A stretch of DNA of 64,000 bases from Opitutales bacterium (GCA_017440935.1 JAFSAO010000020.1:13955-77954); one strand, 5' to 3'; shown: positions 1 to 64,000, counted from the first letter of the stretch. Numbers and translations: made by a program. Notes: a model not told the origin generated them from the letters alone.

Positions 1-49
1 GGCTTTTTTTTTGAAATGCTGTCCGTTCCCTCAGGAACGGGAATTTACT

Positions 50-979
50 TTAGTTCTCCGCCTTTTTCCCGGCGGCACGCAGTTGCCATGAGTTCCACAG
101 ATTGTGGCACACGACGTAAAACGTGGGTCCGAGTGCGACGATCGGGTTGAAAAACGCAAGCCCGACCCAGAGCATGAGCATCGTGTTTTTCTGCCCGACG
201 GATTGAGAGCATTCCCGCCGGAAATGCGGTTCTCCGAGCTGATAGCCTGCCGCAAAATTCACGGCGCAGAGAATCGCCGAAAGAGCAAAAATTTCCGCCA
301 AAATCATCAGCGAAAGGTTTTCCTGCCGAACAATGTAGGCAGCACTTTGCGCGCAAACCGTGAACAGCATTACCATCCACAGATAAAACGAGAGAAATTT
401 CCAACGGCGGATAAATTGTGCGGCGGCGGGAACGAAATTTCGGAAAAGCACGGAGAGGACAAACGGAATTCCGATAAGAAGAATCGTTTTCCACGCCAGT
501 GCAAATGTATCGATTTGTATCGCGTTTCCAATGACAAGTGCGACGAGAGGAGCCAGCGCAAACGCCGTGAAAAGGTTTGTAGAAACCACACTCACGGTCA
601 CGTAATCTTCCCGCCGACCGAGCAGATGTGTGATGACGGGAGCGGCGTTTGCCGTCGGTGTCATTCCGATGAGAAATGCCATGATGGCGAAGTTTTCGTC
701 TCCGGTCAGTTTTTTTACGAGAAAATAAGCGCCCGTGGCGAGCGCGACCATGAAAACGGGAATGCGGACGTGACTCCATCCCGTGCTTTTTTTGCTGAAA
801 TTTACGTCGATGAACGAAAAAAGCAGCATCACCATAATCATCAGCGGCACAAAGTTGCCCGCGTAGTTGTCGAAAAACGTGCCGGATGCCCGCCACAGCA
901 CGGGAACGCTTCCGCCGAGGATCATCGCCGAAACGAGGCAGAGCATACGCCGTATGCCGGGGTTGATATGAATTTTCAT
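50..979 (-). CDS. Bile acid:sodium symporter (BASS/SBF)-like membrane transporter
   Basis: About 10 hydrophobic helices; motifs PTANAAPVIT and SQSVGQKNT are typical of BASS-like carriers. Start moved to the ATG at 979 (MKIHINPG) because the longer ORF overlaps the divergent gene. Confidence 0.7.
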   Translation of the reverse strand: MKIHINPGIRRMLCLVSAMILGGSVPVLWRASGTFFDNYAGNFVPLMIMVMLLFSFIDVNFSKKSTGWSHVRIPVFMVALATGAYFLVKKLTGDENFAIMAFLIGMTPTANAAPVITHLLGRREDYVTVSVVSTNLFTAFALAPLVALVIGNAIQIDTFALAWKTILLIGIPFVLSVLFRNFVPAAAQFIRRWKFLSFYLWMVMLFTVCAQSAAYIVRQENLSLMILAEIFALSAILCAVNFAAGYQLGEPHFRRECSQSVGQKNTMLMLWVGLAFFNPIVALGPTFYVVCHNLWNSWQLRAAGKKAEN

Positions 980-1136
980 CGTTCCCGCAGAGTATACCGA
1001 TTCGGTTCCGGAATCAATGAGCAAGCCGCGTTCCCGTGCTCGGCGAATACGGATTTTCGTCGTGCTTCGGGTATCTTTCCCCTTTTCGCGGAAACGAAAA
1101 GCGGATAAAGTTTTGCTCAAAAATTTTTTTCCGACG

Positions 1137-4082
1137 ATGACGCAAAAAACGATGAGCGAAAAAAATCTTTGGCAGCGGCTTCCGGTGCGCTGGCGCGTGA
1201 TTTTCCTGTTTTTGGCACTGGTGGGTGCTTCTTACGGCGTGCGGCATTGGTTCCCGATGATGCCGGAGCTACGCGACGGGCAAGCCTGCGTCGAAGTTGA
1301 CGAGCTTAGCGTCGAATCCGTTTGGGAAACGCCGGAAGATTTGCGCGATGCCGCGGTAAAGGCGGGAAAAACCTTGCCCGAAATTTCTCAAAAAACGGCG
1401 AGGCTGAACGGTTTTTACGTTTCAAAACTTTTGCCGACCGGGCAAAAAATCAAAATCGCGTATTCGGAATTTTCTCCGGAAAACGTGAAGATGCCTGTGC
1501 CTCCTTCCGTTCCCGCGTCCACTTCGGCGGAAAACAAATCCGCTTTGGAAGCGGCGAAAGAAAACGGACGGGAACTTTACGATTCTTCCAAGCGCGCGGT
1601 AATCGAAGCGTGGAAGAATTGGCGTGACGGCGAAGCGGAACGCGTTCCCGTGCTTTTGTTGCACGGAGCAGCAAGAGACGGGGCTTCGCTCGACGAGCTG
1701 GCACGGGAAATCGTCCGCACGGGAACGGCAACGCGCGTCATCGTGCCGGATTTGCCCGGCGCGGGAGCGTCTCAGCGTGAAGTTGCGGATTATTCCATTC
1801 AGGCGGCGGCGGGCGAAATGTTTGAACTTTTAAATGCGCTCGGCATCGAGAAAGTGAACGTGCTCGGATTCGGGCAGGGCGGCGGTGCGGCGATTTACAT
1901 GGCACATCTGGCGCCGGAACGAGTGAAGTCTCTCGCCTTGGTTTCGTCGACGGGAGCGCAGGAATTTGAACTGCTCGGAAATCACATCGTCAACAAAATC
2001 GTCTACACGTTTCATCTCGGATTTTTCAAACTTGCTCAAGACGTGTTGCCGCATTTCGGATTGATGGACGCGGGCAACGTCAACAAAGCGTTTGCGCGAA
2101 TGTTGTGGGATTCCGACATGAGCGATTTGAAGCAATTTCTGCGCGATTGGCAGGGACCGCTTTTTCTTGCACACGGGAACGACGACATTGTTACGCCCGC
2201 CGTTGCCGCTGAGTATTCGGCGAAACTTGCTCCGCAAGCGCAAACACACTTCGTTCCGGGCGGGCATCATGTTTTTCTCGAAAATCCGGTTGCGTTGGCG
2301 GACTCCTACGCGGCGTTTCTCGGGCGCGTTGCCGTTCCCGCCGAAGCGAAAAAACTTTCGCGTGCTGCTCCCGTTCCCGTCGCGGAAGCGTTCCCGCCGA
2401 TTGAGGCGGCGCACGGCGTGCGTGTGCTCGTGCTCATGCTCGTGATTTTGGTGTGCACGTTTGTCGCGGAAGATCCGACTTGCCTCGCCTCGGGTTTGCT
2501 TGTTGCGCAAGGACTGATCGAATTTATCCCGGCGACGATTGCGTGCCTTGTCGGGATTTTTATCGGCGACAGCGTGCTTTACCTCATCGGGCGTTTTCTC
2601 GGGCGTCCGGTTTTGCGCAAGGCTCCGTTCAAATGGATTATTTCCGAGCAGGAAGTGGATCGTATGTCGGATTGGTTTGATAAAAATCCGAAAGGTTTTG
2701 CACTGATTGTTTCATCGCGCTTTATCCCGGGATCGCGCGTGCCGACGTTTGTCGCCGCCGGCATCATGAAGCTGAATATGGTGAAGCTCATTATGCTGTT
2801 TTTCATTGCCGCCGCCGTGTGGACGCCGCCGCTGATTTTGCTTGCGGAAAAAGTCGGTGCGGGCGTTATCGACAAATTTAAGGAATGGCACCACAACGCG
2901 GCGTGGATTGTCATTGGTGCGATTCTCGGATTGTGGTTGCTTACGCACTACGTCATTCCCGCGTTTACCTGGCGCGGTCGCCGCCGCCATGTGATGATGC
3001 GCCGCCGCTGGACGCGGCACGAATTTTGGCCGCATTTTATTTTGGCGATTCCGCCGATGCTAAATTACCTGTGGCAGTCGGTGATTCACCGTTCGTTTAC
3101 GCTGTTTACGCTGGCGAATCGCGGGCTCGGCGCGGACGGCGGTTTGCCTTCCGGCTCGAAGTTTGAGCATTACACGAAATTTTTGTCGGACAAAACGAAC
3201 CCGGCGGGTGCGGCAGTTTCCGTCAAAACCGCGCTCGTTTCCGTAAACGAAAATCTCGACGCGCGCACGGAAGACGTGCTCGCTCTGATGCGCGAGAACG
3301 AAATTGCGTTCCCGTGCGTGATGAAGCCGGAAATCGGAGACGGCGGTGTAGGTGTGTGCATCGTGCGTTCCCGCGAGCATTTGCGCAACTGGCTCGAAGT
3401 GAATCCGGACTCGGCGATGGTTCAGGAATTTGTCGGCGGGAACGAATATGAAGTTGTTTGGTCGCGTCGTCCGGGGCGCCCGGACGGTCGTATTCAAACC
3501 GTTGTGGAAAAAGATTTCGTCGTCGTAAAAGGCGACGGTGAACGCAAACTCGAAGATTTGATTTGGGCGGACGATAAGGGCGTTTCCAACGGGAAACTTT
3601 TCTCGAAACTCAATTTCCGCGAAGCCAATCGCGTGCTTGAAGCGGGAGAAACTTACGCCCTCGCGCCGATCGGTTCCCGCATCAAAGGCGCAAACTTCAT
3701 CTCGCGTCCGGAACTGCGCGCGGGAGCGCTCGCCGACGTGATCGACTGCCTCGCCGACGCTTGCGGTGACGTTCATTATCTCGTGCTCGACGTTCGCGCG
3801 GAAAATGACGCGGCCCTTGCCGACGGCAAAAACATCCGCATCACCGGAGTCAAGGGCGCGGGAGCGACGGCGGGAACGATTTTTGACGGCTATGTTCGCA
3901 TGGGCATGGCGTATTCCCGCGCGTTCCGTCAGATGAATTACTGCTTCGGAATCGGGGCGGAGGTTCGCGACGAGCAGGGCGTAAAGCCTGCGATTTCCGC
4001 GTTTCGTCTTTTCGAAATGTGGGGCACCGCGCGCGGTCGTTCCGACAATTATGTAAAAATTCCCCACGACGAGGATTCCTAG
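1137..4082 (+). CDS. Fusion of alpha/beta-hydrolase-fold domain, DedA (SNARE-associated/VTT) membrane domain and ATP-grasp-like domain
   Basis: Hydrolase fold: LLHG, PDLPGAGAS, GFGQGG elbow, HGNDD, GGHH. DedA: AEDPTC, GDSVLYLIGR, SRFIPGSR. ATP-grasp: FPCVMKPEIGDGGVGV, VQEFV. The start is 1137 or 1152. Confidence 0.8.
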   Translation: MTQKTMSEKNLWQRLPVRWRVIFLFLALVGASYGVRHWFPMMPELRDGQACVEVDELSVESVWETPEDLRDAAVKAGKTLPEISQKTARLNGFYVSKLLPTGQKIKIAYSEFSPENVKMPVPPSVPASTSAENKSALEAAKENGRELYDSSKRAVIEAWKNWRDGEAERVPVLLLHGAARDGASLDELAREIVRTGTATRVIVPDLPGAGASQREVADYSIQAAAGEMFELLNALGIEKVNVLGFGQGGGAAIYMAHLAPERVKSLALVSSTGAQEFELLGNHIVNKIVYTFHLGFFKLAQDVLPHFGLMDAGNVNKAFARMLWDSDMSDLKQFLRDWQGPLFLAHGNDDIVTPAVAAEYSAKLAPQAQTHFVPGGHHVFLENPVALADSYAAFLGRVAVPAEAKKLSRAAPVPVAEAFPPIEAAHGVRVLVLMLVILVCTFVAEDPTCLASGLLVAQGLIEFIPATIACLVGIFIGDSVLYLIGRFLGRPVLRKAPFKWIISEQEVDRMSDWFDKNPKGFALIVSSRFIPGSRVPTFVAAGIMKLNMVKLIMLFFIAAAVWTPPLILLAEKVGAGVIDKFKEWHHNAAWIVIGAILGLWLLTHYVIPAFTWRGRRRHVMMRRRWTRHEFWPHFILAIPPMLNYLWQSVIHRSFTLFTLANRGLGADGGLPSGSKFEHYTKFLSDKTNPAGAAVSVKTALVSVNENLDARTEDVLALMRENEIAFPCVMKPEIGDGGVGVCIVRSREHLRNWLEVNPDSAMVQEFVGGNEYEVVWSRRPGRPDGRIQTVVEKDFVVVKGDGERKLEDLIWADDKGVSNGKLFSKLNFREANRVLEAGETYALAPIGSRIKGANFISRPELRAGALADVIDCLADACGDVHYLVLDVRAENDAALADGKNIRITGVKGAGATAGTIFDGYVRMGMAYSRAFRQMNYCFGIGAEVRDEQGVKPAISAFRLFEMWGTARGRSDNYVKIPHDEDS

Positions 4083-4088
4083 TTTATT

Positions 4089-5768
4089 ATGAAAATAAAG
4101 ATCTTACTTCTTGTCTCGCTCTCTCTTTCTCTTTTGCCCGTAAGCTCTCAGGCTGTTTTTTCTGCTTGGGTCGTAACGGAAAGCGTTGAGCCGAGAGAGG
4201 TGCCGGAAACCGTGAAGGATCGGTTGCTTTGGCTGAAGTTAAGAGAAGCAATCGACACACGAAATTTTGATGAACTTGAGACTATCATTAAGCAAAATCC
4301 GCAAGTATTGACGCGTGAAAATGCGAAATATGCGGCAACTTACGGAAATCCGGATAGCGTTCAGGTCTTTGTTGAGCTCGCACAAAACGCGGGCATGGCG
4401 AGGGTTTGCGACGTTATGCCGATCGCTGCTATTTCTTCTCCGCGGGCGGAGGAAATACTGGCTCGTTTATCCGATTGCGGGATTAATGTCGGAACGACGG
4501 AGGTTGCTCGGACATTTGCATATAATCAGGCTTTGGGAATGCGCGTCTCCAACGATGACACACCGGATCCGCTGGATTGGAAGGTCGTTACGCCGGATTC
4601 GAAGGGCGGGTTGCGTCCGCGAGCAAGCGTGTGGCGAATGAGTGTTTTGGAGACGTTAGTGCGCCACGGCTTGAACGTTAATACGAAGGAATATGAAAAC
4701 GGGGTGGAATTTTATCCTGTAATTTTGGATGTTTGGAATAATCCGACATATTTTGATCGCGTGGCATTTTTTAAAACAGGCGTAGATCCGAATGCGTTCG
4801 TTCGCATAGATATTCCGCTTGCGCCCGAGAATATTTTCGACCGGAGATCATTATTGGGAACTGCGGTGGAACAGGACGATCTTCCGCTTGTGCGTCTTTT
4901 GATCGAAGGCGGGGCAGATGTGAACGCGCTTGTTCTCGGTCGTCCAATTCCCGTGTCCGATGTTCCGACTGCCGAATCCTATCACTTCTGGGAGACGCCG
5001 TTAGATAGGGCACTTCTCCGAGGGAACGGGGAAATCGCCCGATATTTAATTAGGCACGGCGCAAAACTTTCCCAAAAAATCGAAGGGCAGGTGCGGGTTT
5101 TACAAAAACGCAAAAAAGCAGAGCTCGAGAGTCTGAAAAAGACCGGAATGCCTTTGAGCAACGCTGCACGGAACAGAGTCGCGAAACTCGATAATATTCT
5201 GAATTTGTATCGCGAGTTGGGAGTTCCCGTTTTTGAGAACGTGGAACCGAAGGGTCCGAATGATCAGATGAAAATTCTGCTTCTCGTTAACGATATTCCC
5301 AAGGCAATAAGACTTTGGGAAACGGAAAAGGAGAATCCCGGCATACTTATAAAAACGGTGGCATCCTATCTTGAAAAAAATGCTTCGCCGGAATTGATAT
5401 CCGCCGTATTGAAACGCGTTCCCTCTGATAATAAACTGATAGTGAAAGCTTTTTTTTCGCAAATTCAAAAAGGGAATTTAAGCGGAGTAAGAGCATTCGT
5501 CGAAAACGGAGTAAGCGTGAACGCAACGGATTGGACGAACGCGTCTGCCCTTTTTTCCGCCGTAATGAATCGAAAAATCGAAATCGTGAAATATCTCGTT
5601 GAAAACGGCGCGGACATTCATTCTAAAACTTATCCGGGATACACGCCGTTTTCTTATGCAGAAGGTTTGCGGAGATCGGGCGTGGCAGAAATTTCGAATT
5701 ATTTGCGAGAGGCAGACGCTTCGCGTGAACGCGAAGAAAAGGCAAAAGGAAAGGAACTTGGAAAATGA
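4089..5768 (+). CDS. Secreted ankyrin-repeat protein
   Basis: N-terminal signal peptide; ankyrin repeats such as SLLGTAVEQDDLPLVRLLIEGGADVNA, TPLDRALLRGNGEIARYLIRHGA and SALFSAVMNRKIEIVKYLVENGADIH. Confidence 0.85.
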   Translation: MKIKILLLVSLSLSLLPVSSQAVFSAWVVTESVEPREVPETVKDRLLWLKLREAIDTRNFDELETIIKQNPQVLTRENAKYAATYGNPDSVQVFVELAQNAGMARVCDVMPIAAISSPRAEEILARLSDCGINVGTTEVARTFAYNQALGMRVSNDDTPDPLDWKVVTPDSKGGLRPRASVWRMSVLETLVRHGLNVNTKEYENGVEFYPVILDVWNNPTYFDRVAFFKTGVDPNAFVRIDIPLAPENIFDRRSLLGTAVEQDDLPLVRLLIEGGADVNALVLGRPIPVSDVPTAESYHFWETPLDRALLRGNGEIARYLIRHGAKLSQKIEGQVRVLQKRKKAELESLKKTGMPLSNAARNRVAKLDNILNLYRELGVPVFENVEPKGPNDQMKILLLVNDIPKAIRLWETEKENPGILIKTVASYLEKNASPELISAVLKRVPSDNKLIVKAFFSQIQKGNLSGVRAFVENGVSVNATDWTNASALFSAVMNRKIEIVKYLVENGADIHSKTYPGYTPFSYAEGLRRSGVAEISNYLREADASREREEKAKGKELGK

Positions 5769-7429
5769 CGATCTCAAAATACGGAATTTCTTTCGGATCA
5801 GTTCTTGGCGTATTCGTCGTAGCCGGATGTTTTTCCGAGGTTCGGGAATTTGAAAACGTTCCCGCGGTGGAGCTCTCCAGAACTTATTCTATTGAAAAAA
5901 CACGAGCGAAACACGGCAATCGGGACTCGGAAAAGCGTGCAGCGCGTTTGGAAAAAGCGCTCCTGATGTGTTCCGCCGACGAAAAAAATACGCCAGACAT
6001 TGACGGGCGAACGCCTGCGCATTTCTTCGCGGGAGCGACAGACAAAGATTTTCTTGAAAAATGGATTGCATCCGGCGGGCGTGTCGATTTGCGCGATTTT
6101 TGCAATGCAGCACCGCTTTCTGCTGCGGTCGCAGAAAGAAACATGTCGCTGGTCCGCGAGTTGTTTCTTGCGATAAGGACGGATTCTGTGGCGGTCGGGC
6201 ATGCAATGTTTACGGCGATTTCCCATTGTTGCTATGATGAGCTTCGCCTGATGTTATCTTTGGGCGCAGATCCGAACACGCGTATTGTCGGAACGGCGTT
6301 TGTCGGAAAATCGGATCCGGCTTTGTTTTACGCATTGGAGCAAAAAGATGCGACTGCCGTAAAAATACTTTTGGAAGCCGGTGCAAATCCGAATGCCAGA
6401 GGTGTTTTTATAAAAGACAGCCCAGACGGATTAAGCGCACTTTGTGTCGGGCTAGAACAAAGTCCGGAAGTCGTTGAGGCACTGTTGAAGGCGGGAGCAA
6501 ATCCGAATGAAATGCTTCGAGAAAAGGATGGTGCGCAACGTCCGATTCTCTTCCGCTCGTTCGGAAGTCTATCACGATCATTTGCCGGAGAGGACGCATC
6601 TTTTAGAAATACGCAACTGTTGGTTGAATACGGAGCAAAAATTGATGCGGAGCGAACGTTCCCGAGCGAACAAACTCATTCGGCGGCATCGTCTTTGTGG
6701 TTGACGCCGTTGGACGAAGCGATACTTCAGGGAAACGTTCCCGTCATAAAATATTTGCTCGAGTGCGGAGCAAAATTTTCTCCGAATGTTGGTGCTCAGT
6801 TGCTCCACATTCAAAATTTGCTGAAACGCAATAAGGGTGAAAATCCGGTATCCATTTACGATGTTCCTGTTTTTTATAAGGAAACGGTCGCCTATTTGAA
6901 GGCAATGGGGGTAGAATCGAAACCGTTGCCGATTTCGGCTTTCGATAAAATCAAGAATACTCTTTATCGGGAGCGCAGGAAGCCGGAGCGCGTTCGCGAG
7001 TTGCTCGCCTCGCCCGAAATAGCAGAACGGGAGCGTTGCGAATTAGCGAGTTTCGTTCTTTCACGGGCAGATTTTCGGGATACCGAAGTTTTCAAAATTT
7101 GTTATGCCTGCGGCGGGCGTGTCCCCGATGAAAGACTCTCCCGTATTATTGAAGACGATGATGCGGAATTGGCAGAAGTGATTGCCTCCGCAATCGGGGC
7201 ATCCGGAATCAATGCGCTCGATGCAGACGGAGTAACTCCGCTGTTTCTTTCTGTTGCTTTTGGTAGTCTGAATGTTTTTCGCGTGTTTTTAAAATACGGT
7301 GGAGATGTCAACGGCCCCGGTTACGAAGGATATTCGATATTGCACGCGGCGGAATGCGGTTTTGCCGCCTTTCCGAACTCTGAGAGAGAAGAAATATTGC
7401 AAATCGTGAAAGCACATACTGTAAAATAA
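5765..7429 (+). CDS. Ankyrin-repeat lipoprotein
   Basis: Lipobox VVAG-C; repeats GRTPAHF, ALFYALEQKDATAVKILLEAGANPNA, TPLDEAILQGNVPVIKYLLECGA and TPLFLSVAFG; ATGA overlap with the upstream gene. Confidence 0.85.
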   Translation: MTISKYGISFGSVLGVFVVAGCFSEVREFENVPAVELSRTYSIEKTRAKHGNRDSEKRAARLEKALLMCSADEKNTPDIDGRTPAHFFAGATDKDFLEKWIASGGRVDLRDFCNAAPLSAAVAERNMSLVRELFLAIRTDSVAVGHAMFTAISHCCYDELRLMLSLGADPNTRIVGTAFVGKSDPALFYALEQKDATAVKILLEAGANPNARGVFIKDSPDGLSALCVGLEQSPEVVEALLKAGANPNEMLREKDGAQRPILFRSFGSLSRSFAGEDASFRNTQLLVEYGAKIDAERTFPSEQTHSAASSLWLTPLDEAILQGNVPVIKYLLECGAKFSPNVGAQLLHIQNLLKRNKGENPVSIYDVPVFYKETVAYLKAMGVESKPLPISAFDKIKNTLYRERRKPERVRELLASPEIAERERCELASFVLSRADFRDTEVFKICYACGGRVPDERLSRIIEDDDAELAEVIASAIGASGINALDADGVTPLFLSVAFGSLNVFRVFLKYGGDVNGPGYEGYSILHAAECGFAAFPNSEREEILQIVKAHTVK

Positions 7430-7488
7430 CTTTTGCGTGCGTCTTCGCTGAAGTGCTTGGAAAAACGGGAACGGAAAATTTTCGGACG

Positions 7489-10400
7489 ATGGAAAACGGG
7501 CGGGAGTGCGATTTTATTACGGGCGTGAGCGCGGCGGCGGGCGGCGCGGCGCTTGCGGAACTGTTGCGCGCGGGAACTCCGCTGACGGTCGTTGTCGGTT
7601 CCAATCTTTCCCGCTCCGAGCTCCTTGCGGAAGACAGCATTTTTTTCGCAAATTTTTTGCGAAAAAAACGCGTTGGGCACCAAGCCTCAAACCTCAAACG
7701 AGAATACCGGAACGAAAAAATTGTTCGGAACCCGATGCCTGATACCTGGAGCCCGTGCGTGCATGGGTTGCCGAGGATTTCAGACGAAGAGGGCGGCGCG
7801 GCGAGTTTTGAAAATGCGTGCGATTTACTGACTGTGCTTTCGGCGCTTCGCCGCGCGGGAACGGACAATCCGATGATTCTCGCTTCCACGCCGGAAGCGC
7901 TTTTCTGCGCCGTTCCCGCACCCGAGGCGATGGCGAGCCGCGAGCTTGAACTTGTGCGCGGTATGAAAATTTCTCTGCGGGAGGTCGCGGAAACGCTCGC
8001 TAAGGATTTTGACTACGACAACGAAGCGCTTTGCGAATCTCCCGGGCAATTTTCCGTGCGCGGTGGGCTTATCGACGTTTATCCGCTGAATGCTTCCGCT
8101 CCCGTGCGTATTGATTTTTTCGGAGACGAAATCGAAGCGTTGCGCGAGTTCGACCCCGAAACACAACGCAGTTTGAGAAAGTTGGAAAAAATCGTCGTCG
8201 CCGCGGGAACGCCTGTCGGCGATGCCTCCGCTCCGCAACGCGAGGGCGCGCTTTTTGATTATTTTCCGGCGGAGACGGAAATTGTTTTTGCCGAGCCGGA
8301 GTCGCTTGAAAACATCGGGGATTTGCTCTCCGTCGCGAAACAAAGATCGTGGCGGGTGCGCGGTTTTTCCTCGCTCGACGAAGTGCCGGAAAGTTTGTGC
8401 GGGAACACGGAACTCGGTGTTCCCGTCGCGTGGCAATGCGCAGATTTAGAGGAAATTGCCTACGGTGAAATCTCGTCGGCAATCGGCTCGGAACGGCTTG
8501 CCGAGGCGGAGGAAATTCGCCGGCGAGTGTTGGTGCAGCTCGATGTTTGGTCGCGGAAGGGAGAGCGCGTGGTTATTGTCGCCGAGAGCGAAGGCAGCGA
8601 GGAACGGTTGCGCGAAATTCTCGATGAGGAGCGACAGGCGGGAACGCTGAAAAAATCGTTTTCTCCGGAGATCGTGCGCGGGAACATCGGCGCCGGTTTT
8701 CGCATCGTTGTCGGGGAAAGTTCGTGCGTTCCGGAGGAAGTTGACGGCGCGCTTGTCGTGGCGACGGAGCGGGAACTTTTCGGGCGGAATCGCCGCCGTG
8801 TTTCGCGCGTGCGTTCCCGCCGTTTGCCGCATAAATCGCGCGTGGAGCAACTTCTCGATTTTAACGAGCTTGTCGACGGCGATATGCTCGTTCACTTGCA
8901 ACACGGCGTTTGCGTTTATCGCGGAATCCAAACCTTTGAGCGTGCGGCGGGAACGAAAGAGGAAATGCTCGCGCTCGAATTTGAAAACAAGGTGAAGCTC
9001 TATGTGCCGTTTCGCGAAGCGCATTTGCTTTCGCGCTATGTCGGCTTGCGGAAAACTTTGCCGAAGCTCGGAAAAGTCGGCGGGAACGCGTGGGAAAAGA
9101 CGCTCAAGGCGGCGGAAAAAGCCACGCTCGATTTTGCCGCCGAGTTGCTTTCGCTTCAGGCTTCGCGGCAAACCAAGCCCGGCATCGCCGCGCGTCCGGA
9201 CGAAGAATTGCCGTGGTTGCGAGAGTTTGAGCGTGCGTTCCCGTTTACCGAAACTCCCGACCAAGCCAAGGCAATTTGCGAAACGAAACTCGATATGGAA
9301 CGCGCGTCGCCGATGGATCGCCTCGTGTGCGGCGACGTCGGGTTCGGGAAAACGGAAGTCGCTATTCGTGCCGCGTTCAAAGCGGTGCTGAGCGGCTATC
9401 AGGTGGCGTTTCTTGCACCGACGACCGTGCTTGCGCAACAGCATTTTAATACGTTTCGCGACCGTTTCGCGCAGTATCCGGTTTCCGTCGAAATGCTTTC
9501 GCGTTTTCGCACTTCTTCTCAGCGCACAAAAATTCTCGCCCAGCTCGAAAGCGGTTCGCTCGACATCGTTATCGGCACGCACGCGCTGCTTTCGTCGTCC
9601 GTAAAATTTAAAAAACTCGGGTTGCTTGTCATCGACGAGGAACACCGTTTCGGTGTGAAACAAAAGGAGAAAATAAAACGTTTTCGCGAGAACGTCGATG
9701 TGTTGGCGATGAGCGCCACTCCGATCCCGCGCACGCTTTACATGGCATTGATGGGCGCGCGCGACTTGAGCGTAATTGAAACTGCGCCGCGGGAACGCCT
9801 GCCGATTCAGACCGTGGTCAAAACCTACGATCCGAAGCTCGTCAAGGAAGCGATTTTACACGAGCTCGGGCGCGGCGGTCAGGTGTTTTATCTGCATAAT
9901 CGCGTGGACACGATTTATCAGGTCGCCGAATTGCTGAAAATGCTCGTTCCCGAGGCAAAAATCGCCGTCGGGCACGGACAGATGGACGAGCGCGATTTGG
10001 AATGCGTAATGACGGATTTCGTCGCCGGGCGCTTCGACGTGCTTGTTTGCACGACGATTATTGAAACGGGGTTGGATATTCCGAACTGCAATACGATTAT
10101 CATTGAAGCGGCAGACCGTTTCGGGCTTTCGCAGCTTTACCAGCTACGCGGGCGCGTCGGGCGCTTTAATCGTCAGGCGTATGCGTATTTACTCTTACAT
10201 CGCCATCGCACGCTGATTTCTTCCGCGAAAAAACGCCTTTCTGCGCTGCGCCAATTCAACCAGCTCGGAGCCGGATTCCGCATCGCCATGCGCGACCTCG
10301 AACTTCGCGGCGCCGGAAATATTCTCGGAATGAAACAGAGCGGGCACATTGCCGGAGTCGGGTTCGAGTTGTATTGCCAGCTTCTTCGGCAAAGCATTGC

Positions 10401-10908
10401 GGGCTTAAAGGGCGAAAATCCGATAAAAATTTTTCGTGCGGAAATTCGGCTCGATTTTGTGCGTTTTTCAAATTTGCCCGAATCCGGTGCAAAGGACGTG
10501 CGCACCGAGTATCAGATTCTGAAAGACGAAAAAAATGCCGCGCATCTCGGCGACGTTATCGTCGCGACGCTTCCCGCAGAGTATATTTCCGACGTGCGCG
10601 TGCGCATCGACGCATTTCGCCGGCTCGCTATGGCGGGAACGCCCGACGAGGTGCGCGTGGTCGCAGAATCCATGGAGGATCGTTTCGGGAAACTCCCGCC
10701 CGAGGCGAAAGCATTTTGCGCGATTGCCGAGTTGCGCTGTATTGCCGAGGCGCACGGGATCGCCGAACTCGAAACCGAGGCGGGTGCGATTCGTGCGCGT
10801 CGGCGTCGCGGAGATTTTGTCAAAATCGGTGTCAATTTCCCGCGCCTTTCCTCGCTCGCGCCGCTCAAGCGCCTCCGCGAGCTTCGCGATTTTCTCCTCC
10901 GCCAATAG
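7489..10908 (+). CDS. mfd: Transcription-repair coupling factor
   Basis: UvrB-like N-terminus (GQFSVRGGLIDVYP), CarD/RID domain, helicase motifs CGDVGFGKTE, DEEH and QLRGRVGR, TRG motif RDLELRGAGNILG. The ATG at 7489 is preferred over the GTG at 7453. Confidence 0.97.
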   Translation: MENGRECDFITGVSAAAGGAALAELLRAGTPLTVVVGSNLSRSELLAEDSIFFANFLRKKRVGHQASNLKREYRNEKIVRNPMPDTWSPCVHGLPRISDEEGGAASFENACDLLTVLSALRRAGTDNPMILASTPEALFCAVPAPEAMASRELELVRGMKISLREVAETLAKDFDYDNEALCESPGQFSVRGGLIDVYPLNASAPVRIDFFGDEIEALREFDPETQRSLRKLEKIVVAAGTPVGDASAPQREGALFDYFPAETEIVFAEPESLENIGDLLSVAKQRSWRVRGFSSLDEVPESLCGNTELGVPVAWQCADLEEIAYGEISSAIGSERLAEAEEIRRRVLVQLDVWSRKGERVVIVAESEGSEERLREILDEERQAGTLKKSFSPEIVRGNIGAGFRIVVGESSCVPEEVDGALVVATERELFGRNRRRVSRVRSRRLPHKSRVEQLLDFNELVDGDMLVHLQHGVCVYRGIQTFERAAGTKEEMLALEFENKVKLYVPFREAHLLSRYVGLRKTLPKLGKVGGNAWEKTLKAAEKATLDFAAELLSLQASRQTKPGIAARPDEELPWLREFERAFPFTETPDQAKAICETKLDMERASPMDRLVCGDVGFGKTEVAIRAAFKAVLSGYQVAFLAPTTVLAQQHFNTFRDRFAQYPVSVEMLSRFRTSSQRTKILAQLESGSLDIVIGTHALLSSSVKFKKLGLLVIDEEHRFGVKQKEKIKRFRENVDVLAMSATPIPRTLYMALMGARDLSVIETAPRERLPIQTVVKTYDPKLVKEAILHELGRGGQVFYLHNRVDTIYQVAELLKMLVPEAKIAVGHGQMDERDLECVMTDFVAGRFDVLVCTTIIETGLDIPNCNTIIIEAADRFGLSQLYQLRGRVGRFNRQAYAYLLLHRHRTLISSAKKRLSALRQFNQLGAGFRIAMRDLELRGAGNILGMKQSGHIAGVGFELYCQLLRQSIAGLKGENPIKIFRAEIRLDFVRFSNLPESGAKDVRTEYQILKDEKNAAHLGDVIVATLPAEYISDVRVRIDAFRRLAMAGTPDEVRVVAESMEDRFGKLPPEAKAFCAIAELRCIAEAHGIAELETEAGAIRARRRRGDFVKIGVNFPRLSSLAPLKRLRELRDFLLRQ

Positions 10909-11065
10909 TGCAATCCCGAATCATTGCGTTCCCGTGAAAGAATTTCACCTTCTTTCCCGAGCAGAATTTACTTTAAAAACGCACCGCGCCGCGTAAAATC
11001 GTTTGGCGTTCCCGCGACGGGAACAACAACATTTTTTCAACCCTCAATACTATCCACAAACCACT

Positions 11066-12082
11066 ATGAGAATCCTCGTTACAGGCGGCGCCGGCTACAT
11101 CGGAACGCATACCGTCATCGAACTGCTCCAAGCGGGCTACGACATCACGATTGTCGACAACCTTTACAACTCGCAGGAAGAAGCCGTCAAACGCGGCGCG
11201 GAACTCGCAGGTAAGACGCCGGAATTTCACAAAGTCGATTTGCTCGACTACGCGGCACTCGAAGAAGTTTTCAAAACGCACAAATTTGACGCCGTTATCC
11301 ACTTTGCGGGGTTGAAAGCCGTCGGCGAATCCGTCGCCAAGCCGTTGTTCTACTACCACAACAACATGACGGGAACGTTCAACTTGCTCGACCTGATGAA
11401 AAAATACGGTTGTCGCAACATCGTGTTTTCCTCGTCGGCGACGGTTTACGGTATGCCGGAAAAAGTTCCGCTGGACGAAAGCTGCTCCACGGGAGCGCTC
11501 AATCCGTATGGCGCAACGAAGCTCTTCCTCGAACGCGTGATTTCCGATGTCAAAGCGGCGGAACCGGATTTGGGCGTCGTTCTCCTGCGCTACTTCAATC
11601 CGGTCGGCGCGCACCCGTCGGGACGCATCGGCGAAAATCCGAACGGTATTCCGAACAATCTCATGCCCTACATCGCGCAAGTCGCCGTCGGTCGCCTCCC
11701 GAAAGTCAACGTCTTCGGCGACGACTACCCGACGAAGGACGGCACGGGTGTTCGCGACTACATTCACGTTGTCGACCTCGCTCGCGGGCACCTCGCCGCG
11801 CTTAAGAAACTTGAAAAAACGCCGGGCGAAATTTACACCGTCAATCTCGGCACGGGAACGGGCTATTCCGTCCTCGAAATGATCAAGGCGTTCTCCAAAG
11901 CCTGCGGGAAAGAAATCCCGTATGTGATTGCGCCGCGTCGTCCGGGCGATGCTCCGGAATGCTACGCCGATCCGAAATATGCCAAGGAACTTCTCGGCTG
12001 GGAAGCTACGCACACGCTCGACGATATGTGCGCGTCCAGCTGGAAATGGCAATCGATGAACCCGCAAGGTTACGAAGGCTAA
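11066..12082 (+). CDS. galE: UDP-glucose 4-epimerase
   Basis: ILVTGGAGYIG, FSSSATVYG, YGATK, LRYFNPVGAH and RDYIHVVDLA motifs. Confidence 0.97.
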   Translation: MRILVTGGAGYIGTHTVIELLQAGYDITIVDNLYNSQEEAVKRGAELAGKTPEFHKVDLLDYAALEEVFKTHKFDAVIHFAGLKAVGESVAKPLFYYHNNMTGTFNLLDLMKKYGCRNIVFSSSATVYGMPEKVPLDESCSTGALNPYGATKLFLERVISDVKAAEPDLGVVLLRYFNPVGAHPSGRIGENPNGIPNNLMPYIAQVAVGRLPKVNVFGDDYPTKDGTGVRDYIHVVDLARGHLAALKKLEKTPGEIYTVNLGTGTGYSVLEMIKAFSKACGKEIPYVIAPRRPGDAPECYADPKYAKELLGWEATHTLDDMCASSWKWQSMNPQGYEG

Positions 12083-12111
12083 AAGAGCTTAAAGTTTGAA
12101 ACTTAGAGCTT

Positions 12112-12156
12112 AAAAAGAGGCGTTCCCGCGATTGATTTTGCGGGAACGCTTTTTTC
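12112..12156. terminator. Bidirectional intrinsic terminator between convergent galE and truA
   Basis: Stem CGTTCCCGC (12121-12129) / GCGGGAACG (12140-12148), with an A-run before and a T-run after. Confidence 0.8.
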
Positions 12157-12228
12157 TTAATTCTTTGCCGCAGGGTTGTGAGTTGTTCCGCCTGATTTTT
12201 ATCCGCTTCCCGCTGCACAAAAAAAATC

Positions 12229-13020
12229 TCAGTAAAAGACTTTTTCCATGAAAAGCCCGCGCGCGGGAGCAGTGGAAACGCGCGCGTCGCAGATTTTCGC
12301 TTCGCGGTAGGCGAGTAAATCTTCCGGTGACATTTTTCCGATGCCGACGGTGTAAAGCCCGCCGACGAGCCGCCGCACCATTTTGTAAAGGTAGCCGCTT
12401 GCTTCCGTTGTAATTAAAATTTCTTTACCGCGGCGCACAACATCGAGCCGCCGCAAATCTTTAATCGGATTTTCGCGTTCCGCCGCCGCGTGATTTGCGC
12501 CGAACGCGGAAAAATCGTGGATGCCGAGCAGGAGTTTTCCCGCGCGCTCCATCGCGGGAACGTCGAGTTTTCTTTCCCCCACGCCCCAGCAGTAGCGCGC
12601 CTGAAACGGCGTCGGGAAACCTTCTCGAATGTGGTAGCAGTAGCGTTTGCCTTTGACGGAAAAGCGCGCGTGGAATCCGTTTTTCGCCTTCGCTGCGCGC
12701 AAAACTGTAATCCCCGACGGCATTCCGCTGTGAAGCGCGCGCAAAAGTGTTTCCGGAGGATAATTCCAGCGTGAGTCGAAGTGGAAACATTGCCCGCGCG
12801 CATGCACGCCGGAGTCCGTGCGCCCGCTTCCGTGAATGCGAATTTCCTCGCGCGTGATTTGCGCTAAGCGTTTTTCGAGAAAATCCTGCACGGCGAGCCC
12901 GCAAACCTGACTCTGCCAACCGTGAAAATCCGTGCCGTCGTAGGCGACGATGCAACGGTAGCGCGTGAATCCTTCCGGGATCGCGTTAAAGGGTTTTCCG
13001 CTTGGCGTTTTCTTTTGCAT
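12229..13020 (-). CDS. truA: tRNA pseudouridine(38-40) synthase
   Basis: AYDGTDFHGWQ, GSGRTDSGVHA, FHARFS and YKMVRRLVG motifs. Confidence 0.96.
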   Translation of the reverse strand: MQKKTPSGKPFNAIPEGFTRYRCIVAYDGTDFHGWQSQVCGLAVQDFLEKRLAQITREEIRIHGSGRTDSGVHARGQCFHFDSRWNYPPETLLRALHSGMPSGITVLRAAKAKNGFHARFSVKGKRYCYHIREGFPTPFQARYCWGVGERKLDVPAMERAGKLLLGIHDFSAFGANHAAAERENPIKDLRRLDVVRRGKEILITTEASGYLYKMVRRLVGGLYTVGIGKMSPEDLLAYREAKICDARVSTAPARGLFMEKVFY

Positions 13021-13105
13021 AAAAAGAAGAAACCACGAAGCACAAAGCTTTCCAATTCGATTTTTCTTCTGTAAAAAAACTTGCGGCGATTCTAAATTTT
13101 AGCGC

Positions 13106-14542
13106 ATGGAAAATGTTTTAAACGGCGCATTTGTCGAAAAAACGCTTGGCGCGAAATGGCGCGGCGGGAACGTTCCCGGGAAAATCGCGGGGGCTGCAAT
13201 CGACACTCGAAAAATTTTGCCCGGCGAAATTTTTGTCGCCATCAAAACGGCAAACCGCGACGGACACGATTTTCTCGAAACGGCGCGGGAACGCGGCGCG
13301 GCGGGAGCGCTCGTCTCGCGTTTTGTTCCCGAAGTCGCGCTTCCGCAAATTGTCGTTCCCGACACGGTCGCGGCTCTGCAGAAGCTCGCGGCGGTGCATC
13401 GCATCGAAAATTTCCGTGTCGGGAAAACGGTTTTCGGCGTTACGGGAAGCGTCGGGAAAACTTCGACGAAGGATTTGCTCGCGCTGATTTTGTCGCAGGA
13501 AGCGCCGACTTTGGCGACGGAGAAAAATTTGAACAACACGCTCGGCGTGCCGCTTACGCTTTTGAAAATAAATCCGGAAGTCCACCGCTTTGCTGTGGTT
13601 GAAGCGGGCATGAGCGTTCCCGGCGAACTCGGCGTTTCCGCGCAAATGATTTTTCCGGATGTCGCGTTGGTCACCAATGTCAAGCCGGCGCACCTCGAAG
13701 GCTTGGGCACAATGGAAAACATCGCGCGGGAAAAAGCCTCGCTCGCGGCGGATGTTCACGACGGGAGCGTGATTTTCAATGCGGATTTGTTGCAATACGA
13801 AAGTTTCCGGAAGATTCGCGCGGCACTTGCCGATGTGCTTTCCCGCAATGCGGAAGAAGCGGCACTTACAGAATCATGGAAGCAAAGCGATGAATTTGAA
13901 ATCGCTTATTTTGCGGATAGCGTCGCTTGCGAAATTCTGGATGCGGGGAATAATGTATTTTATTTAAAAATACAGGCGACGCACGAAAAGGAAGGTGTTT
14001 TTACCGTGCGGAACATTTCGCGCGGCTTGGCGGAAAACGCGGCTTTGGCGATTCAGGCTGCGAGCGAATTCGTTTCGCCGGAAAAAATTCAGGCGGCGCT
14101 CGACGCGTGGAAACCGTCTGCAAATCGCGGCGAGGTGCGGGAACGCGCGTGCGGCGGAAAAATTTTTGTCGATTGCTACAATGCTTCTCCGGCATCGATG
14201 CTGGATTCGGCGGATGCTTTTGCGACGCGTTTTGCGGGAACTCCGGAAATGCCGCGCCTTTTCGTGCTCGGCGGCATGGGAGAACTGGGGGAAACTTCGG
14301 AACCTCTTCATCGCGAAGTCGGCGAAAAATTGCCGCTTTGCGCGGAGACGGATTTTCTTGCGCTTTTCGGCGGGAACGCTGCGCAAATCGGGCAGGGCGC
14401 GGTCGCGGCGGGTTTTCCGCGGGAACGCGTGCACATGTTCGACGATATCGTCGAGCTTCGTGAATTTATCGCGGCATTTCGCGGGAACGTCATGCTCAAA
14501 GGCTCGCGTACTTTTGCCCTTGAGCGCGCAATCCCTGCGTGA
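13106..14542 (+). CDS. murF: UDP-N-acetylmuramoyl-tripeptide--D-alanyl-D-alanine ligase
   Basis: DTRKILPGEIFVAI, VTGSVGKTSTK P-loop, NNTLGVPLT, DCYNASPASM, GGMGELG and KGSR motifs. Confidence 0.95.
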   Translation: MENVLNGAFVEKTLGAKWRGGNVPGKIAGAAIDTRKILPGEIFVAIKTANRDGHDFLETARERGAAGALVSRFVPEVALPQIVVPDTVAALQKLAAVHRIENFRVGKTVFGVTGSVGKTSTKDLLALILSQEAPTLATEKNLNNTLGVPLTLLKINPEVHRFAVVEAGMSVPGELGVSAQMIFPDVALVTNVKPAHLEGLGTMENIAREKASLAADVHDGSVIFNADLLQYESFRKIRAALADVLSRNAEEAALTESWKQSDEFEIAYFADSVACEILDAGNNVFYLKIQATHEKEGVFTVRNISRGLAENAALAIQAASEFVSPEKIQAALDAWKPSANRGEVRERACGGKIFVDCYNASPASMLDSADAFATRFAGTPEMPRLFVLGGMGELGETSEPLHREVGEKLPLCAETDFLALFGGNAAQIGQGAVAAGFPRERVHMFDDIVELREFIAAFRGNVMLKGSRTFALERAIPA

Positions 14543-14609
14543 TTTTTAATTTCTGCTTTTGCGGTAGATTAAATTTGACGATAGACATGCGGACTCACAT
14601 CATCGCCGC

Positions 14610-16031
14610 ATGCTCTACTCCTTGCTTACCCGAAAAATAGGATTTTTGTTTTTTATTCTTTCGGCGTTCCCGCTCTTTGCCGGAACGATGGAGATAAAAA
14701 TACATTCGGATCTTCCAATCGCGGAGACGGGAAATTCGGAACGTGTGGCGATTTTCAATTCGAGAAAATCCCGGAAAAGCGAAGCGAAAGTTTGGGTAAC
14801 GATTGAAAAAAAGCCGATTCCGCGCAAAGAGTTCATTCTCGTCGAGCCGCCTAAAGCCGAGTGGGCGCACGGGAACGTGTGGCGAGTTGAGGATGTTTTC
14901 GATGATAAAGGGGGAATTGACCAATTCAGTAAATTGGTGGTTTTGGATAAAGCCTCGGATTGGGGCAAAGAAGACAAATTTTCTGCAACGGTAACGTATT
15001 ATCAGGTTCGGGAACATCCGTTGCCGCCGAGGCGTGACGGTTCACCTGAGGACAACGGACCTTATTTTGCGGGAAGCGATACGAAATCGTTGGTAGTGGT
15101 TGCGCCGGAAGTTTCTCTTGAGAGCGTAACGTTTAATCACGTTCCCGGGAACAGCGATTCTGACGGGGTAGATTTGAGAAAAAGCTACTCGGACCCGGAT
15201 TTTGTCGGACCGGAATGGAGTCTCGCGGGAACGCAACCGGTAGCGTATCGGGCGGGCGTTCGCCCGACGGTGAAGGTGGATTTCAAGATTCGTCCGTCAC
15301 GATTGAATAGAGTTCGGGCGAAGGCGGAAGAGAGCGGGATGGGTTTAACGTGGGGGATTTCTGAATCCTGGAGCACTTCTTCGAGCGGAATTTTTTCGGG
15401 AGTTACGGCGGTTTCTCCGCAAATAGATAAGGGCTATGTGTCTTGGAAATGGGCTGTTACGGGTTTTAACGGCGTTCCCGCCTACGGCTGGGACGATGTC
15501 CGGACGACGACCGTTTCTGTGTATAAAATCTTAGGTCAGCCGCAGTCTCCGTGGAAAGAAGGTGCGGGAACGCAAAAGCCTTGGACGGACGCACTGGACT
15601 TCGCGATAGAAAAATGCGGAACAAAAGGAAAGCTAAATGAAAAGAGCGCACTAGTAATGGCAACGGCGGCTTTACACAAAAAACCATATTGCCAGCACTC
15701 GTCATGTTATTCGCATGGTGGAGCCTTTGATTTTTCGCAATATATGAGAGAAGGCGGGAACGTGAATTGTTATGATTCTGCCGCAGGATTAACCACGGTT
15801 GCGGGCTTGATAGGAATACGAATTTTTCCTAAAGAGCAAACCCGAATTCAAGGTCCACTTCCTAATACCTATTGGAGTGCGCATTGTTATGGTGTTTATA
15901 AGAACTTGGTTTACGATTGCTGTAGTGCCTTAAATTTAGTCAACGGATTGGATTTTTATGTCTATCAAAAACTGATTAAACCTAGAGTGGATTCTGAAAT
16001 TAAAGACCTACCGATAACTGGAATAAAATGA
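14610..16031 (+). CDS. Secreted hypothetical protein with a putative C-terminal papain/transglutaminase-like Cys-His-Asp domain
   Basis: Signal peptide and beta-rich N-terminal part. The C-terminus has NCYDSAA...GLIGI...AHCY...VYDC, a spacing consistent with a C-H-D triad. Fold assignment is inference. Confidence 0.55.
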   Translation: MLYSLLTRKIGFLFFILSAFPLFAGTMEIKIHSDLPIAETGNSERVAIFNSRKSRKSEAKVWVTIEKKPIPRKEFILVEPPKAEWAHGNVWRVEDVFDDKGGIDQFSKLVVLDKASDWGKEDKFSATVTYYQVREHPLPPRRDGSPEDNGPYFAGSDTKSLVVVAPEVSLESVTFNHVPGNSDSDGVDLRKSYSDPDFVGPEWSLAGTQPVAYRAGVRPTVKVDFKIRPSRLNRVRAKAEESGMGLTWGISESWSTSSSGIFSGVTAVSPQIDKGYVSWKWAVTGFNGVPAYGWDDVRTTTVSVYKILGQPQSPWKEGAGTQKPWTDALDFAIEKCGTKGKLNEKSALVMATAALHKKPYCQHSSCYSHGGAFDFSQYMREGGNVNCYDSAAGLTTVAGLIGIRIFPKEQTRIQGPLPNTYWSAHCYGVYKNLVYDCCSALNLVNGLDFYVYQKLIKPRVDSEIKDLPITGIK

Positions 16032-17395
16032 AAAAAATAATAGTAATGTTATTAGCAGCTTGCTACATGTGTTTTCCGGCTAATGCAATTTCTCTTTTTG
16101 AATTAAGAAACGATGAAGGTTTTGACGAAGTATTGGAAGTGGTCGCGAAAAAACTTAATCTCGTTTTTCCGAAAGAAAGCGGAAAGTATTACGAGGAAGG
16201 TGAGTTTTACAATAAATTTTTTGGTGTTTCCGGTTGGGCAGTTGTTGAAAGAGAAGGCAAAAAAAAAGATTATTTGTATTTGTATTCGTCCCGGTTAAAC
16301 AGAACTATAAAGGTTCATCTCGTATGGACGAAAAATCCGGACGATATAAGGCTTACGTTTTTCGATTTGTTTTTGGGTACGTATAGCCAGTGGTATGAAA
16401 TAGATAAGGATTATGCGGCTACCAAACTTGGAGATTACGGCATTTTTTCCAAACATAACGATAGAGCTTACTTTGTTCACGGAAACGTGTGTGTGTCAAT
16501 GCGTGTAATGGATTGGCAAGCGACCGTTTCTTTTTCTGAGTTCTCGAATTTAGTGAACGCTCTTGTAAATATTATTGAGGGAAAATCAGATTTTTTGCCG
16601 GAGGACACTCCGGAGTTTGTGGAGATTCGTAAAGCGTATGAGGCGGAGCTTTTGCGTCGCCGTAAGGTTGCGGCGGAGGAAAGTGCGAAGCGGGAACGCG
16701 AATGGAAGGAGCAACAACGCAAAAAGAAAATAGAAAACTTGAAAACTTTTGCGGTCAAACCGGAGCAGGAACGTGATGCTTACAAAAAATTGGAAACGCG
16801 TTTTGAGCTTTTGAAAAACCACTTAAAACCTAAAAGCGTTCCCGCCGGAATGCACGATCCTGACGCGTGGAAAAAGCTCTCTCAAAAAACGATTCCGCCC
16901 CTTTTTAAAAAGTATAAATTTTACATGAATGAGTGGCAGGAGCCGCTACTGTTCGGCTTTAATGTTTGGCGTGATGATCCCGAAATAAAGAAAACAAAGC
17001 CCAAAGGGACGGACTACGATGTTGAAATCGCGCACGCGAAAACCTTTGAAGATGCTTGGGATTGGGCACTGTATTTTCGTCTCAAATACAGCGAGGACAC
17101 GGAACAACGTGCACGTCTTACGATGAAACAATTAGCGCGCGCCACGCACCGAAATGCGTTCCCGAACTTGGGCGACCTCAATATTTCCTGGCGCGGGCGC
17201 ATGACTTCTTCATTTTATCCCGAGGAAAAAAGCGCGGAATCGCTCATTATCTTTATTCGCGGCACGACGACGGTTTGCGTGCGCTCTTGCTACTCGGATT
17301 CTTCCGCGCTCCCGCTCGCTCGCCTCTTAGATAAACAACTTCTCGAAGGCGACGCGTCCCGCCCCGTTGAATTTTATCTCCCCGAAAACTTTTAA
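16028..17395 (+). CDS. Secreted hypothetical protein with two homologous domains joined by a charged helix
   Basis: Signal peptide MKKIIVMLLAACYMCFPANA; ATGA overlap with the upstream gene; repeated LGD...F(V/I)(H/R)G.....V pattern. Confidence 0.65.
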   Translation: MKKIIVMLLAACYMCFPANAISLFELRNDEGFDEVLEVVAKKLNLVFPKESGKYYEEGEFYNKFFGVSGWAVVEREGKKKDYLYLYSSRLNRTIKVHLVWTKNPDDIRLTFFDLFLGTYSQWYEIDKDYAATKLGDYGIFSKHNDRAYFVHGNVCVSMRVMDWQATVSFSEFSNLVNALVNIIEGKSDFLPEDTPEFVEIRKAYEAELLRRRKVAAEESAKREREWKEQQRKKKIENLKTFAVKPEQERDAYKKLETRFELLKNHLKPKSVPAGMHDPDAWKKLSQKTIPPLFKKYKFYMNEWQEPLLFGFNVWRDDPEIKKTKPKGTDYDVEIAHAKTFEDAWDWALYFRLKYSEDTEQRARLTMKQLARATHRNAFPNLGDLNISWRGRMTSSFYPEEKSAESLIIFIRGTTTVCVRSCYSDSSALPLARLLDKQLLEGDASRPVEFYLPENF

Positions 17396-17414
17396 ACCTC
17401 AAAAAACAACCCGT

Positions 17415-19832
17415 ATGTCAGACTTCTTTAAAAAAACAATTTTTCTCGGAGTATCTTTTTGGCTCTTTACTCTTTCTCTGATCGCCTCGGAGTGGAAATC
17501 CGCATTTCCGGAAGCCCTGCAAAAGAAGTTTCCGGCTCAATTCGTAACCGCGCTTGAACGCGGGAACGACGGCGAAATTTGGATCGCAACGGAGCGGCAA
17601 GGGCTTTTTCGCATGAAGAAAGAAAACGGAGAGTGGACGTGGAAACGCGTTCCCGCGCAAAAAGGATTTCCCGAAACGGAACATTTTTATGCGCTTTGTC
17701 GCGATAAATTCGGTCGCATCTGGGCGGGAACAGATCGCCGCGGCGTGGCTGTTTTTGACGGGAAAAACTGGCAAACGCTCAATCGGAGAAGCGGGTTGCC
17801 GGCAACGCGGATTTTTTCGCTCGCGGCGTCCCCGCGTAGCGGCGACGTTGCCGTTGCCCATGATTGCGGAATTTCCGTCTGCTTCGGCGAAACGGGAAAA
17901 TGGAAGCATTTTACGATTCTAGACGGATTGCCGACAAACCAGCCCTCGTGCGTGAGTTTTTCCGTCGACGGAACGCTCTGGGCGGGATTTCAGTGCGGCG
18001 GCGTGGCTTCCGCTTCGTCAAAAAACGCTTATGCGAGCTGGAAAAAATTTGCTGCTCCGTGGAGCTTCGGCGGAAAAAACAACGTGCTTTTCCCGACTTC
18101 GGCGGCGGGAACGGGGCTTCCTTCCAATTTCGTGAATTGGGTTTGCGCCTTCGGCGAAAATAACGTGGCTTGCGGAACGGTTTCCGGACTCGGATTTACG
18201 AACGTGAACGGAGCTTGGGAATTTCTGCGCGGCGCGGATTTTCCGAAAAAGGCGGAGCTGCTCATCAACGGGAAGCCGGACAAAATCGAGCTTCCGGATG
18301 CGGAGACGAAGAAGAAGCTTCTGCCGGAAGATTTTATAACTTATCTGAAGTCGACGAAAGACGGGCTTTGGGCGGGAACACGCCGGCGGGGTTTAGTGTT
18401 GCTTGATCCGGAAAACGGTTTTGCTCCGAAAATCCGGGAAGGGCTTGATGCCCGTCAGGCAGACGGCGTTTGGGTGCGATCCGTTTTGCCGATTGGCGAA
18501 GAAACCTTGCTCGTCGCAAGCTACGGGAACGGACTAAAGGCAATTCGAGGACAGAGCGACGGTATGCCCGAAATTTTGAAAAATGAGAGCGAAAAGGCTC
18601 CGGCGTTTGATTTTTCCCCGAGCGAGGAAAATGAAGTCGCAGTGATGCGGGAACGCCTGGAAAATGCGCCGGAACTGCCGAGCGGGAAACCGTGGGCGGT
18701 TTTTCTCGGTGAGGATTGGGAAACGCGCGGGAACTGGTGTGAACGCTACGGGCAACGCAGTGCGAACCTCTGTGCTGTTTTTGCTCCGAACGAAGTTTGC
18801 CGCTATACCTTTGATCACGCGTATTACGTCCGGGGCGGAATCGGGAAAAGCGCCAAACCGGATGCTCTGCGCCATTGGGTTCACTGGGTGAACAAAATGG
18901 ACAACGAAAATATTCTTTTTGAACCCGAAAGCCACATGCGCGAAGAAGCGGAGTGGGACGATCACGGAGAAGCTTATCCGTTTGAGCAGGAAGGACCCGA
19001 CGTTTGGGCTTACGTCAAAGTTCCGGCGGGAACGCAGCTCGTTTCGCTGTATTTTTATTGCCCGAATCCGGAAATGCCGCGCTCAAAATATCGTGATTTT
19101 CCGATAGAAGTGCGTTTTCAGCGAGACAATAACACGGACGGCGAAGTGCTGGCGCGCGCTCGCGTTTCGGATTTTGCGGGAAGCGGCGTTTATAAAAATT
19201 TTGCCGTGAGCGGCGGTGGCGTTTTCGCCTTTCGCGTTTGCCGTAATTATTCTTTCAATACAATTTTAAACGGCGTTTTTGTAAGCCGCCTCAACGAGCC
19301 CGTAAAAGACAAAGACCGGGAAGGCTGGACGTATCGCGCTTATCGCGGCGACGAACTCATCCCGCGACCGGCATCGCTCGACAGCCTTTCGGAAGAGGAT
19401 TTTCCGCCGGATGCCCTGGCACTTTGGCGAACGGCGACGTCTCATGACGGTAGCCGCCTCGGCTTGCAGATGCGCCAATTCGGACGAAATCTCGCCTATG
19501 TCCGCGCCCGGCAAGTCGCCGCTCCCGAATGTCTTCTGGAAAATTGGGGCTGGCATATCGGGCTTGAACTTCCCGGCGAACGCGAAGAATTTGTCAGAAA
19601 AATGCGGGCGGGTTGGGATAAATTTCAGGAAGTTAACCGTTTTGCCAACAGCGAAAATTTTTACCCCTACAGCCCGAACGTGATTCCGTTTACCTCAGAC
19701 GAAATTGACCAAATGGCGTGGGCGGGGATTGATTGGAAGCAATATCGTCCCGGCGGAAAACCGGAAATATCCGTCGAAGAAATGAAAAAGAAAATCAGGG
19801 AAATCAAAGCGAAAAAGGAAAACAAGAAGTGA
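17415..19832 (+). CDS. Exported beta-propeller (two-component-regulator-propeller-like) protein with an unknown C-terminal domain
   Basis: Signal peptide; repeated IWIAT / IWAGT / LWAGF / LWAGT blades and GLP..I/S motifs; no histidine-kinase domain. Start at ATG 17415. Confidence 0.65.
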   Translation: MSDFFKKTIFLGVSFWLFTLSLIASEWKSAFPEALQKKFPAQFVTALERGNDGEIWIATERQGLFRMKKENGEWTWKRVPAQKGFPETEHFYALCRDKFGRIWAGTDRRGVAVFDGKNWQTLNRRSGLPATRIFSLAASPRSGDVAVAHDCGISVCFGETGKWKHFTILDGLPTNQPSCVSFSVDGTLWAGFQCGGVASASSKNAYASWKKFAAPWSFGGKNNVLFPTSAAGTGLPSNFVNWVCAFGENNVACGTVSGLGFTNVNGAWEFLRGADFPKKAELLINGKPDKIELPDAETKKKLLPEDFITYLKSTKDGLWAGTRRRGLVLLDPENGFAPKIREGLDARQADGVWVRSVLPIGEETLLVASYGNGLKAIRGQSDGMPEILKNESEKAPAFDFSPSEENEVAVMRERLENAPELPSGKPWAVFLGEDWETRGNWCERYGQRSANLCAVFAPNEVCRYTFDHAYYVRGGIGKSAKPDALRHWVHWVNKMDNENILFEPESHMREEAEWDDHGEAYPFEQEGPDVWAYVKVPAGTQLVSLYFYCPNPEMPRSKYRDFPIEVRFQRDNNTDGEVLARARVSDFAGSGVYKNFAVSGGGVFAFRVCRNYSFNTILNGVFVSRLNEPVKDKDREGWTYRAYRGDELIPRPASLDSLSEEDFPPDALALWRTATSHDGSRLGLQMRQFGRNLAYVRARQVAAPECLLENWGWHIGLELPGEREEFVRKMRAGWDKFQEVNRFANSENFYPYSPNVIPFTSDEIDQMAWAGIDWKQYRPGGKPEISVEEMKKKIREIKAKKENKK

Positions 19833-20266
19833 GTTTTTTTGAGCGCATTTTTCAAAAAATCTTCAAAAAAAACGTTCCCGCGAAAAAGAAAACATGGCGG
19901 CGGGAACGCGGGGATGCGGGGGAAAAATTTGCCGCCGATTTTCTGAAAAAACAATGCGGCATGCAAATTCTCTGCCGTAATTTTTGCGCGGGAAAGGACG
20001 AAATCGACATCGTCGCGACAGACTCCGAAACCCTCGTTTTTGTCGAAGTAAAAACACGCTCGGAAAATGACACGCGCGGTGCGGTTTTCGCTGTGGATGC
20101 CAGAAAAAGAGCCGCCTTGCGCCGTGCCGCCGATGCGTATTTGCACGGATTGCGGGAACGCCCGAAATCGACTCGCTTAGACGTGGTCGAAGTTTACGTG
20201 CGCGAATCCGACGGCGCGATGCGTGCCGTGCTCCACCGCGCGTTGAATTGGCGTTCCCGCCGCTAA
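19829..20266 (+). CDS. yraN: YraN family (UPF0102) nuclease
   Basis: GEKFAADFL, NFCAGKDEIDIVA, LVFVEVKTR and RLDVVEV motifs; the GTG start overlaps the upstream TGA. Confidence 0.88.
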   Translation: MSFFERIFQKIFKKNVPAKKKTWRRERGDAGEKFAADFLKKQCGMQILCRNFCAGKDEIDIVATDSETLVFVEVKTRSENDTRGAVFAVDARKRAALRRAADAYLHGLRERPKSTRLDVVEVYVRESDGAMRAVLHRALNWRSRR

Positions 20267-20327
20267 ATTGGCGGTTGATAGTTCGCCGCCTATGACGGAT
20301 AATCCCGGGCACAAAAAAGAAAAATTT

Positions 20328-20795
20328 ATGCTTACGGATTTACAGAAAAAACAGGTGGCGGCATGGGTTGCCGAAGGACTTTCGCTCGCGCAAATTCAAA
20401 CAAAAATCAACGACGAGCTGAACATTCCCATGACTTACATGGACGTGCGTTTCCTTGTCGACGACTTGGATTTAGAATTGCAGGATTCCGCTCCGTCCTC
20501 GGTGCCGCAGGAAACCGAAAAACCTGCGGAAGAAGCGAACACCAAGCCAGAAGCGGCGGCGTCCGTTCCCGCGCCGGGTGAAGTCTCGCTTAGCGTTGAC
20601 GCGGTTCAGATTCCCGGCGTAATCGCCAGCGGAGACGTTACCTTTTCCGACGGCGTTCGCGGAAAATGGCTCATTGACCAAAGCGGTCGTCCGGGCTTGG
20701 CGGAATTTCCGGAGGGCTATCGCCCGCCGCAGGCGGACGTTCCCGTGTTCCAGCAAAAGCTTGTTGCAGAGCTTCGTAAACTCGGTTTGGCGTAA
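20328..20795 (+). CDS. Conserved hypothetical protein (N-terminal helical/HTH-like domain, C-terminal beta domain)
   Basis: Typical codon usage; MLTDLQKKQVAAWVAEGLSLAQIQ...TYMDVRFLVDDL resembles a verrucomicrobial conserved protein (recollection, unverified). Alternative start at 20292. Confidence 0.7.
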   Translation: MLTDLQKKQVAAWVAEGLSLAQIQTKINDELNIPMTYMDVRFLVDDLDLELQDSAPSSVPQETEKPAEEANTKPEAAASVPAPGEVSLSVDAVQIPGVIASGDVTFSDGVRGKWLIDQSGRPGLAEFPEGYRPPQADVPVFQQKLVAELRKLGLA

Positions 20796-20850
20796 TCAGC
20801 CGGAAGCCTCGGCGTAAGAGGTGCTTTTCGCATCTTTCGCTTAGACGAAA

Positions 20851-21828
20851 ATGCCGCGTTTCGAAGAGATTTTTCAGGCGGGGAAAATACCGCTTTATCT
20901 TGCGCCGATGTCCGGATTTACCGACATCGCGTTCCGCGAGCTTTGCAAGGAGCACGGCGCGGACGTTCTCGTTTCCGAATTCGTTCAAAGCGAGCCGCTG
21001 ATTCGTGATCGCGAGCGCACTTGGCGGGACGTGGATTTCACGCCCGAACAGCGCCCGATGGGAATTCAGATTTTCGGCGCGAATCCGGATTCCATGGCAC
21101 GGGCGGCAGCGTTGTTGGAAACTCGTTTAAAGCCGGATTTTATCGACATCAATTTCGGTTGTCCGGCGCGCAAAGTGGTGGAGCAAAATGCCGGGTCGGG
21201 GCTTTTACGTGACTTGCCGCTTATGGAAAAGATTGCGCGCGCGGTGGTCGATGCCGTTCCCGCAACCTGCGTTACGGCGAAAATGCGACTCGGCTGGGAC
21301 TCGCATTCGCTCGTGCACATCGATGCGGCAAAATGCTTGGAAGACGCGGGAATACGCGTGCTTGCCGTGCACGGGCGCACGAAATCTCAAGGCTATTCCG
21401 GCGAGGCGGATTGGGAAAAAATCGGCGAAGTTGTCCGCGCGGTGCAAATTCCCGTTGTCGGCAACGGCGACATTCGCGATGCGGAAACCGCTGTTCGACG
21501 GGTGCGCGAAACCGGTGTTGCCGGGCTGATGGTCGGGCGCGGCGCGCTCGGCAAGCCGTGGCTTTTCGCCCAAATCAAAAACGCTTTGCGCGGAAAGGAC
21601 GCGGAGCCCGGCGCGGGAACTCCGACAACGGAAGCCGTTTTTTCGACGCTGCTTCGCTACGCGGAAACTTTAGCGAAAACGCGCGGCGACACGGGAACGG
21701 AAAATATCCGCTGGTTGCTCGCACGGCTTCACCCTTTTACTTACGGCGTTCCCGGCGGGAAACGCATTCGCGCCGAACTTTCTTCGTGCACGACGCTCGC
21801 GGATTTGCACGCCTTGCTCTACGCTTAA
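20851..21828 (+). CDS. dusB: tRNA-dihydrouridine synthase (DusB-like)
   Basis: LAPMSGFTD, DINFGCP, TAKMRLG, VHGRT, VGNGDI and MVGRGALGKPW motifs. Confidence 0.9.
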   Translation: MPRFEEIFQAGKIPLYLAPMSGFTDIAFRELCKEHGADVLVSEFVQSEPLIRDRERTWRDVDFTPEQRPMGIQIFGANPDSMARAAALLETRLKPDFIDINFGCPARKVVEQNAGSGLLRDLPLMEKIARAVVDAVPATCVTAKMRLGWDSHSLVHIDAAKCLEDAGIRVLAVHGRTKSQGYSGEADWEKIGEVVRAVQIPVVGNGDIRDAETAVRRVRETGVAGLMVGRGALGKPWLFAQIKNALRGKDAEPGAGTPTTEAVFSTLLRYAETLAKTRGDTGTENIRWLLARLHPFTYGVPGGKRIRAELSSCTTLADLHALLYA

Positions 21829-21870
21829 AAAAGACGCGAGTAGCGGCAAAATTCCGCGTTTCATCCGCTT

Positions 21871-22551
21871 TTAGCGTTCCCGCAACAGGGCATCGATGAG
21901 TCCTACTCCGACGTCCGTCATTCGGTCGACGACATAATGGGCGCGCGTGCGGCGGAGGAGTTCTGCGGGGTTGGTCGTCGCCACGGCGATGACCTTGAAG
22001 CCTCCGGCGATTCCCGCTTCTATGCCGGCGAGCGAATCTTCAAAAACGACAACCTCGCGAGGATTGCGGTCGATTGCGCGTGCCGCTTGCAGAAAAACGT
22101 CCGGCATCGGTTTTCCCGCGCTGACACATTCTTCCGTGATAATCCCGGAAAAATTCGCCTGCAAGTCCATGATATCGAGGGCGAGTTCGATATTCGGACG
22201 GCAGGTGGAAGTTCCGACGGCGCAGGGGATTTTGCGCTGTTTCAAATCCTCCAAAAGGCGGCGCACACCGGGAAGCGGATCCAACCCTTCTTCCGAAATG
22301 ATTTTTCTGAAAATTTCTTCTTTGCGTTCGGAAAGCTCGCGGATTTCGTCCGGATCGTGGCTCCAGCGTAGGATGTGCGGAATGATTTCTTCGTTGCGTT
22401 TGCCGAACCCGAGCTTGAAGTGATTCTCCGACAAAAGCAGATTGCGTTCCTCGGCAAGAATTTCCCAGCTGCGCAGGTGCGCGCGGGAAGAATCGACGAT
22501 GACACCGTCCCAGTCGAAAATGACTCCGGGCTGTAGCGGTTTTTGTCTCAT
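21871..22551 (-). CDS. HAD-family phosphatase (beta-phosphoglucomutase-like)
   Basis: FDWDGVIVDS, GKPMPDVF and VFEDSLAGIEAG motifs. Confidence 0.9.
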   Translation of the reverse strand: MRQKPLQPGVIFDWDGVIVDSSRAHLRSWEILAEERNLLLSENHFKLGFGKRNEEIIPHILRWSHDPDEIRELSERKEEIFRKIISEEGLDPLPGVRRLLEDLKQRKIPCAVGTSTCRPNIELALDIMDLQANFSGIITEECVSAGKPMPDVFLQAARAIDRNPREVVVFEDSLAGIEAGIAGGFKVIAVATTNPAELLRRTRAHYVVDRMTDVGVGLIDALLRER

Positions 22552-22705
22552 GGAAAATCAGAAGTTATTGGGGTGGGGAAAGAATGCCGCGAGGCGGCAC
22601 GGGAAATCAGGGTGAGTCCGAACGATGGATTGCATGAATCATGACACGCTGCCGCCTGCTTGTAAAACGTGTTTTTATCCGGATATTTTCAAACTTATTT
22701 TTTCT

Positions 22706-22721
22706 GTCGTAAATTTACGAC
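22706..22721. promoter_or_regulatory. Perfect 16-bp palindrome GTCGTAAATTTACGAC, candidate operator
   Basis: Self-complementary and located in the AT-rich divergent intergenic region about 50 bp upstream of the ClpP-like pair. Function is inferred. Confidence 0.4.
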
Positions 22722-22769
22722 TTCTTATGTAACTTTTACCTTTCTATCCAATTATCCCCAAAGAAGAAA

Positions 22770-24185
22770 ATGAATTCGTTTAAATTTTTCCTGACTGTTG
22801 CGTCAGCTCTCGCGGTTGCTCCGTTTTTAGCGGGGCAGGAGACGGATGCCGTTTCCGAAAATATTGTTGAAGATGAAGCTACGGTTGTCGAAGCGCAGGT
22901 TGAAATGGCGGCGGAAGAAGCCGTTCCCGCGGAAGAAGCTGTTCCCGCGGAAGGAGAAGCACCGGTTGCCGTTCCCGCGGAAAATGTAGCGCCTGCACCG
23001 CAGGTTCCGGAACCTCCCAAGTCGCCGGCGCCCACACCGGAACAGCGTAAACAGCTGGAAATCCGCTTGCTTAATGCGAGAAAAGCGCTTTTGGACGCAG
23101 AGCTTGGTCTTGCCCGTGCGCGTGTCGCCGAATCACTTGCCCCGCGCAATGCGGAGCGCGCCCGTCTTGAAACGGAGACGGCGTTGCGCATGGCGCGTTC
23201 CGCCGCGAAACTTTCCGAAATTGATGCCGAAAAACGTAAGTTGGACGCAGTCGCGGCTCGCGACAAAGCGCGCGACGATTTGGCACTTCTCGAACGCGGG
23301 AACGCTCTGCGCGCCGCCGATTTGGATTTCAAGATTACGCGTGCTAAACAGGAACTGACGCTTGCGCACTGCTCGCAGGAAATTGAGAAAGTGAAAACGG
23401 CGGAGCAATTGCGCGGTTTGACGCCGGGCGCGTTGGGCGCGCAAAAACCTTACCGCAAAGACCCGCTCGAAAACGGTAAACTTTACATTTCCGACCGTCG
23501 CGTGGAATTTAACGGTGTTGTTACGCCGGAGCTTGCCGAGTATGTCACGGAACGCATTTATTTTTATAATAATCAAAACTCGGAATACCCGATTTTCCTT
23601 GTGATCGACAGTTCGCCGGGCGGAAGTATCGCCGCAGGCTACCAGATTATCAAGGCGATGGAGAGTAGCAAGGCACCGGTTTACGTCGTCGTGAAAAGCT
23701 ACGCCGCATCGATGGCGGCGATGATTACGGCATCCGCCGAACGCTCTTTCTGCTACAAGGATTCCGTGCTTCTCCAGCACCAGCCGTCTACGGGCGTCAA
23801 GGGCAACCTCACGCAAATGACGGAACAGCTGAAACTCGTGACGGAGTGGTCGCGTTACATCAATGATAAACTCGCCGCAAAAATGGGCTTGAGCTACGAG
23901 GACTACGTCAAGGAAATGTATAAAAATAATTCGCAGGGCGATTGGACGGAGTTCGGTGAAGGCGCGAAAAAATGGAATTGGGTCACCGATGTTGTCGATA
24001 CGATTGACGAAGCGTCTTTCGTTCGCGCAGACCGAAATGTTGCTCCGAACAATCCGCCGGTCGTAATTATCCGCCAACATAAGGTGGACGAGCGCGGGAA
24101 GCCGTATTTTGAATTGCCGACGCTACCGGCGGGCGACGCGTGGATGATTTACGACCCGAACAATCTTTACCGCATCGGCGCGTAA
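22770..24185 (+). CDS. Exported ClpP-like (S14) peptidase with an N-terminal coiled coil, copy 1
   Basis: Signal peptide, Ala/Glu/Pro linker and long heptad region, then IDSSPGGSIAAG, AASMAA (Ser), LQHQP (His) and GDW (Asp). Confidence 0.8.
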   Translation: MNSFKFFLTVASALAVAPFLAGQETDAVSENIVEDEATVVEAQVEMAAEEAVPAEEAVPAEGEAPVAVPAENVAPAPQVPEPPKSPAPTPEQRKQLEIRLLNARKALLDAELGLARARVAESLAPRNAERARLETETALRMARSAAKLSEIDAEKRKLDAVAARDKARDDLALLERGNALRAADLDFKITRAKQELTLAHCSQEIEKVKTAEQLRGLTPGALGAQKPYRKDPLENGKLYISDRRVEFNGVVTPELAEYVTERIYFYNNQNSEYPIFLVIDSSPGGSIAAGYQIIKAMESSKAPVYVVVKSYAASMAAMITASAERSFCYKDSVLLQHQPSTGVKGNLTQMTEQLKLVTEWSRYINDKLAAKMGLSYEDYVKEMYKNNSQGDWTEFGEGAKKWNWVTDVVDTIDEASFVRADRNVAPNNPPVVIIRQHKVDERGKPYFELPTLPAGDAWMIYDPNNLYRIGA

Positions 24186-24225
24186 TTTTAACGATTGCAG
24201 AATCCCCCGATAAATTCAGGAAGAA

Positions 24226-25626
24226 ATGAAGATGAATTTTGAAAAAAAATATTTTACACGTTCCGCTTTGACGATTGCCGCGCTTATGTTTGCCGGATGT
24301 GCTGCGGGAACGCCGCCAGCCTCCGCAGATGTTCCCGCGAAGACGGAAAAAGAAGTTGCTCCGGCTGTTGCCGAAGCCGTTCCCGTGAAGGCGGAAACTG
24401 CGACTGCCGCCGCATCGAAGGACGTTTCCGTTCCCGCGCCGGCGGATTTGTCTGCGCTTTCCCCCGAGCAAATCGAAGCCGAGTTGAAAAGTCTCTCGGA
24501 AGCGACGGGAAAAATCCATTTGGAGAAAACGCTGATTGAATCGCGCCTAGGGCTTGCAATGTCCGAAAATGAAAAGGCATTGCAGGCGCTTTCGCTCGAA
24601 AAAATGCAATTGGACGCCGCGCGTGCGGATTTTTCTGCGAAAATTGCGGAAGAAATCGCCGGAATAGAAGAAGAGCGCACGGAGCTGGAACGTCGGCTTG
24701 CTCTTGAAACGTCCCGCGCGAACGCCGCATTTCGTCAAAAACAGAAAGAGCTGAATTTGCTCGAAATGGTCTTGCGCGAACAGCAGATGAAACTCAACAG
24801 CGCGAGCATGAACACGCAGTATGCCGTGACGATGGCGGATAAGCGCGACCAACTTTCCCGTCTTGCGCCTGAGGCTGTGGCCCCGAAATACCTCAAGGAG
24901 CCGTTGGTGGACGGCACGCTTTACATTTCTGATCGCCGCGTTACGCTGAATGGTCCGGTGACGGCGGATTCGGCGAAAGCGGTTTGCGATCGACTGTATT
25001 TCTTCAATAACCAAAATCCGGAATATCCGATTTTCCTCGTGATTGACCACTCGCCGGGCGGGAGCGTTGCCGCGGGTTATCAAATTCAGAAAGCGATGCA
25101 GAGTTGCACGGCTCCGGTTTACGTTGTCGTGAAAAACATGGCGGCATCGATGGCGGCAGTCATTGCGACGACGGCGGAACGTTCTTTCTGTTTCGCAAAT
25201 ACGCGTATTTTGCATCACCAGATTTCTTCCGGCGTGGAGGGAAATCTGACCGTCATGCGCGAAGGCGTTGCGATGGGCGAGCTCTGGTATAAGCGTTTCG
25301 GCGAACCCGTTGCGAAAAAAATGGGCATTACGCTCGAAGAATTTACCAAGCAGATGTATGCACACAATTCCGACGGGGATTGGATGGAATCCGGACATCG
25401 CGCGGTTGAGTTGAAGTGGATTGACCACGTTGTAGACCGTATCGAGGAAACGGGAATCATTTCCGTCGCGGGAACGCCCGCCCAGCCGCCGCGTCCGCAA
25501 ATGCCTATGGGGCTGACGGAGGAAACCGATGCGCAGGGCAGACGCTACGTCGAGCTTCCCGTTCTTGAAAATCCGCTCGATTTCTGGGCGATTTACGACA
25601 AAAACAACTATTACAGAACACGCTGA
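24226..25626 (+). CDS. Lipoprotein ClpP-like (S14) peptidase with an N-terminal coiled coil, copy 2
   Basis: Lipobox FAG-C; coiled coil; IDHSPGGSVAAG, AASMAA, LHHQ and GDW; shares the C-terminal ELP.L....W.IYD.NN.YR tail with copy 1. Confidence 0.8.
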   Translation: MKMNFEKKYFTRSALTIAALMFAGCAAGTPPASADVPAKTEKEVAPAVAEAVPVKAETATAAASKDVSVPAPADLSALSPEQIEAELKSLSEATGKIHLEKTLIESRLGLAMSENEKALQALSLEKMQLDAARADFSAKIAEEIAGIEEERTELERRLALETSRANAAFRQKQKELNLLEMVLREQQMKLNSASMNTQYAVTMADKRDQLSRLAPEAVAPKYLKEPLVDGTLYISDRRVTLNGPVTADSAKAVCDRLYFFNNQNPEYPIFLVIDHSPGGSVAAGYQIQKAMQSCTAPVYVVVKNMAASMAAVIATTAERSFCFANTRILHHQISSGVEGNLTVMREGVAMGELWYKRFGEPVAKKMGITLEEFTKQMYAHNSDGDWMESGHRAVELKWIDHVVDRIEETGIISVAGTPAQPPRPQMPMGLTEETDAQGRRYVELPVLENPLDFWAIYDKNNYYRTR

Positions 25627-25677
25627 TTCGTTGCGGAAAACTTTTCGCGGGAACGCGTATTTTGATTTTCACGAACT

Positions 25678-26859
25678 ATGAGTTTTGCTGACTTAGGTCT
25701 TCCCGAAAATATTCTTTCGACCGTCGAAAAAATCGGTTTCAAAACACCGACTCCGATTCAGGAAAAAGCGATTCCCGTCGCATTGCAGGGGCGCGATATT
25801 ATCGGCGCTGCGCAGACGGGAACGGGAAAAACCGCCGCCTATGCGCTTCCGACGCTCGCGCGCCTCGGCACGCCGCAGGGGAAGCCGCGTTGCCTCGTTC
25901 TCGTGCCGACACGTGAACTCGCGATGCAGGTGGACGAAGCGTTTCGCCTGTTCGGAGAAACGACGAAAATCGCTCTGCTTTACGGTGGCGTGCGCTACGA
26001 CCAGCAACTGAAAGCGCTGCGAGATGGTGCAGAAGTGGTTGTCGCCACGCCGGGACGCCTGATTGATCTTTGGCGCCAACGCTTTGTCGATCTTTCCGGA
26101 ATCGAAGTGTTGGTGCTCGACGAGGTGGACCGTATGCTCGACATGGGTTTTATCGAAGACGTTTCTTCGATTATCCGTATGTGTCCGAAAAATCGGCAAA
26201 CCTTGCTTTTTTCGGCAACGGTCAACAAAACGATTCGGGAAATTGCGGATTGGGCTCTGTGCGATCCCGTCGAAATCGATGTGCGCACGGGCGCGATTAC
26301 CGCCGACACGATTTCGCACGCGTTGTATCCGGTCGCCGGATACCAGAAATACGATTTGTTGCTCGCGTTGCTTGAACGCACGCACTACAAAAGCGTTATC
26401 GTTTTCACGCGAACGAAACGTGACGCGGATCGCATTACAGAATGGCTCGAAGCCAACAATATTGCGGTCGCCACAATGCACGCCGACCGCACGCAACGGG
26501 AACGTGTTGAAGCGCTTTCCGGTTTCAAAACAGGAAAATACAGCGTGCTTGTCGCGACAGACATCGCTTCGCGCGGACTCGACATTTCCGGAGTTTCTCA
26601 CGTCATCAATTACAACGTTCCCGAGCATCCCGAGGATTATGTTCACCGCATCGGACGCACGGGGCGCGCGGGAGACGAAGGCGAGGCGTTTACGCTGTTT
26701 TCTCCGGACGAACTGCTTCAGCTTCAGGCGATTGAGCGGCTCATCGGCAAAGCAATTGAGCGTAAAAAACTTGAAGGTTTTAACTATCGCACGGAACCGC
26801 TGATGCTGATGCCGGGGAATGGTATCGGCTCCGCTCGTCCGCGCCGTCGAAATCGGTGA
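25678..26859 (+). CDS. DEAD-box RNA helicase (RhlE/RhlB-like)
   Basis: Q-motif PTPIQ, AQTGTGKT, PTREL, DEVD, SAT, RGLD and HRIGRTGR motifs. Confidence 0.93.
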   Translation: MSFADLGLPENILSTVEKIGFKTPTPIQEKAIPVALQGRDIIGAAQTGTGKTAAYALPTLARLGTPQGKPRCLVLVPTRELAMQVDEAFRLFGETTKIALLYGGVRYDQQLKALRDGAEVVVATPGRLIDLWRQRFVDLSGIEVLVLDEVDRMLDMGFIEDVSSIIRMCPKNRQTLLFSATVNKTIREIADWALCDPVEIDVRTGAITADTISHALYPVAGYQKYDLLLALLERTHYKSVIVFTRTKRDADRITEWLEANNIAVATMHADRTQRERVEALSGFKTGKYSVLVATDIASRGLDISGVSHVINYNVPEHPEDYVHRIGRTGRAGDEGEAFTLFSPDELLQLQAIERLIGKAIERKKLEGFNYRTEPLMLMPGNGIGSARPRRRNR

Positions 26860-27899
26860 AAATTTTTGCCGTAGAGAGTTCTTGCGACGAATCTGCGCTT
26901 GCCGTTTTCGATTCCGAAAAAGGCATCGTTTCGGAGCTTGTGAATACGCAGGTTGCTCTGCACGGGCAATTCGGCGGTGTGGTTCCCGATCTCGCTTCGC
27001 GGGAGCACCTTGCAAATTTTCCGGCGTTGCTGGAACGCGTTGCCGGAGAAATCGTTCCCGCGGAAATTGACGCCGTCGCCGTTACGCGCGGTCCCGGGTT
27101 GGCGGGGTGCTTGGCGCTCGGAATTGCCTACGCGCGCACGGTTGCGCAGGTTTGGAAAAAACCGTTGCTTGCCGTGAATCATTTGCGGGGGCATCTCTTT
27201 TCTCCGTTTATTCCTTTGCATGAAGAAAATCCGGCGACGTTTCCGGAGCGGCTAAAAACGCTTTTCCCGCATTTGGGGCTCGTCGTTTCCGGCGGGAACA
27301 CGCTTTTGGTTGCCGTGGACGAAGACCGCCGTGCGGAAATTCTCGCTCAGACGGTGGACGATGCGGCGGGCGAGGCCTTTGACAAAGGTGCGAAACTCCT
27401 TGGTATGCCGTATCCCGGCGGAGCGTTGATTGAAAAACACGCAAGTTCGGCACGGGAACACGGAAAATTCGTGTTCCCGCGCGGCGAAAACCTGAAGAAA
27501 GGCGCGCGGTTCAGTTTTTCGGGATTGAAAACGAGTTTGCGCTACCGATTGGAAGAAATGTCCGATGCCGAGCTCGAATCTTCACTGTCGGAAATTTGTG
27601 CGGATTATCAGGACGCGATTATCGCACAACTCTCCGGGAAAGTCGCTGTCGCGTTGCGGGAACGCCGCTTTGCGAGCATCGGGCTTTCCGGAGGCGTTTC
27701 CAATAACAAAGCCTTGCGTGCGGTGTTTGCCGAAATTGCGAAAAAGCGTAAAATTCCGCTTCTCGTCGCGCATCCGAGGCACACGGGAGACAACGCCGCT
27801 ATGATTGCATTTGCCGCATGGTTTGATGCGCAGCTTCCCGCACCAACTGCCGACCTTCCGGTTACATTTGAGCCGTCGCTTACCATCGACTGCGCGTAG
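26856..27899 (+). CDS. tsaD: tRNA N6-threonylcarbamoyladenosine transferase
   Basis: ESSCDES, GGVVPDLASREH, VNHLRGH, VSGGNT, DDAAGEAFDK, SFSGLKT and DNAAMI motifs. Confidence 0.95.
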   Translation: MKIFAVESSCDESALAVFDSEKGIVSELVNTQVALHGQFGGVVPDLASREHLANFPALLERVAGEIVPAEIDAVAVTRGPGLAGCLALGIAYARTVAQVWKKPLLAVNHLRGHLFSPFIPLHEENPATFPERLKTLFPHLGLVVSGGNTLLVAVDEDRRAEILAQTVDDAAGEAFDKGAKLLGMPYPGGALIEKHASSAREHGKFVFPRGENLKKGARFSFSGLKTSLRYRLEEMSDAELESSLSEICADYQDAIIAQLSGKVAVALRERRFASIGLSGGVSNNKALRAVFAEIAKKRKIPLLVAHPRHTGDNAAMIAFAAWFDAQLPAPTADLPVTFEPSLTIDCA

Positions 27900-27953
27900 T
27901 TTTTATAAAAACTTGCGTTCCCGCGGGAACGGGCGTAAAAGGGCGAAACAGCA

Positions 27954-29165
27954 ATGAAAATTCCCGATGCATTGGCGCCGTTTCGTTCCCGAAATTACAG
28001 ATTGTTCTATTCGGGGCACGCGATTTCGCTGACGGGAAGTTGGATGACGCAAACGGCAATAGGCTGGCTGGTTTATGCGTTGACGGGGTCGACGACGATG
28101 TCCGGCGTGGCAATGTTTTTGAGTCAGGTTTCGCACTTTTTCGTGACGCCGATTGCGGGTGTGATGATTGACCGAGTAAATCGCCGCACGATGTTGCTCG
28201 CCGTGCAGTTCGGCGCGTTGGCTTCTGCCGTGGGGCTGACGCTTTTTCAGGTTTTTGACGGGAACGCCGTGTGGCTTTTGCTGACGCTGTGCTTTTTGCG
28301 CGGACTTGTCGGGGCGGTAGAAATTCCGACGCGGCAATCGCTAATTGCGAAATTTATCGACGATAAAAAAGATTTGCCGCAGGCAATCGGGCTCAATTCC
28401 ACGTTGTTCAACTTTACGCGCATTGTGGCTCCCGCTGTTGCCGGAGAAGTTTACGCGCTTTTTGGCGCAGCGTGTTGTTTCGCTACGGACGCGGTCTTGA
28501 TGATTCCGACGATTTTTCTTCTTGCGGCGATGCGCTTTGACGCAAAGCCCGTTCCCGCCGAAGCCAATTGCGGTCCGATCTGTTCGCTGTTCGAGGGCAT
28601 TCGCTATATGTGGAGTGTTCCCGTGTTGCGCACGGTGATTTGCTGTATCGCGTTGTTGAGCACGTTCGGTTTCAGTTACACGGTTTTGTTACCGATGTTC
28701 GCCGACAAAATTTACGCGGGAACGCCGGAGCTTTACGGGCGTATGCTGACGGTTACGGGAGTGGGAGCGATACTTGCGGCGCTTTTGATCGCTTTCTTGA
28801 AAAGAGCACGGTTTTTGCCGCGTTTTCTGATTTTGGGGAATTGCCTCGTCGGGGCGTCTCTTTTGGTGATTTCGACGGCTCCCGCGCTGTGGTTGTTTTT
28901 CGTGATGCTTTTTACGGCGGGATTCGGGAGTGTGTTGGTTGGCGCTTCATCGAATACGTTGGTGCAAATGAACCTTTGCGAGCGGTTTCGCGGACGCGTA
29001 ATCAGCCTTTACACAATGGCGTTTACGGGAACGTTCCCGTTCGGGACGTTGTTGCTCGGCGGATTTAACGAAGTGGTCGGCTTGGAGCCGTGCCTCGGAC
29101 TGAGCGCCGGCGTTTGTTTCGGGCTTGCGATCTGGTTTTTCATTCGCCGGAAAATTTTTGCGTAA
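27954..29165 (+). CDS. MFS transporter (MFS_3 / DHA3-like)
   Basis: FRSRNYRLFYSG, GVMIDRVNRR motif A, 12 hydrophobic helices and FRGRVISLY. Confidence 0.88.
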   Translation: MKIPDALAPFRSRNYRLFYSGHAISLTGSWMTQTAIGWLVYALTGSTTMSGVAMFLSQVSHFFVTPIAGVMIDRVNRRTMLLAVQFGALASAVGLTLFQVFDGNAVWLLLTLCFLRGLVGAVEIPTRQSLIAKFIDDKKDLPQAIGLNSTLFNFTRIVAPAVAGEVYALFGAACCFATDAVLMIPTIFLLAAMRFDAKPVPAEANCGPICSLFEGIRYMWSVPVLRTVICCIALLSTFGFSYTVLLPMFADKIYAGTPELYGRMLTVTGVGAILAALLIAFLKRARFLPRFLILGNCLVGASLLVISTAPALWLFFVMLFTAGFGSVLVGASSNTLVQMNLCERFRGRVISLYTMAFTGTFPFGTLLLGGFNEVVGLEPCLGLSAGVCFGLAIWFFIRRKIFA

Positions 29166-29190
29166 AACCTCCTTGATTTTATGCTTGCTC

Positions 29191-29218
29191 TCACGCGTGC
29201 GTGTGCGCGCACGCGTGA
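29191..29218. repeat. 11-bp inverted repeat that is also a 26-nt alternating purine-pyrimidine tract
   Basis: TCACGCGTGCG-tgtgcg-CGCACGCGTGA; positions 29192-29217 alternate pyrimidine/purine without a break. Confidence 0.9.
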
Positions 29219-29237
29219 TTATTATAAAAGAAAACGG

Positions 29238-29266
29238 TTGCGCCGCCTGTTTCGGAATGACAAAAT
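29238..29266 (+). promoter_or_regulatory. Candidate sigma70 promoter of gyrB-gyrA
   Basis: TTGCGC-N17-CAAAAT with an extended -10 TG at 29258-29259. Confidence 0.45.
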
Positions 29267-29285
29267 ATCCGCTTTATATTTTTGA

Positions 29286-31859
<2,574 letters not shown>

Positions 31860-31904
31860 GCGTTCCCGCGAAGTTTTTAACCTTTTAAAAATTTGTAAAA
31901 ACAA

Positions 31905-34376
31905 ATGGATACAACCGAACGTCTTTCTCCGACAAATATTACGGATATCATGCAAACCGCTTACATCGATTATTCGATGTCGGTCATCGTTTCCCGCGCG
32001 CTTCCCGATGCGCGCGACGGCTTGAAACCGGTTCAGCGCCGCGTGCTTTACGCGATGTTGCGCGAAGGTTTGCGTCACAATACCGCGTATGACAAATGCG
32101 CGGGCGTTGTCGGGGAAGTTCTGAAAAACTACCACCCGCACGGCGACAGCTCCGTTTACGATACGCTCGTGCGCCTCACGCAGGATTGGGTCATGCGCTA
32201 TCCGCTCGTGGACGGGCAGGGCAACTTCGGCTCGATCGAAGGCGACTCTGCGGCGGCTTACCGTTACACCGAGTGCCGCTTGCAGGAACTTTCCGAAGAT
32301 TTGTTGCGCGATATCGACGAAGACACCGTTGATTTTCAACCGAACTACAAGGAATCGACGACGGAGCCGAGCGTGCTTCCGAGCGCGCTTCCGAATTTGC
32401 TCCTAAACGGTTCGACCGGGATCGCCGTCGGCATGGCGACGAATATTCCGCCGCACAATCTCGGCGAACTCGTCGAAGTGTGCTGCCGCCTCATCGATAA
32501 CCCGATGCTTTCTTTCGATGAAATCGAAGAAATCATCAAAGGTCCGGACTTCCCGACCGGCGGTTGCATCTGCGGAACGGACGGCATTAAGCAATATCTT
32601 CGCACCGGGCGCGGGATCGTGAAAGTTCGCGGGATCGCGCACATCGAAGAAATCAAAAACGGTTTTGAACAAATCGTCATCACGGAAATCCCGTATAACG
32701 TGAACCGCGAAGCGCTCGTGAAGCGTATTGCGGAACTCGTGAACGAAAAAGTGCTTCCGGAAGTGCGCGACCTGCGCAACGAATCCGACGCGAACACGCG
32801 CATCGTGATTGAGCTCAAGCGCGGCGAATCCGAGCGCGTTGTGATGAACAAACTTTACAAGCATACGGCGCTCGAATCGTCGTTCGGCGCGATTTTGCTC
32901 GCGCTCGACCACACGCGTCCGAAGCAGATGAACATCCGCGAAATGCTCGAATGCTTCATCGAGCACCGCCGCGACGTCATCACGCGCCGCACGCGTTTCC
33001 GTCTGCGCAAGGCCGAAGCCCGCGCGCATATTCTTGAAGGTTTCAAAATCGCATATCGCAACCTCGACGATTTCGTCCACATTATCCGTTCCTCGAAGGA
33101 TCGAGACGAAGCGGCGCAAAAGCTCATGGCGAAATACGGTTTGTCCGAAATTCAGGTCAAAGCGATTCTCGATATGCGCCTGTATCAGCTCACGGGCTTG
33201 GAAATCGACAAGATTGAAGCGGAATACATCGAGCTCATGGGCTACATCGACGAATGTCGCGAAATTCTTTCCAACGAAAAGAAGTTGCTCGAACTCGTGA
33301 AAACGGAACTGCGAGCGATGGGCGAAAAATATGCGTCCCCGCGCAAAACGGAAATCCGTCCGGCGGAAGGCGAATTCCGTCCGGAAGACGTTATTCCGAA
33401 CGAAGGTTGCATGATTTCCGTTTCGCACGAAGGCTTCATTAAGCGCACGTCGCTTGACCTTTACCGCACGCAGAAGCGAGGCGGGAAGGGGCTTATCGGT
33501 TCGGAAACCCACAACGAAGATTTCATCGAATATCTTTTCTCCGCGAAAACGCACGACACGATTATGTTCTTCACGAACAAAGGTCGTGTTTACGTTCAGA
33601 AAGCCTACGAAATTCCGGAAGGTTCCCGCACCTCGAAAGGACGCTCCATCGTGAACGTTATCGAAATGCAGGAAGGGGAAAAACTTGCGACACTCCTTTG
33701 TATTCCGGAATTTACCGACACGAAAAACGTCTTCTTCTGCACGAAAAACGGTGTGGTTAAGAAAACGACGCTCTCCGAATACAAAAATTGCAATCGCCGC
33801 GGGATCATCGCCATCAATCTCCGCGAAGGTGACGACCTCATTTCTGTCAAACTTACGAACGGGAACGATCAGGTCATTCTCATTACGGAAAACGGCATGA
33901 CGATCCGCTTCGACGAAACCGACGCGCGCAACCTCGGGCGTTCCGCCGCCGGTGTGACGGGAATGAAGCTCCGCGAAGGCGATTCTGTCGTCGCGATGGA
34001 AGTCGTCGATCCCGCGTGCACGCTTCTTATTGCCGGGAAAAACGGTATCGGCAAGCGCACGCAATATGACGATGAGGAAGGAGAAGTCTTCCGCAAGCAA
34101 AATCGCGGCGGCGTCGGCGTCATCGGCATCAAGAATAAATCCGGCGTCGCGGGCGCGCTCAGCGTGCTCGATTCCGACCAAGTGATGCTCCTGACGAAGG
34201 GCGGGCAGGCAATCCGCATGCCGGTCAAGGGTATTCGCCGCACGGGGCGCGCCGCGCAAGGCGTGAAGCTCATGGACATCGATACCAAGGCGGGCGAAGA
34301 AGTCATCGGCATTTGCAAAGTCATCACCGGCGACGACGAAACGGACGCCGTTGCTCCGATTCCGACCGTAGGATAA
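31905..34376 (+). CDS. gyrA: DNA gyrase subunit A
   Basis: [34 protein letters not shown] and the GyrA-box QKRGGKG. Confidence 0.98.
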
Positions 34377-34393
34377 TTTTTTCCACGCAGCTC

Positions 34394-34443
34394 AAAACGC
34401 GTTCCCGTGAAGGATATTCTTTTACGGGAACGCGTTTTTTTTA
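34394..34443 (+). terminator. Intrinsic terminator after gyrA
   Basis: Stem AAAACGCGTTCCCGTGAAG / TTTTACGGGAACGCGTTTT followed by a T-run. Confidence 0.85.
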
Positions 34444-34527
34444 CGAAAAAATTGTAGCTGTCATAAAGTCGTAAGCGAAAAAACTCTCACCTTTAAATTT
34501 TCCCGGAATACGATTAAGCTCCGAGTC

Positions 34528-34968
34528 ATGACAGAAGAAGTATTACAAGCCATTCCGCACCGCCCGCCGTTTTTGTTCATTGACAAGGTGATTGAAACCC
34601 GCGAGGACGGCATTGTGTGTTCCCGTACGTTTCGTGCCGACGAAAAGTTCTACGAGGGCCACTATCCGAATGCGCCGCTTACGCCGGGTGTTTTGCTCTG
34701 CGAAAGTGTTTTTCAGGCGGCGGCGATTTATCTGGTGAAAAAAGCGCAGGCGAGCGGCGACGCGGATTTTGCAAATCGCACTCCTGTGCTCTGCCGTATC
34801 GAAAACGCAAAGTTTAAGGGAATGGTGTTCCCGGGTGACGAAATTATCATCGACGTGAAAGACAGCGAAACACTCGCAGGTTTTTACTATCTTTCCGCAA
34901 ACGTCAAATGTAAGGGTAAAACGGTGCTTCAAATCAAATTTGCCCTCGCGATGATCGAGAAGAAATAG
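34528..34968 (+). CDS. fabZ: 3-hydroxyacyl-ACP dehydratase (FabZ/FabA hotdog family)
   Basis: IPHRPPFLFID, GHYP...PGVLLCE and FKGMVFPGD motifs; adjacent to fabI. Confidence 0.8.
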   Translation: MTEEVLQAIPHRPPFLFIDKVIETREDGIVCSRTFRADEKFYEGHYPNAPLTPGVLLCESVFQAAAIYLVKKAQASGDADFANRTPVLCRIENAKFKGMVFPGDEIIIDVKDSETLAGFYYLSANVKCKGKTVLQIKFALAMIEKK

Positions 34969-35032
34969 ATTTTGAGAAAATCAGTGAAAATTTTGAGCCG
35001 GTTTTTTTCGATAAATTTTTAGCAAAGAAAAA

Positions 35033-35830
35033 ATGAGTGATTTTTTGAAGTTGGAGGGTAAAAAAATTGTCGTTACAGGCGTGGCGAATCGCAAATCCGT
35101 GGCGTGGTTTACGGCAAAAACCTTGGAAGAGGCGGGCGCGAAGGTGATTTATTCCGTGCGATCGCGGGAACGCGCGGAAACGCTCGCGAAGTTACTCGAA
35201 GGTAAACCGGTTTACATTTGCGACGTTGAACGCGAGAACGAAATTCCCGCGCTTGCCGAAGCCGTTTCCCGCGACCACGGGAACGTGGACGGTTTGTTGC
35301 ACAGCATCGCGTTTGCCAACTACGCAGACGGTTTTAAACCGTTCCACGAAACGAAACGCACCGACTTTTTGCAGGCAACGGCGATTTCCGCATTTTCGCT
35401 CGTGGAGCTTTCCCGTGTGTTTGCGCCGCATATGAACGCGGGAGCGGCGGTCGTCTCTGTCGGCATTTCCTCACAGGTTACGGCGGCGAATTACGGTTAT
35501 ATGTCTCCGATTAAAGCGGCGCTCGAATCTGCTTCGCGTTTTTTGGCAAAATCGTTTTCCTCGCAGGGAATCCGCTTCAATTCCGTAAATGCGGGTCCGC
35601 TGAAAACTTCGGCATCGGCGGGAATCCCCGGTTATTTGAAGAATTATCTTTTCGCGGAAAAACTCACGATGCGCAAGGCGAACATCACGACGCAGGAAGT
35701 GGCGGACGCAATCGTGTGGCTCCTCTCTCCGCGCTCGTCCGGCGTGAACGCGCAATCAATTGTCGTTGATGCGGGAATGGGCTGGAACTTTTTTGAAGAA
35801 GGCGTTGTCGAAAAGGCGACGGAGCTTTGA
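35033..35830 (+). CDS. fabI: Enoyl-ACP reductase
   Basis: VTGVANRKSVAW, LLHSIAFA, Y.YMSPIKAALE and NAGPLKT motifs. Confidence 0.88.
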   Translation: MSDFLKLEGKKIVVTGVANRKSVAWFTAKTLEEAGAKVIYSVRSRERAETLAKLLEGKPVYICDVERENEIPALAEAVSRDHGNVDGLLHSIAFANYADGFKPFHETKRTDFLQATAISAFSLVELSRVFAPHMNAGAAVVSVGISSQVTAANYGYMSPIKAALESASRFLAKSFSSQGIRFNSVNAGPLKTSASAGIPGYLKNYLFAEKLTMRKANITTQEVADAIVWLLSPRSSGVNAQSIVVDAGMGWNFFEEGVVEKATEL

Positions 35831-35840
35831 GAAAAAAGAA

Positions 35841-35883
35841 AAAGCCGGGCATCTTACTTTCGGATGTCCGGCTTTTTTTTTAG
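35841..35883. terminator. Bidirectional intrinsic terminator
   Basis: AAAGCCGGGCATC / GATGTCCGGCTTT stem with A- and T-runs between convergent genes. Confidence 0.8.
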
Positions 35884-36596
35884 TTTGACGCTTTGGCGAT
35901 TTCGTTGCGCGCATCGCGAAGGATGCGCAGGCAAATGTCGCGCAAATCCATAAGAGCGCAACGCAACTCGCAAACAAGATTGGTGTAACCGTCGTCGTTG
36001 ACGGCTGTCGGCAGACATTCCATTTCCGCGAAATGGCGATTCAGTTCGGAGTGCACGTTTTTCATCAGGCAGATCGCTAAGCCGAGCTCCATGGCATCTT
36101 CCGCATCAATGGCAAGAAGCATATCTCGTTGAGCCGAGGCGAGGGATTCCGCGAGCGCGGAGCCGGATCGGGCGGAAAGTTTGCCGGCGTAGGGCGTTCC
36201 CCAGAGGCGTTGCCAACGGGAACGCGCAAAACGGTAAATGGCGGAAACGGCAATGCTTTCCGGAAGATTGTGCAAAGAGTAAACAGCGGGAAATTCCTGT
36301 GCGGGTGCGGGGTCTGCGGAAAACTCTTCCGAGGGGGCTTCCTCCGCGCTGTCGCTCGATTCCGTGCTTAAATGCCAACCCATCGCGAGGGCGCAATGGT
36401 CGAGGCGGTCGCCGTCGCAGTCGCGTTCTTCTTCCGGAATGTGAAACGATTCTTCGTAAAATTTCAGAAAACGGGTAGTTTCGCGTTCGGCACGGAACAA
36501 AAGTTCCCGCCATTCGCGTTCCGTGCGTAAAACCTGGCGGCGACCGTTGCTGTTTTCTCCGCCATTGGAATCTTGTCTGTTTTCTGATTCGTTCAT
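35880..36596 (-). CDS. Hypothetical all-helical protein
   Basis: Normal codon usage from ATG 36596 (MNESEN). The upstream ORF extension runs into tRNA-Cys and is rejected. Confidence 0.7.
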   Translation of the reverse strand: MNESENRQDSNGGENSNGRRQVLRTEREWRELLFRAERETTRFLKFYEESFHIPEEERDCDGDRLDHCALAMGWHLSTESSDSAEEAPSEEFSADPAPAQEFPAVYSLHNLPESIAVSAIYRFARSRWQRLWGTPYAGKLSARSGSALAESLASAQRDMLLAIDAEDAMELGLAICLMKNVHSELNRHFAEMECLPTAVNDDGYTNLVCELRCALMDLRDICLRILRDARNEIAKASN

Positions 36597-36738
36597 CAAA
36601 AAAAAAGCGTTGCGTGAAGATTCTTCTTTTCGGAAGCGCTCTGCAAGCACCAAAAGTCGCTTGCGAATAACTTTTTGGAGAAATGGAGCTTGCAAATCTC
36701 CGGGGAAAGAGTATCGTTCTCCCCATTGTTCTTTTTTA

Positions 36739-36813
36739 GGCGTGGTAGCCAAGTGGGAAGGCCGAGGTCTGCAAAATCTCTATGAGTCGGTTCGATTCCG
36801 ACCCACGCCTCCA
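36739..36813 (+). tRNA. tRNA-Cys (GCA)
   Basis: Acceptor stem GGCGTGG/CCACGCC, anticodon arm GAGGT-CTGCAAA-ATCTC, T-loop GGTTCGATTCC and encoded CCA. Upstream TTGCAA-N16-TATCGT is a promoter candidate. Confidence 0.97.
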
Positions 36814-36834
36814 ATTTCTTCCCAATCCAATAGA

Positions 36835-36909
36835 GCCCATAAGGTTCTCCTCCTTTCCCTTATGGGCAGCCCCGGCGAGTTTCCTCCTTTCTTCTCGCCG
36901 GGGCTTTTT
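36835..36909 (+). ncRNA. Candidate small RNA: two adjacent hairpins each displaying a CCUCCUUUC loop, the second also a terminator
   Basis: Hairpin 1: GCCCATAAGG-ttctcctcctttc-CCTTATGGGC. Hairpin 2: AGCCCCGGCGAG-tttcctcctttctt-CTCGCCGGGGCT followed by TTTT. The structure is seen directly; function is inferred. Confidence 0.55.
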
Positions 36910-36939
36910 GTTTACTTTTTCGCGGGAACGGCGGGAACG

Positions 36940-36968
36940 TTGACAGCGCGAAAAACCTTTTTTATAAT
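36940..36968 (+). promoter_or_regulatory. Perfect-consensus sigma70 promoter of the sulfatase gene
   Basis: TTGACA (36940-36945)-N17-TATAAT (36963-36968), ending 9 nt before the ATG. Confidence 0.8.
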
Positions 36969-36977
36969 CTCACGCGT

Positions 36978-38711
36978 ATGAAAAAGCTCCCCTGTTTCCC
37001 GCTTTGCGCGGCACTTGCCGTATCGGTTTTCGGCGTGAATGCCTTGGCTCAAACCGAAACCTCCGCCCGGAAGAAGCCGCTCAACGTCATTTATATTATG
37101 AGCGACGATCATGCCGTTCAGGCGATTTCCGCTTACGGGCATCCCATCGGGAAACTTGCGCCAACCCCGAATATTGACCGCATCGCCGAAAACGGAGCTC
37201 TGCTCATGCGCAATTATTGCGCAAACTCGATTTCCGGACCTTCCCGCGCGTGTGTGTTGACGGGGAAGCACTCCCACGCGAACGGTTACATGAGTAATGA
37301 ATGGGGCACGTTTGATAATCGCCAGAACAACGTTGCGAAAGTTTTCCGCGCGAACGGTTATCAGACGGGCATTATCGGAAAACTTCACTTGCCGAGCGAC
37401 CCGACCGGATTCGACTGGTGGCAGGTTTTCATCGGGCAGGGGCATTACATCAATCCGGATTTGCTTTGCGGCGACATCAACGGGCGTTTCAAAGGACCGC
37501 AAGGGCACATTATTGCCAACGGCTACTCCACGGAAATCGTTACCGACCGTGCTATCGACTGGCTCGAAAATCTGCGGGACAAATCCAAGCCGTTTTTCTT
37601 CATGGTGCACTACAAGGCTCCGCACCGGAATTGGATTCCCAAGGAAAAATATTACAACCTTTACGACAATGTGACGTTCCCGGAACCGTCGAATTTCTTC
37701 GACAATTACGAAGGGCGCTTTGCCGCAAAAGGGCAGGATATGTCGTTGCTGTGGACAATGCGCTGGGCGGCGGACTTAAAACTGTTCCCGTCGCGCGACC
37801 GTCATTCGTTCCCGCGCTGGATGCTTCCGCCGCGTATGTCCGACACGCAATACCAGAATTTTGTCAACGCCTACACGGCAAAAAATACGGCGTTTTTTGA
37901 TCAAAAAATTTGTACGGAAGCCGAATTTAACGAATGGCGCAAACATCGCCACGATGAAGCGTGGCTTGCCGCAAACAAGGAAAAACTCCAAAAATTCCAA
38001 AGCTGGGCGTATCAACGCTATATGCAGGACTACCTTGCGACGATTCGCGGCGTGGATGACGGCGTGGGCGAACTTCTCGACTACCTGAAAAAGAGCGGTT
38101 TGGATGAAAACACCGTCGTCTGCTACGCCTCCGATCAGGGATTTTATCTCGGCGAACACGGTTGGTTTGACAAACGTTTCATGTATGAAGAATCGTTCCG
38201 TATGCCGATGATGATGTCCGGTCCCGGAATTTTGAAAGGCAATAAAGTTAACCAGCTTACGCAAAATATCGACTTTGCGCCGACGTTCCTCGATATGTGC
38301 GGAATTGCCGTTCCCGCAGAAATGCAGGGAGAATCGTTTAAAGCACTTTTGGAGACGGACAAGCCGGTCGACACCTGGCGCGACTCGCTTTACTACTGCT
38401 ACTACGAGTATCCGGCGGAACATAGCGTGCGCCGCCACTGCGGTGTGAATTACCGGACACCCGACGGCTCGCAGGATTGGAAACTCATCCATTTTTACAA
38501 AGAAGATAAATGGGAACTCTTTGATTTGAATGCCGACCCGACCGAAGTGAATAATATTTACGGCAAGCCGGGCACGGAGGAAATCACAGCCAAGCTCAAA
38601 ACCAAGCTCAAGGAATTGCAGAAAAAGTACAACGTTCCCGAGGAATACATGAAGCCGGGAACGCCCTTGCGCAACGACGACAAGGTGCAACTGCAACCGC
38701 CGCTTGTCTGA
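36978..38711 (+). CDS. Exported Ser-type sulfatase (N-acetylglucosamine-6-sulfatase / mucin-desulfating-like)
   Basis: Signal peptide; IMSDDH, NSISGPSRA (S-x-P-x-R), LTGKHSH, GKLH, SDQGFYLGEHGWFDKRFMYEES and ELFDL..DP.E motifs. Confidence 0.88.
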   Translation: MKKLPCFPLCAALAVSVFGVNALAQTETSARKKPLNVIYIMSDDHAVQAISAYGHPIGKLAPTPNIDRIAENGALLMRNYCANSISGPSRACVLTGKHSHANGYMSNEWGTFDNRQNNVAKVFRANGYQTGIIGKLHLPSDPTGFDWWQVFIGQGHYINPDLLCGDINGRFKGPQGHIIANGYSTEIVTDRAIDWLENLRDKSKPFFFMVHYKAPHRNWIPKEKYYNLYDNVTFPEPSNFFDNYEGRFAAKGQDMSLLWTMRWAADLKLFPSRDRHSFPRWMLPPRMSDTQYQNFVNAYTAKNTAFFDQKICTEAEFNEWRKHRHDEAWLAANKEKLQKFQSWAYQRYMQDYLATIRGVDDGVGELLDYLKKSGLDENTVVCYASDQGFYLGEHGWFDKRFMYEESFRMPMMMSGPGILKGNKVNQLTQNIDFAPTFLDMCGIAVPAEMQGESFKALLETDKPVDTWRDSLYYCYYEYPAEHSVRRHCGVNYRTPDGSQDWKLIHFYKEDKWELFDLNADPTEVNNIYGKPGTEEITAKLKTKLKELQKKYNVPEEYMKPGTPLRNDDKVQLQPPLV

Positions 38712-38754
38712 GTTCCCGGGCTACTTTTTCGCTGTGTGCGGCGCTAAAAACGCG

Positions 38755-38782
38755 TTGCCATTATCGCGTGAGTCGCTAATTT
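38755..38782 (+). promoter_or_regulatory. Candidate sigma70 promoter of hprK
   Basis: TTGCCA-N16-TAATTT, ending 10 nt before ATG 38793. Confidence 0.45.
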
Positions 38783-38792
38783 TGTGCGTGCT

Positions 38793-39845
38793 ATGTCCGA
38801 CAGCTTTTTCTCGAAAAACGACCCCTTGGAAGATTTCGTTTCCGATTTTTTCGGACGCGACGAGGTGAAGGCGGAGCGCATCGAAACGGTGCATCGCCAG
38901 CGTCAGGTCACCGTGCGCGATTTTTATGAAAGCGCGCGGGAACGCCTGGACATGGAGCTTGTCGCGGGAGAAAAGGGCTTGGGCAACGTAATCGGCGAAA
39001 AGTCGCTGAATCGTCCGGCACTCGCGCTTACGGGTTATTTTAAACACTTCGGAAACCGTCGCCTGCAGCTTTTCGGCGCGGGGGAAATTTCTTATCTGAG
39101 CGATTTGCGTCCGGAAACGCAGATGGTTCTGCTTGAAGAAATTTTTGCGAAGGGAATTCCCGGAATTATTGTGTCGCGCGGTTTGCGTCCGACGCCGTCG
39201 ATGATCGATCTCGCCAATTCTTTTGGCGTTCCCGTTCTGCGTTCCCGTCTGAAATCGAAAGACTTTACGGCGGAAGCAACGATGTTGCTCGATCAGGAAT
39301 TTGCGCCGGAAACCAATATTCACGGGACGCTCATGGAGGTGCGCGGGAAAGGCGTTTTGATTCGCGGCGAAAGCGGCGTGGGGAAGAGCGAATGTGCGTT
39401 GGCGCTGATTGAGCGCGGTTATTTGCTTGTCGCGGACGATTATGTAACGGTGAAACTCGTCGGAGACAACACACTTATCGGTTCGTCAAAAGAGCTTAAT
39501 TACGGCTTCATGGAATGCCGCGGAATCGGAATCATCAACGTCGCGAGTATGTTCGGGGTGCGTTCCGTTCGCCGCTCGAAACGCATCGATTTGGTCGTTT
39601 CGCTCGTCCATTGGAAAGACGGCATGGAGGAGGAACGGACAGGGATGGAAACGCAGGTGTTTGAAGTTTTGGGAAAGCGAATTCCGAAAATTCAGCTTGC
39701 CGTGCGTCCCGGGCGCGACATGGCACGTCTTGTCGAAGTTGCCGTTATGGTGCACACGTTGCGCGAAATGGGGCACGATCCCGCGCAGGAACTGAACGAG
39801 CGCCTAATTTCGACAATGGAAAAGCATCTGCACGAGGACGCTTGA
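38793..39845 (+). CDS. hprK: HPr kinase/phosphorylase
   Basis: [39 protein letters not shown] and VRPGRD motifs. Confidence 0.95.
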
Positions 39846-39887
39846 AAATCCGGTGCAGTTCCGGTTTTAAAACGGAAGAAGGAAGTC

Positions 39888-39925
39888 TCTCGCGCGTTTG
39901 CGGACGCGCGGGAATTTTTTTTTTT
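39888..39925 (+). terminator. Intrinsic terminator after hprK
   Basis: TCTCGCGCGT-ttgcgg-ACGCGCGGGA followed by T11. Confidence 0.75.
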
Positions 39926-39926
39926 C

Positions 39927-39957
39927 AAAAAAAAGTCCCGTGCGGTTAACACGGGAT
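39927..39957 (-). terminator. Intrinsic terminator after tRNA-Gly
   Basis: On the minus strand TCCCGTG-ttaaccg-CACGGGA followed by C and T8. Confidence 0.75.
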
Positions 39958-39966
39958 TTAGGAAAG

Positions 39967-40042
39967 TGGAGCGGGCGAGCGGGTTCGAACCGCCAACATC
40001 CACCTTGGCAAGGTGGTACTCTACCAATTGAGCTACGCCCGC
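39967..40042 (-). tRNA. tRNA-Gly (GCC)
   Basis: GCGGGCG TAGCTCAATTGGTAGAGT, anticodon arm CCACC-TTGCCAA-GGTGG, GGTTCGAACCC and encoded CCA. Confidence 0.97.
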
Positions 40043-40085
40043 TTAGATTGCCGAAGCAATAAAATTAACGAAAAGGAAACTCTTT

Positions 40086-41006
40086 TTATTTGATGTTGTC
40101 AATGCCTTTTTGGAACTGTTCCCGAAGTTTCGGCTCCAACGGAAGGAATCCGGCTTCTGCGAGTTTGTTCGCCATCTCCTGCGAGTAGAGGTAGGAGAGA
40201 ACGGGTTTCAGCATTTGGCGGTTTTTCACGGGATAAACAATGTAGAGCGGAATCGCCAGCGGATAGTCGTTGTTGTAAACGTTGGTGAAAATCGGGGAAT
40301 ACGCCGTGGCGTTCGGGTTTTCATGATTGTCGGCGACGGCAAGTGTTTTAATCGGAACGCCGGCGGGTATTTGTTTTCCGACGATAGCGATGGTTCCCGG
40401 ATTGTTGATGATTTCCTTAAAAGCGTTCTCGTCGGAGGCAAGTCCGCGAACGGCGGAGCGCAGAGCAAAGTTCGGGAGCACTTTGCGTTGAAAATACGTG
40501 ACGGCGTTTGTTCGGGAGAGGTCGCCGGTGCATGGCGTGAGTGCGGGGGAAAATTCCGCTGCGCCGAGCTCTTCCCAGCTCTTTGCGGATTTCTTCGCAA
40601 AGTTTCCGAAGATGGACGCGAGTTGCTCGAACGTAATTTCGTTGAGCGGATTGGCGGAGGCGACGGCGACGTAGGCGACCTGATAGGCGAGCGGGAACAC
40701 GCGCCAAGTGCCGTTCTTCACTTCTTCGATATTTTTTCCGCCACCGGGAAGCATGAGTAGGGCGAACTCCGCTTTGTCCACACGCAATTCCTTTTCGGCT
40801 GAAATACTCCCGCGCAACTTGCTTTCGGGCGCTTCACCGGTCGCTTTTTCGATGGCGGCATTCAGCGCTTTTTCCGTTTCCCCGACAAGAAAATCGGAGC
40901 CGGAGTAGCGAATCGGATCCGCAGAAAGTGCAAACGTTCCCGCGAGGAACAGGGAAACGGCGAGAAGTGTTTTCTTGGAAATAAAAGATGCGGCAGAAAA
41001 ATTCAT
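40086..41006 (-). CDS. Periplasmic substrate-binding protein, PstS/PBP-like
   Basis: Signal peptide; IRYSGSD, VAVASANPLNEITFEQLASIF and YPLAIPLYIVY patterns. Start at 41006 (alternative 41045). Confidence 0.7.
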   Translation of the reverse strand: MNFSAASFISKKTLLAVSLFLAGTFALSADPIRYSGSDFLVGETEKALNAAIEKATGEAPESKLRGSISAEKELRVDKAEFALLMLPGGGKNIEEVKNGTWRVFPLAYQVAYVAVASANPLNEITFEQLASIFGNFAKKSAKSWEELGAAEFSPALTPCTGDLSRTNAVTYFQRKVLPNFALRSAVRGLASDENAFKEIINNPGTIAIVGKQIPAGVPIKTLAVADNHENPNATAYSPIFTNVYNNDYPLAIPLYIVYPVKNRQMLKPVLSYLYSQEMANKLAEAGFLPLEPKLREQFQKGIDNIK

Positions 41007-41028
41007 ACCGCATCTTCTAGCACAGAAA

Positions 41029-42534
41029 TCAATACTTGTCAGCATCGGACCTTCTGCCGCGCTTTGCCCGATAGCCTTCGGTGATACTCGGATCCTGAAG
41101 AATTTTGCGGTGAAGCGTGCGGCGGGAAATGCCGAGATATTCCGCCGCGGCGGAGCGGTTCCCGCGCGCCTGAATGAGGGCTTCGCGAATGAGGCGTTTT
41201 TCGTTTTCCTTTTTGGAAAGCGCACGTTTGCGGACCTGTTTGATTTTTTCAAACTGCGTTTCGCGGTCTTTTTTGATGACCTTGCGCAATTCGCGTTCGG
41301 AAAGCGGCTTGCCTTCGCTGTCCACACCGGAATGGGCGGGAAGCGGCATCATCGGTTCACTGCGTTTGCGCAGGAAGCGCGGATCGAGGTCGAATTCGCC
41401 GACTTCGGCACCGGGGTGCATGACGACCAGATTTTCGCAGAGATTGCGCAATTCGCGAATATTTCCCGGCCAGAAGTATTTTTTCAAAATATCAATGGCG
41501 CTTTTAGTGATTTTCGGCGCCTTGAGTGCATTTTCTGCGGCGAATTTGCGGATATAGTGTTCGATGAGAACGGGAATATCCGCGGCGCGTTCCCGCAAGG
41601 GCGGGAGAATGAGAGCGACGACGGAAAGGCGGTAGTAAAGATCTTCGCGGAATTTGCCTTCGGCGACCATTGTCGCGAGGTCGCGATTGGTCGCGCAAAC
41701 GAGACGGACGTCAAGTTGGATTTGTTTCTGCGAGCCGAGACGTTCAATCGTGTGTGTTTCGAGAAAGCGGAGAAGTTTTACCTGTGTGGCGAGGTCGATT
41801 TCGCCGATTTCGTCGAGAAACAGCGTGCCGCCGTTGGCGGATTCAAAGCGACCGATACGGCGTTCGTTGGCTCCGGTGAATGCGCCTTTTTCATGCCCGA
41901 AAATTTCGCTTTCCAGCAACGTTGTCGCAATCGCGGCGCAATGCACGGGAACGAACGGTCCTTTGGCGCGCGGGCTGTTTTGGTGAATGAGTTGGGCGAA
42001 AAGTTCCTTGCCTGTTCCCGTTTCGCCGAGCAGAAGCACGGTGGCTTTGGAGGCGGCTACGCGCTTGGCTTTATCCACGCAGGAAATCAGTGCGTCGCTC
42101 TTGCCGATGAGACCTTGGAAGCTGAATTTGTTGTCCAAACGCACGCGCATAGCGTGGTTTTCTTTTTCCGTGGCTCGGCTTTTGAGGGCACGCTGAATGA
42201 CAATTTCGAGTTTTTCGATATTTAGCGGTTTGGTGAGAAAATCGTAAGCGCCGCGGCGCATCGCCTCAACGGCGGTTTCGACGTTCCCGTAGGCCGTCAT
42301 CATGATGCAAACGGGCTTTTGCGGGAGCGCCAAGGCTTTATCAATGACGGAGAGTCCGGATTGTCCTGCCATGCGCAAGTCCGTAATAATGACATCAAAA
42401 TTTTCAACGTCCATCAGGCGGAACGCTTCGTCGGCATTGCTCGCCGTGGAAATCTCGTATTGTTCTTCGAGCGTGGCGGCAAGCCCTTCGCGGGTGTTTT
42501 TCTCGTCGTCGACTATAAGAATCTGCGGCTTCAT
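41029..42534 (-). CDS. Sigma-54-dependent response regulator (NtrC family)
   Basis: Receiver ILIVDDE...TDLRM, AAA+ GETGTGKE and GAFTGA, WPGNIREL, Fis-type HTH GNRSAAAEYLGISRRTLHRK. Confidence 0.93.
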   Translation of the reverse strand: MKPQILIVDDEKNTREGLAATLEEQYEISTASNADEAFRLMDVENFDVIITDLRMAGQSGLSVIDKALALPQKPVCIMMTAYGNVETAVEAMRRGAYDFLTKPLNIEKLEIVIQRALKSRATEKENHAMRVRLDNKFSFQGLIGKSDALISCVDKAKRVAASKATVLLLGETGTGKELFAQLIHQNSPRAKGPFVPVHCAAIATTLLESEIFGHEKGAFTGANERRIGRFESANGGTLFLDEIGEIDLATQVKLLRFLETHTIERLGSQKQIQLDVRLVCATNRDLATMVAEGKFREDLYYRLSVVALILPPLRERAADIPVLIEHYIRKFAAENALKAPKITKSAIDILKKYFWPGNIRELRNLCENLVVMHPGAEVGEFDLDPRFLRKRSEPMMPLPAHSGVDSEGKPLSERELRKVIKKDRETQFEKIKQVRKRALSKKENEKRLIREALIQARGNRSAAAEYLGISRRTLHRKILQDPSITEGYRAKRGRRSDADKY

Positions 42535-42781
42535 GTTATAACTACTGAATTAATCGTAAAATACTGTCACAGTCTAAGTGTTTGTTGCTTTTATTTAAGC
42601 GTCTTGCGACACAAAAATCGCGCGGCATTACACACGGAACGATTTGATTTTACAAGTGAAAATCGTTTTTGCGGGAACGACGAATTTGAGCTTCCGTTTT
42701 TCCTCGCGTTTCTTTCCTTCGTTTTGCCGAAAAGTATCGAAAACGTCGCAGAACCCGCCTATGCTCGACGAGTTAAGAAAA

Positions 42782-45343
42782 ATGAACAATTTACTCCGCA
42801 ATCTTTCTTTTTTGGCAATCGGCTTTCTTATTTCCGGCGGGACTCTCGCCTACGGGAACGAAAAGAAATCCCGCAACGTGAGTATTGAAACGATTCAGGA
42901 CCTCAAACTTTCCGGCTACAACAAGGACGACGGCGGGGAATTGCAGTGGCGACTCGAAGCGGATTCCGCCGATACCGCCGGAGAAACAAAGTCCGCCGAC
43001 ATCAAAAAGGCGCTTTGGGATCTTCAGAATCTGCGCCTTTTTACGTTCGGAAAAGACGGGCGAGCCTTTGCAAAAATGACTAGCCCCAAGGGGCAATTCA
43101 GTCCGGAAAAACGCGAAGCGGACAGCGATTCCGAGGTCGAAGTGCGAGGCGATACGTTCACCGTGCGCGGGAAGGGCTGGTCGTGGAGCGGGCAGGGGCA
43201 CGATAACCTGATTCGCATTCACGCCGACGTGTTTGTCTCGCTCCCGCAGGAACATCTGACCGTGCGCGCGAAGCGTTTGACGATTAAGGGCACCGACGCC
43301 CGAACCGAACTGATGTTTTCCGGCGGCGTGGAAGTCGTTTACAACGAAATTTTCATGACTTGCGAAACGCTCGAAATCGTCGTTTCCGCCAGCGGAAACC
43401 GCGCGCGGGAACTCGGCGAAAATTCAGGCGAGAAGAAAAAAGATTGGCGCAACGCCGTTTCCCGCATCACCGGACGCGGCGAGGTCATCGTGCGCCGCGA
43501 AACGACGGTGCTTTCCGGCAATTCCGCCGAATTTTTACCGCAGGAAAACCTTTTCTATGTGCGCGGGAACGCGAAGTTGGACGACAGCGCAGGCGAAATT
43601 TCCGTGCGCGGGGACGAAGCTGTCGGAAAAATTGAAGAACACTTCATCGAAGTTACCGCCACACAACCGAACGCGGAGCTTCCGCAATCTCCGATTGCCG
43701 TTTCCGTGAAAATGCCGTCCTTGGTCGAGCGGCAAAAATCCGCCGTCGCGGGAACGCCGGATGCCGCGCGCTCCGTCGTTTCCGGAAAGCGCATGACGGT
43801 GAGCGTAACCGAGAAGGAAAACGTGATTTCGCTCTTCGGTGATGTGCGCGTCGCCGACAGCGACATTCGTATCGACGCGGATAAACTCGTCGTGACGACC
43901 GATCCGTCGGGCGAAAATGATTTGCTTGATATTTCCGACGAAAAAAGTGATTCGGTCTCCGTGCATTCCGCCGTCGCCGAAGGCAACGTTCGTGCGGATT
44001 ATTCCGGGCGCGTTCTTACTTGCGCCCGCGCCGACGTGTTCCCGCAGAAAAAACGCATTTTGCTGACGGGAACGCCGTGTGTTGATTCCCCGCAGGAAAA
44101 CTCCGCACTTTCCGGCGACCGCGTCGAAGTCTTTCTTGACCGCGACGTCATTGAAGTTTTCTCGGAAGAAACGGCGGATGCAAAGCGCAAGCGCGTCGAT
44201 GTCGAGCTTCCGGGTTTTTCCGAAATTTCGTCTTCCCGCGCCAAGGGTAAAAACATTCCGGCTGGCGCCGACAAAACAAAAATTTCCGGTGACCACCTTA
44301 CGCTTACGCGCAACGGCGGAGACAATTTGAGCACGTTTGATATTTTCGGAAACGTGGAAATGCATTCCGCCGAGCTCAGCGGAACCTGCGGACGCATTCT
44401 CGTTTTTGCGGACGCGTCGGCGCTGAATCGCGATAAAAATGCTAAGAAAACGGCATCGAAATCCGGAATTTCCCAAATTCGTAAAATCATTGCCGCCGGA
44501 GATGTCGCGCTCAAACAAAACGGCTACGAACTTACGGGCGGGCGCGCAACGATTACGCCCGCCGTCGAATTGAACGAATGGGTCGCTTCCGACCGCAGTG
44601 ACGAAGACGGCGAAATGCCGTGCTGGGTCGTTCTCGAGCCGGACGCGGACACGGGAACGCGCCCGCGCATTACGTTCCCGGGAGATGCGGACGGCTCGAA
44701 ACTTGCATTCGCGCTTCCGATGAAGCCCGAGGAAAAGAAAAAAGGCGTGCCCAAAGTCATTGTTCCGAAAAAAGACGAAGATTTGCCGCTCACGAAAAAG
44801 AAAAAAGCGGAACCGAAGCCCGTTGCCGTTCCCGCGAAAAAGTCGTATCTGGAAAGCGACGCGATGGAGCTCATTGCCGGAAAAGCGCGCGCGCGATTCT
44901 TCCTGCGCGGCGAAGTGATTTTGGCAACGGAAGGCGGCGCGCACGGGATGTGCGATCACGTCGAAGGGCTTTTGGCTCCGGTCGGCGACGGCAAGAAATT
45001 TGAAGCGAAAAAAGTGGTTTGTCGGGGCAAAGTTCGCCTCGTTCATGACGGTTCGGACGGCAAGGGCGATACCCTCGAAATTTTCCCGCCGGAAAATCGC
45101 GCCGTGCTCAGCGGAAACGCGGCGATTCGCGACAAAAGCGGCGTTTCCCTGCATCCCGGAAACGATCGTTTCGTGTTCGATCTCGAAAAACGCCAGCTCC
45201 TCACCGGCGCGGCGGCGGGAACGGGCGATAGCGTGCCGACGCAGGTTTCGCGTCCTCGCATCATTATTCCGAAGGGAAGTGACCGCGTTTTCGTGATTCC
45301 GAAATCCGTGCGCGGGAACGATTCCGACGACGAAAAGAAATGA
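42782..45343 (+). CDS. LptC-like domain fused to four LptA/OstA-like beta-jellyroll modules
   Basis: N-terminal signal or anchor; LptC-like WRLEADSA...DSEVEVRGDTFTVRGKGW; four repeats of (F/L)xGxV...xCD/ADxL...AxGxV...G..A. Start at 42782 (alternative 42761). Confidence 0.65.
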   Translation: MNNLLRNLSFLAIGFLISGGTLAYGNEKKSRNVSIETIQDLKLSGYNKDDGGELQWRLEADSADTAGETKSADIKKALWDLQNLRLFTFGKDGRAFAKMTSPKGQFSPEKREADSDSEVEVRGDTFTVRGKGWSWSGQGHDNLIRIHADVFVSLPQEHLTVRAKRLTIKGTDARTELMFSGGVEVVYNEIFMTCETLEIVVSASGNRARELGENSGEKKKDWRNAVSRITGRGEVIVRRETTVLSGNSAEFLPQENLFYVRGNAKLDDSAGEISVRGDEAVGKIEEHFIEVTATQPNAELPQSPIAVSVKMPSLVERQKSAVAGTPDAARSVVSGKRMTVSVTEKENVISLFGDVRVADSDIRIDADKLVVTTDPSGENDLLDISDEKSDSVSVHSAVAEGNVRADYSGRVLTCARADVFPQKKRILLTGTPCVDSPQENSALSGDRVEVFLDRDVIEVFSEETADAKRKRVDVELPGFSEISSSRAKGKNIPAGADKTKISGDHLTLTRNGGDNLSTFDIFGNVEMHSAELSGTCGRILVFADASALNRDKNAKKTASKSGISQIRKIIAAGDVALKQNGYELTGGRATITPAVELNEWVASDRSDEDGEMPCWVVLEPDADTGTRPRITFPGDADGSKLAFALPMKPEEKKKGVPKVIVPKKDEDLPLTKKKKAEPKPVAVPAKKSYLESDAMELIAGKARARFFLRGEVILATEGGAHGMCDHVEGLLAPVGDGKKFEAKKVVCRGKVRLVHDGSDGKGDTLEIFPPENRAVLSGNAAIRDKSGVSLHPGNDRFVFDLEKRQLLTGAAAGTGDSVPTQVSRPRIIIPKGSDRVFVIPKSVRGNDSDDEKK

Positions 45344-47967
45344 TAAAAAAGCGAAAAAAAGGTTGGATTGGTGCGGCGACGCTTTGTGCGCTTGCCGCTT
45401 CGTTTTGTAATGTTGCGGCGGCGGAGGAAAATTCCGCGCAAGCCGAAGAATTGAATCTTGCGGAGCTTTCCGGAATCCGTTTGCCGGATCCGTTTGAAAT
45501 TGAACCGCTGCGGGAACGCTTTCTCGCGCGCAACGGACGCGTTTTCGGGAAAATCTTCCTTTCGGCAACGCAAACGGACCCGGGCGATATGTCTGCCGCG
45601 TTCGATCTTTCTACATGGCTGACGCGCGTCGCGGGCGCTTCGGAAGAGGTTCCCGTGGAAATGGAAACGGAAAATCCGACCTCGCTCGCGGAGCTCCCAA
45701 CGGGAATTTACATCGGTAACACGCAGGCAGCGGAAAAACTCGGTATTTTCGCGCCTGTCGGAGATGGCGAAACCTACGTTATCGAAACGCGCGGGAACGC
45801 CGTTTTTATCGTCGGAAAAACGCCGATGGCGACGCGTATCGCCGTCGGGGAATTTTTGCGACAGGTGCTCGGTATTGAATTTGTTTGGCCCGGCGATAAC
45901 GGTGCGGAATGGTCGCCGCGCGACGAGATTCCGTTCCCGCGCGTGCGCATCGAGCACGTTCCCGCGTTTGCGTGGCGCCTTATCGGCACGCGCGACGCCG
46001 ATTGGAATATTCATCTCGGTTTCGGTGAACTTCCGCGCTATTCGCACAACCTCGGGAACATTTTTAATAAAGCGGTTTATGCGGAAAAACCGGTGCTCGC
46101 GCCCGAAGTTTTCGGAAAAAAATACACGGATTACACGGGTTATTACGCGCCGCAACCGAATTTGAAAAATCCCGCCGCCGTCGATGTCACGCTCGAGGCG
46201 GCGAAGGAATTTTTTGAAAAAAATCCCGATGCGCCGATGTTTGCGCTCGGTATTAACGACACGACGAATTGGGACGAGTCGCCCGAATCCGAAAAGGCTT
46301 ACGGCAGAATTTCATTTTACCGGAATCTGCCCGACCGCTCGAATTATTACTACGATTACGTCAATCGCGCGGCGGATGCCGTGCGCAGATTCAACGGAAA
46401 AAGCGTCGGTGCGATTGCCTATATGGACGTGCAAAATACGCCGTCGTTCCCGATGCGTAAAAACGTCGTTCCCGTGCTTTGCGCCGACCGCTCGATGTGG
46501 ATTTTCCCTGAATTTAAGGCGGACGACAAAGCGCTGATGCGCCGCTGGGCGCGTTCCGGCGTAGAAGCATGGGGCGTTTATGATTATTACTACGGCACGC
46601 CGTTTTTGTTCCCGCGGCTTTTTTTCAAGGAGCAGGCGGAGGCGATAAAATACGTTCACGCACTCGGCGGAAAAATTTTCTACGCGGAATGTGGTGCCGT
46701 GGTCGCGTTTGACGCGCCGAAAGTCTGGCTCGCGTCGCAACTTTTCCGCAATCCCGAGGCGGACCCCGACAAAATTCTTGTCGATTACTACGCGAAAACG
46801 TTCGGTTTGGCGGCGCCGGCGATGAAAAAATTTTACGATTTTTGCTGCGAAGTCTGGAAAAATCAGGGCGGGCAATGCCGCTGGATTAAAGGTTGGAACA
46901 ACGAAAACAGTATCGAGCTTTTTCCTCCGGAAAAATTGGCAAAGGCGAGGATTTTGCTGGATGCCGCGTTTGATGCGTTGCCGAAAATCGCCGACGAAAG
47001 CGCAATTTCGCCGCGGGAACGCCGTATTCGTTCCCGCCTGAACGAGGTTTCCGATGCGTTAACTCGTGCCGAAAAATTTTCGGAATCGTATTTCGCAAGA
47101 AAGGCACTTGCCATCGCTCCGGCGGATTCGTTTGAAAACGTGATTTCCATGTTGAAAAATCCCGCATGGCGGTATGAGGAGATTTACGATGACGCGGCAT
47201 TTTCCCGCCTGCCGCACCGCGCAAACATCGGCGCGTATTCGATTTCCGATCCGCGCCCGGCGGCGTTGCAACGTATTCGGGATTTTTTGAAAAAAACGGA
47301 AAATCCCGAAGAAAAAAAACAACTGAATCGCGCCTTGGAGCGTGTTTTTGACAGCGCCCAGCGTTCCCGTGCAGATCTTGAACCGGAAAACTCCGCCGTG
47401 CTTTCCGCCGTCGATAAGCGCCTGCGGTTAATACTCGAAAGCCTGCCTGCAGCTTCCGCCGAGCCGGGGGTGATTGAGACGTTTGAGCCCGATGATTTCG
47501 TTCCGTATGCTCCGGGCGATTGGCGTGCCGGAAAAAATCTTTCGCATCCGAAGGGTTGGCGTTGCATCGTCGCCGCCGCTGAAAAAACGGAAATTTCGCC
47601 TTCGCGAAAATCGCCGCACGGCGGGAACGCCGCGTTTCGCGTCGCGGGAGAATCCGAGCGCGTAGAGCTCGTGCGCACGTCGCACATTGTTCCCGGGAAA
47701 AAAGTGCTGGCGCAGGTTTGGGCGCGCGGGAACGTTTCCGTCGGGTCCGTTTCGTATATTTGTATCGATTTTCTGGATGCGCGCGGAAAGTCGATTTCGC
47801 ACACGATTGCATCTTTGCCCGTCGGCGAAACGAAGGATTGGATTAGGCTCGCCGCGCTCGACGAAGCCCCGGAGGGCGCGTGCTTTTCGCGGATAAGCCT
47901 CTATGTCGGCTTGCAGGGTCCGGGCGATGAATCGTTTTTCGATGACTTGACGGTTACCGTTTTTTAA
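45340..47967 (+). CDS. DUF4838-like exported protein with GH67/GH20-like N-domain and CBM-like C-domain
   Basis: Signal peptide; IYIG...ETYVI...FIVG...AVGEFLRQVLGIEFVWPG, YSHNL, FALGIND, WGVYDYY and the C-terminal WARG...FFDDLTV beta-sandwich pattern; ATGA overlap with the upstream gene. Confidence 0.65.
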   Translation: MIKKRKKGWIGAATLCALAASFCNVAAAEENSAQAEELNLAELSGIRLPDPFEIEPLRERFLARNGRVFGKIFLSATQTDPGDMSAAFDLSTWLTRVAGASEEVPVEMETENPTSLAELPTGIYIGNTQAAEKLGIFAPVGDGETYVIETRGNAVFIVGKTPMATRIAVGEFLRQVLGIEFVWPGDNGAEWSPRDEIPFPRVRIEHVPAFAWRLIGTRDADWNIHLGFGELPRYSHNLGNIFNKAVYAEKPVLAPEVFGKKYTDYTGYYAPQPNLKNPAAVDVTLEAAKEFFEKNPDAPMFALGINDTTNWDESPESEKAYGRISFYRNLPDRSNYYYDYVNRAADAVRRFNGKSVGAIAYMDVQNTPSFPMRKNVVPVLCADRSMWIFPEFKADDKALMRRWARSGVEAWGVYDYYYGTPFLFPRLFFKEQAEAIKYVHALGGKIFYAECGAVVAFDAPKVWLASQLFRNPEADPDKILVDYYAKTFGLAAPAMKKFYDFCCEVWKNQGGQCRWIKGWNNENSIELFPPEKLAKARILLDAAFDALPKIADESAISPRERRIRSRLNEVSDALTRAEKFSESYFARKALAIAPADSFENVISMLKNPAWRYEEIYDDAAFSRLPHRANIGAYSISDPRPAALQRIRDFLKKTENPEEKKQLNRALERVFDSAQRSRADLEPENSAVLSAVDKRLRLILESLPAASAEPGVIETFEPDDFVPYAPGDWRAGKNLSHPKGWRCIVAAAEKTEISPSRKSPHGGNAAFRVAGESERVELVRTSHIVPGKKVLAQVWARGNVSVGSVSYICIDFLDARGKSISHTIASLPVGETKDWIRLAALDEAPEGACFSRISLYVGLQGPGDESFFDDLTVTVF

Positions 47968-48014
47968 TCAAAAATTTCCTGCGTTTTAAATTTCCCCTCA
48001 AAAAAATAATCACT

Positions 48015-49745
48015 ATGAAAAACATAATCAAAACCCTCGTCGTTGCGACGTTTTCCTCCATCGCACTTGCGCCGTTTTCTGCGGCGGAACTCGAAAGATT
48101 TTTACCGGGCAAAACCCTTGCGCTGGCGAAAATCGAAAATATAGACAAACTCGAAAAACAATCCGAAACCAACCCGCTTGCGGCAGAATTTGACACCAAA
48201 ATTTTCACGCCGTTTTGGATGGAATTGAAGGCGGAGAATCCCGAAGATTCCGCGAAATTTTCCTCTACCTGCGCCGAGCTTTCCAAGATTTTTTCGGGCG
48301 AAGTTTTGTTCGCCGTGGTTGACGGCAAGGAATCTTGCCATCCGGTGATTCTCGCCGATTGCTCCGGCGTTGCCGATTTGGAAAAAATCACTGAAATTTA
48401 CAAAAAATCCTATCCGGACACTACGCTTGAAACTATCGGCGTTGCCGGCGTGGACGCGAAGAACGCTCCGAAAAACGGAGACTGCTTCACGGTGGTCGGG
48501 AAAACTTTTATCTTTTCGGACGACGTTTCCGTGCTCAAAAAATTCGTCAAAACGATTATGATCTCCTCGCACGTGAAGCAGAAAGCGAAGGGAAAATCGC
48601 TTGCGGATTCCGCCGAATTTAAAAAGGCGCGGGAACGCATCGGCAACGCGGATTTTTGGATTTATGCGGACGGCAAGACGATTGCGAAGAAAATTTACGC
48701 AGCCGCTGAGGAATTTGATAAGAAAGAGCTCGAAAAAGCTCAGGACAATCCGGGCGCGTTGATGTTTTCCGTACTGATGACTCCGGTCGCCAAAGCGTTT
48801 GCGCCGGAAGCCGTCAACTCGATTTGGAGCTCGGCGTCATTTACGGAGGACGGCATGGTTGCCGATTCCGCAATTTCGTGGAACGCGAACAAGGGAATCG
48901 TAACGCTTTGGACGGCGGCGATTAAAGACGGGTTTGAAAAACCGACGTTGTTCCCGCTGAGTGGTGAGCTCGCGAGTGTCTCTTCCTCGAATTTCTCCCT
49001 CGGGAAATTTTCCCTTCAACTCATGGCGCTGGCACGCGAAGCAACTCCGCTTTTCGGAATCGCCGAAATGCAAATGATGAATTTGAAAGCGGCGGAAAAT
49101 CTGGATGTTCCCGCGACGCTCGTTGCGCTCGACAACGGATTTTTCACCTATTCGCTTTCTGCGGAAAAACCGGAGGAAGCCGTTTGGGTTCAAAATGTTT
49201 CCGATGAAAAATCGGTCGGGTTCGCTCTTGAAAAAATCGCGGAAAAACTCGCACCGAACGTCTCTCTCGTCAAAGTCGCGGGAACGCCTGAGCGCTATAA
49301 CTTTGTCGTTGCGGAAGAAAACGTCCTCTCCGCCGTTTTCCTCAACGGAAAACTTTGTGTCGGAACGCCGGACATGCTTGAAAAAATCATCTCGCAGGCG
49401 GCGGAAGGCGCGGGCGCACCTTCCGTTTGGGACAATGCAAACATCAAAGCGGGCGAAGCACTCCTTCCCGCAGGCGGGTGCGGAATTTCTTACGCTCATC
49501 TCGGCAAGACGATTGCGGCGGCGCTTGCGGAAATTCAGGAATCGACGGCTTTGACTGCGCTCGACGCGGAAGCTGACGGCGAGCTCATTGTGGATGAAAC
49601 AGAAGGCGCAGCTGCCGATAATATCGGCGAGTTCTTCTCGAAATTCAAAGTGGAAAAGGGTGATTTCGATTATTCCGTGCTTTCCAAAAGCTATTTGGAA
49701 GAAAACGGAATTTCGGCAAAAACCGTCATTTACAAAAATAAGTAA
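48015..49745 (+). CDS. Exported hypothetical protein (possibly DUF3352-like)
   Basis: Signal peptide; FLPGKTLALAKI and repeated alpha/beta units. Family call is tentative. Confidence 0.55.
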   Translation: MKNIIKTLVVATFSSIALAPFSAAELERFLPGKTLALAKIENIDKLEKQSETNPLAAEFDTKIFTPFWMELKAENPEDSAKFSSTCAELSKIFSGEVLFAVVDGKESCHPVILADCSGVADLEKITEIYKKSYPDTTLETIGVAGVDAKNAPKNGDCFTVVGKTFIFSDDVSVLKKFVKTIMISSHVKQKAKGKSLADSAEFKKARERIGNADFWIYADGKTIAKKIYAAAEEFDKKELEKAQDNPGALMFSVLMTPVAKAFAPEAVNSIWSSASFTEDGMVADSAISWNANKGIVTLWTAAIKDGFEKPTLFPLSGELASVSSSNFSLGKFSLQLMALAREATPLFGIAEMQMMNLKAAENLDVPATLVALDNGFFTYSLSAEKPEEAVWVQNVSDEKSVGFALEKIAEKLAPNVSLVKVAGTPERYNFVVAEENVLSAVFLNGKLCVGTPDMLEKIISQAAEGAGAPSVWDNANIKAGEALLPAGGCGISYAHLGKTIAAALAEIQESTALTALDAEADGELIVDETEGAAADNIGEFFSKFKVEKGDFDYSVLSKSYLEENGISAKTVIYKNK

Positions 49746-49760
49746 AATTTTTGCGCGGGA

Positions 49761-50603
49761 ATGGCTTCGCCCATCGGAATTTTCGATTCCGGCTACGGCG
49801 GACTCACGATTTTTCAAAAAATCCGTGAGGCTCTTCCCGCGTATGATTTTCTTTATCTCGGCGACAACGCGCGTGCACCTTACGGAACGCGCTCGTTTGA
49901 AGTCGTTTACGAGTTTACGCGGACAGCCGTGGCGAAACTTTTCGCTTGCGGCTGTCCGCTCGTTATCCTCGCCTGCAACACGGCTTCGGCAAAAGCTCTG
50001 CGCACGCTTCAGCAGGACGATTTGCCGAAATCGGACGATCCCGCGCGGCGCATTCTCGGCGTGATTCGCCCGACCGTCGAAGCTGCGGACGCGCTCAGCC
50101 GCACGAAGCGCATCGGCGTGCTCGGGACGGAAGGCACGATAGCCTCGCGTTCCTATGAGTTGGAAATGGCGAAACTTTTTCCGCAAATTCGCGTGTTTTC
50201 CGAGGCTTGTCCGATGTGGGTGCCGCTCGTCGAAAACGGCGAAACGGGAACGCCCGCCGCAGATTTTTTCGTAAAGCGGCATTTGGAATCGCTTTTGGCG
50301 CAGGATGAAGAAATCGACACGCTGATTCTCGGTTGCACGCATTATCCGCTGTTGCTCCCGCAAATCCGCAAGTTTTTGCCGCCGAGCGTGAGTGTGTTCC
50401 CGCAGGGCGAGTGCGTTGCCGCGAGTTTAAAGGATTACCTTACGCGGCATCCGGAAATGGATGCGCGGCTTTCCCGTGGCGGGAACGCGCGTTTTCTCAC
50501 AACTGAAGCGGCGGAGCGTTTTTCGCGTGCCGCAGAGGTTTTTCTCGGCGGGAACGCCGAAATCGCCGCAGAGCACATCGAGTTGCGAGATGAGTGCTTC
50601 TGA
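49761..50603 (+). CDS. murI: Glutamate racemase
   Basis: IFDSGYGGLT, DNARAPYG, ACNTAS and LGCTHYP motifs. Confidence 0.96.
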   Translation: MASPIGIFDSGYGGLTIFQKIREALPAYDFLYLGDNARAPYGTRSFEVVYEFTRTAVAKLFACGCPLVILACNTASAKALRTLQQDDLPKSDDPARRILGVIRPTVEAADALSRTKRIGVLGTEGTIASRSYELEMAKLFPQIRVFSEACPMWVPLVENGETGTPAADFFVKRHLESLLAQDEEIDTLILGCTHYPLLLPQIRKFLPPSVSVFPQGECVAASLKDYLTRHPEMDARLSRGGNARFLTTEAAERFSRAAEVFLGGNAEIAAEHIELRDECF

Positions 50604-50692
50604 GTGAGGAAGATTTTACATTTTTGTAAAATTTTTCTTTACAACTCGGGGCATTGAAAAGAACCTATACGGTAGTTTTTTCAATATAAACC

Positions 50693-51682
50693 ATGCAAAA
50701 AATTAAACTCGGAATCTTGGGTTACGGAAATCTCGGTCGCGGCGTAGAGCTCGCCATTGCGCAAAATGACGATATGGAACTCGTCGGCGTTTTCTCTCGT
50801 CGGAAACCGGAAACCGTGAAAACCGCACTCGCGGGAACGAAGGTTTACTCGCTCGAAGCGATGAGCGATTTTGTCGGAAAAATCGACGTGATGATTCTCT
50901 GCGGCGGGAGCGCGACGGACCTTCCGAAACAAACGCCGGAATGTGTCGCCAAGTTTAACTGTATCGACAGCTTTGACACGCACGCGAAAATTCCGGAACA
51001 CTTCGCCGCCGTGGACGCCGCCGCGAAACAGGCGGGAACGGTCGGAATTATTTCCGTCGGTTGGGACCCGGGGATGTTTTCGCTGAATCGTCTTTACGGG
51101 AACGCGTTGCTTCCGCAGGGGAAGGATTACACGTTCTGGGGCAAGGGCGTCAGCCAAGGTCATTCCGATGCGATTCGCCGCGTGGAGGGTGTTGCCGACG
51201 GAAAGCAATACACCGTTCCCGTGACGGAAGCGCTCGACGCCGTTCGTGCCGGAAAAAATCCCGAATTGTCCACACGACAAAAGCATACGCGCGAATGTTT
51301 TGTCGTCGCCAAGCCCGGAGCAGATTTGGCTCGTATCGAAAACGAAATCAAGACGATGCCGAACTACTTCGCGGATTACGATACGACGGTGCATTTCATT
51401 TCGCAGGAAGAACTCGACCGCGACCACGCGGGCATTCCGCACGGCGGATTTGTGCTTCGTAGCGGAGCTACCGGCGTGGACGGCGAAACGGCGCACGTCA
51501 TTGAATACGGAATCAAGCTCGGGTCGAATCCGGAATTTACGGCGAGCGTGCTCGTCGCTTACGCGCGTGCCGCCACGCGTCTTGTCGCTCACGGCGGGAA
51601 GGGCGCTTACACGGTGTTTGACATTCCTCCGGCGTGGCTTTCCCCGAAATCCGGTGCCGAGCTTCGTGCAGAATTGCTCTGA
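50693..51682 (+). CDS. ddh: meso-diaminopimelate D-dehydrogenase
   Basis: GYGNLG, CGGSATD, DSFDTH, GWDPGMFS, GVSQGHSDA and HGGFV motifs. Confidence 0.95.
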   Translation: MQKIKLGILGYGNLGRGVELAIAQNDDMELVGVFSRRKPETVKTALAGTKVYSLEAMSDFVGKIDVMILCGGSATDLPKQTPECVAKFNCIDSFDTHAKIPEHFAAVDAAAKQAGTVGIISVGWDPGMFSLNRLYGNALLPQGKDYTFWGKGVSQGHSDAIRRVEGVADGKQYTVPVTEALDAVRAGKNPELSTRQKHTRECFVVAKPGADLARIENEIKTMPNYFADYDTTVHFISQEELDRDHAGIPHGGFVLRSGATGVDGETAHVIEYGIKLGSNPEFTASVLVAYARAATRLVAHGGKGAYTVFDIPPAWLSPKSGAELRAELL

Positions 51683-51698
51683 GCTCGTTTCCTGAAAT

Positions 51699-51746
51699 AA
51701 ATAAAAAGACCTTAAAGTCATTGGCGGCTTTAAGGTCTTTTTATTT
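51699..51746. terminator. Bidirectional intrinsic terminator between ddh and gatB
   Basis: AAATAAAAAGACCTTAAAGTC / GGCTTTAAGGTCTTTTTATTT stem. Confidence 0.85.
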
Positions 51747-51767
51747 TTGAAATTCTGAAAAAAAAAC

Positions 51768-53228
51768 TTACGCCAAAAGTTTGCGCATGATTTCGTCCAC
51801 TTTTGCGGGATTGGCTTTTCCGCGAGACGCTTTCATCACCTGACCTTTGAGGACGTTGATGACTTTTTCGTTCCCGCCTTTGAAGGAGGCGACGGCATCG
51901 GCGTTTTTCGGGTCGGCAATTACGGCGGAAATCATGGCTTCGAGTTCGCCGGAATCGGAACTCTGTGCCAAGCCTTTTTCCTTGATGATGTCGGCGGCGG
52001 ATTTACCGGTATTCCACATATCGGCAAAAACTTCCTTCGCCTGCTGTTTGGAAATCGTTCCCGCTTCGACGGTTTCGACGAGCCCGGCGAGTGCTTCCGG
52101 AGAAATCTTGCTGTCGGCAATCGTCGCTTCCGTTCCCGTAGCGGCGATTTCGCGCAGAATTTCGTTCACGATGAGGTTTGCCGTCTGCTGCGGCGCTTTC
52201 GGGAACGCGGCAACGGATTTTTCAAAAAAGTCGCAAAGCGCGCGATCGGGAATGAGGACCGACGTGATCGTGTAGGGCAAGCCGAAATCCGCCATGTAGC
52301 GGCGTTGGCGGTCGAACGGCTTTTCCGGCAAGTCGGCGCGAAGGCGCGCGAGCCACTCGTCGTCAACTTTCACCGGCATCAAATCCGGATCCGGGAAATA
52401 GCGGTAGTCGTGCGCGTTTTCCTTGGATCTCATCGAGTAAGTATGCCCGGTTTCGGCGTTCCAGCCGCGCGTTTCCTGAACGATTTTTTCACCGTTTTCG
52501 TAAGCGCGAATCTGGCGTTTGATTTCAAAATTGATGCAGTTGCGCACGCCCGTGAGCGAGTTGACGTTTTTCATTTCGGTGCGCGTGCGCAGTTCGTTCG
52601 TTCCCGCCGGACGCACGGAAACGTTCGCATCGCAACGGAGCTGACCTTTTTCCATATCGCAGTCGGAAAGCCCGGCGGCGTTCAAAATCATGCGAAGCGC
52701 GTTCAAAAGCGCGACGGCTTCCTCTGCGGAGTGCATATCGGGCTCCGTGACGATTTCGAGGAGCGTCGTTCCCGCGCGGTTGTAATCAACGAGCGAAGTC
52801 GTTCCGCCGTGCGTGAGTTTGCCTACGTCTTCTTCCAAGTGAGCGTGGTTGATGCGAATTTTTTTGTGTTCGCCCATCACGTTGCGGGAAGGGCCGGGAA
52901 GCTCGATTTCGACTTCGCCGGGACCGACGATGGCTTCTTCGGCGAGTTGCGTAATTTGGTAATTTTTCGGACTGTCCGGATAAAAATAATTTTTGCGCGA
53001 CCAGCGGGAAATTTTCGGCATTTTCGCGTCAATCATCAGCCCGAATTTCATGGATTTTTCCACGGATTCGCGATTGAGCACGGGAAGCGCGCCCGGAAGT
53101 GCGAGCACGGTCGGGTCGATCAGTTTGTTCGGCGGTTCGCCGAATCCTGCGGGCGTTCCCGCAAAAACTTTGCTCTTGGCTTTGAGCTGAACGTGAATTT
53201 CCAGACCGATAACTGCTTCGTATTCCAT
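51768..53228 (-). CDS. gatB: Asp-tRNA(Asn)/Glu-tRNA(Gln) amidotransferase subunit B
   Basis: IGLEIHVQL, RKNYFYPD, HLEED, DYNRAG, LRCDANVS and DYRYFPDPDL motifs. Confidence 0.97.
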   Translation of the reverse strand: MEYEAVIGLEIHVQLKAKSKVFAGTPAGFGEPPNKLIDPTVLALPGALPVLNRESVEKSMKFGLMIDAKMPKISRWSRKNYFYPDSPKNYQITQLAEEAIVGPGEVEIELPGPSRNVMGEHKKIRINHAHLEEDVGKLTHGGTTSLVDYNRAGTTLLEIVTEPDMHSAEEAVALLNALRMILNAAGLSDCDMEKGQLRCDANVSVRPAGTNELRTRTEMKNVNSLTGVRNCINFEIKRQIRAYENGEKIVQETRGWNAETGHTYSMRSKENAHDYRYFPDPDLMPVKVDDEWLARLRADLPEKPFDRQRRYMADFGLPYTITSVLIPDRALCDFFEKSVAAFPKAPQQTANLIVNEILREIAATGTEATIADSKISPEALAGLVETVEAGTISKQQAKEVFADMWNTGKSAADIIKEKGLAQSSDSGELEAMISAVIADPKNADAVASFKGGNEKVINVLKGQVMKASRGKANPAKVDEIMRKLLA

Positions 53229-53435
53229 GAGAAAAAATTATTGGCGAAAACGATACGCTTTTGCCCGCGTTCCCGCAAACGATTTTATCCGTGATGCTGT
53301 GGTTTCATGGAAAGATTTGTGTTTAGGAAATTGCGTGTGTTCCCGTGACGTTTTCCGTTAAATAAAATTTTTGTGTTTATTTGTATTCATTCGCGATTCC
53401 TTTTCGCGTAGAATCACGACTTCAACTTTTTTAGG

Positions 53436-55811
53436 ATGCAAATTTTTCAAGTCGGACAAAAAAAGAAACTTCGGGATGCCTCGCCGGAACAGCGTCGCGG
53501 CGGCATAGGTCGTTGGCTGGCTTCGGCGACCTGCGTGTTGGTGTTTGTCGTGCTCGTCGCCTTGGTCGCGTTTTGGGGGAGACCGCCGCACACGCCGATC
53601 ATTTTCAAAGGCATGCAGCTGACGTTCCGTTTTGATGCGCCGTTTGATTTTTCCTATGAAAGCGCCGTCCGCAAGCGCGCGAAAGAGGAAGAAGCGCTCT
53701 ACAACGTCGTTCCCGTGTATCGTCCGGACATGGAGCAAATCAACAAAACGCTGGAAAAATACATGGCGGTGGGCGATGCCGTAGTCGAAAACTTCGACGA
53801 ACTTTACAGCACAACGGACCGCGCTGAACGCTTGGACGCGATTCTTTCGATTTTTGAAGAACTGAAAGTCTCGGACAGCGATGAGGCGTTGCACAATATT
53901 TTGAACCGCTTAGCAATGGATGTTTCCCGCCTGATCGACAGTTGCGTAACTGCCGAGCGATACAAATTGCTGACGGATGAAAGCATCCGCATTTTCAGAA
54001 ATTTGGCGGAAGACGGAATCGCTGATGAAAAAAATCGCGGCACGACGTATTCGACATTTTTGCAACGCGGCGGAATGACTCCGACGGAATTTCGCAGAAA
54101 GTTTTCGGAAGAAGTCGAAGTTTTCTGCTGGCGAACGGTTTTTAACGGTTTTCCCGTGGAGCGACTGACACAGTGCGTTCCCGTGGTCGTGGATTTGTTT
54201 TCGCCGCTGATGCGTCCGAATGTCGTGTTTGACGCGGAGACGACGACGAAGCAAAAAGACGCGGCGGTCGCGGCGGTTGCTCCCGTCGTGGTGCGTGTGG
54301 AAGAAGGAACGCCGTTGCTGCTTCCGGGAATGCGCGTGGATGAGGAAATCGCGGAGCGCTGGTTTGCGTATCGCTCGGCGCAGTCGGAGCATGAAACGCG
54401 GCGGCTCGGCGTGTCGATTTCGTTTTTGACGAATTTACTTTATGTTTTCTGCGTGGTCGTCATTGCGGTTATTTACCGGAGTTTGCTGATTCCGTCAGGC
54501 GGGAAACCTTTGCGCCGCCGTCTGCTTTTCACGGGCGTGATGTCGGTGATAAACATTTTGCTGATTCGCGTGGTTTTGGAAGTGACGGAATCCGAAACGG
54601 CGATTCAGGCGTTCGGCCCGATGGGCGATGCGTTGGTTTGGCTTTCGTCTCCGGCGATTGTGGCGATTTCGGTTTCGGCGATTGCGGGAGCGCCGTTGGG
54701 GATTCTTGCGTCGTTATTTGTCGGTGCGGTGGCATCGCTGATGCTTGGCGGGAACATCCAGATTCTGATGATGATTTCCGTGGCATCGTTGATTGCGGTG
54801 AAGATTTCCCGCAATGCGATGAAACGCTCGACGCTGGTGCGCGCGGGCTTCTACTCCGGGTTGGCAATGGCGATTACGGCGATTTTCATCGGCTACTACG
54901 CGGAAACATCGTGGCTTCAGGTTTTTGCCAACACGATTCTTGCGATTCTGATCGGACTTTTCTACGGCGTTGTTTCCGCAGGTGTGCTCGGTATGCTTGA
55001 AGGCGTTTTCCGCGCGCGAACGAATATCACGTTTATCGAACTTGCAGACTACAATCACCCGCTGTTGCGTAAGTTGCAACTCGTCGCTCCGGGAACGTTC
55101 CACCATTGCGTGATGGTTTCCAACTACGCGGAGCAGGCGGCGCACGAAGTCGGCGCAAATACCGCGCTTTGCAAATGTGCGGCGCTGTTTCACGATATCG
55201 GAAAAACGTTCAAACCCGAATATTTTACGGAAAATCAAGGCAACGACCGCAATCCGCACGACGATATCACGCCGCAGATGTCGGCTCTGATTATCAAAAG
55301 CCATGTGCGCGACGGTGCTGAACTCGCGGCGGAATATCACTTGCCGGAACGCGTGCGCGACGTTATCGAGCAACACCACGGGACGAGCCTTGTCGGATAC
55401 TTTTTCAAAAAAGCAAAAGATCTTGCCGTTGCCGAAGAGGGCGAGGGCGCCGTCGTTGACGAAAAACATTTCCGTTACGACGGACCGAAGCCGCGCTCGC
55501 TCGAAGCCGCCATCATTATGATGTGCGACATCGTCGAAGCCGCCTCTCGCTCACTGAAAAAAATCACGCCGCAAGCCGTGGAAGAACTTGTAAGTTCGCT
55601 TATCCGCGCGCGCATTTACGACGGCGAATTTGACGAATGCTCCATCACGATGTCGCAAATTTCCGTGATTCGCGCAAGCCTCGTCAAATCCGTCCTGCAC
55701 ACGTTCCATCACCGCGTGGAATACCCGAAAGATGCGGGCGGCGTAGCGCCTTCGGACAGCGTTCCCGTAGACAAACGCACGAAGGTGCGCGTCGTCAGAA
55801 AGGACATTTGA
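53436..55811 (+). CDS. 7TM-HD phosphohydrolase (YqfF/PgpH-like)
   Basis: N-terminal TM, large extracytoplasmic domain and 7 TM helices, then APGTFHH, HDIGK, IIKSHV, EQHHG, YDGPKP and CDIVEA. Confidence 0.88.
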   Translation: MQIFQVGQKKKLRDASPEQRRGGIGRWLASATCVLVFVVLVALVAFWGRPPHTPIIFKGMQLTFRFDAPFDFSYESAVRKRAKEEEALYNVVPVYRPDMEQINKTLEKYMAVGDAVVENFDELYSTTDRAERLDAILSIFEELKVSDSDEALHNILNRLAMDVSRLIDSCVTAERYKLLTDESIRIFRNLAEDGIADEKNRGTTYSTFLQRGGMTPTEFRRKFSEEVEVFCWRTVFNGFPVERLTQCVPVVVDLFSPLMRPNVVFDAETTTKQKDAAVAAVAPVVVRVEEGTPLLLPGMRVDEEIAERWFAYRSAQSEHETRRLGVSISFLTNLLYVFCVVVIAVIYRSLLIPSGGKPLRRRLLFTGVMSVINILLIRVVLEVTESETAIQAFGPMGDALVWLSSPAIVAISVSAIAGAPLGILASLFVGAVASLMLGGNIQILMMISVASLIAVKISRNAMKRSTLVRAGFYSGLAMAITAIFIGYYAETSWLQVFANTILAILIGLFYGVVSAGVLGMLEGVFRARTNITFIELADYNHPLLRKLQLVAPGTFHHCVMVSNYAEQAAHEVGANTALCKCAALFHDIGKTFKPEYFTENQGNDRNPHDDITPQMSALIIKSHVRDGAELAAEYHLPERVRDVIEQHHGTSLVGYFFKKAKDLAVAEEGEGAVVDEKHFRYDGPKPRSLEAAIIMMCDIVEAASRSLKKITPQAVEELVSSLIRARIYDGEFDECSITMSQISVIRASLVKSVLHTFHHRVEYPKDAGGVAPSDSVPVDKRTKVRVVRKDI

Positions 55812-55816
55812 GCACG

Positions 55817-56347
55817 ATGAGCGAGGCAGACGTTTTTTGCGGACGGGAAAATTTTTCCGTCGACGAAACGGAAATTTCCGCCGTTGTCGCTTGCCTGCGG
55901 GAACACGCGCCGTGGGATTTTCCGGCGGGAACGCTTTCCGTCGCTTTTCTCGGCGACGAAGAAATCTGCCGTATGCACGAGGAATTTCTTTCCGATCCGT
56001 CAAAAACCGACGTGATTACGTTTCCGGGAGACGAGGTTTTTTCCTCGCCGCGGGAACGCGCTACGCACGCGGGAACGGATACGGCGAATCCGGTGTCGGA
56101 CGAAGCCGCATTTGCGGGTGAAATCTGCGTTTGCGTGGATCAGGCTGTGCGCGTGGCGAAAGAACTGAACGTTGCTCCCGCCGACGAACTTTTGCTCTAC
56201 CTCGTTCACGGCTGGTTGCACCTCGCCGGGCTCGACGATATTGAGGAATCCGACCGTCAAGCAATGCGTGCGGCGGAAGCACTCGCGCTGGATTTGCTTC
56301 GCGAAAAAAATCTCGCACCGCTCAAAACTGCCGTGTTTCCGCAGTAA
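55817..56347 (+). CDS. ybeY: rRNA maturation endoribonuclease
   Basis: MHEEFL..PSKTDVITFP, GEICV and YLVHGWLHLAG motifs; follows the 7TM-HD gene as in the known yqfF-ybeY arrangement. Confidence 0.88.
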   Translation: MSEADVFCGRENFSVDETEISAVVACLREHAPWDFPAGTLSVAFLGDEEICRMHEEFLSDPSKTDVITFPGDEVFSSPRERATHAGTDTANPVSDEAAFAGEICVCVDQAVRVAKELNVAPADELLLYLVHGWLHLAGLDDIEESDRQAMRAAEALALDLLREKNLAPLKTAVFPQ

Positions 56348-56369
56348 AATTTTCTTTCGGGCAAAAAAA

Positions 56370-57359
56370 ATGCACGATTTTTCAAAATATTTGGGCGAAG
56401 CCGCACTTCGCGATGCCGAGCTGAAAAAAGGCGGTGGGACGCGGCGCTTTTTTCGGGAGGATTTTCGCGGCGTTCCCGCCGTGTTTTGCTTTTACGACGA
56501 CGCGAAGGAGGAAAACCGCTACTACGCCGCTCTCGCGGTGTTTTTGAAGAAAATCGGCGTTCCCGCACCGGCGGTTTTGCTCGATGTGCCCGAAGAAAAA
56601 CTGCTCGTGATGGAAGATCTCGGAGCGACGGATCTTTGGACGCTCCGCCGGGAAAACGCGCCGGATTGCACCCGCGCGTATCGCTCCGCGCTCAACGGAC
56701 TTGCGCGCCTGCACACGTGCGGTTTGGAAAATCTCGGTGCGGAAACACCGATTATGCGCGACGGGTTCAATCGTGCTTACTACAAGTGGGAACGCGATTA
56801 TTTCTTGAAAAACGCACTCGACGAAGGCTTGCAAATTCCGCTTTCCGCGCGGGAACGCATCGCACTTGAAACCGAACTTGCCGCACTTGCCGAGGATTTA
56901 CTCACGCTCCCGCCGCAACTTGTTCACCGCGATTGTCAGTCGCAGAATATTTTGTGGAAAAACGGCGCGGCGCATTTCATTGATTTTCAGGGAATGCGCG
57001 TCGGAACGGGTTGGTATGATGTCGCCTCGCTCCTGTTTGATCCGTATGTCGAAATTTCCGCGCGGGAACGACGCGTGCTGTTTGAATTTTACTGCGAAAA
57101 AATCGGCGTTCCCGCCGACGAGTCCGCCGAGCAAAAATTTTCCCGAGCTGCCGCGCAACGCCTGATGCAGGCTCTCGGAGCATACTTTTTCCTTTCCGCA
57201 AAAATGGGCAAACCGCATTTTCGCGCGCACGCGCTTCCGGCGCTGGAAAATCTTGTTTCCGTTTCGGCGGGAACGCTTCCGCTTCTTCATACGCTTGCCG
57301 AAAAAATGTTGGCGCGGGAACGTATTCTCCACGCCTCTTCATCGCATCCTGATTTCTAA
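56370..57359 (+). CDS. Aminoglycoside-phosphotransferase-fold kinase, AmgK-like (MurNAc/GlcNAc kinase)
   Basis: RRFFR, LVMEDLG, LVHRDCQSQNI, IDFQG, YDVASLL.DPY and QRLMQALGAY motifs. Confidence 0.78.
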   Translation: MHDFSKYLGEAALRDAELKKGGGTRRFFREDFRGVPAVFCFYDDAKEENRYYAALAVFLKKIGVPAPAVLLDVPEEKLLVMEDLGATDLWTLRRENAPDCTRAYRSALNGLARLHTCGLENLGAETPIMRDGFNRAYYKWERDYFLKNALDEGLQIPLSARERIALETELAALAEDLLTLPPQLVHRDCQSQNILWKNGAAHFIDFQGMRVGTGWYDVASLLFDPYVEISARERRVLFEFYCEKIGVPADESAEQKFSRAAAQRLMQALGAYFFLSAKMGKPHFRAHALPALENLVSVSAGTLPLLHTLAEKMLARERILHASSSHPDF

Positions 57360-57398
57360 TTTTTCATTCATAATTTATAATTCCAAATTTCTTTTATT

Positions 57399-58121
57399 AT
57401 GATTATTCGACCCGACAACAGAGAAGCTGACCAGCTTCGCCCGATTTCCTTCCAGCCCGGCATCGCCCCGCACGCCGCCGGTTCCGTGCTCGCTTGCTTC
57501 GGCAATACGCGCGTTATTTGCGCCGCGACGCTCGAAGAAAAAGTCCCCACATGGATGCGTGTGCAGGGCGTGAAGGGCGGCTGGCTTACCGCCGAGTATT
57601 CGTTGCTCCCGTATTCGACGCTCGACCGCAAGGCGCGTGATATTTCCCGGGGAAAACTCGACGGGCGGACGGTGGAAATTCAGCGTCTCATCGGGCGCGC
57701 GCTTCGTGCCGTTATCGATCTTGAAAAACTCGAAGGCATGACGCTTTGGATAGATTGTGATGTTTTGCAGGCGGACGGCGGCACGCGCACTGCCTCTATC
57801 TCCGGCGCTTACGTTGCCGCGAAACTCGCAATTAAAAAATTTATCGAAGCGGGAAAACTCGCCGAAGATCCGTTCACGGATTCCGTTGCCGCCATCAGCG
57901 TCGGTATGTATCAGGAAACGCCGATTCTCGACTTGTGCTATGTGGAGGACAAAGATGCGGCGGTCGACGCGAACGTCGTCATGACGGGAACGGGGCGTTT
58001 CGTCGAACTTCAATCTTCGGGAGAAGAGGCGACGTTTTCTCCCGAAGAGCTCGCGGCGATGATTGCGCTCGGAAAAAAAGGCATCGCCGAAATTTTCGCT
58101 ATCCAGAAAAAACTTCTTTGA
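57399..58121 (+). CDS. rph: Ribonuclease PH
   Basis: GWLTAEYSLLP, GRTVEIQRLIGRALR and DVLQADGGTRTA motifs. Confidence 0.97.
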   Translation: MIIRPDNREADQLRPISFQPGIAPHAAGSVLACFGNTRVICAATLEEKVPTWMRVQGVKGGWLTAEYSLLPYSTLDRKARDISRGKLDGRTVEIQRLIGRALRAVIDLEKLEGMTLWIDCDVLQADGGTRTASISGAYVAAKLAIKKFIEAGKLAEDPFTDSVAAISVGMYQETPILDLCYVEDKDAAVDANVVMTGTGRFVELQSSGEEATFSPEELAAMIALGKKGIAEIFAIQKKLL

Positions 58122-58162
58122 TTAGGAGTCAAGCATCACGCTTCAATTCTTTCATCCTCTCC

Positions 58163-58642
58163 ATGTCTTCAGAAAAAAACATAGTTTCTGCTGTGGACGC
58201 GCTGGTTTCCGGCATGAATTGCCGTCCGAGTTGGGACGAATATTTCATGGCGGCGGCGGTGCTGATCAGTATGCGCTCCGCGTGCGACCGTCTGCATGTC
58301 GGCTGTCTCGTCGTTTCTGCGGGCGAACACCCGAACCGCATTATTGCGGCGGGCTACAACGGATTTTTGCCGGGAACGCCGCATTGTTCCTGCGTGCGCG
58401 ACGGGCACGAGCAGGCAACCGTCCACGCCGAGCAAAATGCCGTTGCCGACGCCGCCAAGCGCGGCGTGAGCCTTATGGGCGCAACGGTTTACATCACTCA
58501 CTTCCCGTGCATTAATTGTGCGAAAATCCTCGCCGCTGCCGGGGTCGGCTCCGTGAAATATCTCCACGATTACCACAACGACGAACTTGTCCGCCCGCTC
58601 CTCGAAACCGCCGGTATCACCATCGAGCGTCTTGCGTTTTGA
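58163..58642 (+). CDS. dCMP deaminase (ComEB family)
   Basis: RPSWDEYFM, GYNG, HAEQNA and FPCINC motifs. Confidence 0.9.
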   Translation: MSSEKNIVSAVDALVSGMNCRPSWDEYFMAAAVLISMRSACDRLHVGCLVVSAGEHPNRIIAAGYNGFLPGTPHCSCVRDGHEQATVHAEQNAVADAAKRGVSLMGATVYITHFPCINCAKILAAAGVGSVKYLHDYHNDELVRPLLETAGITIERLAF

Positions 58643-58798
58643 CGCATTGCGGGGTGTTTTTACTCTCCGTTCCCGTGCGGCGAAATTGGTCTTGTATTTT
58701 AGAAATATTGTTCAATAATTGGGGCGATTCGCAGAGATCCCGTTTGGGATTTTTGTGAGTTGCCCTTATTTTTTACGAAGAACAAAACTCGATTGCTT

Positions 58799-60193
58799 AT
58801 GAAACCCAATTTGGATTCCGACGAAATTTATACCCCGCAGGCGGACGCTCCCGCCGAGGCGTGCGAAGATATTTCCGTGCCTGAAGAAAACGGGGAAGAT
58901 CCGCTGAAGCGCCGCGAGAAGTTTTCGTGGAAGAGTTTCGGTGGCGACGGCTTTATCGTTTCCGTGATAATTCATGCCGCTCTGATTCTCTTTGCCTTTT
59001 TCTATGTCATGGCAACTGTGAAACCGGAACCGGATCCGGAGCCGACTTTTGTGTCCGGCACCGGCGGAGGCGGGAACGGGGAAAATCCTTCCAAAACGCG
59101 CCCAATGCGCCCGAAACCGCGTGAAATGGCGACGCAGAACAAAATTGTTTCTAAAAACGCGTCGTCGTCGCTCACGCTTCCGGAAATGCCGAAGATGGAC
59201 ACATCGGGCTCGATGGGCGGAATGAAAGCGGGCGGACCTTCGTCCGGATTCGGAGACGGCGTCAACGGCGGCGGAATCGGTCCCGGGCAGGGTGTCGGCA
59301 TCGGCGGCGGGCGCAATTTTGTTTCCGCTTTCGGCGCAACTTTTTCCGGACGTCCGAGCCTCAAAGGGACGCTGTTTGACCTGAAGCGTTCCCGTGACGG
59401 AAAAATCACCTACTGCACGACCGAGGCAAACAATGCCGGCAAGCGCAAGGACGAGCTTCACAAAGCGATCGGCATACTCGACAACAATTTCGACGTGAAA
59501 AAACTCGCACAACGCTACTTTGAGGCGGGAACGAAACTTAACACTAACCAAGTTTATATTTACAAAGATTTAAAAACGAAAAATGCGATTCGTGCGGAAG
59601 CGGCGACTTCTGCGTTTGCTGACACCGAAGGTAAGCCGCCGTTCGATGCTCCGGGTTGGCTCGTCGTTTACACCGGAGATATCACGCCGCCGGAAACAGG
59701 CGAATATCGCTTCGTCGGCATGGGCGACGATGTGCTCATTGTCGGACTTGACAGAAAAACCGTATTCTACGCTTACTGGCCGGGTGAAGGCCACGGGAAT
59801 GCCGTGCGAGAACCCGCCGGCTCGAATTGGGAACCGGAAAACCACACGAAAACCGACGGCAAAGGCTCCGGAAGCGGAGGCACTATCCAAAACCACCTTT
59901 TTAAAGGTTCTTGGATGAAGCTCCAAAAGGGCAGAAAGTATAAAATCTGCATCGCGTTTGGCGAAGGCGCGGGCGGCTACGCGGGAGCAATTTTGGGTAT
60001 CGAAAAGAAGGGTGATCGTGATGAAAAAAATCCGGATGCTCCGTATTCGATTTTCAAGCTCGGGGTCGTCGATCCTGAAATTCTGGATATGCTTTTCATC
60101 GAAGGTCGTTACAAGCAGGAAGGTCCGAATTTTGGAACGAAAACCGGCAAGGGTCGCTCGGACTCGAAGTCGGGCGACCGTCGATTTCTTTAA
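58799..60193 (+). CDS. Membrane-anchored protein with Pro/Gly-rich stalk and PA14-like C-terminal domain
   Basis: TM helix FIVSVIIHAALILFAFFYVM, PEPDPEP and poly-Gly linker, GTLFDLK, and WLVVYTG.I.PPETGEYRFVGMGDD (PA14-type). Confidence 0.65.
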   Translation: MKPNLDSDEIYTPQADAPAEACEDISVPEENGEDPLKRREKFSWKSFGGDGFIVSVIIHAALILFAFFYVMATVKPEPDPEPTFVSGTGGGGNGENPSKTRPMRPKPREMATQNKIVSKNASSSLTLPEMPKMDTSGSMGGMKAGGPSSGFGDGVNGGGIGPGQGVGIGGGRNFVSAFGATFSGRPSLKGTLFDLKRSRDGKITYCTTEANNAGKRKDELHKAIGILDNNFDVKKLAQRYFEAGTKLNTNQVYIYKDLKTKNAIRAEAATSAFADTEGKPPFDAPGWLVVYTGDITPPETGEYRFVGMGDDVLIVGLDRKTVFYAYWPGEGHGNAVREPAGSNWEPENHTKTDGKGSGSGGTIQNHLFKGSWMKLQKGRKYKICIAFGEGAGGYAGAILGIEKKGDRDEKNPDAPYSIFKLGVVDPEILDMLFIEGRYKQEGPNFGTKTGKGRSDSKSGDRRFL

Positions 60194-60198
60194 TTCCA

Positions 60199-60756
60199 AT
60201 GGATCGCTCGAAAATTTACACGGAAATTGAAGGGCATTTTCTGCTCGCGCGTTTGAACGTGAAGGGGATTTTTGCCCGTTCCGTCGTTTGGATTGTGGAA
60301 TTTTCCAAGGAAAAGGGCGCGCGCGGTTTTATCCTGAATCGTCCGACGGGAAAAACGCTCGGCGTGTGCTCGCCGCATTTCGCGGGAACGCCGATAGGCG
60401 ACGTTCCCGTGCTGGAAGGTGGTCCCGTCGGTTCGGGACAACTCTGCTTCGTTTTACGTTCCTGCGTTGCCGCCGACGGGAAACATCATGTGCGTGTCGG
60501 CGTGCGGACGGAGGAAATTCGCGATGTGATTTTCAATCCCGGCGTGCGTGCGTATGGTTTTGTCGGTCGCGCCGAATGGGCACCCGGGCAACTTGAGGAC
60601 GAGATTTCGCGCAATACGTGGATGCGTGCGCGCATGGATTCTGCCGCGTGGGATGCGGGCGGAGCGGAGGATTTTTGGCGGCGGCTCGTTGCGAAAATCC
60701 GTAAGCCGGAAGCCGAGCTGATGTTGCGCGCCCCGTCGGATTTGTCCGCGAATTAA
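60199..60756 (+). CDS. YqgE/AlgH family (UPF0301) protein
   Basis: FARSVVWIVE...GARGFILNRP, GGPV and GRAEWAPGQLEDEI..NTW motifs. Confidence 0.88.
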   Translation: MDRSKIYTEIEGHFLLARLNVKGIFARSVVWIVEFSKEKGARGFILNRPTGKTLGVCSPHFAGTPIGDVPVLEGGPVGSGQLCFVLRSCVAADGKHHVRVGVRTEEIRDVIFNPGVRAYGFVGRAEWAPGQLEDEISRNTWMRARMDSAAWDAGGAEDFWRRLVAKIRKPEAELMLRAPSDLSAN

Positions 60757-61160
60757 GCCGATAATTTTTCGACAATCGGGAGGTCCGCAGGTGCCCAATC
60801 GAGCGCGAAGAGCTCACTCGCCGCGAGCCAGCGGGCTTCGACGTGTTCCCGCAAAACGAATTTTGCATCGGCAGTTTCGGGAACGCAGAGAAACGCGTCC
60901 ATTTCGATTTCGCAACTCGGATAGGCGTGGAGAACTTCTGCGATTTTTTCTTCCACGATTACCGGAAAATCCATTTCTTCGCGGAGTTCCCGTGCGAGCG
61001 CGATTTCCGGGGTTTCGCCGGATTCGATTTTTCCGCCGGGGAATTCCCACTTCCACGCGACACACGGATTTTTGGCGTTCCCGCGCCGTGCGCAGAGAAT
61101 TTTCCCGTCTTTGCGAACAACGACGGCGGCAACCACGCGGATTTTCGGAATTTCAGTCAT
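60753..61160 (-). CDS. NUDIX hydrolase, MutT-like
   Basis: Nudix box WEFPGGKIESGETPEIALARELREE and the WAPAD tail. Confidence 0.9.
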   Translation of the reverse strand: MTEIPKIRVVAAVVVRKDGKILCARRGNAKNPCVAWKWEFPGGKIESGETPEIALARELREEMDFPVIVEEKIAEVLHAYPSCEIEMDAFLCVPETADAKFVLREHVEARWLAASELFALDWAPADLPIVEKLSA

Positions 61161-61207
61161 CTTCGATTAGTTAAAGAAAAAAAACTTTGCGTTTTTAATC
61201 CCGGTTT

Positions 61208-63253
61208 TTACTCCGCCAAGCCTTCGCGCTTGAGGAGAGCAGCGGGGTCGGGCGCGCGTCCCATAAAATCGCGGAAGAGCGTTTCGGCGGGAGCGGCGTT
61301 CCCGCGCGCGAGGATTTTTTCGCGAAATTCGCGTCCCGTTTTTTCGTTCAAAATTCCCTCGTTCAAAAAGCGCGTGAAGCAGTCGGCTTCGAGCATTTCC
61401 GCCCATTTGTAGGAATAATAACCTGCCGCGTAGCCGGTGGATTCGGAAAACAGGTGCAGGAATTTTCGTGCCATGGAAATCTGCGGGAACGCCGTCGGCA
61501 CGAGGTAATCGGCGAGCGTTTCGTTCCAGTAATTTTCCAAGTCGCAATCCTTGTATTTCGCGGTTTCGATGTGGAAATCCAAGTCCATTTTCCCGAAGGA
61601 AAGCTGGCGCACGCAGGCGCTTGCGGCGCGGAAATTTTGCGCACGCAGGAGTTTTTCCAAAAGTTCCTGCGGGAGCGGCTCGCCGGTTTCAAAATGCTTG
61701 GCAAAAAGGCTCAGCGACTCCGCGTGCTTGCACCAGTTTTCCATGATTTGCGAGGGAAGTTCGACGAAATCCCACGCGACGTTCGTTCCCGCGAGTTCAG
61801 GAATTTCGACTTCGCTCAAAACGTGGTGAAGCAAGTGACCGAATTCGTGGAAAATCGTCAGCACTTCATCGAACGAAAGCAACGCAGGTTTGCCGTCCAC
61901 AGCGGGCGACATATTGCCGCAAATCAGCCCGAGGTGCGCGGGAACGCCTTCGCCGCGCGTTGCGAGAAAATTCATCCATGCGCCGGCGCGCTTAGTTTCG
62001 CGCGGATGCCAATCCGTGTAAAATGCGCCGAGCATTTTTTCGCCGTCAAAAACTTCATAGGTTTTCACTTCCGGATGCCATGCGGGAACGCCCGTTTTTT
62101 CGACAATTTTTACGCCGAAAAGTTTTTCCGCAATCGCGAAAGCTCCGGCGATGACCGCGTTGACTTCAAAATACGGGCGCAGGCTTTCCGCATCAAAATC
62201 GTAGCGTTCGCGTCGCAGTTTTTCCGCCCAAAATCCGAGTGCCCACGGAGCGAGTTTTCCCGCTTCCGTCGCCGTCGCGTCGCCGTGTTCCCGCGCGAAT
62301 TTCGCAAGGTCGTCCGTTTCTTTTTTGAAAAAAGAATCCACGCGGGAGCGCAAATTTTCGACAAAATCGCGCGCGTTTTTCCCGCTTTTCGCCATGCGGC
62401 GCGAAGTCGTGTAATCGGCAAAATCGGCGAAACCGAGGAGCTTCGCTTTTTCGTCGCGCAGGGCGAGGATTTCGCGGATGAGCGGCGCATTGTCAAACTT
62501 CGCGTCGTCGCGGGCAACGGCGTTGGAGGCTTCCCAAAACTCGCGGCGCAGAGCATCGTTTTCCGCATATTGCATCACGGGAACGAGCGACGGCGCTTGG
62601 AGCGTGAAGCGGAATTCGCCGTCGCGGTTTTTCGCTTTGGCGGACGCGGCGGCGGCGGTTTTCGCGCTCGCGGGAATGCCGACGAGAAGCGTTTCGTCGG
62701 CGACGAATTTTTCCCATGCGTTGGTGGAATCGAGCACGTTTTCGCCGAATTTTGTCATGAGTTCGGCGAGTTTGGCGTTGATGGCGGCGAGGCGGGATTT
62801 TTTGTCGTCGGGCAAATCCGCGCCGTTTTCGCGGAAGTCGGCGAGCGTTTCGTTGAGAAAACGCTGTTGCACGGCACCGAGCGTTCCCGCGGGAATGCGT
62901 TCTGCGGCGGCTTTGATTTTTTCCCAAAGGCGCGCGTTGAGCGTGAGCGAGCTGAAAAATTCCGTTACTTTCGGCAAAACGGTGTTGTAGGCTTCGCGGA
63001 GCGCGGGTGTGTTTTCCACGCTTTCGAGGTGGCAGACGCGTCCCCACGCGCGACCGAGTTCCCGCGTGGCGCGGGCAAAGCCGAGAATTGTGGCGTCGAA
63101 GGAAATTTCGTCCGGAGTTTGTGCGCAGATTTTTTCGATATTTGCGCGTGCGCGTTCAAGCGCGAATTCGATGTCGGGAACGATGCGCTCCGGCGTCAGT
63201 TGCGCCCAATCGACATAAAAATCTTCCGAAAGAAAAGGATGTTCTGCGTTCAT
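61208..63253 (-). CDS. M3 family oligopeptidase A (PrlC/OpdA-like)
   Basis: KRAGAWM, HEFGH, WDFVELPSQIMENW and YAAGYYSYKWAE motifs. Start at ATG 63253. Confidence 0.93.
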   Translation of the reverse strand: MNAEHPFLSEDFYVDWAQLTPERIVPDIEFALERARANIEKICAQTPDEISFDATILGFARATRELGRAWGRVCHLESVENTPALREAYNTVLPKVTEFFSSLTLNARLWEKIKAAAERIPAGTLGAVQQRFLNETLADFRENGADLPDDKKSRLAAINAKLAELMTKFGENVLDSTNAWEKFVADETLLVGIPASAKTAAAASAKAKNRDGEFRFTLQAPSLVPVMQYAENDALRREFWEASNAVARDDAKFDNAPLIREILALRDEKAKLLGFADFADYTTSRRMAKSGKNARDFVENLRSRVDSFFKKETDDLAKFAREHGDATATEAGKLAPWALGFWAEKLRRERYDFDAESLRPYFEVNAVIAGAFAIAEKLFGVKIVEKTGVPAWHPEVKTYEVFDGEKMLGAFYTDWHPRETKRAGAWMNFLATRGEGVPAHLGLICGNMSPAVDGKPALLSFDEVLTIFHEFGHLLHHVLSEVEIPELAGTNVAWDFVELPSQIMENWCKHAESLSLFAKHFETGEPLPQELLEKLLRAQNFRAASACVRQLSFGKMDLDFHIETAKYKDCDLENYWNETLADYLVPTAFPQISMARKFLHLFSESTGYAAGYYSYKWAEMLEADCFTRFLNEGILNEKTGREFREKILARGNAAPAETLFRDFMGRAPDPAALLKREGLAE

Positions 63254-63411
63254 ATTTATTTTTTTTCGGAAAAATCTAATCCCGAGCTTCCGCCGAAACA
63301 AAACAAATTTCGGCAGCGGGAATCGCGATTTCATGCGGCATATTTATTTAATAGGCGTTGAATTAATGCCCGTTCTCCGTAAAATTCTGCGCTTTCAAAC
63401 TTTTTTACGCT

Positions 63412-64000
63412 ATGACACCTGAAAAAATTTCCGTGAATGCGGACGGCACGCTTGCCGTTCCCGCGAACCCGATTATTCCGTTTATCCGCGGCGACGGGAG
63501 CGGTCCGGACATTTGGTCCGCCGCCGTACGCGTGCTCGATGCCGCCGTTGAAAAAGCTTACGCGGGAACGCGAAAAATCGAATGGTGCGAAGTTTTTGCC
63601 GGAGAAAACGCGTTTAAAAAACTCGGCACGTGGTTGCCCGACGAAACGGTCGAGATTTTCCGCGAATACCTTGTCGGCATCAAAGGTCCGCTGACAACGC
63701 CGGTCGGTAAAGGCGTGCGCTCGATTAACGTGACGCTCCGCCAGACGTTGGACCTGTTTGTTTGTTTGCGTCCGGTGAAATATTTTCGCGGAATCGAAAC
63801 GCCGGTGAAAGATCCGTCGCAGGTCGACATGGTCGTTTTCCGCGAAAACACGGAAGATATTTATGCGGGAATTGACTGGACGGCGGGAACGCCGAAAGCG
63901 CGCCGCATGATTGAATTTCTCAAAACCGAATTCCCCGACGATTTCAAAAAAATCCGTTTCGGTGCGGAAACGCCGGACGAAATCGGTTTCGGCGTGAAGC
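63412..64000 (+). CDS. icd: NADP-dependent isocitrate dehydrogenase (truncated by the window end)
   Basis: Translation MTPEKI...[15 protein letters not shown]...[31 protein letters not shown]...[11 protein letters not shown]; absent from the ORF track because it has no stop in the window. Confidence 0.95.

Follow-up and report, generated by a model that had tools for sequence, protein, structure and literature searches.

To our knowledge, only cyanobacterial HIP1 and the DNA-uptake sequences of Neisseria and Haemophilus have so far shown the genomic pattern reported below. Uptake sequences (DUS and USS) reach roughly one copy per kb, quasi-periodicity has been reported for HIP1, and the known Chi sites are only few-fold over-represented and co-oriented with replication. 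The coevolution of uptake sequences and proteomes is documented, including distortion of codons and peptides by USS (PMC2817400), whilst the USS receptor, the minor pilin ComN, is only predicted (10.1101/2025.06.16.659825). HIP1 (GCGATCGC) is an octamer that occurs about once per gene or more densely; it is over-represented 15-300-fold, found in all frames and conserved beyond expectation (PMC5861425), and is itself now proposed to aid transformation (10.1101/2024.09.10.611283, PMC13756078).

Here we describe CGGGAACG, an 8-base word found about once per 350 bases, on both strands, in one uncultured genus of gut Verrucomicrobiota; its abundance pattern points to a novel signal for recognising self DNA, in a phylum new to such signals, and our literature search found no published description of it. 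In the window (the whole 64,000-nucleotide stretch analysed, positions 1-64000) an exact search recovered 194 copies of CGGGAACG or its reverse complement CGTTCCCG (106 on the plus strand, 88 on the minus), about 3 per kb in genes and spacers alike, against a mean of 7.1 (sd 2.6, maximum 17) in 100 dinucleotide-preserving shuffles of the window. The hand counts of the first-pass annotation (11 copies in 1-2400, and those for mfd, murF and gyrB in Table 1) proved exact on recount. The genome as a whole (1,835,357 bp, 22 contigs) holds 5,274 copies, which is 1 per 348 bp or 2.9 per kb; CGGGAACG is its top-ranking 8-mer, and the next unrelated one, CGCCGCCG, occurs 1,361 times. Density is 2.8 copies per kb in coding and 3.4 in non-coding DNA, with 82% of copies within genes.

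The consensus extends to c-R-CGGGAACG-c (C 48% at -2, G/A 64/24% at -1, C 48% at +1) and is sharp, as each one-mismatch variant is 6-1,300 times rarer than the perfect word. Flanks are otherwise flat, so that the T-rich 5' flank first proposed is not part of the signal: at site 12141 this flank is the loop of a terminator hairpin, and at the other cited sites (25648, 36923, 42672 and 60383) there is no perfect CGTTCCCG partner within 25 nt upstream. The word is non-palindromic, only the outer GCG...CGC of the 10-mer being symmetric, and it is evenly distributed along contigs with near exponential spacing (CV 1.06). It shows no replication polarity, with 52.4% of copies on the G-rich strand, although GCAGGGCG and AGGGCGG, which served as positive-control words, are 86-88% polarised in the same genome. 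All six frames are used (peptides AGT/TGT, RER, xGNx, xVPx, xFP and RSR), with 2,405 sense and 1,902 antisense copies in genes, and the initial description of a hyperabundant, non-palindromic, strand-symmetric, frame-independent word lacking leading-strand polarity therefore stands. A few giant beta-helix proteins with xGAGTLxL repeats add runs of copies on one strand, for example 43 in C20:49459-63600.

The excess of about 100-fold estimated at first sight is right in order of magnitude against base composition (76-fold, with 69 copies expected in the genome) and too high against dinucleotide or codon nulls. A codon-order shuffle leaves a 27-fold excess (4,307 copies in genes versus 157 expected), and a shuffle among synonymous codons, with protein sequences and the codon usage of every gene preserved, leaves 8.9-fold (485 +/- 19 expected), a conservative figure because the motif itself inflates codon usage. 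As the enrichment survives this null, amino-acid usage does not explain it, as originally argued. The highest-order Markov expectation (5,155 copies) is uninformative, since the 7-mers owe their own counts to CGGGAACG. In genes, 83% of Ala-Gly-Thr tripeptides are written GCGGGAACG versus 8% expected, and 61% of VP dipeptides are written GTTCCC; for RER tripeptides the share written CGGGAACGC is 66%, despite the rarity of CGG among Arg codons. The tripeptides themselves exceed amino-acid expectation (AGT 4.9-fold, RER 4.1-fold, RSR 3.2-fold), whereas their permutations reach only 0.9-1.5-fold. Codon and tripeptide biases are likewise present in genomes G155, G082 and G164, and absent from the outgroup genus G030. 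The pressure acts on DNA, not on protein, a parallel to the coevolution described for uptake sequences.

Table 1. Features of the 64-kb window with their coordinates
Feature	Position	Strand	Details
CGGGAACG-free stretch	3871..5857		2.0 kb, 48% GC; covers ankyrin-repeat gene (ankyrin hits)
mfd	7453..10908	+	12 copies of CGGGAACG; TIGR00580, E 1e-282
Bidirectional intrinsic terminator, galE/truA spacer	12121..12148		CGTTCCCG-N12-CGGGAACG; A-rich upstream, T-run downstream; sequence aaaaagaggCGTTCCCGCGATTGATTTTGCGGGAACGcttttttc
murF	13106..14542	+	9 copies of CGGGAACG, 6.3 per kb
Overlapping palindromic pair	13165-13178		CGGGAACGTTCCCG; within murF
Inverted pair	19873..19908		CGTTCCCG-N20-CGGGAACG; A-run ahead of pair
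Abutting inverted pair	27916..27931		CGTTCCCGCGGGAACG; in spacer
Overlapping pair	29026..29039		CGGGAACGTTCCCG
gyrB	29295..31859	+	7 copies of CGGGAACG; EGDSAGG signature
Longest CGGGAACG-free stretch of the window	31861-33860		From gap list
ORF, presumed gyrA	31905-34376		Next after gyrB; 1 copy of CGGGAACG in 2.5 kb
Inverted pair with T-run, terminator	34400..34432		Just 3' of the 31905-34376 ORF

Inverted pairs of the word are predicted to make about 115 Rho-independent terminators genome-wide. Of 146 CGTTCCCG-N(<=20)-CGGGAACG pairs, 118 are intergenic and 101 are followed by a T-run on the 3' side. Within a distance of 90 nt, 116 stop codons have such a pair downstream whereas only 16 start codons have one upstream, and these hairpins account for 29% of the intergenic copies. 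Inverted-repeat DUS/USS also form terminators (10.1101/2025.10.24.684340). Density falls with GC content: genome-wide, DNA of 54-60% GC carries 3.3 copies per kb, and DNA below 46% GC carries 1.2-1.3. Depletion in low-GC islands, among them a glycan-synthesis cluster (C17:17.6-24.9 kb) and restriction-modification genes, points to a depletion of the word in foreign, horizontally acquired DNA; the ribosomal-protein operon is also depleted. The gap over the ankyrin-repeat gene is an example of depletion in lower-GC DNA inside the window.

An alignment of 32 kb with G155 (89.4% nucleotide identity) retained 87 of 99 CGGGAACG octamers intact versus 43 expected from a codon-phase-matched control (~9 sd), a conservation about twice that of matched octamers, and 11 of 13 intergenic copies were intact versus 40% of all intergenic 8-bp windows. 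This conservation indicates that copies are actively maintained. Sites also turn over between species: a codon alignment of mfd with four relatives contains both common and lineage-specific sites, and some of the gains altered the protein (at column 613 from ASTP/ACTP to AGTP, at column 3589 from AGA/AGV to AGT). The word has a CpG at each end, and copies are lost mostly through CpG transitions (for example TGTTCCCG, CGGGAACA and CAGGAACG).

Enrichment was found in 19 of 19 sampled species of the genus, strong in 15 and weak in four that carry 5-10 times fewer copies, with only background levels in four sister genera, in ~40 further families of its order and across a phylum-wide set of 148 genera. 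Density is equal in genomes that were assembled independently, in separate studies and from different hosts, and a search for an alternative word ("dialect") in one genome of a sister genus and in two motif-poor species of the genus found none. The word thus has the secondary hallmarks cited for DUS/USS: its inverted pairs lie at terminators, foreign islands are depleted and a single lineage carries it. An hsdM gene with 4 copies of the word is 94-99% identical in four other species, which we count as probable gene flow inside the genus; the pilin proteins of these species are 52-63% identical in G059 and G168 and 84-98% identical in G155 and G164.

Most of the uptake machinery is present; ComEA and a ComP-type receptor were not found. 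Genome G000 encodes ComEC, DprA, a PilMQ secretin, PilB/T/C and five prepilins (PilM, PilC and N-methyl prepilin domains were confirmed in this genome only), and homologues of the five prepilins occur across the genus. ComEC, DprA and PilB-PilT-PilB were found in all 19 genomes of the genus and a PilQ-type secretin in 18, being missing from G170 (92% complete). PF12836, the ComEA domain search, matched only a Tex-like protein of 829 aa, and ComP_DUS (PF16732) matched in 0 of 19 genus genomes at E <= 0.1. Bacteria known to be competent include some whose ComEC has the Competence domain alone (PMC6299819). The four motif-poor congeners have the uptake genes just as the others do, with open reading frames for the ComEC, DprA and prepilins listed there, and homologues of the prepilin cluster occur in motif-free genera of the family too. 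These genes therefore account for neither the existence of the enrichment nor its strength, and the inventory permits a DUS reading rather than discriminating for it. No competent member of the Opitutales was reported in the literature searched. The yraN gene, offered earlier as circumstantial support, gave no match by motif regex and would not be specific evidence in any case.

By analogy with DUS/USS, we give about an even chance to CGGGAACG being an independently evolved, lineage-specific DNA-uptake or self-recognition sequence that spreads by molecular drive. A surface component of the type IV pilus/competence system of the genus would bind double-stranded DNA bearing the word, the likeliest receptor candidate being a minor pilin unrelated to ComP, and the bound fragments would enter through the PilQ-type secretin and ComEC. 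DprA would then load them on RecA and the homologous resident allele would be replaced. As alleles carrying the word would be imported more often than those lacking it, we propose that molecular drive would take it to every position that protein or RNA tolerates; this drive would reshape codon choice and even tripeptide usage, and inverted pairs in spacers may have been co-opted as terminator stems. That uptake is biased, which component is the receptor and that transformation takes place at all are inferences, and the genomic signatures other than gene content would be expected as well from any other drive favouring incorporation of motif-bearing DNA. The earlier DUS/HIP1-like interpretation holds for the DUS/USS genomic hallmarks, whereas the density, about three times that of DUS/USS, and the near-equal coding and non-coding frequency are closer to HIP1. 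The 8-bp core compares with 9-10 nt in known uptake sequences.

Such another drive could act inside the cell. It is possible, if unlikely, that the word is a genome-wide self-mark instead of an uptake signal, read intracellularly by a sequence-specific protein that attenuates nucleases or acts in repair or gene conversion. The read-out protein would then drive CGGGAACG to saturation, and the genus would tell its own from foreign DNA by an unmethylated word, not by modification.

A Chi-like mark acting after entry, which we consider rather doubtful, would have RecBCD or another nuclease or recombinase read the word and stop degrading, or start recombining, linear DNA, so that conspecific fragments from transduction, conjugation or vesicles are integrated preferentially and the drive arises at the recombination step, not at uptake. 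The genome encodes homologues of RecB, RecC and RecD (phmmer E 8e-78, 1e-59 and 2e-62), the missing ComEA is irrelevant to this model, and conservation, proteome remodelling and island depletion fit it equally well; a fragment would need protection from both ends, so that no strand polarity is predicted, matching the observation. The 27-76-fold enrichment at 52% polarity is nevertheless unlike known Chi, for which the polar, G-rich GCAGGGCG and AGGGCGG of the same genome are better candidates (or for KOPS), and we know of no case in which Chi builds terminators. Phages under such pressure are expected to acquire the mark, yet 0 of 2.9 million IMG/VR viral contigs are motif-dense, a weak point as the collection may hold no phage of the genus.

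It is improbable that CGGGAACG is a HIP1-like element, meaning an octamer whose hyperabundance is linked to at least one conserved orphan DNA methyltransferase; the function of such an element is debated and might extend to enhancing transformation or recombination in a methylation-dependent way. In its length of 8 bp, its frequency of one per 350 bp, its similar density inside and outside coding sequence and its saturation of codons that permit it, the word resembles HIP1 more than DUS/USS (PMC5861425), and the CpG at both ends, with losses mostly by CpG transition, is consistent with such a link. However, CGGGAACG is not a palindrome, its spacing is close to exponential, and conservation across motif-rich species was seen for none of the methyltransferases of G000, with the third HsdM (C16:70645-72330) not among the queries, a result that also tells against the methylase-site option raised at the outset. 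A catalytic-motif screen plus Pfam identified eight such enzymes in this genome (3 HsdM, 2 EcoRI-methylase-like, 1 C5, 1 small N6 and 1 type IIG); the type IIG enzyme occurs in 2 of 19 genus genomes, and G170 and G159 have HsdM-like matches of 28-30% only.

Site conservation, the even distribution along contigs, the sharp consensus and its weakly dyad-like GCG...CGC ends would also suit a binding site for some abundant protein specific to the genus, with a role in chromosome organisation or regulation, for which natural selection would retain each copy. We hold this to be very improbable: selection per site would be minute across more than 5,000 sites, yet codon preference is overridden and amino acids are changed, there is no promoter preference (the pairs follow stops rather than precede starts), and four congeners manage with far fewer copies. 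We know of no nucleoid protein that yields an exact octamer at 27-76-fold enrichment.

An origin as a by-product, whether from composition, from the usage of codons or amino acids, from a dispersed repeat (MITE/REP) or from an assembly artefact, could draw on the runs from beta-helix repeats and on the near match of the Markov expectation to the observed count, but is refuted almost beyond doubt, as dinucleotide, codon-order and synonymous shuffles all fall short of that count, flanks uninformative beyond +/-2 bp mean that the word is not part of a longer repeat, and independently assembled genomes agree in density.

Among known systems, DUS (the core of GCCGTCTGAA and its dialects, with the ComP receptor) are likewise short, non-palindromic words in thousands of copies on both strands and in all frames, with inverted pairs at terminators, depletion in recently acquired DNA, restriction to a lineage and the presence of type IV pilus, ComEC and DprA. 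They differ in sequence and phylum (Verrucomicrobiota here), in a core of 10-12 versus 8 bp and in being about three times less dense, and the present genus has no ComP_DUS homologue, ComE/ComEA was not found in it, and its uptake bias is putative. USS of the Pasteurellaceae (9-bp core AAGTGCGGT or ACAAGCGGT) share the same genomic signatures and the distortion of codons and peptides (PMC2817400), but have an AT-rich flanking segment where the flanks of CGGGAACG are flat beyond +/-2 bp, are less dense and belong to an unrelated taxon. HIP1 is similarly an octamer abundant inside genes in all frames, its function unsettled and now linked to transformation (PMC13756078); it is a palindrome that conserved orphan methyltransferases (DmtA, DmtC) recognise, and it extends over most of a phylum, whereas CGGGAACG is asymmetric and confined to one genus. 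Chi (RecBCD/AddAB) and KOPS (FtsK) are also short, non-palindromic and over-represented, and are read by DNA-processing motors, but they are strongly co-oriented with replication and modestly enriched, whereas CGGGAACG is unpolarised (52%) and enriched 27-76-fold.

Exact searching of the window recovered 194 copies of CGGGAACG and its reverse complement CGTTCCCG, where dinucleotide shuffles give 7.1 ± 2.6, and reproduced all the hand counts behind the first-pass annotation's claim of a saturating motif. Across the source genome (G000; 1.84 Mb in 22 contigs, 53% GC, the window being C18:13955-77954) the count reaches 5,274, an average of one every 348 bp, where base composition predicts 69, and the word and its sub-words head the k-mer lists at every length from k = 6 to k = 12. 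Genes were called with a simple codon model of our own (1,311 of them, 84% coverage) and contain 4,307 copies; shuffling codons within genes leaves 157 expected, whilst a synonymous-codon shuffle, which keeps the proteins and the per-gene codon usage, leaves 485 ± 19, thus the excess persists under a codon-preserving null. The highest-order Markov expectation equals the observed count, but this null is uninformative here, since it is the motif that raises the 7-mer counts from which that expectation is built. All six reading frames hold the motif, its density rises from 2.8 per kb within called genes to 3.4 per kb elsewhere, and an artefact was excluded as the source of the excess. The nearest relatives of the window's Mfd are from gut MAGs labelled Opitutales (sheep rectum, 84% identity), two further relatives share ~82% identity and carry NCBI labels that are evidently wrong, a 'Candidatus Spyradenecus' gut MAG shares 71% and the remaining Opitutales ≤52%; the source organism is therefore placed as an uncultured, gut-associated member of the Opitutales.

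With all sites aligned, flanking information is confined to positions -2 (C 48%), -1 (G 64%, A 24%) and +1 (C 48%), with background composition beyond, so the word, c-R-CGGGAACG-c, stands alone as an 8-11-mer and does not belong to any longer repeat. The perfect word outnumbers each of its one-mismatch variants by a factor of 6 to 1,300; the rarest of these, CGGGTACG, has 4 copies in G000 and all others at least 54. This rarest variant contains GTAC, and restriction-site avoidance may be the cause of its rarity. Gaps between neighbouring copies are near exponential (CV 1.06), the sole exception being inverted pairs 17-23 bp apart. When GC skew on the G000 contigs is used to mark the leading strand, 52.4% of motif copies lie on the G-rich strand; GCAGGGCG and AGGGCGG lie there in 86-88% of cases, hence the test is able to reveal polarity, and the leading-strand bias named in the first-pass annotation as the mark of a Chi- or KOPS-like element is absent. 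A Chi- or KOPS-type role linked to replication direction is not supported for the motif. The two polar words themselves (155 vs. 25 copies of GCAGGGCG and 197 vs. 26 of AGGGCGG, the majority on the G-rich strand) may serve the lineage as KOPS or Chi words. Local strand-skew outliers trace to xGAGTLxL repeats in a handful of giant beta-helix proteins, each with 20-43 motif copies on one strand; in these proteins nearly all AGT is written as the motif. A second repeated word, AAATTTCAATTTGC(G), occurs ~61 times in G000 and is unrelated to the motif.

The inverted pairs, in the order CGTTCCCG...CGGGAACG, stand out as a marked excess among the neighbour gaps of G000. There are 146 with a spacer ≤20, of which 118 lie between genes; a T-run follows 101 and an A-run precedes 75. 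The stop codons of 116 genes are followed by a perfect pair within 90 nt, whereas only 16 genes have one ahead of the start, and 29% of intergenic motif copies are in hairpin order against 4% in the opposite order. We predict that these pairs act as Rho-independent terminators in both directions, the extended word forming the stem. This accounts for one of the T-rich 5' flanks described in the first-pass annotation: the flank at 12141 forms the loop of one of these hairpins, whilst the other four cited sites have no perfect upstream partner arm.

Features of the window and of other G000 contigs discussed in the text
Feature	Location	Relative to window	Remark
Terminator-type inverted pair	12121-12148	within	
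Terminator-type inverted pair	34400-34432	within	
Type I hsdM	C19:20885-22576	outside	4 motif copies
EcoRI-methylase-family gene	C15:2293-3087	outside	in motif-free low-GC island
EcoRI-methylase-family gene	C6:12114-13226	outside	in motif-free low-GC island
C5 cytosine methyltransferase	C16:36491-37795	outside	7 motif copies in 1.3 kb
Giant protein, xGAGTLxL beta-strand repeats	C20:49459-63600	outside	2,000-4,700 aa (range of the three)
Giant protein, xGAGTLxL beta-strand repeats	C12:145354-160920	outside	as above
Giant protein, xGAGTLxL beta-strand repeats	C18:105452-111460	outside	as above

Within genes, Ala-Gly-Thr is written GCGGGAACG in 83% of tripeptides where codon usage predicts 8%, Arg-Glu-Arg is written CGGGAACGC in 66% though CGG makes up just 11% of arginine codons, Arg-Ser-Arg is written CGTTCCCGC in 62% and Val-Pro is written GTTCCC in 61%. 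The tripeptides are themselves in excess over amino-acid expectation (AGT 4.9×, RER 4.1×, RSR 3.2×, TGT 3.4×), with permuted tripeptides at 0.9-1.5×, and the distortion of both codons and tripeptides recurs in G155 (the closest sampled species), G082 and G164, and is absent in G030, a genome of the sister genus. An mfd alignment of five species shows some motif sites common to all five, and others gained in a single lineage with a change to the protein, for example ASTP/ACTP to AGTP and AGA/AGV to AGT. The ~5-fold excess of AGT and the 3-4-fold excess of RER/RSR would measure how far a DNA-level drive can rewrite proteins. The gyrB gene carries 7 copies, and the window's longest motif-free gap falls in the next open-reading frame (31905-34376, 823 aa, presumably gyrA), which has one copy in 2.5 kb at a normal GC content of 53%.

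Between G000 and G155 (89.4% nucleotide identity across 32 kb), 87 of 99 motif octamers are preserved unchanged, compared to 45% of all 8-bp windows and to 43 expected from a codon-phase-matched control, which by our arithmetic lies about nine standard deviations lower. Intergenic copies are intact in 11 of 13 cases, against 40% of all intergenic 8-bp windows, and ~16 of the 33 motif differences are single CpG transitions. Conservation this far above the matched control argues that the word is actively kept and is no relic in the G000 lineage.

Counts of the 10-mer GCGGGAACGC in 121 genomes of the order and 61 of the family, and of the 11-mer in 301 of the phylum, limit the enrichment to the window's own genus, with four sister genera and all else counted at background. 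Fifteen of the 19 sampled species in the genus hold 1,600-3,300 copies, three hold ~330 and one 138, roughly a 5-25-fold difference between motif-rich and motif-poor species. The motif-poor species (G151, G166, G168 and G172) use the same word (0.59 per kb in G151, 0.32 in G172), and no alternative word was found as a dialect in G151 or G172. Pilin and RuvX identity place them in a more distant subclade that includes motif-rich species, so density shifts within the genus; G131 and G135 are motif-rich relatives of these four. G151 is intermediate (25% vs. 83% codon occupancy, 2.3 vs. 4.9 times AGT excess), and on occupancy and tripeptide data secondary decay and weaker drive cannot be told apart. 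A sister-genus dialect was considered as CGGGTACG, one mismatch from the motif, is the top 8-mer in the first 80 kb of G030, and was rejected since its 0.12 per kb over 480 kb stems from one local, repeat-rich gene. Within G000 density is 3.3 per kb at 54-60% GC and 1.2-1.3 per kb below 46%, and the long stretches without the motif comprise the ribosomal-protein operon, which is highly conserved, together with restriction-modification genes and a glycan-synthesis cluster of low GC. Among IMG/VR viral contigs none was motif-dense (maximum 0.9 per kb, the seeded pair counted), the 44 contigs there with an inverted pair are about the chance number by our estimate, and no CRISPR array, whose spacers might link to phages, was found in G000.

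ComEC (581 aa, Competence domain only), DprA and a PilB-PilT-PilB cluster are present in 19 of 19 genus genomes and a 964-aa secretin in 18 of 19. The PilM-led operon of this secretin, PilC and the prepilin N-methyl domains were confirmed in G000 only. The five prepilins of G000, encoded at C13:15459-18824 and C20:76110-76883, are otherwise orphan sequences with homologues across the genus. A ComEC restricted to this domain is known from competent bacteria (PMC6299819). A profile search of the genus genomes found no ComP_DUS domain. A second secretin (~780 aa) marks a subclade (G131, G135, G151, G166, G168, G172 and G174) and is lacking in G000; accompanying it in six of the seven, and undetected in the fragmented G174 assembly, is a third GspE-type ATPase, the two being probably a type II secretion system, and as they occur in rich and poor species alike they were rejected as a correlate of density.

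More than 5,000 exact copies which override codons, alter proteins and are conserved at twice the matched rate make single-site selection implausible and call for a drive. The only established drive that would give the full set of signatures is biased uptake with homologous replacement, as for the Neisseriaceae DNA uptake sequence (DUS) and the Pasteurellaceae uptake signal sequence (USS) (PMC2817400, PMC3630211, 10.1101/2025.10.24.684340). As that set is present here, the best explanation, to which we give an even chance, is that the motif is an independently evolved uptake or self-recognition sequence. Against this, ComEA was not found (a lone HHH_3 match is a Tex-like protein), motif-poor species carry similar uptake genes, with open ComEC, DprA and prepilin frames where listed, so that the inventory does not discriminate rich from poor, and the density and coding saturation are nearer to the cyanobacterial octamer HIP1. 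A Chi-like drive acting at the recombination step would leave nearly the same footprint and is a lesser possibility; homologues of RecB, RecC and RecD are present.

A HIP1-like, methylation-linked role seems slightly less probable still, lacking its methyltransferase: G000 has eight DNA methyltransferase genes, most in strain-variable contexts, whose distribution is sporadic and none of which is conserved across the motif-rich species. Type IIG enzymes read asymmetric words, and the 1,228-aa type IIG restriction-modification enzyme was rejected as reader of the motif, being in only 2 of 19 genomes. The type I hsdM is 94-99% identical in G164, G059, G155 and G168, with pilins sharing 52-63% identity with G000 in G059 and G168 and 84-98% in G155 and G164, and looks like a recent between-species transfer. 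The two EcoRI-methylase-family genes are sporadic in the genus; in Campylobacter the RAATTY methyltransferase CtsM reportedly marks self DNA for uptake. The C5 methyltransferase adjoins a 5-kb island at 40% GC and is reduced to N-terminal fragments in G164 and G168, whilst its motif copies suggest a long-term resident. A structural binding site kept by selection is improbable, having no plausible population-genetic basis.

The contrast between rich and poor species with similar uptake genes is a natural experiment for comparative mapping of the receptor or driver, and permits a test of molecular-drive theory against selection. As a marker the word is also near-perfect, both for binning genomes of the genus and for recognising foreign DNA in them, and it is a candidate handle toward genetic tractability of the clade. 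A full-text literature search matched the motif letters only to primers, tied no paper on uptake sequences to Verrucomicrobia, and returned no description of the word or of competence in Opitutales. Sequence-specific uptake with resulting genome-wide words is described in only two proteobacterial families, which a 2025 survey still gives as the Neisseriaceae and Pasteurellaceae (10.1101/2025.10.24.684340), HIP1 being a debated third case. If the uptake or self-recognition reading is true, this asymmetric word, carried in the Verrucomicrobiota by an uncultured gut genus that lacks a ComP homologue, would be of independent origin, and no word of its kind has so far been seen at a higher density. 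With DUS and USS it shares strand symmetry and frame independence as well as its asymmetry, confinement to a single lineage, paired copies of terminator type, and scarcity in imported DNA and in genes under strong constraint.

What the first reader, a model, noticed from the sequence alone, without database searches (positions are those of the whole stretch)
36835..36909. Two-hairpin RNA behind tRNA-Cys displaying anti-Shine-Dalgarno loops
Seen: two abutting perfect stems (10 bp and 12 bp) with unrelated stem sequences but nearly identical loops, UUCUCCUCCUUUC and UUUCCUCCUUUCUU. The second stem ends in a U-tract. The loop core CCUCCUUUC matches the bacterial 16S 3' tail (CACCUCCUUUCU) and is complementary to GAAAGGAGG. 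Terminator loops are normally 3-8 nt and not conserved, so duplicated 13-14 nt loops imply selection. Established: alphaproteobacterial cuckoo/CcsR and AbcR sRNAs present anti-SD motifs in repeated hairpin loops. Inference: a tRNA-cotranscribed sRNA released by tRNA 3' processing, acting as an SD-targeting regulator or a 16S-tail mimic. This is curious because the genes here show almost no SD sequences. Alternative: read on the minus strand, the loops are GGA-rich (CsrA/Rsm-type sites).
Basis: partly seen in the sequence, partly recalled or inferred. Interest (0 to 1): 0.75.

Follow-up and report, generated by a model that had tools for sequence, protein, structure and literature searches.

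The report
tRNA-Cys trailer RNA with anti-SD loops
Behind the only cysteine tRNA gene of a gut bacterium (Candidatus Spyradosoma, Verrucomicrobiota) lies a conserved, folded ~96-nt RNA whose exposed loops copy the ribosome's anti-Shine-Dalgarno tail, although this bacterium hardly uses Shine-Dalgarno sites; it is probably a tRNA-derived regulatory RNA, but neither its expression nor its targets have been tested.

Summary
tRNA-Cys (36739-36813, CCA encoded) is followed by a 21-nt C/U-rich leader, a 10-bp hairpin (loop UUCUCCUCCUUUC), a 12-bp hairpin (loop UUUCCUCCUUUCUU) and a U-tract. The element is real and under selection. It follows tRNA-Cys in 17 of 19 species of its genus (animal-gut Opitutales) and in an echidna-gut contig.

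- **Conservation:** at least 11 different stem sequences keep pairing, and 11 of 22 pairs show compensatory changes. The leader core UCCCAA and the terminator-loop core UCCUCCUU never change.
- **16S match:** the second loop shares 10 nt (CCUCCUUUCU) with the genus's own 16S 3' tail.
- **Distribution:** it is single-copy and is the only all-pyrimidine long terminator loop in the genome. It was not found in 118 other genomes of the family, about 380 of the order, about 395 of the phylum, or 185,579 species genomes.
- **Rfam:** no family reaches threshold. The weak best hits are ar14/CcsR1 ("cuckoo"), LhrC and sX13.
- **Chaperones:** CsrA and Hfq are absent from all 19 genomes, which refutes the minus-strand CsrA reading. 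RNase E/G is present.
- **SD use:** the genome is SD-scarce.

Best reading: a tRNA-cotranscribed 3'-trailer sRNA with anti-SD seed loops, that is, a new variant of a known kind.

The parts
36690..36717 (+). Candidate promoter of the tRNA-Cys transcript: -35 TTGCAA (36690-36695), 16-nt spacer, -10 TATCGT (36712-36717). The predicted start is near 36724.
   Evidence: cTTGC and the -10 block are conserved in position in 13 species, while the surrounding sequence is not (alignment A9). It scores 8 of 12 against the consensus, so it falls below the strict scan criteria.
36739..36813 (+). tRNA-Cys (anticodon GCA), with discriminator U and an encoded CCA (36811-36813). It is the only tRNA-Cys gene in the genome.
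   Evidence: ARAGORN; Rfam RF00005, 57.7 bits; 44 tRNAs listed in the genome, one of them Cys.
36814..36834 (+). Single-stranded C/U-rich leader AUUUCUUCCCAAUCCAAUAGA. The core UCCCAAUCCAA is at 36820-36830. The A/U-rich start right after CCA is a plausible RNase E/G cleavage region.
   Evidence: UCCCAAUCCAA is identical in 16 of 17 species; G014 has UCCUCCCAACAC. It is unpaired in every fold except G018, where the MFE fold pairs part of the leader weakly. RNase E/G is present in the genome.
36835..36867 (+). Hairpin 1: 10-bp stem and 13-nt loop UUCUCCUCCUUUC (36845-36857).
   Evidence: Folding. The stem covaries, with 5 of 10 pairs changed on both sides. The CU-rich loop is present in 8 species and is replaced by a 4-7-nt loop in 9 species and in the echidna contig.
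36868..36905 (+). Hairpin 2 (terminator stem): 12-bp stem and 14-nt loop UUUCCUCCUUUCUU (36880-36893). The loop contains CCUCCUUUCU, which is identical to 10 nt of the 16S 3' tail.
   Evidence: Folding. UCCUCCUU is present in the loop in 17 of 17 species plus 2 metagenome contigs, on at least 11 different stems. 6 of 12 pairs are changed on both sides. 16S tails are. It is the only all-pyrimidine loop among 363 long-loop terminator-like hairpins in the genome.
36905..36913 (+). U-tract (UUUUU G UUU) ending the transcript. The predicted trailer RNA is 36814-36909, about 96 nt.
   Evidence: A run of 5-9 T follows hairpin 2 in all 17 species. Sequence downstream of it diverges at once.

Best explanation
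The segment is the 3' external transcribed spacer (trailer) of the single tRNA-Cys gene. It has been shaped into a small structured RNA of about 96 nt.

Proposed mechanism:
1. It is transcribed from the tRNA promoter together with the tRNA and ends at its own hairpin-2/U-tract terminator.
2. It is set free when the tRNA 3' end (encoded CCA) is cut. The cut is most likely made by the RNase E/G-type enzyme, in the A/U-rich start of the leader.
3. The released RNA displays up to three unpaired C/U-rich motifs: the leader UCCC, loop 1 and loop 2. Two of them reproduce the 16S anti-Shine-Dalgarno sequence.
4. It acts in trans, without Hfq, by pairing with purine-rich GGAGG-type sequences of the few mRNAs in this SD-scarce bacterium that carry them. 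It thereby hides those sites from 30S subunits or changes mRNA stability.
5. Because it is made with a tRNA, its level should follow tRNA synthesis, that is, growth rate.

Shown: the anatomy, strand, structure, selection on the loops and leader, identity to the 16S tail, single-copy status, genus restriction, absence of Hfq and CsrA, and presence of RNase E/G.

Inferred: release, stability, trans action and targets.
For: - **Structure:** z = -6.55.
- **Covariation:** 88% of cells are paired, 11 of 22 pairs have changes on both sides, and the covariation score is 0.297 against 0.04-0.09 when partners are slid.
- **Conservation:** all 15 distinct sequences fold into the same two-hairpin form, with different stems and the same loop core. 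Another new stem occurs in an echidna-gut contig. The leader and loop 2 are invariant while the flanks are randomised.
- **Strand:** the U-tract is only on the + strand. The G-U pairs at the base of hairpin 1 in G016 and G007 would be A-C mismatches on the minus strand.
- **Transcription unit:** there is a conserved promoter upstream of the tRNA and none in the 21-nt gap. The next gene has its own perfect promoter after the terminator.
- **16S identity:** 10-nt identity with the genus's 16S tail.
- **Uniqueness:** the other 43 tRNA trailers in the genome lack this design, and most carry a single ordinary terminator with an A-rich loop. No other all-pyrimidine terminator loop exists in the genome. 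The element is single-copy.
- **Shape:** the nearest Rfam shapes are anti-SD or C-rich-loop sRNAs: ar14 28 bits, CcsR1 24, LhrC 22, sX13 20.
- **Processing enzyme:** RNase E/G is present.
- **Precedents:** CcsR RNAs carry an anti-SD motif in each of two hairpin loops and are cut out of a UTR by RNase E (PMC8034643). The E. coli tRNA 3'ETS-leuZ is a functional trailer RNA (my own knowledge; reviewed in PMC8383071).
- **Candidate targets:** some genes do carry strong complementary sites, for example korA-like C16:62309 with GAAAAGGAGGAGGA, -18.5 kcal/mol.
Against: - No expression data could be obtained.
- Loop-complementary sites are not enriched upstream of start codons relative to coding controls: 42 vs 34 sites at -10 kcal/mol or better.
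- The best single candidate target (korA) exists in only 11 of 19 species, although the RNA is present in 17. No conserved target is therefore identified.
- If the ribosome here ignores SD sequences, as in Bacteroidia (PMC7797042), masking SD sites would have little effect on initiation.
- Hairpin 2 is needed as a terminator anyway.
- Two species of the genus do without the element.
Confidence: 0.5

Rival explanations
1. Protein or ribosome decoy. The loops mimic the 16S 3' tail and bind whatever binds that tail in this SD-scarce lineage, rather than pairing with mRNA. Candidates are platform proteins such as bS21/bS18/bS6 (which sequester the tail in Bacteroidia), protein S1 (which likes pyrimidine-rich single strands), or a 16S 3'-end processing nuclease. 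The RNA would buffer or report the free pool of that factor.
For: - The 10-nt identity with the 16S tail goes beyond the CCUCC core needed for SD pairing, since CCUCCUUUCU includes the UUUCU that follows the core.
- The genome hardly uses SD, so few mRNA targets exist.
- Verrucomicrobiales are reported to lack SD globally, with the question of tail sequestration left open (PMC10798248). Sequestration of the tail by proteins is established in Bacteroidia (PMC7797042).
- Hfq is absent.
Against: - In 8 of 17 species the loop keeps only UCCUCCUU(U) and then departs from the 16S tail, with UUUUCC or UUUU instead of UUUCU. The conserved core is therefore the SD-pairing part.
- No partner protein is linked to the locus.
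- Known r-protein mimics act in cis on their own mRNAs.
- Nothing here tests binding.
Confidence: 0.2
2. Only a cis element. It would be a double hairpin that terminates the tRNA-Cys transcript and protects or guides 3' processing of the precursor. The CU-rich loops and leader would be kept for that purpose, for example for nuclease entry or exclusion or for terminator efficiency, and there would be no trans function.
For: - Hairpin 2 plus the U-tract is a complete intrinsic terminator.
- The element is always at the same place, directly after the tRNA.
- G009 and G010 replace it with a plain terminator and keep the tRNA.
- Long terminator loops are not rare in this genome: 363 of 1,142 candidates have nominal loops of 10 nt or more.
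- Sporadic CU-rich-loop terminators occur in other Verrucomicrobiota, one of them after tRNA-Val.
Against: - Terminator function does not need a fixed 8-nt loop sequence identical to the anti-SD, nor an invariant 11-nt leader.
- None of the other 43 tRNA genes of the genome shares this design.
- Loop 2 is the only all-pyrimidine long loop in the genome.
- A second locus in G007 puts the same loop behind a different tRNA-like gene. This suggests the loop module itself is what is selected.
Confidence: 0.2
3. Minus-strand reading. The loops would be GGA-rich CsrA/Rsm binding sites of a sponge RNA, or Shine-Dalgarno sites of a small antisense ORF (ATG at 36840 on the minus strand).
For: On the minus strand the loops read GAAAGGAGGAGAA and AAGAAAGGAGGAAA. 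In this genome an ATG follows the first loop at SD distance and opens a short frame through the antisense tRNA.
Against: - CsrA (PF02599) is absent from all 19 genomes of the genus, while the controls were detected.
- There is no U-tract or terminator on the minus strand.
- The ATG is ACG in G016, G007, G012 and G005.
- The G-U pairs fit only the + strand.
Confidence: 0.03
4. DNA-level element. Two direct repeats of TCCTCCTTTC, 34 bp apart, would be binding sites for a regulator of the neighbouring genes, or a cruciform.
For: The repeat is exact, 9-10 bp long and spaced by about three helical turns.
Against: - Half of the species have only one copy.
- The stems covary to keep pairing, which a duplex protein site does not require.
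- The downstream gene and its promoter are not conserved with the element.
Confidence: 0.04

Closest known systems
Cuckoo / CcsR RNAs of Alphaproteobacteria (Rfam RF02791 CcsR1, RF02344 ar14; PMC4615179, PMC8034643)
   Same: Both have two adjacent hairpins with highly variable stems, and each loop shows an anti-SD-type CCUCC motif. Both are produced by processing of a longer transcript (CcsR from a 3' UTR by RNase E). These families are the best, though weak, Rfam matches.
   Different: - The loop motif is CCUCCUU(UC), not CCUCCUCCC.
- Scores are 24 and 28 bits against gathering scores of 65.3 and 58.8.
- The phylum is different: Verrucomicrobiota, while cuckoo RNAs were found only in Alphaproteobacteria among 2,680 genomes.
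- The element is single-copy rather than clustered.
- It is attached to a tRNA gene rather than to a DUF1127 gene.
- Only the terminator loop is universally kept.
- There is an extra invariant single-stranded UCCC leader.
3'ETS-leuZ of the E. coli glyW-cysT-leuZ operon (tRNA 3' external transcribed spacer acting as an RNA sponge)
   Same: Both are functional RNAs made of the tRNA trailer up to the operon terminator, released by tRNA 3' processing. Their synthesis is therefore coupled to tRNA synthesis.
   Different: 3'ETS-leuZ is Hfq-bound and sponges the sRNAs RyhB and RybB. Here Hfq is absent and the exposed motifs are anti-SD copies. There is no sequence similarity.
C-rich / UCCC-motif sRNAs of Firmicutes and others (RsaE/RoxS, LhrC RF00616, Xanthomonas sX13 RF02232, Helicobacter RepG)
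   Same: Both show several C/U-rich motifs in hairpin loops, a single-stranded stretch and the terminator loop, and these pair with G-rich ribosome-binding regions. Action is largely Hfq-independent. LhrC and sX13 appear among the weak Rfam hits.
   Different: Scores are far below threshold (22 vs 110 bits; 20 vs 50). Those RNAs have their own promoters, are not tRNA trailers, and occur in bacteria that use SD sequences widely.
Ordinary intrinsic terminators of tRNA genes
   Same: Hairpin 2 has a G+C-rich stem followed by a U-tract and ends the transcript.
   Different: The loop is 14 nt, is all pyrimidine and has a fixed sequence. A second hairpin and an invariant leader are present. The other 43 tRNA trailers of the same genome lack this design, and most carry a single plain terminator.

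Membership tests
Cuckoo / CcsR (RF02791, RF02344) | Score at or above the Rfam gathering threshold | tested here: not met
   CcsR1 scores 24.0 bits against 65.3, and ar14 scores 28.0 against 58.8. Nothing was found at gathering level.
Cuckoo / CcsR (RF02791, RF02344) | 2-4 adjacent hairpins, each loop carrying CCUCCUCCC (PMC4615179) | tested here: not met
   Two adjacent hairpins are present, but the loops read UCUCCUCCUUUC and CCUCCUUUCU. No species has CCUCCUCCC. 9 of 17 species lack any CCUCC in loop 1.
Cuckoo / CcsR (RF02791, RF02344) | Alphaproteobacterial distribution and, for the CIN1 subgroup, a neighbouring DUF1127 gene | tested here: not met
   The host is Candidatus Spyradosoma, Opitutales. 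The neighbours are tRNA-Cys and a sulfatase-like gene. DUF1127 elsewhere in the genome was not searched.
tRNA 3'ETS-derived regulatory RNA (3'ETS-leuZ type) | Lies between the last tRNA of a transcription unit and its terminator, with no promoter of its own | tested here: met
   There are 21 nt between CCA and hairpin 1. No promoter-like site lies there. A conserved promoter lies upstream of the tRNA. The U-tract follows hairpin 2.
tRNA 3'ETS-derived regulatory RNA (3'ETS-leuZ type) | Accumulates as a stable processed RNA | not testable with these tools
RNase E/G is encoded, so the route exists.
tRNA 3'ETS-derived regulatory RNA (3'ETS-leuZ type) | Hfq-dependent sponge of other sRNAs | tested here: not met
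   Hfq (PF17209) is absent from all 19 genomes of the genus, while the controls were detected.
CsrA/RsmA-titrating RNAs (CsrB, RsmY/Z) | A CsrA protein in the genome, and GGA motifs in loops on the transcribed strand | tested here: not met
   CsrA (PF02599) scores 0 of 19 genomes. GGA motifs appear only on the minus strand, which has no terminator.
Intrinsic (Rho-independent) terminator | G+C-rich stem directly followed by a U-tract | tested here: met
   Hairpin 2 has 12 bp, 9 of them G-C, followed by U5. This is conserved in 17 species.
Intrinsic (Rho-independent) terminator | Short loop (3-8 nt) with free sequence | tested here: not met
   The loop is 11-16 nt and always contains UCCUCCUU. 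The consensus scan with loops of 3-8 nt does not call it.
LhrC / RsaE-type UCCC sRNAs | Rfam threshold and Firmicute host | tested here: not met
   LhrC scores 22.2 bits against 110. The host is a Verrucomicrobiota member.

The most novel reading that the evidence does not exclude
In lineages that have given up Shine-Dalgarno-led initiation but keep the anti-SD tail, an abundant housekeeping RNA made with a tRNA displays exact copies of that tail. It would act as a class-wide filter. It would either mask every GGAGG-bearing message, which here tend to lie in low-GC and probably acquired DNA, or titrate the factor that holds the 16S tail. On this reading it is a dedicated 16S-tail mimic and not a gene-specific sRNA. 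Similar anti-SD-loop RNAs were noted by this scan in SD-poor CPR bacteria (e1-881163, e1-2051978; unchecked notes). Together they would point to a recurrent, convergent solution.
Probability: 0.15. Interest if true: 0.85.

Novelty: new variant of a known kind. Interest (0 to 1): 0.58.

Why it matters
- It would be an early, perhaps the first, comparative-genomics-supported regulatory RNA candidate in gut Opitutales, a group with almost no RNA biology. No Rfam family covers it.
- It joins two known principles in one molecule: functional tRNA trailers and anti-SD-loop sRNAs.
- It occurs in an organism that barely uses SD sites yet keeps a canonical anti-SD tail. It therefore offers a handle on an open question raised for Bacteroidia and Verrucomicrobiales (PMC7797042, PMC10798248): what the conserved anti-SD sequence, and the few remaining SD sites, are for in SD-independent bacteria.
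- The covariance model built here can annotate the element in new gut metagenomes.

Tried and rejected
1. **Pairing of the leader CUUCCCA with the tRNA D-loop UGGGAAG.** The complementarity exists in this genome. In the second species group the D-loop is GGUUAAGG while the leader stays CUCCCAA, so there is no covariation. Rejected.
2. **Minus-strand small ORF behind an SD.** The ATG is not conserved.
3. **CsrA sponge.** No CsrA in the genus.
4. **A second copy in the own genome at C2:34513-34615 (20.5 bits, with UCCCAAUCCAAAC and a UCCUCC loop).** It lies inside a 326-aa ORF on the other strand, so it is a chance match.
5. **korA-like gene as the conserved target.** Its strong SD is conserved where the gene exists, but the gene is in only 11 of 19 species.
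6. **Genome-wide enrichment of loop-complementary sites at start codons.** None was found.
7. **Complement of the leader.** No convincing site.
8. **rpsU and prfB as special SD-bearing genes, as in Bacteroidia.** rpsU has no SD and prfB has no frameshift site here.
9. **Homologues outside the genus.** None in the family, order or phylum samples or in the 185,579-species collection. 15 of the 30 pattern hits were chance matches without a tRNA.
11. **Generic scan for hairpins with CCTCC in the loop.** Too permissive to be informative. It was replaced by the terminator-loop scan.

Full report
**1. Observation**

- tRNA-Cys(GCA) occupies 36739-36813 on the + strand. Its acceptor stem ends at 36809, followed by discriminator U and an encoded CCA (36811-36813).
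- A 21-nt pyrimidine-rich leader follows (AUUUCUUCCCAAUCCAAUAGA, 36814-36834).
- Hairpin 1 spans 36835-36867: 10 perfect pairs and a 13-nt loop UUCUCCUCCUUUC.
- Hairpin 2 abuts it at 36868-36905: 12 perfect pairs and a 14-nt loop UUUCCUCCUUUCUU.
- A U run follows (36905-36909, then G UUU).

The + strand folds exactly this way. MFE is -42.7 kcal/mol, z = -6.55, and no shuffle out of 200 folds as well. CCTCCTTTC occurs nowhere else in the window. It occurs only three more times in the 1.84-Mb genome, never in such a hairpin.

**2. Organism**

The window is C18:13955-77954 of a 22-contig, 98%-complete genome. Record titles of the matching loci in the public species collection name Candidatus Spyradosoma (some records "Spyradenecus", "Opitutales bacterium" or "Verrucomicrobia bacterium"). 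The sources are chicken, sheep rectum, buffalo colon and water-deer rectum. Several MAG titles carry clearly wrong taxon labels.

**3. Conservation**

A search of 40 relatives with the tRNA plus trailer found the whole element in 9 species of the genus. In 8 further species only the tRNA plus the first part of the trailer matched. Reading those 8 showed the same plan with quite different stems.

In all, 17 of 19 species of the genus carry it directly after tRNA-Cys. G009 and G010, which have the most divergent tRNA-Cys sequence, have a plain terminator instead.

Every one of the 15 distinct sequences folds on its own into leader, hairpin 1, hairpin 2 and U-tract.
- Hairpin 2 uses at least 11 different stem sequences. 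Examples are AGCCCCGGCGAG, GCCUCCGACGAG, GUCUCCGGCGAG, CCCGCAGAGAG, CCCUCAGUGAG, CCCGCAAUGAGG and CCUGCAACGGG. An echidna-gut contig adds CCGUCUGCGAG.
- The loop of hairpin 2 always contains UCCUCCUU.
- The leader core UCCCAAUCCAA is identical in 16 species. G014 has UCCUCCCAACAC, which is itself a CCUCC motif.
- Sequence beyond the U-tract is unrelated between the species groups.

On the model-based alignment of the matches, 88% of cells pair. 11 of 22 pairs show changes on both sides. The covariation score is 0.297, against 0.04-0.09 when the partners are slid by 1-3 columns. That alignment is fitted to the structure, so the independent single-sequence folds are the firmer evidence.

Hairpin 1 is less constrained. 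Its 13-nt CU loop is present in 8 species, and in the other 9 it is a short 4-6-nt loop. The universal parts are the leader and the terminator loop.

**4. Distribution**

A covariance model (R1) finds one copy in the own genome. Coverage elsewhere:

| Sample | Result |
|---|---|
| Genus, 19 genomes | 17 strong matches (60-100 bits) |
| Other family genomes, 118 | nothing above 28 bits |
| Order, about 380 further genomes | nothing above 28 bits |
| Phylum, about 395 further genomes | five weak hits (27-32 bits) |
| 185,579 species genomes, exact-pattern scan | 30 stretches: 15 in this genus; 15 without a tRNA, all below 20 bits, hence chance |
| Metagenome scan | two more true copies |

The five weak phylum hits are terminator hairpins with 12-16-nt CU-rich loops. 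One follows tRNA-Val and one has the loop UUGCCUCCUUUUU. Their number is close to what the rough E-values allow by chance, so I treat them as possible analogues only.

Two weak hits inside the genus are more telling.
- In G007, a second locus places two hairpins behind an odd 85-nt tRNA-like gene. The last hairpin has the loop UUUUCCUCCUUUCUC and U5.
- In G009, the tRNA-Thr/tRNA-Gln pair is followed by two hairpins with a UUCUCCUUU loop.

**5. Within-genome controls**

All 44 tRNA genes of the genome were listed with their trailers. The other 43 lack this design. Most have a single ordinary terminator, often of a recurring GCCCGCAA...UUGCGGGC type with an A-rich loop.

Among 1,142 terminator-like hairpins, 363 have nominal loops of 10 nt or more. 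Hairpin 2 is the only one of these whose loop is entirely pyrimidine.

**6. Strand and transcription unit**

- The U-tract exists only on the + strand.
- On the minus strand the hairpins are followed by the antisense tRNA, with no terminator.
- G-U pairs at the base of hairpin 1 in G016 and G007 would be A-C mismatches on the minus strand.
- A promoter-like pair, cTTGCa-16-TATCGT (36690-36717), is conserved in position in 13 species.
- The 21-nt gap between the tRNA and hairpin 1 holds no promoter.
- The downstream sulfatase-like gene has its own perfect TTGACA-17-TATAAT promoter (36940-36968), which lies after the terminator.

The trailer is therefore made with the tRNA. Because CCA is encoded, the 3' end must be freed by an endonuclease cut followed by trimming. 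An RNase E/G family protein is encoded at C12:30881-31690. The trailer begins with the A/U-rich AUUUCUU.

**7. The anti-SD relation**

The own MAG lacks the 16S gene. In three species of the genus the 16S 3' end reads GGAUCACCUCCUUUCUA. Loop 2 (UUUCCUCCUUUCUU) thus repeats CCUCCUUUCU, which is 10 nt. Across the genus the shared core is UCCUCCUU.

The genome is SD-scarce.
- With a crude gene call (1,190 long ORFs, first ATG), 10.6% have GGAG/GAGG/AGGA at -20..-4, against 7.3% in a control window.
- rpsU, rpsA and prfB have A-rich, SD-free leaders, and prfB lacks the frameshift site.

This fits the report that Verrucomicrobiales, like Bacteroidia, globally lack SD sequences while keeping the anti-SD (PMC10798248, PMC10783764, PMC7797042).

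Sites complementary to the loops are not enriched before start codons: 42 against 34 in coding controls at -10 kcal/mol or better.

A minority of genes do have strong sites.
- A korA/korB-like 2-oxoacid:ferredoxin oxidoreductase operon (GAAAAGGAGGAGGA, -18.5 kcal/mol).
- An sdhA/frdA-like gene.
- A choloylglycine hydrolase.
- rplW.
- Several secreted proteins.

The korA site is conserved where the gene exists, but the gene is in only 11 of 19 species. SD-led genes have lower G+C and cluster on low-GC contigs. The means are 0.513 against 0.534 (p = 0.03), and for the 15 with the strongest motifs 0.49 (p = 0.014). This is a weak hint that they are acquired genes.

**8. Partners**

CsrA (PF02599) and Hfq (PF17209) are absent from all 19 genomes, while both searches found their controls. 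This removes the CsrA-sponge reading. Any trans action must be Hfq-independent, as it is for several C-rich-loop sRNAs.

**9. Comparison with known RNAs**

No Rfam 15 family reaches its gathering score. The permissive scan of 451 nt lists ar14 (28 bits, threshold 58.8), CcsR1 (24, 65.3), LhrC (22, 110) and sX13 (20, 50). All of these are RNAs that show C-rich or anti-SD motifs in hairpin loops.

The cuckoo family is defined by 2-4 adjacent hairpins with variable stems, each loop carrying CCUCCUCCC. It was found only in Alphaproteobacteria among 2,680 genomes (PMC4615179). CcsR RNAs are cut from a 3' UTR by RNase E (PMC8034643).

The present RNA works like these in anatomy but fails the membership tests on motif, score, taxon and neighbourhood. 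Its position as a tRNA trailer resembles the E. coli 3'ETS-leuZ, but that RNA is an Hfq-dependent sponge. I therefore class it as a new variant of a known kind.

**10. Mechanism and odds**

- About 0.9: a selected, structured RNA element of the tRNA-Cys transcript on the + strand.
- About 0.5: a released trailer sRNA whose loops and leader pair with GGAGG-type sites.
- About 0.2: a 16S-tail mimic that binds a protein.
- About 0.2: a purely cis terminator and processing element.
- Under 0.05 each: the minus-strand reading and the DNA-level reading.

**11. Earlier notes of this scan**

The notes describe anti-SD-loop RNAs in SD-poor CPR lineages (e1-881163, e1-2051978). They also describe tRNA-linked C-rich-loop RNAs (e1-3332315, e1-3434443). 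They are unchecked AI notes and were not used as evidence. They suggest the pattern may recur, which raises the value of testing one case.

Noticed in passing
whole genome; e.g. window 36921-36939 (GCGGGAACGGCGGGAACG): The octamer CGGGAACG (both strands counted) occurs 5,274 times in the 1.84-Mb genome against about 56 expected, roughly once per 350 bp. It often forms the arms of terminator-like hairpins (CGTTCCCGC...GCGGGAACG). This looks like a DNA-uptake-sequence-like or other genome-wide signal. It is only rarely followed directly by a -35 box (39 of 5,445).
   Followed up: partly
window 36940-36980: A perfect sigma-70 promoter, TTGACA-17-TATAAT, ends 9 nt before the ATG (36978) of the 577-aa sulfatase-like gene. 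The mRNA would be leaderless or nearly so, which fits SD-independent initiation. GGGAACGTTGACAG is shared by several relatives.
   Followed up: no
own genome, trailers of many tRNA genes (e.g. C18:1534-1580, C12:70730-70780, C4:39004-39045): A recurring terminator family, AAAGCCCGCAA-CC..GAUAAAUAAAGG..-UUGCGGGCUUUUU with a conserved A-rich loop, follows at least 10 tRNA genes. About 20 such hairpins exist in the genome. They are paralogous terminators or a small repeat family.
   Followed up: partly
L099 (G007:C3:208600-211000), minus strand 1060-1284: An atypical 85-nt tRNA-like gene (ARAGORN: tRNA-Gly(UCC), with an insert in the anticodon region and an encoded CCA) is followed by two hairpins. 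The terminator loop is UUUUCCUCCUUUCUC, the same anti-SD loop as behind tRNA-Cys. The region has no long ORFs.
   Followed up: partly
L045 (G009:C8:16900-17300): In G009, which lacks the tRNA-Cys element, the tRNA-Thr(UGU)/tRNA-Gln(CUG) pair is followed by two hairpins. The second has a 15-18-nt loop with UUUUUUCUCCUUUGG, then U6.
   Followed up: no
L117-L121 (other Verrucomicrobiota genomes G516, G793, G812, G731, G535): These loci hold sporadic terminator hairpins with 12-16-nt CU-rich loops: UUUCCCUCCCUUUUUU, UUUCAUCCUUUC (after tRNA-Val), UUUACUCCUCUUUU, UUGCCUCCUUUUU and UUUUUUCCUUUCU. They score 27-32 bits with model R1. They could be analogues or chance.
   Followed up: partly
contig ends of the own genome (C2, C8, C13, C16, C18, C21 and others): The same sequence of about 100 nt, containing the hairpin ACGAAGACCTCCCGGTCTTCGT, sits at many contig ends. 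Other end sequences are shared pairwise: C1/C5, C3/C9, C3/C6, C4/C20, C7/C19, C12/C20. These are repeats (IS or similar) that broke the assembly.
   Followed up: no
own genome C16:61249-62309 (minus strand) and relatives L088-L098: A korA/korB-like 2-oxoacid:ferredoxin oxidoreductase operon is present in only 11 of 19 species. It has one of the strongest SD sites of the genome, which lies inside the end of the upstream gene (…EEKEEE*).
   Followed up: partly
public records found: Several MAGs of this genus carry wrong taxon labels in their titles: uncultured Enterobacteriaceae, Sphaerochaetaceae, Bacteroidaceae. Their loci are near-identical to the Spyradosoma element.
   Followed up: no
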